A DNA stretch of 24,438 nucleotides from Desulfobacterales bacterium. GTDB taxonomy: Bacteria; Desulfobacterota; Desulfobacteria; Desulfobacterales; C00003060. The notes under the pieces are model-generated. The model saw nothing but the letters and a program-made list of their open reading frames with translations, was not told the origin of the DNA and searched no databases. This document shows positions 1 to 24,438 of the stretch, one piece after another. How positions within the stretch are numbered: the stretch's first letter is position 1; each line of letters starts with the position of its first letter. The position numbers and the translations under genes were made by a program. Location: NCBI GenBank assembly GCA_030668805.1, contig DAOVEU010000001.1, positions 1 to 24,438 of the forward strand, written 5' to 3'.

Positions 1-225
1 GGCCTCCAAATCTACATTGTGATCATTACGCCAGCGGGCCAATGGATAATCTTCGGCAAGAGGGGTACGATTCATATCAATATGGGTGCGAAGTACCCGC
101 CTTACGCCTGCTAGTGAAGCAGCCCGCACAGTGGCGATTACATCTGACATCCAGAGTTGAGCAGTTTGAACATCATTCGCAGGTGTATTGATGGATAGCT
201 CATTCAGCACCATGTCTAAGTCCAT
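1..225 (-). CDS. Partial (runs off left edge) hypothetical protein; third gene after DUF262 + ATPase/DUF3696, candidate Menshen NsnC-like effector
   Basis: Not in the ORF track. Manual translation from ATG 225 gives MDLDMVLNELSINTPANDVQTAQLWMSDVIATVRAASLAGVRRVLRTHIDMNRTPLAEDYPLARWRNDHNVDLEA, open to base 1. A GGAG RBS overlaps the upstream stop at 235. The NsnC assignment is from context only. Confidence 0.6.
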   Translation of the reverse strand, partial: MDLDMVLNELSINTPANDVQTAQLWMSDVIATVRAASLAGVRRVLRTHIDMNRTPLAEDYPLARWRNDHNVDLEA

Positions 226-234
226 ACAAAACTC

Positions 235-1356
235 CTACCCCTCCTTTGGTTCCAGCAAAGCTTCCAGAGACTTATCCCACACGTCAAAAAACCCGTCCGG
301 CCAGCGGTCAATTCTTCCGTTGCGATCAATTTTAGGTGATATGATAGAAATCTGACTCTGTTCTTCCTGCTCCAGGCGCTCAAAGAAATGGAGTTGCACT
401 TTGTCTGGCTCAATCTTTCCATTATAAACCCCAAGGCGAATACCGTTCAGCACATGATCACTGTGGGTCTCCACCACAACCTGTATTCCGCAACTCGCTG
501 CGAGGGCAACCAGTTCACCTATTTGAACTTGACCCATGGGGTGAAGATGTGCTTCGGGATTCTCAAACAGGAGCAAGGACCCGGGAGGTGAAGAAAGCAA
601 CGCAACGATTACGGGCAGAGTATAAGTTATTCCAAAACCTACATTGGTGCACCTGAATCTATTACTCACTTGCGTTCTGGTTTCAAAGGAATACAGGAGG
701 CTAACAAGATCCATCCCAGGATGTGAATCAATATGAATGCGAGTACCTGGACTTACAAGGCCCATCCACGCTTCGACTTGATCGCGGAGCTTGAGAGATT
801 CAGTACTAGGATGTGCAAGAAGTCTATGGTGTATATCTTCACTGCCAAATACTGAGAGAAAATGCTCTGTATATTCGCCCCGTGTGCCGAGTTGTCTGTG
901 CTGTCGAACGTGGAAATCGGACATTTGGAAGGATGTTCTTGGCCCCGTACGCTCCGCCTCAAGATAGTGAAAATTGTCATTGAAAAGGGAGGATTCAAAT
1001 ATTTCAGAGGATTCTGGGCCAACTGCGATATTCATCACGTCTGCTTTCTGGTCGTAATCAAAACGCCATTGTCCTTGCGTCCCTTCTTCCAAAACCACTT
1101 CAAAACCAATTATTTCCTCTTCTGCGTCTCCACAAAGGGCGTCATGTGCTGTACCAAGACGCACCAGATCCCCATTTAGGGCAAGGCCAGTGGACCGTAA
1201 TAACCCCATCCTAAAAGATTGACGCAACAGAATCAAAGCTTGCAGCAAAGAAGATTTTCCTGTTCCGTTGAGACCTGAAAGCAAAGTAAGCGGCCTCAAC
1301 TCGAACACTTGATCTCTGAAGCATTTGAAATTCTTTAGGTGTACTAACCGTATCAT
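235..1356 (-). CDS. ABC/AAA-type ATPase with C-terminal DUF3696-like domain (Menshen NsnB-like)
   Basis: Walker A GLNGTGKS, Walker B/D-loop FENPEAHLHP, H-loop VETHSDH, C-terminal IDRNGRIDRWPDGFFD typical of DUF3696. ATGA overlap with the DUF262 stop. Confidence 0.88.
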   Translation of the reverse strand: MIRLVHLKNFKCFRDQVFELRPLTLLSGLNGTGKSSLLQALILLRQSFRMGLLRSTGLALNGDLVRLGTAHDALCGDAEEEIIGFEVVLEEGTQGQWRFDYDQKADVMNIAVGPESSEIFESSLFNDNFHYLEAERTGPRTSFQMSDFHVRQHRQLGTRGEYTEHFLSVFGSEDIHHRLLAHPSTESLKLRDQVEAWMGLVSPGTRIHIDSHPGMDLVSLLYSFETRTQVSNRFRCTNVGFGITYTLPVIVALLSSPPGSLLLFENPEAHLHPMGQVQIGELVALAASCGIQVVVETHSDHVLNGIRLGVYNGKIEPDKVQLHFFERLEQEEQSQISIISPKIDRNGRIDRWPDGFFDVWDKSLEALLEPKEG

Positions 1357-2510
1357 GAGAGAACCTCCTTGAGCAGATGTTCGATGGCGGAAAATCTGAG
1401 ATTAACCCTGGCAATACTACCAGTACCCTGAGAGATGGCGCTTTCAAAATCACGGTCGTTCATGAGTTTAATGAATTCGTCAATCAAAGAATCCTTTCTT
1501 TTTTGCAACGTTGCAAGTTGTTTTTCATTTAGGAGATTAAGATTCACAGACCAAGCCTCAAACAATGCCTTGTTGATGGGGTATCTCCAACCATTTCTCT
1601 GATATAACTTGCGGAATGCATATCTTCCAAAAAGATTATATGCTGCGACCATCGAACGCAAGAATTGTCCTTTTAGATTCTCTATTTCGGGTTTAGGCAT
1701 TCTATTAATAGTTGCCATTGCCCTATTCAAAAAACTATCAAAATCCTTGCTCTTGTAATTAGTGTATGGAGAAATCGTGAATGCCATAAAACGAAGGACA
1801 CACTCCTGATCGGCCATTCTTTTGTCACGAATGCCATAATCCGTAGCCTTCTTAAATTCGCTTGAATTGGCTAAAACGGTAACCATTTCTGTCGCGCTGC
1901 CTTGATTGAGCGCATGCCTGATTTCTTGTGGTGATAACGGAAGTCCTCCAGTGTTAATTCTTTTGAAAATATTGAATTTGACCTCAGATGGCGTATCTCG
2001 TTCAATCAAGTAAACGGTAACTTGTGTTTCATTGATCCGTCGTTGAAAAGCTCTGGGCAATTCATCAAAGACCTTTCCTTCAATCTGATCAAGGAACTCT
2101 AAACCAGTGAGTTTGAGTCCTTTTTCGATCACAAATCTTTTGATTGTTGTTAATCTTTGTAGGCCATCTACAATCAACCACCTGTCTTCGTCAGTTGCAT
2201 CCATATAGAACGCTGGAAGCGGAATACGAATCAACATGGATTCGATCAAACGGCTTTGTACCGCATCACTCCATATTCCGGCCTTTCGCTGAAAGCCAGG
2301 CGTTAGATCCAGCTCTCCCTCCCTAATTCGTGCAATTATTAAATCCATAGACATTGGCCTAGTTTCCACCCTAATTAAAGTAGGATCAAATGGTTCTGTA
2401 ATTCTTTCGTCGCCTTCTGTATCCTCTGTCTCGACACCTGTGTGGTCAACGGCGCAAACGACTTCACTTTGATCAAGAAAGCTCCTTTTTGATTGTTCCG
2501 TATCTGTCAT
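1353..2510 (-). CDS. DUF262 (ParB-like/GmrS-type) domain protein (Menshen NsnA-like)
   Basis: DUF262 motifs PGFQRK..W, LIESMLIRIPLP, IVDGLQRLTT, FKRINTGG.PL. RBS AGAGGTG upstream of the ATG. Confidence 0.9.
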   Translation of the reverse strand: MTDTEQSKRSFLDQSEVVCAVDHTGVETEDTEGDERITEPFDPTLIRVETRPMSMDLIIARIREGELDLTPGFQRKAGIWSDAVQSRLIESMLIRIPLPAFYMDATDEDRWLIVDGLQRLTTIKRFVIEKGLKLTGLEFLDQIEGKVFDELPRAFQRRINETQVTVYLIERDTPSEVKFNIFKRINTGGLPLSPQEIRHALNQGSATEMVTVLANSSEFKKATDYGIRDKRMADQECVLRFMAFTISPYTNYKSKDFDSFLNRAMATINRMPKPEIENLKGQFLRSMVAAYNLFGRYAFRKLYQRNGWRYPINKALFEAWSVNLNLLNEKQLATLQKRKDSLIDEFIKLMNDRDFESAISQGTGSIARVNLRFSAIEHLLKEVLS

Positions 2511-2527
2511 TTTTTCACCTCTTTTTT

Positions 2528-5308
2528 CTAACTCTTCCCATTCGTTCTCGTAATTGCCTGATCATACCACATTAAGAGTTTGGGGTCTTCTTGGAGAACC
2601 TTTTCGGGAATTTTGCGAGCTACATCGATGATGATTTGGTAATTACGTTCCTGCCAGGCTTTCTTGAAACCGGCGCGCACGGCTTCGAGGCGGAACACCT
2701 TTAGGCGTTTTTGCTTTGATTCCAGGTATTCGTTGAACTCTCGCAATAGGGCCCGCTCACGCAGCTTTTCCAGGTCACTTGCTTTATTCGGATCAGGTAC
2801 GTACCATCGGTCCTTGGCTTTGGAGCGAAGGGCTGGGTCGTCCTTGGACAAGTTGCGCAGTTCCTTGAAGTTCGAGGACAGGTAGCTGTGGATCTGGCTT
2901 GGCACCTCGCCATTGCCATCGTAACGGAGGAAGTTCTGCTCCAGGAGCTCGGACAGCTCCAGCGCCTTTTCATGCTTCTGCCATCCGCCGATTTCTTTCA
3001 TAAACTGCGGGTGGATGTCCTGGAAGGTCTGCGGCTTCTTGGTGATCTGCTGTTTGAGCCACTGGATGGCCGACGCCTCGTCGGAAACAAAAAGCTGGAG
3101 TTGCAGGACTTCCTTAACGGTCATGCGTTTCTTGTCGTACTCGGCCGCCTGATCGGGTAGGAAATACATGCCGTCGCGTGGGGGGAAGCGTTGTTCCAAT
3201 CCAGCATAGAATTCAGAGGCGGACAAGGGAACCGTCACCCCGCGCTGAATGTGGAAAGCTACCATCCGGTCGAAGAGCAGGAAGTTCTGGCGTTCGGCGA
3301 TGACCTCGGCCTGGCCGTTCTTGGAGACGAATACCGGTAGCTGCTTCAAGTGCGTGCGGACGAAATCCCAGACGCCGCCTTCGGTTCCAGCTTCAATCTT
3401 GAAGCGTTCTTCAAGGCCATCGTTAGGTTTGTAGGCAGTAATAACCAAATCTTGCTTTACTGTATTTGCCAAAGTAAGTTGCTTCGTAGTTCCTTTTTTC
3501 TTGTCGAGAGTTCTAACATCAGCAACGATGAACCCGACCTCATTAATTGCTGTCTGAATAGCCGTCCAAATGGCATTTTGGGAATTATGAAATTCCACTG
3601 TCATCCATCTGCCCGGCTTTAGCATACGATAAACAGATCGCAACGAGTCTCTAATTCGATTTGCATACGCATCAACTGTAATCTCTCTGGTTTTGTTTAC
3701 TACCGCTTCTTCCTTATTTGAAGTGACAACTTTAAGCCAACTCTCAACAACAAAGCTCAACTCTGTGTACTGAAGATTCGCACCGAATGGAGGATCAACA
3801 AAGACGTAGTCCACAGAACTTGGTTGCCCGGAAAGACACTCTAAGCTACTCGCAGACTGAGTTGAAATAATGCTCTTTGTCATAGGTATCTTTGAAAGAT
3901 TTCTCAGCGCTGATATTCCTTTTCCGTTGATGTATTCAATGGGATTAATCTCAAGAGAAAAATACGGGACATAAAGAGTACCTGAAAGTGGTCCGACTAC
4001 CTCCCTCGACCTATTTCCCCGGTGCTGAGGCATATACCTATTCTGCCACGAGCATCTTTGAAGGATGCTTGTCAGCAATCCAAGGAGAGCAGGCTTCTCC
4101 GATCTTAGTTGTTTTGCTGCTGCAGCCAATACATGAAGCGTTCTTGCCGAAAAGAAGTGATGAACATGTGTTAATCCAGCCTCGTCATTACGCCTCGACT
4201 CATCCCCTTCTGGCATTCTACCTGTCGGGCACCAATGCTTGACTGGCCTACCTTCAGCTTTCTTGATGTTCAACAAATCTTCATTATCCGGACATTTCTC
4301 GAAACGCTTGCCTTGAAAATGATAAGACACAAGAACTGGTATACGTTTCACTCTCCGCAATGTTGTACCAAGCAAAGAATCATGAACTGTTTCGTACATT
4401 TTGTCGACAAGCTGGGCTCCGTATTTCTTTGCGTATTTGCGCTCATAGGCAAGATTTGAATCACAAGACGGACATTTGAATGATTTTGCACTAGTATTCT
4501 CATGAAGGTTGACGCACAGATCCCAAAGACTTGCTATGTGGCTGCATTGAGGACACGAGACAACAATAGACCATACTACATAACGTATCTGTCCGACCTG
4601 CGTGCTAATCTGTTTTCGCGTCTTCCAGCTCGCTGGAGCTTCAAGAGATGCGGGCCATCCAGTGTGTTTGGTGTAGTACCAATCTCCGAAGGAGTCGCGA
4701 AGTTCATCTACTAAAGATTCGAGAACGCGAGAGTCATTATTGCTGGGGCGAAAAAGGTTGTGGAAATAGGAAATAAAGCCCGCACTTGTACACAGATCAA
4801 CCAATAGTGTTGCAGCCGTGTTTTGTGAAGCAAGCGATGAACCAATGGCTGTCATGCCGCTTCCAGAGAAACAATCAAGTATCAGGCTACCCTCCGAAGT
4901 GTAATGCGACACATACTTTGCGATAGCCGAGGGCGGCACTTTAGTGTGATAAGTATGTATATAATAGCTTCTGTCTCCTTTTCCCTCACTCACATCTACC
5001 GCGAAGGGTTCCCGTCGATAGTCATCTGATACCGGGTCATACGGCTTTCCATACTGCTTAATAAAATCCTCAATGAAAGGATTCGGACAGGCCGTGTAAT
5101 ACGGCGGATCGGACAGCGCCAGGATGTCCTCGTCCTCGCCGATGGGGAAGCCCTCGATCTTGCGGAACTCCGGGTCCTTAAGCTTCTCACGCAGTTTCTC
5201 CAGGAAGTACTCCCGGCGTTTCTCGTCGTTCTCAAAGGTCATACCGAGGCATTCGACCGGTCCCTTGTCAGTTTTTTGCTGGTCTGTGAATAATGAATTC
5301 TGTTTCAT
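2528..5308 (-). CDS. pglXI: BREX type 3 amino-methyltransferase, PglXI-like
   Basis: Motif I DCFSGSGMT, motif IV VFVDPPF, and two CxxC (CPQC, CPSC) between them. N-terminus (GPVECLG.TFENDE.RR.YF...GFP.G.DEDILALSDPPYYTACPNP) and C-terminus (LREFxEY...RLEAVRAGF...LQEDPKLLMWYDQA) resemble BREX-3 MTases. Co-oriented with brxF/brxC. Confidence 0.85.
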   Translation of the reverse strand: MKQNSLFTDQQKTDKGPVECLGMTFENDEKRREYFLEKLREKLKDPEFRKIEGFPIGEDEDILALSDPPYYTACPNPFIEDFIKQYGKPYDPVSDDYRREPFAVDVSEGKGDRSYYIHTYHTKVPPSAIAKYVSHYTSEGSLILDCFSGSGMTAIGSSLASQNTAATLLVDLCTSAGFISYFHNLFRPSNNDSRVLESLVDELRDSFGDWYYTKHTGWPASLEAPASWKTRKQISTQVGQIRYVVWSIVVSCPQCSHIASLWDLCVNLHENTSAKSFKCPSCDSNLAYERKYAKKYGAQLVDKMYETVHDSLLGTTLRRVKRIPVLVSYHFQGKRFEKCPDNEDLLNIKKAEGRPVKHWCPTGRMPEGDESRRNDEAGLTHVHHFFSARTLHVLAAAAKQLRSEKPALLGLLTSILQRCSWQNRYMPQHRGNRSREVVGPLSGTLYVPYFSLEINPIEYINGKGISALRNLSKIPMTKSIISTQSASSLECLSGQPSSVDYVFVDPPFGANLQYTELSFVVESWLKVVTSNKEEAVVNKTREITVDAYANRIRDSLRSVYRMLKPGRWMTVEFHNSQNAIWTAIQTAINEVGFIVADVRTLDKKKGTTKQLTLANTVKQDLVITAYKPNDGLEERFKIEAGTEGGVWDFVRTHLKQLPVFVSKNGQAEVIAERQNFLLFDRMVAFHIQRGVTVPLSASEFYAGLEQRFPPRDGMYFLPDQAAEYDKKRMTVKEVLQLQLFVSDEASAIQWLKQQITKKPQTFQDIHPQFMKEIGGWQKHEKALELSELLEQNFLRYDGNGEVPSQIHSYLSSNFKELRNLSKDDPALRSKAKDRWYVPDPNKASDLEKLRERALLREFNEYLESKQKRLKVFRLEAVRAGFKKAWQERNYQIIIDVARKIPEKVLQEDPKLLMWYDQAITRTNGKS

Positions 5309-5312
5309 ATCA

Positions 5313-8300
5313 TCAAATTTCTACTCGCATCCACGGCCATGCTTGGTTATCCAACACTTTGGTTGCAAGGAAATTCTCAGCCATTGCCTTCTCATTTTGT
5401 TTGATGGAATTACGTAGCGTATCTGTGTTGTTATTAAGAAAATTAAGGCGACGATGAGTAGCATCACGGAAAAGCGCGGTTGACCGGAATTCATCCTGCC
5501 AAGTCCAAAACCGTCGGTCTGCGCATTTCAATAATAATCGAAACGCCGCCCAAGCATGGATATCATTTTCAACGATCAAAAATCGTTCAAACCAATATTT
5601 GGCCCAAGTATCGGTCTGCCAGTATGAGTAAGCCTTATCTGCAACTCGATCGAACCAGGTTTCCGCTTGGGGTTTGGTTTGCCGTGCCAACCATTCGCCC
5701 GTATTTTTGGCCGCCAGAAGTCCTCGAGTGATCAACGCACGAGACTGTTTAAACATCACTGCGGATTCCAAATCCTGTTCCACCCTGGATTCTAGCCACT
5801 TAAGCCCATTGCCTGCCTGGGCAACTATTACCAATTCCAAAAGATCTTGGTCTGTTTTGCATTGTTGTAAACATTGATCCCATGCGTGTATTACCTCTGG
5901 GACATCACGGGCGTTAAACAGTGCGTAGCGCAACACTGGAATACCTGTTCCCCTGACCACAAAATTAATCGCCGGATGCACCTCGCTCAGACGATGATAA
6001 AGATTCAGTCCTTTTGGTGGATCTATAGAAAGCAGCACCTGGCATAAAGATTCATAGAAACTGCGGCCTTTAATAAGGCGTTGTTTCGAAGATAGGTCAT
6101 CGTCAGTAATACCCGCCAGCCAGATATCGACGAGATCGGGGCGATATCGCACCACTATGTCAAGGGTGTGGATGCTGAAACATGTCGAAAACCAGATATT
6201 ACCAGCTTTGGTTTGTTGTTCGATCGTTTCCCGGATAATTTCTCCTAGGGTTTCCAACTGCTCATCACTTACGGGTTTAAATACATCTGCCAACGATTTC
6301 TGAGGACTGCCTCCAGGCATTCCGCCCCAAAAGGCATCACGGCTGATAAACTTGACCGATCTGGAAAACAGCGTGTCAGATAACCCGATCATATCAATGG
6401 GAATATCACGCGCAGTCAAATCGCATCTCACCTCCGCAGCAGGAAAGTCGGAAGGGATATCCGGCGTTGTTTCGACCAGTGTCTCCCATATACGCTGGAT
6501 GTCTTCAGAATATTGGTTGACTTCATCTTCGTTTCCGTTCCTTTGTGCCACGGCAAATCCTAAATACGAGGGATGCACCCGACAACGCAATTCGGTATAC
6601 GGCAAATTGCTACTGTATCTGGCCAACAGCAAGTTGCCCCAGTGGTTTTCCAGCTTGTGATGATCCGGCTCGCAGGCCCATTGGCCTTGGATGAACTCTC
6701 TGATATCCTTTTCGTTTCCCTGCTTATATAAAAGCTGCAGGACAAGGCTCCGGACAAGACCGTCTTTATGTCCCATTAATGAAACCACTTTGGACGTGAC
6801 GAATTCAGGGATATCCTGAGGATTTACGGACAGAAACCATAGAATGCGGCGAATATCGCAAGCGTCCCCCTCTGCCAATCTTTTATTGACGTCCTGCCAG
6901 TCTCCAGGGGCCTTGAAGAAATGCTCAAATGAAATAAGGTCTGCCGCAGCCGGTGGCCTTATGAGAAGATATGTCAGTTGCTGCTCTGAATCTGCATCCT
7001 GTAAAACTATGTGAAAAAGAAATTTCTCGGTCAGATGTTCATCTTTGCTACCTGTTTCAAGTTGCTCTACTATGCGGCGCCACGCTGCTTGTAGGCATTT
7101 TTTCGCTTCATCGTCCAATATCAGCTCGTGTTTGGTTATCTGTAAGGCCAATTGTCGGAGGGCTATTCCCCTTCGGCTATCAACCGTTTTGGCAATTGAA
7201 CGATAAATTTTCGCAGCAGCATCAGGCGCATATGCACACAACGCAGGTTCAATCTCTTTGAGAAAATCATCTTCTGCGGTCTGATAGATACCCGACCATA
7301 TCTTTTCCACTGGAATTTGATCAGCTAAGGGTGCAAGGATGGCGCCCAGATTAGGGGCAACGGGGAGTTTTGGATCACGGCAAAACGATTGAATTTTACG
7401 TGCAATCCAGGACGGAGCCATATTTTTCCGTTTGAGACAAAGCTCCAATTCTGTCCGGCTCCAAGTAAACACTGAGTTGCAGGGATCTTTTTGATGCATT
7501 TCCAACAACGGGTGGGGTGGAAATAGATTTTCCGGAAGTTTCTTCTGCATTTGGGCTGCATGCTCACTGCCTTCAAAGGAAAGAAGACGGTATGCTGCTT
7601 GTTTGCTTGCAATATGGTCGTGATCCAGTAGAGTCTTGGCGTGCCCTTCGATTTCCGGCCAAAGTGGTTCCGGCGACGAATGTACTACCCAGCCGAACAG
7701 CTCGTACTTGTCAGGAAAATCCATAATCGCCTCGGCTAAACACCCGATAGCAATGGCCCGGAGATAGGGTTTACGCGGAAGATGTGAAATGACAGCAAGT
7801 GCCGCCCGGCCGAGCCGCAACAGACCGTCGTCCATAATAACCGTCAGCCGATAACCGGCAAATTCCATTGGCCCTGGTAAAAGTTCCTGTTCTGCTCGCT
7901 CGGCAATCTTTCTTCTTACCTTCTCAACTTCCTCAGGCTTGTTTTCACGACGCTGGAACGGATGCCCATCAGGATGAATAAGTCCCAGCCAACGCTCAAA
8001 TATCTCGGGAAGTATAGATTGCACAGATGGAGAATTTCTCCAGTGCAGTAAGGATCGCATGAGCAGATCCTGGCCCCATGGATTGTCGTGAATATCAGAC
8101 CATATGACTTCCGCCAATTTTAAATAGGCAACGGGATGGATAGGCAGATAGGCGCTAAAATTTTCATCAGCTTTTTCTTGCAGGTTCTTGCTCTCAAGCC
8201 AAGCCTGCAGTAAGGCCACTTGACAAGGTTCAGGGAAATTATTCTTAAGTGATAGGGCGTGGAGTGCCGCTGATTCTAATATCGCAGCCTTGATATCCAT

Positions 8301-10013
8301 CTCCTGATGAGGTTCCAACCAATTGGCAATGGTTTCATCAAGGCTGGGACCATGATCCAAAACCGCCTGCTCGACTTGGTCCGCTAGCAGAAGACCAAAA
8401 CCTAGGATCAGGCGACGTTTGTCCACCCGGTAAGAACCGGGTTGACCATGCAAGATACCGCCACTCACTAAATCATCGAGCACAGCTTGTCTGTCATTGA
8501 TGAGCGGCAATTGATTAGCGACATCCCTTTCAGAGATTTGATTGCCGCCTTGGCATGCTTTGTCAGCAAATCCTTTTATTATGCCCTGAAATGCCTGATC
8601 ATCAATGGGAAGATTGGTTTTTCGTGACCAGCGATCACGCCAGTCCTCATATATAAGCCTGGCTACTGTAGGATCGCCGCTCTCGGCCATTCGTTGTCTA
8701 TGTTTTACAACCAGGTCAAGATAGCGTGGTTTGCAAATCAACGGCAGCACGCTATCAGCGATATCCGACCGGGCCAAGTGATGTCGCCGAAGAGCGATGT
8801 CCAACTCAGTATCGTCATACGGTGGGAGCGTGGTGGAGCGCACGTTGAGGTGCCGAAGTATCGAAAAGTAGCGTTTCCAATAACCCGTACGGACCGTAAT
8901 TAAAACGGCTATTTGCTCCAGCCAGGGCGAATTCATAAGCCCTTCAATGAGTTCCCGCCACCATTGAGGAGTGCGGCGTTCATTGATGCCGTCCAGTACC
9001 AGAAGAGCAACTGGTGAATCTCCAACAGGGCGTTGCGCCCATCGCTCTAAACGCTTTTCCCAATATGTATGATGCTGTTTGCCTATCTGTCGAGCAATGG
9101 CTTCAGATAACAGAGATGCCGGCCCATTTGATCTTGGATGAGAAGAGGAAAGAAAAATTACAGGCGGAAAATTTTCAGTGTTCTGTATTTGCCAATTAAG
9201 CCATGACGCAACAGCCCATGTTTTGCCATCCCCTTCATCCCCCAAAAGCACAAAGTGGGATTGTGTCTTTGACCAGGAAGATAACCAGTCGTCCAATTCC
9301 TGCCACGCTGTGCTGCGTTTGACCAAGTCGACTTCTTTTGAGGCGACATGAAGTACCTGTCCAAAGGCGCTTCGGCTCGCATTTTCTGTGCAGAAACGTT
9401 GCCTTAACCACTGATTCTGTTCAGCACGCCAATGCTCATAGCCTATATTTGCGGCTGTAAAACTGTTTTTAAGCCGTTCTATGACGGTCGTAAAATTTGA
9501 GTTCTTTGCGATATTCTCCAATTCAATCTGGACCCGCTGTCTCTCTGGCTCAGACGAGATGGAAGCGAGGTGGTCCATAACTATCTGCGCACCATAAGCA
9601 CAGAGGCATTCCAAAGAACTAGGTGAACCATCTCCGGCTGAGATGGCGCGAAATTCTACACCTAGTTGGACCGCCTGTTTATCAAGTAACGTCAATAGTT
9701 GATCAGGAATATCCCTGCTGGCAATCAATACCCAGAGATCTAAATCAGGTATGTCAATGTGGGCTTGCACCAATTCGGCCAATAATTCCCGTTCGTTAAG
9801 TTCAGTTTCTTTGCCATAACGCTTACACTCCACCGCAATGATACTTCCTCCATGGCGGTCAGAACTCATGTCACGACCGGATTGGCTGCCGGAGCGAGCA
9901 AGATGAAAAGATCTACCAGTCAGGTTTTCCAACAGACCGGCAATCAAACCTTCAAAGCCGCCCTTTCCAGAGTGATAAATTCTACGCAACTCTTCAATAA
10001 GACTATGATTCAT
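5313..10013 (-). CDS. Large PD-(D/E)xK (Mrr-like) endonuclease - STAND/NACHT-like NTPase - helical-repeat protein (Avs/NLR-like antiviral protein)
   Basis: N-terminal GFEGL...SGRD...AVECKRY nuclease signature, Walker A GDEGDGKT, Walker B LLVLDGINE, sensor ITVR, LPPYDDTE and CKPRYL NACHT-like motifs, then about 1000 aa of predicted helical sequence. Confidence 0.8.
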   Translation of the reverse strand: MNHSLIEELRRIYHSGKGGFEGLIAGLLENLTGRSFHLARSGSQSGRDMSSDRHGGSIIAVECKRYGKETELNERELLAELVQAHIDIPDLDLWVLIASRDIPDQLLTLLDKQAVQLGVEFRAISAGDGSPSSLECLCAYGAQIVMDHLASISSEPERQRVQIELENIAKNSNFTTVIERLKNSFTAANIGYEHWRAEQNQWLRQRFCTENASRSAFGQVLHVASKEVDLVKRSTAWQELDDWLSSWSKTQSHFVLLGDEGDGKTWAVASWLNWQIQNTENFPPVIFLSSSHPRSNGPASLLSEAIARQIGKQHHTYWEKRLERWAQRPVGDSPVALLVLDGINERRTPQWWRELIEGLMNSPWLEQIAVLITVRTGYWKRYFSILRHLNVRSTTLPPYDDTELDIALRRHHLARSDIADSVLPLICKPRYLDLVVKHRQRMAESGDPTVARLIYEDWRDRWSRKTNLPIDDQAFQGIIKGFADKACQGGNQISERDVANQLPLINDRQAVLDDLVSGGILHGQPGSYRVDKRRLILGFGLLLADQVEQAVLDHGPSLDETIANWLEPHQEMDIKAAILESAALHALSLKNNFPEPCQVALLQAWLESKNLQEKADENFSAYLPIHPVAYLKLAEVIWSDIHDNPWGQDLLMRSLLHWRNSPSVQSILPEIFERWLGLIHPDGHPFQRRENKPEEVEKVRRKIAERAEQELLPGPMEFAGYRLTVIMDDGLLRLGRAALAVISHLPRKPYLRAIAIGCLAEAIMDFPDKYELFGWVVHSSPEPLWPEIEGHAKTLLDHDHIASKQAAYRLLSFEGSEHAAQMQKKLPENLFPPHPLLEMHQKDPCNSVFTWSRTELELCLKRKNMAPSWIARKIQSFCRDPKLPVAPNLGAILAPLADQIPVEKIWSGIYQTAEDDFLKEIEPALCAYAPDAAAKIYRSIAKTVDSRRGIALRQLALQITKHELILDDEAKKCLQAAWRRIVEQLETGSKDEHLTEKFLFHIVLQDADSEQQLTYLLIRPPAAADLISFEHFFKAPGDWQDVNKRLAEGDACDIRRILWFLSVNPQDIPEFVTSKVVSLMGHKDGLVRSLVLQLLYKQGNEKDIREFIQGQWACEPDHHKLENHWGNLLLARYSSNLPYTELRCRVHPSYLGFAVAQRNGNEDEVNQYSEDIQRIWETLVETTPDIPSDFPAAEVRCDLTARDIPIDMIGLSDTLFSRSVKFISRDAFWGGMPGGSPQKSLADVFKPVSDEQLETLGEIIRETIEQQTKAGNIWFSTCFSIHTLDIVVRYRPDLVDIWLAGITDDDLSSKQRLIKGRSFYESLCQVLLSIDPPKGLNLYHRLSEVHPAINFVVRGTGIPVLRYALFNARDVPEVIHAWDQCLQQCKTDQDLLELVIVAQAGNGLKWLESRVEQDLESAVMFKQSRALITRGLLAAKNTGEWLARQTKPQAETWFDRVADKAYSYWQTDTWAKYWFERFLIVENDIHAWAAFRLLLKCADRRFWTWQDEFRSTALFRDATHRRLNFLNNNTDTLRNSIKQNEKAMAENFLATKVLDNQAWPWMRVEI

Positions 10014-10099
10014 TGGCTGTGCGAGATAAAGCGTTATTAGACCGAATTCTAAGCCTCAAACAAATCGCCTTTTCGACGCGTAAGAGTATTTGTGCAAAT

Positions 10100-10272
10100 T
10101 GCTAATGTTTCTACGCATTAAATCCAGCATTAAATAGGCGTATTGCTGCTATCAATGCTCGTGAGCATTTGAGTCGAACTTTCATTATGATTAATGGACA
10201 TAAAACGGCTTTGCATCATTTATTGTTGCATTTTTCTCCATAAATGGCTTCAAAAATGGCATTTATCATGGC
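10100..10272. repeat. Degenerate repeat block A: 16-bp palindrome and 12-bp-period doublets
   Basis: AATGCTC-GT-GAGCATT perfect palindrome at 10154-10169; GCATTAAAT x2 (10115, 10127); AAATGGC x2 (10242, 10254). Confidence 0.65.
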
Positions 10273-10403
10273 GTGGCGAGTCTGATCGCGCAGACCGAAG
10301 TCACGAGCAAAGTCGCTATCGCGGTCACAGCACAAATGGTCTTCGTCAGTAACCCGGCCTTTTGCCAAGCCTCTATGTCTTTGAATCTTTCAATCCTCGC
10401 AAC
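10271..10403 (-). pseudogene. 5' remnant of a four-helix-bundle (23S rRNA IVP / Avd-like) gene, frameshifted
   Basis: Translates as VARIERFKDIEAWQKAGLLTKTICAVT, then after a 1-nt shift near 10321 as DSDFARDFGLRDQTRHA. This matches the family pattern F.D..AWQKA..L...I...T....F..D..L.DQ.R.A. No intact start, and the 3' two-thirds are absent. Confidence 0.65.
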
Positions 10404-10554
10404 TCGAAGCTACTACCTGCCTATAGCCAAATGCTCGCAGATTGCCCGCGATCAATTGCCCGCGGGATTCCGGTGTGCAACTTTCTATATGCGATTCTAC
10501 ATGAGTTCATATAGCTGGTCACATAATGGGAGCGCTTATGCGAACTCCAATCCG

Positions 10555-10720
10555 ACCGAGCATTAGAACCGGTTAAATGCTCGCTTTAATGCTCGTGAGC
10601 AATTTTCCGAGCAATTCTTTGTAGAATTGCTCCAATAGTTGCCGGTAGAAATGCCCATAAAATGGCACATTCCATTTTGGTGAGCCATTTTTGCGTATAA
10701 ATGGCTCATGAAATGGCGCA
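10555..10720. repeat. Degenerate repeat block B, diverged direct copy of block A
   Basis: AATGCTCGTGAGCAAT at 10588-10603; CGAGCATT/AATGCTCG inverted pair at 10557-10583; 10-bp inverted repeat TGAGCCATTT/AAATGGCTCA at 10681-10708; ATAAATGGCT-N4-AAATGGC at 10697-10717 (also at 10240-10260). Confidence 0.65.
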
Positions 10721-10729
10721 AATCCATTT

Positions 10730-11002
10730 CTATCCATTTCCGTCACCCAAATATACCCATCGCGATCCTCTTCCTTTACCCTGAAGCATCACAGCGCCTT
10801 CATGCTGTAATTCCGCCATGAGGCGCTTCACCTGCCCGCGGTCAAAATGGGTAATCTGCCGGATTTCCTGGTTAGACAGGCCTTGGTCGCCCCGATTCTC
10901 TCGCTGTTTGAGCACACTCAGCACCCGGGTCTTGGCCTCTTCCCAGTCGATGCGCCTATCCCGGTCCGAGTGGCCCGGTCCAAGAAGTCTTGCGAGGTAA
11001 CC
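10730..11002 (-). pseudogene. 3' remnant encoding a C-terminal winged-HTH (as in AlbA/RecG-C-type ATP-binding regulators)
   Basis: The frame is open from the codon right after the DUF4276 stop: GYLARLLGPGHSDRDRRIDWEEAKTRVLSVLKQRENRGDQGLSNQEIRQITHFDRGQVKRLMAELQHEGAVMLQGKGRGSRWVY. It has a wHTH with a G.GRG wing and no start codon for the first 26 codons. Confidence 0.55.
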
Positions 11003-11626
11003 TTATTCTTCCCTGCCTTCTATCTCACGAGTCAGCGTCTCGAACAGTCTTTCACAATGTGGCGCTTTGGACCGAACGATTTGGGAGTCGATAAGGCAAA
11101 GCAACTTTGACCCGTGCCGGATCTTGTGGTAGGGGCCTTTGCGACTGTCACGCGTAGCATTCTGCAGAGCCGTTTCAAGTACCGCTTTGTCAATTGCTTC
11201 GACTTCGTCCCTCGCCGGGATCACCCCACGCCTGAATCCATTGCCATAAAACGATTCCAGTATGTCGATGTCAGCTACTAACCATGCCTCCATCATCTGA
11301 ACCATCAAATGGCAATGTTCGTCCAAAACACCAGCAGGATTCCATCCATCTCTCTCCTGAAGATGGCGCCACGCGGTTTGGTTCACTGGCCCTTCGGCAT
11401 CAACAAGCAAAACATTGAAAGCATCTGGATGGCTTCTCAAGGCCATTTTGAAGTTGTCAAAAGCCGCATTCCGCGGACCGCAGGCGATGATATTCCAGCG
11501 GATTCGACGTTCCCGGGCAAGACCGCGGAGCTGGCTCAGGAATTGTCCAAGACCCCGGCGAATAGCGGCCTTAGTATCTTTGCCGTCTCCCCCGCCCTCA
11601 GCATATATACGGATCTCATTTACCAC
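11003..11626 (-). CDS. DUF4276-family (TOPRIM-like) protein
   Basis: IYAEGGGD TOPRIM-type glutamate motif, LLVDAE, MVQMMEAWLVAD, YHKIRHG. Probable start is GTG 11626 (AGGAGG 6 nt upstream, overlapping the ATPase stop) rather than 11656. Confidence 0.8.
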   Translation of the reverse strand: MVNEIRIYAEGGGDGKDTKAAIRRGLGQFLSQLRGLARERRIRWNIIACGPRNAAFDNFKMALRSHPDAFNVLLVDAEGPVNQTAWRHLQERDGWNPAGVLDEHCHLMVQMMEAWLVADIDILESFYGNGFRRGVIPARDEVEAIDKAVLETALQNATRDSRKGPYHKIRHGSKLLCLIDSQIVRSKAPHCERLFETLTREIEGREE

Positions 11627-12894
11627 CGGGTCCCTCCTATTTCCCCCATGCGCCACAGTTCTCCCAAGGAATACTTATCCAACCATTCCTTGAGCTGGTC
11701 CTTTTTTAAACGTCTTAAGTGAGTCCCTGTATCATCGCGTTCGCACACAAGCACACTTTCCGGAGTATCTGAGAGAGCCGATACAAGAATATCGGAATGG
11801 GTTGTAACGATCAACTGTGTCTTGTCCGATGCCTCAATAAGTAACTCAGCGATAGTTGGGAGGATATCAGGATGCAGCCCTAGTTCTGGTTCCTCAATGC
11901 ACAATACTGAAGGAGGTGCTGGATGGCAAAGCAGTGTCAACAAACACAAGTACCGAAGGGTGCCGTCTGACAGGCGTGTGGCTGGAATGGGCTGGGTCAG
12001 CCCCTTTTGGTGCAGGAAAATCTGTACGGTTCCACCGTGTATCCTGGTAGTAATATCCTCTATGCCCTCGTCAAAGATCTTCAGTTTTTCGATAATTAAC
12101 CTTTTTGTTCCCGGCTGGTGCTGCAAATCATTTAGTACCAGGCCAAGATTGCTGGCATCTTCTATAAGAAAATCTTCAGGAAGGTCTGCTTTTTGGGGAA
12201 GTCGCGGCGGTGTATAACGCCCCAAATTCCACTCCCGGTATAATTCAATCCTTGAGAATTCATTGGCCAGATATGTGAGTTCAGGGTATTGGTCCGGGTC
12301 TTTTCGTTGGGACAGCACCGACTGGTGAATATCCAGATCTTCCCTTCGAAGTGACCGAACCATGCGCTTTTGCCCCGTCGCTCTAGGAAAGGCTTTAGCA
12401 TAATGGCTGAGAGATTCTTGGACAGTACGGGTCTCCTTTACATCAGGGGGGGTGATTATGGCATTCAAAACAGGATTGCCACAATTATAACGATAGAAAA
12501 AATAAACATCTTCTTCATCAGGCTTTGTCGGACGCTCGCACTCAACAGCCTCATCCACCAGCTCAAACCGTTGCCCGACCTTAGTAAAACTGAGCCGGTA
12601 CCTAAGGGGAATAGGTTCATCGGGGTAATTCAACGTTACATTGATTTCAGCTACTGGGGTACCCTTCTTTCCTTTGTAAAGCCACTCGGTCACACCTCCG
12701 CCTTCACGGATTGGGGCAGTCAGATCCCTCGGTGTAGCTTGCAGAAGAGCAAAGGCCTCTATTAGATTGGACTTACCCGAACAGTTCGGTCCGATCAGTA
12801 CGTTCAACGACTCCAATTCTATTTCGGCAGTGTCTTCCCCGTAAGAGAGGAAATTTGTTAGCTGAATGGTTCTGATAAACTTATGCTCTGTCAT
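11620..12894 (-). CDS. ABC-type (AAA_21-like) ATPase
   Basis: Walker A GPNCSGKS, signature LSDGTLR, Walker B IEEPELGLHP, H-loop VTTHS. ATG 12894 has GGGAG 6 nt upstream, directly after the brxC stop. Confidence 0.9.
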   Translation of the reverse strand: MTEHKFIRTIQLTNFLSYGEDTAEIELESLNVLIGPNCSGKSNLIEAFALLQATPRDLTAPIREGGGVTEWLYKGKKGTPVAEINVTLNYPDEPIPLRYRLSFTKVGQRFELVDEAVECERPTKPDEEDVYFFYRYNCGNPVLNAIITPPDVKETRTVQESLSHYAKAFPRATGQKRMVRSLRREDLDIHQSVLSQRKDPDQYPELTYLANEFSRIELYREWNLGRYTPPRLPQKADLPEDFLIEDASNLGLVLNDLQHQPGTKRLIIEKLKIFDEGIEDITTRIHGGTVQIFLHQKGLTQPIPATRLSDGTLRYLCLLTLLCHPAPPSVLCIEEPELGLHPDILPTIAELLIEASDKTQLIVTTHSDILVSALSDTPESVLVCERDDTGTHLRRLKKDQLKEWLDKYSLGELWRMGEIGGTRW

Positions 12895-12904
12895 TATATT
12901 CTCC

Positions 12905-15900
12905 CTATTCCAGCACAATCCTGACCTTGCTCGGATCTTTGCCTTTTGTGAGATCAGCCAAATATTCGTCGAAGCGCTTCTTCAATTCATCCGGTGTTGC
13001 CGGGGCACCACCTCTTAGCAGCGCGGATCTCAGGTCTTCAATCCTTACCTCTACTTTTACCAGGCCTGAGAGCACTTCCCGCACAGCATGGATGAAATCA
13101 TGTCCAAGGTCTTCCGGAAGGGTCTGAGTTTTGATGAAGGCTTTCAAATGCTTTCTGTCTTTGGCTTTAAGCAAGCCCAAGTCTTTTTGGATTGTGGGGT
13201 CCTCAAGGTTTGTGAGGAGTGTCCGAGTCCACGAGGAAAGAAGATTGTCCAGTTGATCGTCCATTTGGTGGAGAAGGGTGGCCGCCGCCACCTTAGACTT
13301 TTCAGCGCCAGGTTTATAAGAACAGTGCGGGCAAACAGGCGAGTCTTTTAGATCTGGCTCCGTCAACTGGTAGCAGGGTGTGAGGTCTGCGAGGCGGTTC
13401 AGAAAATCAATCAGATGGGCACTTGGCATCACATCGATGACAGAGATCTCTTGAAGGATTTTTAGGCGTTCGTCATGCATAAGCTGGGTCTTCTTCTTGT
13501 CATCAGTAATCCCCAGCCGAGCCTTCGCATGAAGAGACATGTATTCCTTCACATAGGCTTTCTTGAGATCGACGAGCTTACGCATGACCTGCTGGCGGAA
13601 AGTTGCAGCTTTCCGCTTATCAGCGTCCATGATCTGAGATAGAACCTGATCCCTTGTTTTCTTCGCTTTCCCGGTCCACGCGTGTTCACCAGGCATTACA
13701 GCTTCGGCAGTAGAGAGGTAGGAGGAAATAGGCCCGACCTCATCCGCCATGCCTTTTAGGGACTCAACCACTTGAAGCGTATTAAGGCCTTCCCGATGTG
13801 ATTTCACATCTTTGGCTGTATACCGGAAGTTCTTGAGCTTGCCAGGAGTCGAATAGGCCTGGAGAGATTCCAGAAATGTCTTTGTTTGCTCCAAGCGGGC
13901 CAGCAAATTCTCTGCCTCCTCTTCGGTAAGCAGGCTCTGGCCCCAGATGGGGAATCGGCCGTGCACATACTGCTGCGATAGAACCAATTTCTCTACAGAC
14001 TGGGCGACGGCCTGCTGAAGCTGTTGGACCGGCTCCTCTTTTCCCAGGGTGACGTTGCTGGCAAGCCCTGGCGCAAGGCCCATAAGTTCAAACAGAGCCT
14101 TAAGGGCTGGGAGATTCCATTCCTTGGGTCGTTCGATGTGTTTGAAGCTGGCCAGGTCATCAACAGCCGTAGCGCAAAAAACAGAAAGGCTTGTAGCATC
14201 GAATTTCTTCCCTGGAATGGCAAGAACCAAATCACCCGAGTACACCAAGCTCGCTAGAACGACCACAACCCACTCCGGCTCAAGCCTGTAAATGTTCGGA
14301 GCCAAGTATTCGACCCCATACGCATCCTGGATGATTTCAGATCGGTTAACTACCTGGCCTTCGCCCTTTTTGCCCAGAAGATCCAGAATATGTTTTGCAT
14401 AGCTGGAATTCTGCGGAGCGAGTCTTTCACCGTCCAGCAACTCCAAAGCGTCGAGCACTGCTGTGGCCTGCTTTGTTCGGGTGGCACCTGCAATCCATCG
14501 AAGGGAATCCTGGGCTGCCTGCATTCGGTTTTCTCTGGTGACCAGCACCGAAAAGTGAGGATATTCCGGCGATAGATCAGCAAAGTGTGTCTCCAGACAA
14601 ATGCCAGCCATTGCATTGATAAGATCTCGGAAATTGATGCGCTCATGAGATGGAACCCCTGCCAGGTCGCGGATATTCTTGTCCTTTGCCCATTCCACAA
14701 GGGATTTCTTTCTTCCCTGATAGGTAATCTGGAATGCTGAGCTCATGTGCTCTTTGAGCCACCTGACCAGCTTGCGGAGAAAATCTTCCTCCGCCTTGGA
14801 TTCGTACACGCTCTTAGCATGCCCGGAGGATGTGGAAGCCAGGTCAAGGGCCGCAGCATATTTGTTCAGCGTGTCATTGAAATCATCGTCCGCTCCGGTG
14901 AGGCGGAGAAATACTTCGTCGGCCTTCTTTTCATCTTTAAAACGCGGGGGATCATGGGGTTGAACGAAGTACAAGTAAAAGTCCCGAGGTGGCACGGCTG
15001 TGGAGCGTTCGTTAGGAGAACCGAAGAAGAGGTAACCCTGACGGGCGGCCTTATGCGTATACCACTCCAGCTCATGTTCCCAGATTTTGTAGCCGGTGAT
15101 ATAGGTCTGATCTGTGCACTCCATGAGCCTTTTCAGCCCCTCGTAGTAGTAGCGATCAAGTTGTTCACTATCCAGGCTGTCTGCTCGTTTTTCGATAATG
15201 GCGTCAAAGTCTTCAGTCTTCTTGAGATCCAGATAATACTGGCGATTATCCGGATTTGAGGAAATGAACTGTCCGCTCACCGTTTTGTGGATTTCCCGGA
15301 GTACGGTTTCCACCTGGGAAACGAGATCCTCTGCCGGCTCGCCGCCCAAGTCCTCTATGCCAGGCTGGTATAGACAAAGGGTGTCACGCAGTTCTTCTGC
15401 GGTGGCTCCCAGAGGGGCGTGAATGTCACCGGTAGTAAGCCGATGGACTGACAAAGCATTAATGATTCGTAGAGCCATGGGCTTGTAGGCCGGTCGGGTA
15501 AAAGCTTGGTTGATACGGGATTCCAGGACCTGGCCACAGTCGATCACTGCTTTAATATCCGGCACAGCTCGGAAAGATGGGTTCTCACGCAATGTGTCCC
15601 AATAGCTATCATAGGCGATGAGCCCCGGCTGGTCTTCAGGAACATCCTTTTCCAGCAGGCGTTTCATGGCAAAGGATAATGTCTTGAGTATTTCGCGCTT
15701 CTCGACAGCGGTAACACGTTCAAAGGTATCGATATAGTCCGGATGAACCGGAAACAGGCGGACAAACTCGTCCGTCCGCTCATTCATATCTCCGTAGAAC
15801 TTGGCAAAGGAAGTGAGGTGCTCTCTTATTCTGGCCTGTTGTTCAATGGTCTTCTTAAGGAGACGTTCAGCGACGACAAACTTAACGTCTCTTCGTGCAA

Positions 15901-16636
15901 TGAGGATCTGCTGAAAGCGATCCTTAACGCGACGAAGGCTATCAGCAACGAATGAAAACCTGGGGCTGTCAAAAATGGCTTCTTGTACACCAGCGATGAA
16001 TCGAAAACGAATGTCCTTACAAACCTCACCAATTTCTCTGAGGAAATTCAGGTCCAGGATAAGTTCCTGGTCTTTCCGAGTGCGCAGATAGTCGAGAAGT
16101 TCATCTACGACAAGGAGTAAGCCACGGTCCGGGAACGTCTTGTGAAATGTTGCCATCATTTCTTCAAAGGCCGGTTTATTACTGGACACCTCACTCGCAG
16201 ACGGGAAGGTATAATCTATTTCCCACGAGCCTAAACGCTCCTCCAGAGCAGCCAATACAATGTCCCGCAGAGACATAGTCGTTGAGCCAATCTCAGTACG
16301 GATTACTTTGAACTTCCCCGCTATTTCTTTCGCAGCCTTTGAAACCCGGTCGCTGATAATAATGTCTGCAAAGTCGGCGTTCTCTGCGGCTGCTGAGATC
16401 AGGGACATCAAGTGAGATTTGCCGGTACCATAATTGCCTACGACCAAGAGCCCCTTATTGTCGGTTGGATAATCGACTTGTAGGTGTGTGAAAACAAGTT
16501 CGGTGAGCTTTTCCGCCATTTCATCTGAGATCACGTACGTTGAAACAAGTTGCCGCGCGGAGTCCTCATGATCAGCATCACGGAGTTGAACCACGGATTC
16601 GATGGGCTCAAATTGGATAAGTTCCTTGTATTTCAT
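12905..16636 (-). CDS. brxC: BREX type 3 large P-loop ATPase BrxC (DUF6079-like)
   Basis: Walker A GNYGTGKS, Walker [11 protein letters not shown]-terminus [19 protein letters not shown]-terminal C..CPHC and [10 protein letters not shown]. About 1243 aa, directly after brxF. Start is ATG 16636 (track uses TTG 16642). Confidence 0.85.
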
Positions 16637-16684
16637 CTCCAAAACCCTTCCATGCTAACGTTATCAATTTGGACGTCACATCTC

Positions 16685-17152
16685 TCATTCCGGTGTCACC
16701 ACCTGAAGGTCGCGGCAAGGGTAGCGGCGATATTCGGGATGTTCGGGAGCGGCATAGACCATGTAATTGTCCTTAATTTCTCCGTTCCAGGTGGCAACAA
16801 TTGTTCTATTTCGGGAAAGCCCTTGAAGGAGCCTCAACGGATCTTGTTTAAGAGACTTTTCAAACAGAATCTCAATGTTGTCCAGGAGTACCACATCACT
16901 CCGGTTCTGTCTCAAGATGTCCTCCAAAAGCCGGGATGCCTGAAGTGCGCGCTGCCGAGTCGTCAGTTCCAACATGCGTCGGGAGATCTCAAGATTCACA
17001 TTGATAAGGGGTGCCCCCAGACCCTGCCGCACTTCTTTGAGGGCTGATGTCTTCCCAAAGCCCGATGGAGCGACAACAAGAACGAGCCTGTGATATAGTT
17101 CAGGGGCTTGCTTGATCTTCCCGATTATTTGGTTAGAAAGGGGCTCTACCAT
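16685..17152 (-). CDS. brxF: BREX-3 small P-loop protein BrxF
   Basis: 155 aa with APSGFGKT, VLLDNIEILF...L.QDPLRLL and HPEYRRY. AAGGA RBS. First gene of the operon. Confidence 0.85.
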   Translation of the reverse strand: MVEPLSNQIIGKIKQAPELYHRLVLVVAPSGFGKTSALKEVRQGLGAPLINVNLEISRRMLELTTRQRALQASRLLEDILRQNRSDVVLLDNIEILFEKSLKQDPLRLLQGLSRNRTIVATWNGEIKDNYMVYAAPEHPEYRRYPCRDLQVVTPE

Positions 17153-17425
17153 GAATCATTCCTTGGATTATTTGGCCTCTTTGGGCCAAAGATAGCTTTT
17201 CAGCCAGCTATTTTTGATGGGAGATCATGAAATGACTATCGCCTGGCTAACTGGCCACCCCGCATGCTGGCTTCCCTTTCACCGGTTTTAGGTGAAGCAT
17301 TGAATCGCCCTGTTTCTTAATGATTTAGGGCCATTTTTTATCAGGAATGAGCACCAAAGTAAAGCCCAAAGCCCCGACTCGGTGTCTATTATAACACGAC
17401 AACTGTGACAGATACGGTCATACCG

Positions 17426-17500
17426 ATTTTGGATTTTGGCCTACACCCCGGAGGGATTGGGAATTGCGGAATTGAGAGCCAGAATCCTAGAATCCAAAAT
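17426..17500. repeat. Short inverted-repeat element in the divergent intergenic region
   Basis: ATTTTGGATT (17426-17435) / AATCCAAAAT (17491-17500) perfect 10-bp inverted repeat; inner GGATTTTGGC / GCCAGAATCC 9/10 match. Confidence 0.55.
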
Positions 17501-17711
17501 GAAACGCGGGAATTTCGAGTTGTAATGACCTGTTTCCCATGACAATGGCTCAATACTACCCCTACTGCGAACCTCAGTCACGTAGGCAGAAGAGATGAGA
17601 GTAGTTGAGCTATCCCGATATAATATTCCGGAAATGCGTTGAAGGCCCCCAGAAAAACAGAAACCGGTACCATCTGCCACCTCTGACAAACCACCCTCTG
17701 TCATACCTGAA

Positions 17712-18365
17712 TTGGCGAAGTACGCAACCTGGGAACCTGGACAGAAGGGGGCATTACGGGCCTTGGAGCTTATCTGCGCAGACCGAACTGTTAAGGAAAT
17801 TTCAACCGAGCTTCATCAATCCGAGGTTTCAATTAGAAATACTGCGGCTGCTCTGATTGCCCTGCACCAGGCACAGTCACCTCATCATCCCTACGAGGGA
17901 AAGTCCGTCGACGACATAGCTGATGGACTTGGGATGAAACCTCAGGTCGTGGCGTTTCTGGACGAATTTCTTACTTATATGCCAGGGATTTTTCCGACCC
18001 GAGAAACGGTGTTCTATTGGCTGCGCAAAAAAGAGAATTATCCACCCTACCGGACGGAAAACTGCCCTGTTGGCAGCCTCATAGATATCATGCGTTATGA
18101 ATCCATATACTGGAGGTGCGTCAACGATAAGATCAAGCCCCCCTGGGAAGAGGAAAAAGACGATGTTCCCAAGTATGAGGAGGTTCCTGAGGAAATAGCA
18201 AAAGGGTTTCAGCAGGCTACGGAGTTCTTCCGACACCTGACTGACCTCGCTCAGACTGGCGCGCTCGATCTCGTAATGAGTGAGGTCATGCAACGATATA
18301 ACATCCTCTTGGTTGTCCAGAATGGATTTCGGGATGTGTTGAGGGAACATACAGGAGGTTTATGA
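17712..18365 (+). CDS. Putative DNA-binding regulator with N-terminal HTH (LuxR/sigma-4-like) and a possible second HTH
   Basis: RTVKEISTELHQSEVSIRNTAA and KSVDDIADGLGMKPQVV are HTH-like segments. The TTG start is uncertain. Its stop overlaps the next ATG (ATGA). Confidence 0.6.
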   Translation: MAKYATWEPGQKGALRALELICADRTVKEISTELHQSEVSIRNTAAALIALHQAQSPHHPYEGKSVDDIADGLGMKPQVVAFLDEFLTYMPGIFPTRETVFYWLRKKENYPPYRTENCPVGSLIDIMRYESIYWRCVNDKIKPPWEEEKDDVPKYEEVPEEIAKGFQQATEFFRHLTDLAQTGALDLVMSEVMQRYNILLVVQNGFRDVLREHTGGL

Positions 18366-18526
18366 GTGCTCGAAAGACAAAGAGTCGAGAAGACAGTAAG
18401 TTTCGTTGGTGCCCGAGCAAGAAATACCGAATTTCCGTTGCTGTATGCGAGGTTAAGGCCGCGCAAAACAAGGTTTGCAACCGATGCCTTAATACATGGC
18501 GGCAAAAGTCATGGCGGGTTCTGTGA
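18362..18526 (+). CDS. Small basic Cys4 (putative zinc-binding) protein, 54 aa
   Basis: Manual translation MSARKTKSREDSKFRWCPSKKYRISVAVCEVKAAQNKVCNRCLNTWRQKSWRVL. ATGA coupling to the upstream stop and AGGAGG just upstream. Below the ORF-track length cutoff. Confidence 0.55.
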   Translation: MSARKTKSREDSKFRWCPSKKYRISVAVCEVKAAQNKVCNRCLNTWRQKSWRVL

Positions 18527-18536
18527 GTCTCAGTAC

Positions 18537-19049
18537 ATGCACATAGCAAGTCTCCTGCGCCAGGTCGATCCTTTGATTCAAGCTATTGCAGGTTCGTACC
18601 GGGATACCATATCTTGCTATGATCACGAAGACTTAGTGCAGGAAGGCAGGCTCGTTGTATTGGAAGCCTTGAGGAGATACCTTAAGAAACACGTCGAAAT
18701 TAGCCCGGCGAGTATCTCGTCCTGGGTATTTATCGCCGTCAATAGTCGGCTCAAACAATTGGCAACCAATGGAACTAACATGGTTTCATGCGATGTATTT
18801 GATGAGGATAACAGTGGAGACAACGCCAATAGAGCAGCATGTGCCCAGCCGGATGCAGGTCTCTGCCGGCATGCTAATCATGTATGTGGGTTAACGCAAA
18901 ATAACGTTGTCACACCCTCGTTACAGGATTTTTTGACGACACGTGATGTGGCCGTCACTATTGACCGTACCACACAACGGGTAGTGCAGTTGCAGAAGGA
19001 TTTTATCAAAGACTGGGAACAGTGTTTGGAAAAGAAGGGAGGAAAATAA
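18537..19049 (+). CDS. Sigma-70 region-2-like protein lacking a recognisable region 4
   Basis: YDHEDLVQEGRLVVLEALRRY...SSWVFIAVNSRLKQL fits sigma region 2 (DLxQE, W). Start re-assigned to ATG 18537 because the first 57 codons of the track ORF overlap the Cys4 gene. Confidence 0.6.
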   Translation: MHIASLLRQVDPLIQAIAGSYRDTISCYDHEDLVQEGRLVVLEALRRYLKKHVEISPASISSWVFIAVNSRLKQLATNGTNMVSCDVFDEDNSGDNANRAACAQPDAGLCRHANHVCGLTQNNVVTPSLQDFLTTRDVAVTIDRTTQRVVQLQKDFIKDWEQCLEKKGGK

Positions 19050-19387
19050 TGGGAGAGGAGAGGGTAACTAGTGAACCTTCCCGGTGGGAGGTAATGGCAA
19101 GGGAGAGGAACGCCAGGGTGATTATGTGCAACACGCCTGACACGTATTGTCTTACCGATTTGGCAAGACACGCTGACAGGTGTGTACGCGCATTGCGGAA
19201 TCGTCTGCTGATTACTCTGTCGCCGGAGGAGGTGATTCCTCTATTGGAGGAGTACAAGGGCGTTGTTTTGAATCTCCATGAAGTGATCGAGAAAATGTGT
19301 GAAACCGCGGACCTGAATTATCGTGTCCCTCGTTCAGTGAAGCGGCTGCTTGATGGAAACGAAGGCGGAGACGAAAATAGTGAGTAG
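19049..19387 (+). CDS. Hypothetical helical protein (112 aa)
   Basis: TAATG stop/start overlap at 19047-19051 with a GGAGG RBS; protein-like composition. Confidence 0.65.
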   Translation: MGEERVTSEPSRWEVMARERNARVIMCNTPDTYCLTDLARHADRCVRALRNRLLITLSPEEVIPLLEEYKGVVLNLHEVIEKMCETADLNYRVPRSVKRLLDGNEGGDENSE

Positions 19388-19435
19388 CCTCTCGGTGAGC
19401 GGATGGGCTTGGTTGACTGATCATCTGGGCTCATA

Positions 19436-19741
19436 TTGGAAACCAACTTCCGGTTTCCTGTCTGGGCTGAACGCCCGGCTGTCTGCAATGTTATCTCGCA
19501 AAGCACTTCTCTCCGTCTGATATTCAATGGCGTGTCTGAATTGGTCGTGCAAGGCATCGATCGGACCAGCCAATTAAAAACGCTCTTGCCCCGCTTTCCA
19601 GGCTGGCACCGTCATGTTGGCAGGATTGATCAAGCTCTGTCTTTACGTGATTTGCATCACATTTCCTGCCCGGACTTTGTTCGCAAGGTGGAAGGAAGAA
19701 TGAATCAGAGATTGGATGAAAGGTTATGGAAGAATATCTGA
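19436..19741 (+). CDS. Hypothetical protein
   Basis: Fills the gap in a co-directional operon and overlaps the xis-like start. TTG start, no clear RBS or motif. Confidence 0.35.
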   Translation: METNFRFPVWAERPAVCNVISQSTSLRLIFNGVSELVVQGIDRTSQLKTLLPRFPGWHRHVGRIDQALSLRDLHHISCPDFVRKVEGRMNQRLDERLWKNI

Positions 19742-19956
19742 CAACAACTGAGCTTAGCCAACGCATCAAGATGGCTCCCGGAACCATCAGGAACCTCGTC
19801 TGGAAGAAAAGCCTAAAGGAAGGCATTCATTACATTAAGCCAACACCTAGAAAAATACTCTTTGTTTGGAGTACCGTTGAGAGTTGGCTTCACCGCGAAT
19901 CCAGCCCGGTTCACACCCGTATAAACATGCAGTCGAACAGCCTGATAAACATATGA
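19726..19956 (+). CDS. Excisionase/AlpA-like HTH protein (recombination directionality factor)
   Basis: YLTTTELSQRIKMAPGTIRNLV HTH, EGIHY.KP..RKILF wing, 76 aa, immediately upstream of the integrase. Confidence 0.78.
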   Translation: MEEYLTTTELSQRIKMAPGTIRNLVWKKSLKEGIHYIKPTPRKILFVWSTVESWLHRESSPVHTRINMQSNSLINI

Positions 19957-19966
19957 ATATCAGTAG

Positions 19967-19996
19967 TTGACACCATCTCGGCATCCGTGTTACCAC
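19967..19996 (+). promoter_or_regulatory. Candidate sigma-70 promoter for the integrase
   Basis: Perfect TTGACA (19967-19972), 18-bp spacer ending in TGn, weak -10 TACCAC (19991-19996). Confidence 0.3.
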
Positions 19997-20059
19997 TGCA
20001 TCCACGCTGACATCTGGACGGAAAGGAGGTGGTCGGAAAAGTGGAAAGGGGCGTTTCAT

Positions 20060-21388
20060 ATGCAACAAGCCAATGTAATAGAACTTCCAATTCAGCGGCA
20101 AGAAACCGATGTAAGAGTACGTGACCCGCTAAACGCCGGCAAAAAGGGCAGTGTTGTCAACCGCGGAGGAAAGCTTTGGGTAGATTTTTATTACCTCGAA
20201 AAAAGGGTCCGAGAGCCCTCAGGGCTTGATGACGTTCCGGCCAACCGGCTCCTGCTGAGGCGCCAGCTTGACCTTGTTGTGGCTGAAATTGAAAATGGTG
20301 TGTTCGAGTTCGCCAAAAGGTTCCCGCACAGCACAAGCAAAGACCGCTTTACCCGGCTGGAGGGAAAGGCTCTTAGGAAAGGCCCGGAAGACATAATCTT
20401 TGGAGATTACGCGAGGACGTGGTGGACGGAGATGGAGGGTGGAATGAGCGAGAGCCAGAGAAGGGATTACGATTCCATTCTAAGGAACCACCACCTCCCC
20501 TATTTCGGAGACAGGCCTTTTAGCGAATTCTGGTCACGGGTGAGGATGAAGAAGTTCATGGCACATCTTAAGAGCAAAACCAATGGCCGCAGCAGACCTC
20601 TTTCGGCCAAGCGCATCCACAATGTGATGATCCCATTAAGGGTGATTGTTGGGGATGCTATTGACGAGTATGGCTGGACGGATCTCGCCGACCCTTTTGC
20701 CAGGCTCAGGCTTCCAAAGATAACAAAAACCCGCGTGCGTCCTCTTAGTAGGGAAGAATTGGCGACCCTTATGGAGTTCATGCATGTCTGGTACAGGCCG
20801 TACTTTACGTTTGCGGTTCAAACTGGGCTACGACCCTCAGAGCAGGTTGCCCTAAAGTGGGAGGCCATTGACTCCGATTTCATCCACGTGGAGTTGAGCA
20901 GGGTGCGGAACCATGAAAAGCGGGACCTAAAAACACCCGAAAGCACACGCAAAATCGAAATACGGCCATCAATGAGGGATGTCCTGGAAATCCAGCGGGA
21001 CCTGACGGCGCATTTTGAAAGCGCCTACGTTTTTGTGAACGTGGAGGGCCGGCCTGTCATTCAGAATGTGGTTCGCGAGATCTGGGTCAGAGCCATGGAA
21101 AAGAGTGGCCTGCCCTTTAGGCGAATGTATGACACCAGACACACCTTTGCGTCGTGGGCCTTAGCTGCAGGAGAAACCCCTGACTGGGTAGCCCGTACCC
21201 TGGGACATACAAACACTTCCATGGTATTTCGGACGTATGCCCGTTACATCCCAAACCTGACCAGGCATGATGGTTCGGCCCTAGAAGCTCTTTTGGCGGG
21301 CACCACAAAAAAAGACAACCTGAGCATAGACACAATTTTGGACACAACCCAGGTTGCCCATGAGATAACTAATTGTTTTCCTGGCTAA
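20060..21388 (+). CDS. Tyrosine recombinase/integrase with N-terminal arm-binding domain
   Basis: Catalytic motifs TGLRPSE (R), DLKT (K), YDTRHT (R-H), LGH and RTYARY (Y). N-terminal GKLWVDFYY..KRVRE arm-binding region. Probable ATG 20060 with AAGGGG upstream. Stop lies 5 bp from the tRNA 3' end. Confidence 0.95.
   Translation: MQQANVIELPIQRQETDVRVRDPLNAGKKGSVVNRGGKLWVDFYYLEKRVREPSGLDDVPANRLLLRRQLDLVVAEIENGVFEFAKRFPHSTSKDRFTRLEGKALRKGPEDIIFGDYARTWWTEMEGGMSESQRRDYDSILRNHHLPYFGDRPFSEFWSRVRMKKFMAHLKSKTNGRSRPLSAKRIHNVMIPLRVIVGDAIDEYGWTDLADPFARLRLPKITKTRVRPLSREELATLMEFMHVWYRPYFTFAVQTGLRPSEQVALKWEAIDSDFIHVELSRVRNHEKRDLKTPESTRKIEIRPSMRDVLEIQRDLTAHFESAYVFVNVEGRPVIQNVVREIWVRAMEKSGLPFRRMYDTRHTFASWALAAGETPDWVARTLGHTNTSMVFRTYARYIPNLTRHDGSALEALLAGTTKKDNLSIDTILDTTQVAHEITNCFPG
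21329..21347 (+). repeat. Candidate integrase arm-type sites
   Basis: GACACAA-ttttg-GACACAA direct repeat (12-bp period) about 50 bp from the tRNA 3' end. Confidence 0.4.
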
Positions 21389-21393
21389 ATATA

Positions 21394-21480
21394 TGGTGCC
21401 GAAGGCGGGATTTGAACCCGCACGGGCGTAACCCACTGCCCCCTCAAGACAGCGTGTCTACCAGCTTCCACCACTTCGGC
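21394..21480 (-). tRNA. tRNA-Leu (anticodon GAG), CCA encoded
   Basis: Acceptor stem GCCGAAG/CTTCGGC+ACCA, anticodon arm CTGTC-TTGAGGG-GGCAG, long variable arm, GGGTTCAAATCCC T-arm; 87 nt. Confidence 0.97.
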
Positions 21481-21582
21481 ATAATGAACTTATTGACCAC
21501 TCGACTAAAGTCGCAGAAATTTCAATAGGTCATAGAAATTCTGAGACGTCTAGTTAGTGTCTGAACGAAAACTAGCCAAAAC

Positions 21583-21663
21583 TGTCATTTCGAGCGGAGC
21601 GAGAAATCTTATGGTATTGAAAATACATGCGTTAAAAGATTTCTCCCTTCAGTCGAAATGACA
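21583..21663. repeat. REP/MITE-like nested palindrome
   Basis: TGTCATTTCGA/TCGAAATGACA (11 bp) and GAGAAATCTT/AAGATTTCTC (10 bp) perfect arms; an outer TGAACGAAAAC / GTTTTCGGTCA pair matches 10/11. Confidence 0.8.
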
Positions 21664-21691
21664 AAAACAGAGGTTTTCGGTCAACCACAAA

Positions 21692-22141
21692 CTATCCTCC
21701 TCTGGGATTATCGCCATTGTCGTTGCCGTACTCGTCGAGGGCTTTTTGCAGGGCCTTCACGGACAGCCGGATGCAGTGCACTTTCTTCTCAGGCACTTCC
21801 TGCAAAATACGATAGATATCCCGGTCGTTGATCGTATGGGCCTGCGCAAGGGTCTTACCCTTGATCAGCTCCATGGCAACCATAGCCGAAGCCACCGCGC
21901 CGGGGCAGCCGAGGACCTGGACCCTGGCGTCTTTGATTCGTCCTTCGTCTACTTTGAGATAGACCTTCATCGTGTCGCCGCACGGACCAGTGAGTTCACT
22001 CACCTGGTCGGCGTCGGGCAGGCTGCCCATGTTGGGCTGATTCAGGTAGTAGTCGATGGCCTTGTGCGAGTATCCGGAACCGGAAAGCATCTCCCGGATG
22101 GCAGCCGTGTCTTGCATGTCAAAGGCATGATCGTCGTTCAT
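21692..22141 (-). CDS. IscU/NifU N-terminal-type Fe-S cluster scaffold protein
   Basis: NMGSL, GPCGDTMKVYL, GCPGAVAS, KVHCIRL (three conserved Cys). ATG 22141 has AGGAG upstream. Confidence 0.87.
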   Translation of the reverse strand: MNDDHAFDMQDTAAIREMLSGSGYSHKAIDYYLNQPNMGSLPDADQVSELTGPCGDTMKVYLKVDEGRIKDARVQVLGCPGAVASAMVAMELIKGKTLAQAHTINDRDIYRILQEVPEKKVHCIRLSVKALQKALDEYGNDNGDNPRGG

Positions 22142-22412
22142 CTTCGCTCTCCTGATAAAAAACCAGTAATAATTCACCGCCCACTCGCTACGCTCGTTCG
22201 AGCCGCAGAGGACGCAAAGGGGAAAGTCTTTTCCTTAATACTCAGTTGCAACCCAGAAATGTTCTTCTGAAGGTCAACGGATCACTTGCTCCGAAAAACG
22301 CTGCACAATACTAAAAATACGACTAAATGTCAAGTATGCATCGCACCCACATCCCGGTAGCGTCAAGGTAAGGCTTAACATAATGTTTTACAATGAAAAT
22401 TGCCTCATTCCT

Positions 22413-22640
22413 AAAATCCCCCCTCTTCGAGGCGTAGGCTCTACGAGCCGGAGGCTATCCCCCCTGGCCCAGACCGGGTTTTTCTTTCGGAGGCATTGTC
22501 CAACTTCTGTCGCGCCCCTGGCCCAGACCGGGTTGCGAAGCGGGATAGCCTCTTGCGACGATGTCGCGCCAGGGCGGGCAGGGCGGGCCCTTTATCAAAG
22601 AGGGGTACTTAAAAGTCCCCCTTTATCAAAGGGGGATTTT
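22413..22640. repeat. Composite nested palindromic repeat (REP/MITE-like)
   Basis: Terminal 10-bp inverted repeat AAAATCCCCC/GGGGGATTTT; 20-bp direct repeat CCCCTGGCCCAGACCGGGTT (22461, 22515); 11-bp inverted repeat GAGGCTATCCC/GGGATAGCCTC; CAGGGCGGG x2; CCCTTTATCAAAG x2. Confidence 0.75.
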
Positions 22641-22701
22641 TCTGCTTGCGCAATGTGACTTTGACGGAGCCTTGGGGTGCGGGCATTGAAGGTTGTTATT
22701 G

Positions 22702-22932
22702 TTGATAAAATGTGGTAACTGAAGAAAAAATAGTGGACAAAGTGCACATGTGTAAAACTGGTGTGATTCATGTGTGGCTTTACGTATTTATACACCATTT
22801 GATAAAATTGGCATTGAAGTAAATCAGTACAGAGGGGAGGATCTTATCCATTAGATTGAAAATGATGAATTTGGAAACATGATTAAGGATTTCTATAAGA
22901 GATATTGTGGATATTTCAATATGAAGTTCTAA
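22702..22932 (+). pseudogene. Decayed AT-rich reading frame ending in the attC R'' box (probable cassette remnant)
   Basis: One frame with internal stops: ...NWCDSCVALRIYTPFDKIGIEVNQYRGEDLIH*IENDEFGNMIKDFYKRYCGYFNMKF*. The final TAA is the TAA of TTCTAAC. Confidence 0.35.
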
Positions 22933-23001
22933 CAAGCCCTTGAACCCGAAATGGCTTTTCTGCTGCGCTCCAAGGCCAGCCGGTTAAGGACAGCGAAGCT
23001 C
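22927..23001 (+). other. Integron attC site with defective R' box
   Basis: R'' TTCTAAC, 5-bp spacer, L'' CTT(G)AACC, central imperfect stem, L' GGTTAAG (perfect complement apart from the extra base), 6-bp spacer, then GAAGCTC where GTTRRRY is expected. Confidence 0.75.
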
Positions 23002-23013
23002 AAAAGGAAAAAT

Positions 23014-23754
23014 ATGTCAGACGAAAAAATTGAAAAATTGGCCGTATTAATAGATGCAGACAATGCCCAACCCTCAATTATTGAAGGGCTACTATCGGAA
23101 ATTGCAAAGTATGGAACCGCCAATGTAAAAAGAATTTACGGTGACTGGACGCTACCCGGCCTTAAAGGGTGGAAGGAAGTTCTATTACAGTATTCAATTC
23201 AACCCATACAGCAATTTGGATATACAACAGGGAAAAATGCCACCGATAGTGCATTGATAATTGACGCAATGGATTTGCTTTACACGGGCAAATTCGACGG
23301 ATTTTGCATCGTGTCCAGCGATAGTGATTTCACTAAGTTAGCATCAAGGATAAGAGAAGCCGGTCTTCTTGTTTATGGATTTGGGGAGAGAAAAACTCCT
23401 AAAGCATTCGTTTCCGCATGTGATAAATTTGTATTCACTGAAGTGCTGCGCTCCAAGGATGACTATAGCGAGAAAATTAGTCGCAAAACAACTATCAAAC
23501 TTAAGAAAGACACAAAGCTTGTTAATTTATTAAGAAACGCTGTTGAAGCATCTTCGGACGATAGTGGTTGGGCTCATCTTGCATCCGTGGGTAGTAACAT
23601 TGCCAAGCAGACACCAGAGTTTGATCCACGAAACTATGGTTACAAAAAGTTGGGGGAACTTGTGGCAGCAACAAAACTATTCCAGATCGAAGAAAGAGCA
23701 GTGGGCGATGGCGCCTCAAAGGCTATTTATTTAAAGGATATGAGAAAGAAATAA
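23014..23754 (+). CDS. NYN (LabA/DUF88, PIN-like) domain protein with C-terminal OST-HTH/LOTUS domain
   Basis: LAVLIDADN, GKNATDSALIIDAMD, IVSSDSDF, ACDKF, and C-terminal GWAHLASVG...FDPRNYGYKKL. ATG 23014 has an AAGGA RBS, 19 bp after the attC crossover position. Confidence 0.9.
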   Translation: MSDEKIEKLAVLIDADNAQPSIIEGLLSEIAKYGTANVKRIYGDWTLPGLKGWKEVLLQYSIQPIQQFGYTTGKNATDSALIIDAMDLLYTGKFDGFCIVSSDSDFTKLASRIREAGLLVYGFGERKTPKAFVSACDKFVFTEVLRSKDDYSEKISRKTTIKLKKDTKLVNLLRNAVEASSDDSGWAHLASVGSNIAKQTPEFDPRNYGYKKLGELVAATKLFQIEERAVGDGASKAIYLKDMRKK

Positions 23755-23764
23755 AGAGACAAAC

Positions 23765-23784
23765 TTCTAACCACCGGCTGAACG
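23765..23784 (+). other. Left half (R''-L'') of a second attC site
   Basis: TTCTAAC-CACCG-GCTGAACG, 10 bp after the NYN stop, with the same 7/5/8 spacing as the first site. No matching L'/R' downstream. Confidence 0.5.
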
Positions 23785-23965
23785 ATATAAGGGAAAGAGA
23801 CCGATCGGTTTTTACCGTTGGGATATGGACTGCTTGATTGATGTACTCAGCATGGCGCTGGATGATCCAAAGGAATATCCAGACCGTAATAGTTCAGGCT
23901 ACGCTGCTCTAAAGAATTTACGGGAAAGACTCAAGTCGGAATATCAAAGGAATTTCGGAGAATGA
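23771..23965 (+). pseudogene. Probably 5'-truncated small hypothetical gene
   Basis: Open frame PPAERYKGKRPIGFYRWDMDCLIDVLSMALDDPKEYPDRNSSGYAALKNLRERLKSEYQRNFGE*. First ATG is at 23825. The stop overlaps the next ATG (ATGA). Confidence 0.4.
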
Positions 23966-24438
23966 GCTGTATCCTGGATATTGATCTGGACTATTTCAAC
24001 CTAATCGAGAATCCCGAGAAGCGGCTTCGAGAATTATTGGATTGGGGTAATCGGCGTATAGCTTTTATCGTTGAAAAGCATCACAAAGCTTTTTCCCGGT
24101 GGAAAGACCGTGTTAAAAGGGGCACTTTGACACCACCATCTCATATTTTACACGTTGACGAACATCACGACATGATGGACCAAAAGAGGAATACGAACAT
24201 TGCTAATTTCATGTATCACGCAATGCGAACGTGGAAAAGCTGCCGAGTTCACTGGATGGTAGATCACCCGATTGATTCCCCTGAAATGTGGCTTGACGAT
24301 GATGTGTGGGAGCTATTTGCCCAAAGATTTACTGTTGGTTCAAACCGCCCTCATGGATGGCCCAAGCCAGATCTAGTTTCTGTATGCACAAGTCCCAATT
24401 TCGTCAGCAATAAGTTACTTCAACGGCTCTTAGAAACT
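23962..24438 (+). CDS. Partial UPF0489-like (arginase/deacetylase-fold) protein, runs off right edge
   Basis: Manual translation MSCILDIDLDYFN...IVEKHHKAFSRW...ILHVDEHHDM...LVSVCTSPNF; 159 open codons to the window end. Confidence 0.7.
   Translation, partial: MSCILDIDLDYFNLIENPEKRLRELLDWGNRRIAFIVEKHHKAFSRWKDRVKRGTLTPPSHILHVDEHHDMMDQKRNTNIANFMYHAMRTWKSCRVHWMVDHPIDSPEMWLDDDVWELFAQRFTVGSNRPHGWPKPDLVSVCTSPNFVSNKLLQRLLET

Follow-up and report, generated by a model that had tools for sequence, protein, structure and literature searches.

We identified a type 3 BREX locus in the 24,438-nt stretch of DNA analyzed herein (the window), which is the whole of contig DAOVEU010000001.1 (GCA_030668805.1, Desulfobacterales bacterium; forward strand). 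The locus very probably lies on a mobile, tRNA-Leu-associated island and has had three autonomous defense modules piled into two recombination-prone junctions. It is a crowded case of the published embedded-defense pattern rather than a novel type of system. Defense genes embedded in BREX have been described under the term 'guilt-by-embedding' (Payne et al. 2024, bioRxiv 10.1101/2024.01.29.577857) and auxiliary or back-up effectors in BREX loci have also been reported (NAR 2026, PMC12839542); embedding, back-up, guard, and co-regulation have all been put forward before (10.1101/2024.01.29.577857; PMC12839542).

The BREX backbone and its genomic setting

A sequence-only reading of the window had proposed that a type 3 BREX backbone carries additional defense modules at two junctions. 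Profile matches supported this, and PADLOC, Pfam, and NCBIfam showed its gene calls to be correct, with all named genes located on the minus strand. Type 3 BREX has the canonical order brxF-brxC-pglXI-brxHII-pglZ-brxA, and the first three of these genes were present in that order, at full length and with intact motifs. Specifically, brxF (16685..17152, minus strand) encodes a 155-aa P-loop/iSTAND protein that matched positions 1-154 of 158 in the PADLOC BrxF profile (5.9e-71) and scored 198.6 bits with NCBIfam BREX_3_BrxF, for which the cut-off is 50. The BREX ATPase gene brxC (12905..16642, minus strand; 1245 aa) covered the entire PADLOC BrxC profile PDLC02482 (1-1231 of 1231), and its product scored 1826 bits with Pfam DUF6079 and had a Walker A motif, GNYGTGKS, at residue 69. 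The methyltransferase encoded by pglXI (2528..5308, minus strand; 926 aa; PADLOC PglXI, 1241 bits) carried the motifs DPPY (residue 67) and DPPF (residue 505), and an exact-match look-up with this protein returned no record. BREX would methylate host DNA via PglXI and block unmethylated phage DNA.

To the right of the locus, a tyrosine integrase (19967-21388, plus strand; Pfam Phage_integrase and Arm-DNA-bind_2) abutted a tRNA-Leu(GAG) (21394-21480, minus strand; ARAGORN and Rfam tRNA), the two together spanning 19967..21480. They likely represent the right-hand end of the island bearing the BREX locus. The tRNA was the only Rfam match in the window, and no att repeat, that is, a copy of the tRNA-Leu end, was found 3′ of brxA in L081.

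At the left the contig end cuts nsnC, and the MAG to which the window belongs is 67% complete, so the completeness of BREX was inferred from near-identical contigs. Six such contigs, which encode an identical NsnB and have 98.2-99.05% identity to window positions 1-2742 (~2.7 kb), harbored intact brxHII (954 aa), pglZ (671 aa), and brxA (264 aa) directly after nsnC. The sequence-only reading had advised looking for these three genes beyond the contig, and they were located in contigs of 98-99% identity, not in the window's own. Measured against their profiles, the three genes were complete in every one of the near-identical contigs, and apparent breaks in pglZ (L085) and brxHII (L086) proved to be runs of N, hence scaffold gaps and not real breaks. 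Searches of the window's own MAG recovered neither PglZ nor BrxA, which says little at 67% completeness, and no DNA downstream of nsnC. In the haplotype represented by L081 and L087, pglXI was present as a 3′ stub only (the last ~75-150 codons) and other defense genes were located upstream, showing that the downstream block is not always accompanied by an intact pglXI; no brxHII 5′ stub was found beside the pglXI stub in L087.

Three passenger modules

The module that followed brxC was a HEC-01 pair, a PADLOC candidate system in which an ABC ATPase (A) precedes a TOPRIM-like protein with DUF4276 (B). HEC-01A (11620..12894, minus strand), an ABC-type ATPase (AAA_21), matched PADLOC PDLC04177 over profile positions 3-393 of 393 (1e-184); it had the Walker A motif GPNCSGKS, and its ATG at 12894 was preceded by a GGGAG motif. 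HEC-01B (11003..11626, minus strand) matched PDLC04201 over positions 3-200 of 202 (8.3e-76) as well as Pfam DUF4276 (2.5e-22), and likely starts from the GTG at 11626. The pair resembles PARIS, a type known to be embedded in BREX loci that likewise comprises two genes, for an ABC ATPase and a TOPRIM-like partner. However, AriB of PARIS has DUF4435 rather than the DUF4276 of the window pair, and the AriA match (2e-36) was far weaker than that to HEC-01A (1e-184), so an identity as PARIS was rejected. The 'inhibitor guard' role previously suggested for the pair had leaned on the PARIS analogy and loses that footing with the assignment to HEC-01 instead of AriAB (DUF4435); the sole published test of HEC-01 found no detectable defense in E. 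coli. HEC-01 probably works as an ATPase sensor coupled to a nuclease effector. HEC-01-like pairs were found in the other junction, after pglXI, in two loci (L071, L076), and in genome G264 one HEC-01 pair lay between thiC and a CRISPR-Cas locus, outside BREX.

The gene directly upstream of pglXI (5313..10013, minus strand) encodes a 1566-aa protein composed of an Mrr-like nuclease, a NACHT STAND NTPase, and a C-terminal region of ~950 aa. It scored 32.3 bits with Pfam NACHT (cut-off 26.7) and had the Walker A motif GDEGDGKT. Mrr_cat was matched in 18 of 20 family members, although the window copy, at 17.4 bits, was under the cut-off of 21, and D48 and E62-x-K64 were invariant in the family. 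Neither the protein nor its N-terminal profile gave a useful match among PDB sequences, whereas a fold search using an AF2 model of residues 1-620 (pLDDT 85) gave EcAvs4 (8DGF) as the best match (E 1.6e-11, ~630 aligned columns). EcAvs4 is an Mrr-like nuclease-STAND-sensor protein that binds the phage portal. In both proteins the nuclease precedes the STAND domain and the length is similar, at about 1540-1570 aa, but they share only 14% identity, and the NTPase of the window protein scores as Pfam NACHT. Its architecture, with an N-terminal effector, a Walker A NTPase, and a long C-terminal region as putative sensor, is that of Avs/NLR-like STAND proteins, and by analogy to Avs proteins it probably senses a phage protein by its C-terminal region and then oligomerizes, switching on the nuclease. 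No PADLOC or NCBIfam family, Avs included, matched the protein; judged by sequence, the family is uncatalogued in these two collections. With at least 294 homologues, this Avs4-like nuclease-NACHT family is widespread, with members nested in BREX-3 as well as in a type I RM locus. Relatives with 67-80% identity to the window protein either stood alone or were in the type I RM locus.

The third module, after pglXI, was identified by PADLOC as Menshen (NsnABC), of which the window holds nsnA, nsnB, and the start of nsnC, thereby giving names to what had earlier been called a DUF262 gene, an ATPase/DUF3696 gene, and a 'third gene'. NsnA (1353..2510, minus strand; 385 aa; PADLOC 2.5e-147) contained GmrSD_N (DUF262; Pfam 2e-21) and no other Pfam domain, while NsnB (235..1356, minus strand; 373 aa; PADLOC 2.5e-120) is an ABC ATPase with DUF3696 (Pfam AAA_15, DUF3696). 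Only the first 75 codons of nsnC were retained before the contig end (1..225, minus strand; PADLOC NsnC 5.3e-17), and the full-length protein in 98%-identical contigs had 317 aa (PADLOC 2.7e-93). A DUF262-containing defense protein nested in BREX, with a proposed complementary role, is also seen in BrxU of the pEFER type 1 BREX; BrxU, however, consists of one GmrSD-like protein within a type 1 locus, whereas NsnA is part of a three-gene Menshen in a type 3 locus.

Junctions, gene remnants, and transcription

The tight packing described in the sequence-only reading held for seven of the eight junctions, which ranged from a 7-bp overlap (HEC-01A/HEC-01B) to a 42-bp gap (brxF/brxC) and included gaps of 10 bp (brxC/HEC-01A), 4 bp (NACHT/pglXI, where pglXI starts 4 nt past the NACHT stop), 17 bp (pglXI/nsnA), and 9 bp (nsnB/nsnC) and a 4-bp overlap (nsnA/nsnB). 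It did not hold for the eighth, which that reading left unmentioned: HEC-01B and the NACHT gene are 989 bp apart, and this spacer consists of fragments of two dead genes.

One fragment (10736..10990, minus strand) was the 3′ stub, comprising the last ~80 codons, of a gene with Schlafen/AlbA_2, HATPase_c_4, and wHTH domains (by Pfam), termed c6, which is the commonest occupant of the brxC|pglXI slot; in tblastn, five full-length c6 proteins matched it through their residues 488-572 at 56-68% identity (lowest E 1.6e-27). The other (10255..10403, minus strand) was a frameshifted 5′ stub of a four-helix-bundle gene of the u10 family (Pfam 23S_rRNA_IVP, PF05635, 1.2e-38); tblastn aligned the stub, in two frames, with the first 50 residues of seven u10 proteins. 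In L025 the order is c6 stub, four-helix-bundle gene, pglXI, which we propose as ancestral. The window would likely derive from the arrangement brxC - Schlafen gene - four-helix-bundle gene - pglXI, overwritten twice, and we attribute the two stubs to these replacement events, in which HEC-01 would have taken the place of the Schlafen gene's 5′ portion and the NACHT gene that of the four-helix-bundle gene's 3′ portion. The four-helix-bundle stub was also carried by three NACHT relatives (L093, L097, L098), and a 124-aa ORF upstream of another NACHT homologue (L091) was unrelated to the spacer stub.

Because of their common orientation and tight spacing with BREX, the passengers are probably read from BREX transcripts. 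A promoter/terminator scan placed no minus-strand terminator-like site in any junction, and its counts were no higher than in shuffled sequence, so that the scan leaves co-transcription undecided. The only RNA-labelled runs (X8, X17) were flagged as probably DNA, and their contigs were short and shallow.

Occupancy of the junctions in related loci

Among 80 related pglXI loci, the two insertion slots postulated from the window alone turned out to be real. The brxC|pglXI junction was occupied in 43/62 loci and the pglXI|brxHII-or-pglZ junction in 48/61, while both were empty in only five of 50. Cargo was co-oriented with BREX for all 56 genes at brxC|pglXI and for 103 of 117 genes after pglXI. 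The window's passengers, too, were all on the minus strand, some in the brxC|pglXI interval and the others past pglXI but ahead of brxHII. Its brxC|pglXI slot, at 7.6 kb, exceeded the longest of the 62 surveyed, which measured 4.9 kb.

The locus resembles canonical type 3 BREX in its full-length, correctly ordered brxF, brxC, and pglXI, and in near-identical contigs brxHII, pglZ, and brxA follow. It differs in having ~10.9 kb of passenger DNA in two junctions and the last three core genes off the contig. With the published cases of embedding it shares same-strand extra defense genes between core BREX genes, and the published cargo includes OLD-type ABC ATPase and TOPRIM-like pairs, GmrSD/DUF262-type genes, and Schlafen-HATPase-wHTH genes. 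It differs from them in stacking three modules in one type 3 locus and in its STAND/NACHT passenger, which is absent from the nuclease classes listed for the published cases. Taken alone, the locus is one more, unusually crowded, case of defense genes nested in BREX.

Alternative readings of the locus

The tight same-strand packing would also fit the functionally layered system envisaged in the sequence-only reading, in which the passengers are wired to BREX on one transcript, HEC-01 fires on BREX inhibition, and the NACHT protein and Menshen are back-ups. The near-universal co-orientation of cargo and the 4-bp NACHT/pglXI junction kept in L097 agree with this, PrrC-EcoprrI and BrxU-BREX are published precedents, and a guard function for OLD-ABC/TOPRIM modules in BREX has already been proposed in print. 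We nevertheless consider such wiring unlikely: HEC-01 is not PARIS, with a DUF4276 B protein and a best AriA score far under that of HEC-01A, members of these passenger families are found apart from BREX and in either slot, and the putative single transcript would have a 989-bp dead-gene spacer at its center. The closest relatives of NACHT and HEC-01, which also occur outside BREX, argue instead for autonomous passengers, not parts tailored to BREX; mechanistically these would be independent hitch-hikers, and Menshen would act on its own.

It is very unlikely that BREX no longer works and is a decaying remnant in a defense-island mosaic, its neighbors merely adjacent. This would account for the two pseudogene stubs inside the locus, the sister haplotype in which pglXI is down to its last ~75-150 codons, the pglXI of L097 cut after ~217 codons, and the MAG (67% complete) without detected pglZ or brxA. 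Yet brxF, brxC, and pglXI are full length with Walker A and DPPY/DPPF intact, brxHII, pglZ, and brxA are full length in near-identical contigs (the L085/L086 breaks being N runs), and the stubs come from displaced cargo, not from core genes. An assembly chimera, in which modules from different co-existing strains were joined and the three-module stack exists in no single cell, is highly improbable, despite read depth in the best DNA run stepping from ~51x (1-2816) to ~90x (3056-11090) and ~180-210x (11401-13200), several other-strain contigs that skip most of brxC or pglXI, and a contig end at the exact point of haplotype divergence. A zero-mismatch 3.6-kb contig from the same run crosses pglXI/nsnA up to 2816, past position 2742 where homology with the other haplotype stops, and zero-mismatch pieces cover the NACHT/pglXI junction (3056-8969) and the NACHT start, spacer, and HEC-01B 3′ end (9810-11090); moreover, the ORFs across the joins are all intact and aligned at full length to their families. 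The changes in depth, at about 2.8-3.0 kb and 11.4-13.2 kb, point to strain mixtures in the metagenome. With three such modules in one type 3 BREX, the locus is a natural construct in which nested modules could be tested as independent, synergistic, or guards, including HEC-01, which is without a phenotype so far.

Passenger genes associated with pieces of BREX core genes

Each insertion in the window met a core gene cleanly on one side, and on the other its junction was ragged and fell within an older passenger gene. NACHT relatives outside intact BREX retained a 5′ fragment of pglXI, as in L097, a lineage with only 81% identity to the window at the DNA level that still has the 4-bp NACHT/pglXI junction. 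Likewise, the 3′-terminal 54 codons of a brxC, only 85% identical to the genome's own brxC, stood ahead of the HEC-01 pair of G264. These fragments suggest that cargo moves from locus to locus with core-gene pieces, for which a term search of the embedding preprint (10.1101/2024.01.29.577857) gave no mention of cargo with core-gene stubs. From sequence comparison we tentatively propose that BREX-3 junctions may be exchange hubs, pieces of the flanking core genes serving as homology arms for one-sided, homology-anchored insertion at another BREX locus. Such scars, whether stubs of displaced cargo or core-gene fragments on exported cargo, could show the gain, replacement, and spread of embedded defenses. 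Three further loci (L014, L029, L040) had fused brxHII-5′/pglXI-3′ stubs, as would be expected after junction duplication.

Gene content and arrangement of the BREX locus

The window spans the whole of contig C11, the longest of the 419 contigs in this 67%-complete MAG, which derives from a marine-sediment metagenome. Gene identities came from an ORF listing and three HMM libraries, and every gene named in a sequence-only reading was borne out, as was the minus-strand location of all of them. The core genes brxF (16685-17152) and brxC (12905-16642) were followed by HEC-01A, encoding an ABC-type ATPase (11620-12894; PADLOC HEC-01A, 1e-184), the DUF4276 gene HEC-01B (11003-11626; HEC-01B, 8.3e-76), a gene for a 1566-aa NACHT protein (5313-10013), and pglXI (2528-5308). 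Beyond pglXI were nsnA (DUF262; 1353-2510), nsnB (ATPase plus DUF3696; 235-1356), and the first 75 codons of nsnC (1-225), which is cut by the contig end. These three genes constitute Menshen, a defence system validated according to the literature and named in Payne et al. (bioRxiv 10.1101/2024.01.29.577857). Walker A motifs were present in BrxC, HEC-01A, the NACHT protein, and NsnB, and PglXI retained both DPPY and DPPF; the function of each module is a predicted one.

From brxF to nsnC, the junctions measured 42, 10, -7, 989, 4, 17, -4, and 9 bp. The earlier description of overlaps or gaps of 4-48 bp thus fitted seven of the eight but had missed the 989-bp spacer that separates HEC-01B from the NACHT gene. 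Co-transcription is plausible from this layout, because the junctions are tight, a scan of the window found every junction free of terminator-like sites on the minus strand, and pglXI starts 4 nt past the NACHT stop. RNA-labelled metagenome runs resembled DNA.

Cargo slots across related loci

The survey took in 80 loci with a gene for a PglXI relative (44-73% identity), together with flanks of up to 10 kb. It used ORF calls and BLAST clustering, with clusters named by PADLOC and Pfam; gene calling was crude. With occupancy defined as a separation of at least 200 bp, the brxC-pglXI junction was occupied in 43 of 62 loci, and the junction between pglXI and the next core gene in 48 of 61, so that the two insertion slots proposed from the sequence are real. 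Of 50 loci, 28 had cargo in both slots and only five in neither. The first slot held a Schlafen gene (Schlafen/AlbA_2, HATPase_c_4, and wHTH) in 22 loci, as the sole occupant in 17, while the commonest cargo after pglXI comprised DUF3696-ATPase modules related to NsnB (nine loci by clustering). HEC-01-like pairs also occurred after pglXI (L071 and L076). Cargo was co-oriented with BREX for all 56 genes at the brxC-pglXI junction and for 103 of 117 beyond pglXI.

The window is an extreme case of this very common arrangement. Its first slot measures 7,596 bp, versus 4,861 bp for the largest in the survey, and its second 3,313 bp, giving about 10.9 kb of cargo in total versus a maximum of 8.1 kb, although the 10-kb flanks censor bigger slots and two loci (L049 and L050) are possibly larger.

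The helicase gene brxHII was absent from 16 of 61 loci, a frequency similar to that in PMC12839542 (77% presence); loci lacking it included L003, L016, L022, L030, L042, L051, L063, and L071. A short brxHII 3′ stub remained in L003 and L042, and there the helicase was therefore lost by deletion rather than absent originally.

The architecture and slots of the composite system that had been proposed are thus real; the concept of BREX with embedded defence is not new. Embedded defence genes have already been published with a 96.7% co-orientation figure and the idea of a "genomic sink", as have guard, back-up, and co-regulation ideas, and PMC12839542 describes OLD-ABC/TOPRIM, GmrSD, Schlafen-kinase-wHTH, and other "back-up" effectors in BREX loci, type 3 included. 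The window stands out for the stacking of three modules, for a STAND passenger whose family is uncatalogued, and for its clear turnover scars; a term search of the Payne et al. preprint found no mention of recombination, remnant, or truncated. Functional wiring between the modules, and a single transcript, are hypothetical.

Continuation of the locus beyond the contig end

Six contigs encoding exactly the same NsnB protein were retrieved from assemblies of cold seeps and marine sediments, with 98.2-99.05% identity to window positions 1-2742. In all six, nsnC (317 aa) and the genes 3′ of it were full length as far as each contig extended, the latter comprising brxHII (954 aa; profile positions 2-931 of 933), pglZ (671 aa; 1-663 of 666), and brxA (264 aa). 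Two apparent gene breaks in these contigs were rejected, being scaffold gaps. The best DNA run contained a contig with zero mismatches over positions 1-2816 that continued 833 bp past the left end of the window. Because the NsnB-identical contigs continue intact and this contig passes the left end, it is very probable that nsnC is followed by the canonical downstream half in the window's strain. Elsewhere in the MAG there were no PglZ or BrxA family matches, which carries little weight at 67% completeness.

A sister haplotype (L081:1-8829 and L087:1-14236), 98% identical over nsnABC, lost homology to the window within the 3′ end of pglXI, of which it had the last ~75-150 codons alone. Upstream of this stub were ZacC, a 2770-aa TmtA-like SACS-domain protein, a DrmD-like SNF2 helicase, and a 173-aa gene. 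A PDC-S01 (AAA_14/DUF4143) gene was located 3′ of brxA in the sister haplotype.

Remnants of earlier cargo and the origins of the present modules

The 989-bp spacer holds the remains of earlier cargo. It encodes the C-terminal ~80 residues of a protein with Schlafen/AlbA_2, HATPase_c_4, and wHTH domains (10736-10990; 56-68% identity, E down to 1.6e-27) and, with a frameshift, the N-terminal ~50 residues of a 23S_rRNA_IVP four-helix-bundle protein (10255-10403). The same order was found in the related locus L025, where a Schlafen stub precedes an intact four-helix-bundle gene and pglXI. In the simplest history, there would have been two overwriting events, in which HEC-01 replaced the 5′ portion of the Schlafen gene and the NACHT gene replaced the 3′ portion of the four-helix-bundle gene.

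The NACHT protein matched none of the catalogued family models in PADLOC and NCBIfam. It has at least 294 homologues, in a family whose members are ~1560 aa long; a search across 400 genomes from the phylum yielded only two distant matches. Its N-terminus matched Mrr_cat in 18 of 20 members, with D48, E62-x-K64, and D92 invariant. Residues 1-620, modelled with AlphaFold2 (pLDDT 85.3), had as their top structural match EcAvs4 in complex with phage portal (8DGF, E 1.6e-11), spanning the nuclease and STAND module, with CED-4, Dark, NLRC4, NLRP3, and NOD2 ranked behind. Given the Mrr_cat match, the invariant residues, and the EcAvs4 fold, the protein is probably an Avs/NLR-type sensor-nuclease in its mode of action. 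One homologue, P0116, had TIR domains (PF01582, PF13676); if these have taken the place of the Mrr-like N-terminus, the protein would exemplify the swapping of effectors that is typical of Avs/NLR-like proteins.

The same cargo was also found outside BREX, with fragments of core genes attached. One NACHT homologue (P0002; 80% identity) was within a type I RM locus, 3′ of hsdS, and three relatives (L091, L095, and L099) were solitary among housekeeping or unrelated genes. Three others had pglXI 5′ fragments directly past the NACHT stop, without an intact pglXI. Specifically, L097 (76%) comprised a four-helix-bundle stub, the NACHT gene, a 4-bp gap, the first ~217 pglXI codons (5311-5913), and then a Schlafen-type gene, while L093 and L098 (70-72%) had ~150 bp of the pglXI 5′ end (9750-9891 and 8054-8191, respectively) followed by unrelated genes. 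L098, like L097, retained the four-helix-bundle stub upstream of its NACHT homologue.

HEC-01, in which, according to Payne et al., an ABC ATPase is paired with a TOPRIM-like protein whose metal-binding site is kept, and for which protection was undetected against the phage panel used, was present in 8 of 401 genomes in the phylum sample. In one complete genome (G264), a HEC-01 pair (L116:9280-11245) is flanked by thiC on one side and a type I-B CRISPR-Cas locus on the other, and is preceded by the last 54 codons of a brxC. A full BREX-3 locus, the brxC 3′ end of which is only 85% identical to this stub, is located 262 kb away.

Proposed recombination at core-gene ends

Cargo may have entered and left by recombination anchored on the ends of brxC, pglXI, and brxHII. 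Such anchoring would explain why each insertion has one clean and one ragged junction, as well as the pglXI 3′ stub of the sister haplotype and the small ORFs in which brxHII 5′ and pglXI 3′ stubs are fused (L014:14429-14689, L029:14589-14873, and L040:5959-6253). The fused ORFs were in the second slot, with further cargo downstream of them, and resemble the join left by a tandem duplication or by a circular intermediate across the pglXI/brxHII boundary. Additionally, same-sample contigs from other strains matched the ends of pglXI and brxC at 90% identity or more and skipped the middles, with joints at 2592>5184, 13098>16700, and 13207>17003. The core genes pglXI and brxC are therefore mosaics with conserved ends, in agreement with a separate earlier observation on pglXI. 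Contig mapping at 90% identity also gave a weak indication of other-strain contigs having the brxC 3′ end and HEC-01A with the brxC body skipped. That the core-gene fragments serve as portable homology arms for cargo exchange is a tentative proposal, somewhat under an even chance.

Island setting and upstream flank

A tyrosine integrase gene (19967-21388) adjoins tRNA-Leu(GAG) (21394-21480), and the BREX locus is therefore likely to be on an island integrated at this tRNA. The stretch from brxF to the integrase had uncharacterised plus-strand genes, one of them sigma-70 region-2-like. A small HTH regulator of the BrxR-type or mad1-like kind was upstream of brxF in 12 of the 80 surveyed loci, and none was found in window positions 17441-19741. 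Upstream of brxF, positions 17296-17520 contain 65-72-bp elements that are repeated on three other MAG contigs (C344, C348, and C356). Because this region showed a 5-fold depth spike and numerous loose contig ends in metagenomes, the elements look like a short interspersed repeat. Another short repeat, 3′ of brxA in L081, had copies on six other MAG contigs. Just past the tRNA is a gene for a 267-aa NYN and OST-HTH/LOTUS protein (22951-23754), which no PADLOC model matches; its NYN domain is common to the MARF1-like PADLOC candidate HEC-09.

Follow-up and report, generated by a model that had tools for sequence, protein, structure and literature searches.

Does a bacterial NLR-like receptor that lies inside a BREX operon, directly beside a core gene, sense the state of that operon, or does it work on its own and merely travel with the operon? 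This question is raised by P0001, a 1566-aa gene in a window of 24,438 nucleotides (the whole stretch of DNA that was analysed), which is the entire contig of a 67%-complete MAG of the Desulfobacterales. An earlier note, made from the sequence alone, had described the gene as a Mrr-like nuclease, STAND ATPase and helical repeat protein of unassignable sensor type, and had suggested from its position that it could sense a phage structural protein, a BREX inhibitor or a perturbed BREX complex.

The BREX locus and its embedded modules

The features of the locus are as follows.

235..2510, minus strand: NsnA (GmrSD_N/DUF262) and NsnB (AAA_15/DUF3696), a Menshen-like pair, third embedded module (PADLOC)
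2528..5308, minus strand: pglXI, BREX type 3 methyltransferase (PADLOC PglXI, E 0, 1241 bits)
5306..5315, minus strand: junction of the P0001 stop, 4 nt and the pglXI ATG (sequence and relatives)
5313..10013, minus strand: P0001, NLR-like gene of 1566 aa, stop codon included (open frame and homologue clusters)
10014..11002, no strand: ORF-poor spacer of ~1 kb upstream of P0001
10730-10924, minus strand: 64-aa wHTH-like ORF within this spacer
11003..12918, minus strand: HEC-01A (ABC/OLD-type ATPase) and HEC-01B (DUF4276), a PARIS-like pair, second embedded module (PADLOC, Pfam)
12905..16642, minus strand: brxC of the DUF6079 type (Pfam DUF6079 1826 bits; PADLOC BrxC 1996 bits)
16685..17152, minus strand: brxF, a BREX-3 marker (NCBIfam BREX_3_BrxF 198.6 bits vs cut-off 50; PADLOC BrxF)
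19967-21388, plus strand: tyrosine integrase (Pfam Phage_integrase and Arm-DNA-bind_2)
21397-21480, minus strand: tRNA gene abutting the integrase (Rfam tRNA, 47.4 bits)

With brxF and brxC upstream of P0001 and pglXI downstream, all on the minus strand, the embedding in BREX described by the earlier note stands for these three co-oriented core genes; brxHII, pglZ and brxA are absent from the contig, which ends after NsnB, and PglZ was not found in the 67%-complete assembly to which the contig belongs. Both additional modules were recognized by PADLOC (HEC-01A E 1e-184, HEC-01B E 8e-76, NsnA E 2.5e-147, NsnB E 2.5e-120), and the HEC-01 pair also matched Pfam AAA_21 and DUF4276. The integrase and tRNA gene at 19967..21480 likely mark the boundary of an island. 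Neither blastn nor tblastx detected similarity between the 1-kb spacer and homologue flanks, the wHTH-like ORF in the spacer did not resemble the Schlafen/HATPase_c_4 neighbour of homologue locus L055, and scans for promoters and terminators did not exceed the shuffled expectation.

Domain architecture and described relatives

The P0001 frame is unbroken over 1566 aa with all motifs intact, it is a single copy in its own MAG, and the start at the ATG at 10013 is backed by homologues, in which residues 5-22 are conserved. Its parts, all on the minus strand, are listed below.

9444..10013, minus strand: Mrr-like PD-(D/E)xK nuclease effector, residues 1-190 (invariant triad and AF2 core)
9816..9878, minus strand: catalytic motif GRD(46-48) ... 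VECKRY(61-66) (conservation)
8154..9308, minus strand: NACHT NOD module with NBD, helical and winged-helix parts, residues ~236-620 (Pfam and Foldseek)
9219..9242, minus strand: Walker A GDEGDGKT, residues 258-265 (invariant residues)
8979..9002, minus strand: Walker B LVLDGINE, residues 338-345, in the NACHT-type hhhhDGxxE form (invariant residues)
8883..8903, minus strand: putative sensor-1 segment LITVRTG, residues 371-377 (T373 and R375 invariant)
5316..8153, minus strand: HEAT-like alpha-solenoid, presumed sensor, residues 621-1566, i.e. 946 residues (AF2)

The nuclease motif, with GRD at 9870-9878 and VECKRY at 9816-9833 of the window, and the two Walker motifs named in the earlier note were confirmed by comparison with homologues. 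D48, E62 and K64 of the nuclease and D341, G342, N344 and E345 of Walker B are unchanged in 23 nuclease-bearing homologues (42-81% identity), and G258, E260, G261, G263, K264 and T265 of Walker A are invariant in 23-24 homologues, a degree of conservation that far exceeds chance. The Pfam Mrr_cat match of P0001 is sub-threshold (17.4 bits vs gathering 21, E 0.005) and its homologues score similarly (17.6-18.7 bits), while a precomputed PF04471 match is listed for the homologues P0051, P0074, P0080 and P0089. In the AF2 model the nuclease has an alpha/beta core in the order helix, strands, helix, strand, which aligns with the N-terminus of Avs4, and the loop that bears D48 (residues 39-54) is modelled with low confidence (pLDDT <50).

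The ATPase is specifically of the NACHT type, matching Pfam NACHT PF05729 at residues 254-391 (32.3 bits vs GA 26.7, E 1.1e-7), a profile on which the scores of several homologues are borderline (20.7-32.9 bits). The LITVRTG segment is putatively sensor 1, by analogy with the NACHT TSR motif. The AF2 model of the N-terminal half reached pLDDT 85.1, and a Foldseek search with residues 1-640 gave Avs4 (8dgf) as the best solved match (E 1.3e-11, 656 aligned columns), with other matches to CED-4, NLRP7/9/14, NLRC4, Apaf-1/Dark and NOD2 in the range of E 1e-11 to 1e-6.

The helical C-terminus of about 1000 aa noted earlier corresponds to the 946-residue tail, modelled as an alpha-solenoid of ~55 helices and a few small hairpins (pLDDT 86.6, pTM 0.86). 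Its structural matches in the PDB and the Atlas were generic HEAT/ARM proteins only, those in the PDB being SF3B1, CAND1, importin and TOG-type proteins at TM ~0.2 and Z <=9, and the 50 best matches from Foldseek or VIA-align contained no Avs chain, Avs3 and Avs4 included, although large helical repeats align poorly in such searches. Two unnamed AFDB cluster heads, A0A3B7M4E4 and A0A1M3JRZ7, matched the solenoid at TM 0.79, and an ESM Atlas feature search with the sensor was uninformative (scores <=0.86). A sensor common to different proteins is known from Avs7 and Dsr1.

At the sequence level P0001 matched no PADLOC family at E <= 0.01, Avs and bNACHT models included, and no NCBIfam model; profiles of the whole protein and of its N-terminal and C-terminal halves found nothing meaningful among all PDB sequences. 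The earlier view that the sensor fits no described Avs type therefore holds for PADLOC, PDB-sequence and structure searches alike, as does the view of P0001 as a bacterial NLR-like receptor. Both sequence and model predict a NACHT-type NLR-like protein with a DNA-cutting head, an ATPase switch and a large HEAT-like sensor tail.

The protein most similar in layout is EcAvs4 (PDB 8dgf), reportedly the antiviral STAND type 4 protein of Gao et al. 2022. In both proteins a Mrr-like PD-(D/E)xK nuclease is followed by a STAND NTPase and then by a large helical sensor, and EcAvs4 is of similar length (~1540 aa). However, the two are only 14% identical in the Foldseek alignment of P0001 residues 1-640, P0001 has no PADLOC Avs match and scores as NACHT in Pfam, the family profiles do not match the 8dgf sequence, and the C-terminal model retrieves neither Avs4 nor Avs3 among its top PDB matches, so that neither sequence profile nor sensor fold places P0001 in Avs4.

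Among the bacterial NACHT proteins, bNACHT25 and bNACHT32 (Kibby et al. 2023, NACHT clade 6; WP_001702659.1) likewise consist of a PD-(D/E)xK REase joined to a NACHT module and a helical C-terminal part. bNACHT25 and P0001 share the position of the catalytic Asp, residue 48, and defence by bNACHT25 requires this D48 (PMC12169576). Nevertheless, bNACHT25 has 752 aa and a 170-residue NCH1 tail (residues 575-747), whereas P0001 has 1566 aa and its 946-residue solenoid, and membership in clade 6 was rejected after comparison of P0001 with the bNACHT25 sequence, taken from an E. coli genome (BLASTP E >2, hhalign probability 0.3%). The REase/Mrr_cat+NACHT entries of Kibby clade 2 (for example KAF0246040.1 from Planctomycetes and PKN68616.1 from Deltaproteobacteria), compared by annotation only, resemble P0001 in their annotated coordinates and come from similar phyla; they have REase at ~17-130, NACHT from ~214-240 to ~712-737 and no C-terminal domain annotated. 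These entries are untested experimentally, and the tested clade-2 proteins bNACHT20, 27, 30 and 37 have other architectures. Look-ups by accession found no match between the family and the tables of Kibby et al. or Lee et al. Westiellopsis TBR56486.1 (Kibby Table S1, clade 2) was considered as the homologue at locus L014 and is probably a different protein, because the L014 protein has a Mrr_cat N-terminus and no HEAT_2 match.

The P0001 family and its linkage to BREX

P0001 is a member of a large uncharacterised family of 1412 clusters at 50% identity, mostly of 1550-1600 aa. Its members occur in Cyanobacteria, Chloroflexi, Desulfobacterota, Acidobacteria, Planctomycetes and Gammaproteobacteria, and include the database entries WP_106458684.1, MBN1875695.1, MBW1741593.1 and UniProt B8HS68. 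Paralogous lineages retain the NOD and sensor chassis but carry, in place of the nuclease, TIR (P0119, P0214, P0235, P0261), a CHAT protease (P0144, P0150, P0166, P0168) or a trypsin-like protease (P0205), an interchange of the kind seen in immune STAND proteins. P0202 looked like a stand-alone sensor protein but is a fragment cut off by the edge of its contig. The homologue neighbourhoods are defence islands: neighbours over 39 homologue loci include type IIG RM (5), pAgo (2), Schlafen/AlbA_2 (3), JetD, a type I MTase and PDC candidates, with no recurrent partner gene across these loci. MmeI-like neighbours were rejected as BREX-1 PglX, being type IIG RM enzymes. The distribution is patchy, and the P0001 gene was found in none of 24 same-genus and 16 same-order genomes.

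The spacing of 4 bp to pglXI was read directly as GAA ATT TGA tgat ATG AAA, with the stop at 5313-5315, the spacer at 5309-5312 and the pglXI ATG at 5306-5308. A junction of stop, CGAT and pglXI ATG recurs in relatives of 63-80% identity, loci with truncated pglXI included, and only the clade of at least 63% identity shows it. Three loci, namely the window, L056 and L071, have the full pglXI at the junction, and truncated scars are found in most others; at least seven close relatives have an intact NLR ORF of 1567-1569 aa beside a pglXI cut to 0-161 codons. The junction is ancestral within this clade, so that a link of the homologues to BREX, the absence of which would have spoken against the proposal of the earlier note, does exist. 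Since the NLR ORF is intact beside pglXI scars, the NLR is neither useless nor lethal without PglXI, and full-length NLR ORFs also persist outside BREX. Among more distant homologues, type 3 BREX genes were found in 0 of 43 loci and PglZ within 10 kb in 0 of 30, and 23 of these 30 genomes had no PglZ at all. The linkage to BREX is thus real but narrow, ancestral to the close relatives and not common to the wider family. The junction is kept across ~37% protein divergence, which could reflect selection for coupled expression and not mere ancestry.

Proposed role and competing explanations

Our preferred reading, which we hold to be probable, is that P0001, as a single gene, encodes an antiphage sensor-effector of the NLR-like (Avs/bNACHT) type that acts autonomously, carried as embedded BREX-3 cargo and not a BREX subunit. 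By analogy with Avs3/Avs4 and bNACHT25, the 946-residue solenoid would bind a trigger, which may be a conserved protein of the phage or a change that the phage causes in a host factor; this would free the NACHT module for ATP binding and oligomerisation, the N-terminal Mrr-like PD-(D/E)xK domains would be gathered, and the gathered nuclease could cut DNA indiscriminately and abort the infection. Within the tRNA-integrase island P0001 lies between brxC and pglXI, together with the PARIS-like HEC-01 and Menshen-like NsnAB pairs; it is probably transcribed with BREX and would provide another layer of defence that works by a different mechanism.

There are precedents for a guard, PrrC for EcoprrI and PARIS for Ocr. 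It might be proposed along the same lines that in this clade the NLR monitors BREX itself (e.g. PglXI or BrxC) or an anti-BREX protein of the phage, such as a SAM lyase or a DNA mimic like Ocr, and fires when BREX is disabled. The place of P0001 in the operon, co-oriented and 4 nt from the pglXI start, the ancestry of this junction and the full pglXI kept in the three loci argue for such a guard, as does the PARIS-like pair in the same operon, a known type of anti-restriction sensor (PMC12839542). Furthermore, the nearest relative (80% identity) is embedded in a type I RM locus, with hsdS on one side and downstream genes of the locus on the other, and therefore a preference for methylation-based host systems is possible. 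PrrC, which represents the guard paradigm, resembles P0001 in being an effector encoded within a methylation-based defence operon, that of the type I RM system EcoprrI, but it is almost exclusively embedded, whereas the P0001 family is almost always found outside such systems and survives the loss of the host system; a confinement to the guarded system like that of PrrC is not seen in this family. The intact ORFs beside truncated pglXI and the distant loci without BREX genes also argue against a guard; per-domain identity is uniform with or without BREX, and BREX-less relatives, those with truncated pglXI included, show no greater divergence of the sensor. If what is sensed were a diffusible anti-restriction protein, the NLR would still work without BREX, a version weakened only by the absence of family-wide linkage to RM or BREX. 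We consider the guard unlikely, and the suggestion, drawn earlier from the BREX position, that a BREX inhibitor or perturbed BREX is sensed is not supported in the form given. Rather improbable, too, is a version limited to the clade of at least 63% identity, in which the NLR would be wired to BREX-3, with the junction coupling its translation to that of pglXI and the solenoid sensing an anti-BREX protein or inhibition or damage of the BREX methyltransferase complex. If it were true, an epigenetic defence system would for the first time be seen to have an NLR-type guard, and the pglXI scars would mark lineages that turned free-standing later.

Another alternative retains the abortive NLR and changes what the solenoid watches, an infection-perturbed host factor (a chaperone or translation factor) instead of a phage structural protein. 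Across phyla the solenoid equals the NOD in conservation (mean column identity 52%, with 56 invariant columns, many of them Trp), which may fit a universal host ligand and equally a conserved phage fold. Indirect sensing has precedents in bNACHT25, which acts through DnaJ (PMC12169576), and in Avs7 with EF-Tu as co-factor (PMC13581612); however, direct binding of conserved phage folds prevails among the characterised Avs families whose helical sensors are large and conserved (PMC13581612), no particular host partner is indicated by our data, and we regard indirect sensing as doubtful. A STAND-type signalling or regulatory ATPase (cf. MalT, AfsR) or a decaying passenger is very improbable: many STAND clades are non-defence (PMC13581612) and neither PADLOC nor NCBIfam models recognize P0001, but it has no DNA-binding output domain, its conserved nuclease triad is swappable with TIR, CHAT and trypsin-like death effectors, its ORF and motifs are intact, its homologues lie in defence islands, and its distribution is patchy (0 of 40 related genomes).

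As an autonomous sensor carried as embedded cargo, P0001 follows an already published pattern. BREX-embedded cargo (2024 preprint; BrxU in the pEFER BREX; PARIS/OLD modules, NAR 2026 gkag035) is likewise co-oriented and nested between core genes, and has been read as independent or back-up defence under shared regulation (2024 preprint; NAR 2026 gkag035). NACHT/NLR proteins are, in contrast, unmentioned in the main texts of both papers, and unlike the published cargo the embedding of P0001 can be followed through its ancestral junction and the scars of pglXI left there. Current concepts are unchanged, because the architecture and the embedding are both established patterns; nevertheless, P0001 adds a large, phylum-spanning NACHT family to the bacterial NLR/Avs repertoire, and its well-folded, highly conserved sensor of ~950 residues is a ready candidate for Avs-style trigger screens. 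The 5' scars of pglXI provide a nucleotide-level record of a single-gene sensor entering, travelling with and outliving a BREX operon, a small concrete example of the turnover of embedded defence cargo. A NsnA/NsnB pair also follows pglXI in L056, where it is 83% identical to that of the window.

NLR-like architecture and effector swapping of the P0001 family

P0001 (1566 aa) belongs to an uncharacterised family; its gene is genuine and intact and encodes a canonical NLR-like defence protein. Its start, the ATG at 10013, is backed by residues 5-22 conserved in homologues, and the PD-(D/E)xK (GRD, residues 46-48; VECKRY, 61-66) and Walker motifs (GDEGDGKT, 258-265; LVLDGINE, 338-345) named in the earlier note were present, with key residues invariant across homologues of 42-81% identity. 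In profile comparison, residues 254-391 matched Pfam NACHT (32.3 bits versus a curated cut-off of 26.7), the N-terminus matched Mrr_cat at a sub-threshold E of 0.005, and the Avs profiles gave no match. In AlphaFold2 models made from family alignments, residues 1-640 (pLDDT 85.1, pTM 0.80) were closest to portal-bound Avs4 (8dgf; E 1.3e-11, 14% identity), followed by CED-4, NLRP7/9/14, NLRC4, NOD2 and Apaf-1/Dark, which agrees with the Avs4-like nuclease-STAND layout proposed earlier. The C-terminal 946 residues (621-1566; pLDDT 86.6, pTM 0.86) formed an alpha-solenoid, as the helical C-terminus had been read.

The only structural matches of this sensor were generic HEAT/ARM/TOG proteins, with TM of about 0.2 to SF3B1, CAND1 and importins, Z <= 9 in VIA-align, TM 0.3-0.5 to Atlas HEAT clusters, and TM 0.79 at 14-17% identity to two unnamed AFDB cluster heads. 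P0001 fitted no PADLOC or NCBIfam model, and the family profiles had no match among PDB sequences; the sensor is thus, as first suspected, not assignable to a described Avs type. P0001 would function in the manner of Avs4 and bNACHT25 but belongs to neither: Avs membership was rejected on the missing profile match and the different sensor, and bNACHT25, a 752-aa protein with an NCH1 tail, has no detectable similarity to it. The coordinates of the clade 2 'REase/Mrr_cat+NACHT' proteins of Kibby et al., compared by annotation alone, match the P0001 family, which is probably included in the catalogue of 589 STAND clades and 684 sensor clusters by Lee et al. 2026 (PMC13581612).

Full-length homologues of about 1550-1600 aa were found down to 39% identity by word-indexed search, and exhaustive phmmer gave 1412 clusters (50% identity) at E <= 1e-3 and 701 at E <= 1e-30, with loci in Cyanobacteria, Chloroflexi, Desulfobacterota, Acidobacteria, Planctomycetes, Gammaproteobacteria and other groups. 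Judged by mean column identity (52% versus 56%, many Trp invariant), the sensor is as strongly conserved as the NACHT module (NOD). Effector swapping is a hallmark of immune STAND proteins, and several lineages retain the NOD-sensor chassis but carry, in place of the N-terminal 190 or so residues, TIR (P0119, P0214, P0235, P0261), a CHAT caspase-like protease (P0144, P0150, P0166, P0168) or a trypsin-like protease (P0205).

The BREX type 3 operon and its embedded modules

The window, which is the whole of contig C11 in a MAG of 67% completeness, carries on its minus strand a single co-oriented series from brxF through NsnB.

Minus-strand series of the window
16685-17152, minus: brxF (NCBIfam BREX_3_BrxF, 198.6 bits)
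12905-16642, minus: brxC (Pfam DUF6079, 1826 bits)
11620-12918, minus: HEC-01A, ABC/OLD-type ATPase
11003-11656, minus: HEC-01B, DUF4276 protein
10014-11002: ORF-poor spacer, roughly 1 kb, separating HEC-01B from the NLR gene
5313-10013, minus: NLR gene (P0001), 1566 aa
2528-5308, minus: pglXI (PADLOC PglXI, 1241 bits)
1353-2510, minus: NsnA
235-1356, minus: NsnB

The claimed BREX embedding is borne out by the co-oriented brxF, brxC and pglXI; brxHII, pglZ and brxA lie outside the contig, and a PglZ search of the incomplete assembly gave no match. Two further modules are embedded: a PARIS-like pair (HEC-01A/HEC-01B) immediately after brxC, whose end overlaps the HEC-01A start, and a Menshen-like pair (NsnA and NsnB, 1-2510) 3' of pglXI. 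In the corresponding region of the relative locus L056 (9398-12636) a third gene (317 aa, without Pfam match) follows NsnB, and its window counterpart continues past the contig end. The spacer, for which no similarity to any homologue's flanks was found, holds a 64-aa wHTH-like ORF (10730-10924, minus; weak Pfam RPA_C and HTH_IclR) and is probably a gene remnant. Since a tyrosine integrase with an Arm-DNA-binding domain adjoins a tRNA gene (19967-21480), the cluster probably sits on an integrative island; past the tRNA, 22951-23754 encodes an NYN and OST-HTH/LOTUS protein unrelated to the NLR gene.

PglXI of the window was 87% identical to that of L056 over the C-terminal 85 residues and 51% over residues 53-834, and 49.5% identical overall to that of L071, whereas its flanks were far closer (NLR 70-72%, NsnAB 83%); PglXI is thus mosaic between relatives, a pattern consistent with swapping of its specificity region. 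L056 has a YopA-like gene (7822-9138) inserted between its pglXI and NsnA genes (4874-9377; window counterpart 2511-5308). A duplicated fragment from the 3' end of pglXI comes next, at 9207-9377, with 63% identity to residues 870-926 of the window's PglXI; it resembles a scar left by insertion, suggesting that cargo enters at the 3' end of pglXI.

Linkage to pglXI and the proposed role of the NLR protein

The 4-bp gap to pglXI was confirmed (NLR stop, tgat, pglXI ATG), and close relatives repeat it as stop, CGAT, ATG-AAA, the pglXI start.

State of pglXI after the NLR gene (identity to P0001)
Window, P0001: full
L056, P0130 (72%): full, then NsnA/NsnB at 83% identity
L071, P0011 (70%): full
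L055 = L007, P0007 (76%): truncated, about 161 codons
L053, P0010 (72%): short remnant
L047, P0012 (70%): short remnant
L054, P0013 (71%): short remnant
L072, P0015 (63%): short remnant
L045, P0008 (75%): bare CGATA(T) trace
L070, P0006 (79%): bare CGATA(T) trace

The junction thus recurs in relatives, with full pglXI in L056 and L071, and the case of homologues never linked to BREX, raised in the earlier note, does not apply. Because pglXI-linked members are dispersed across the entire clade of >= 63% identity in the maximum-likelihood tree, the BREX-3 position is ancestral to that clade and was lost repeatedly. Distant family members terminate straight after WPWM, with unrelated DNA downstream; tblastn of the window's BrxF, BrxC and PglXI against 43 distant loci found nothing, PglZ was not found in 23 of 30 genomes with distant homologues, and the remaining seven had no PglZ inside the 10 kb flanks of the homologue.

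The position inside BREX had been taken as a hint that the protein senses a BREX inhibitor or a perturbed BREX complex. Such a guard role in the close clade is disfavoured, since the NLR ORF stays full-length in all listed loci whatever the state of pglXI, and linkage to BREX is absent from the wider family; per-domain identity to P0001 was uniform in BREX-linked and BREX-less relatives alike. The embedding, ancestral for the subclade, most likely reflects cargo, not function, and the best-supported reading of P0001 is an autonomous NLR-like abortive-infection protein. By analogy with Avs3/Avs4 and bNACHT25, we infer that its HEAT-like sensor would bind a trigger, its NACHT module would oligomerise on ATP, and the PD-(D/E)xK domains thereby clustered would cut DNA; the nuclease mutant D48A of bNACHT25 lost defence (PMC12169576). 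Candidate triggers are a conserved phage fold, of the kind recognised by Avs7-21 (PMC13581612), and a perturbed host factor, like bNACHT25's DnaJ.

The NLR gene occurs once in its own MAG and was not found in 24 same-genus and 16 same-order genomes. Among the two nearest ORFs per side at 39 homologue loci there was no recurrent partner gene; neighbours included type IIG RM enzymes (5), Schlafen/AlbA_2-HATPase_c_4 (3), pAgo (2), JetD, a type I MTase and PDC candidates. Effector swapping, varied defence neighbours and patchy occurrence are in keeping with a defence system that consists of one gene and moves horizontally. P0005, at 80% identity the nearest relative, is encoded within a type I RM locus 3' of hsdS, between hsdS (Methylase_S) and an AlbA_2/Schlafen gene (ENA ERZ23486238); Schlafen-HATPase_c_4 genes also lie 3' of the NLR gene in L055/L007, besides neighbouring 3 of the 39 distant loci. 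In a Chloroflexi MAG (L008:14493-23768), two tandem ORFs of about 1500 aa directly 3' of a family member may form an array of paralogous NLR-like genes.
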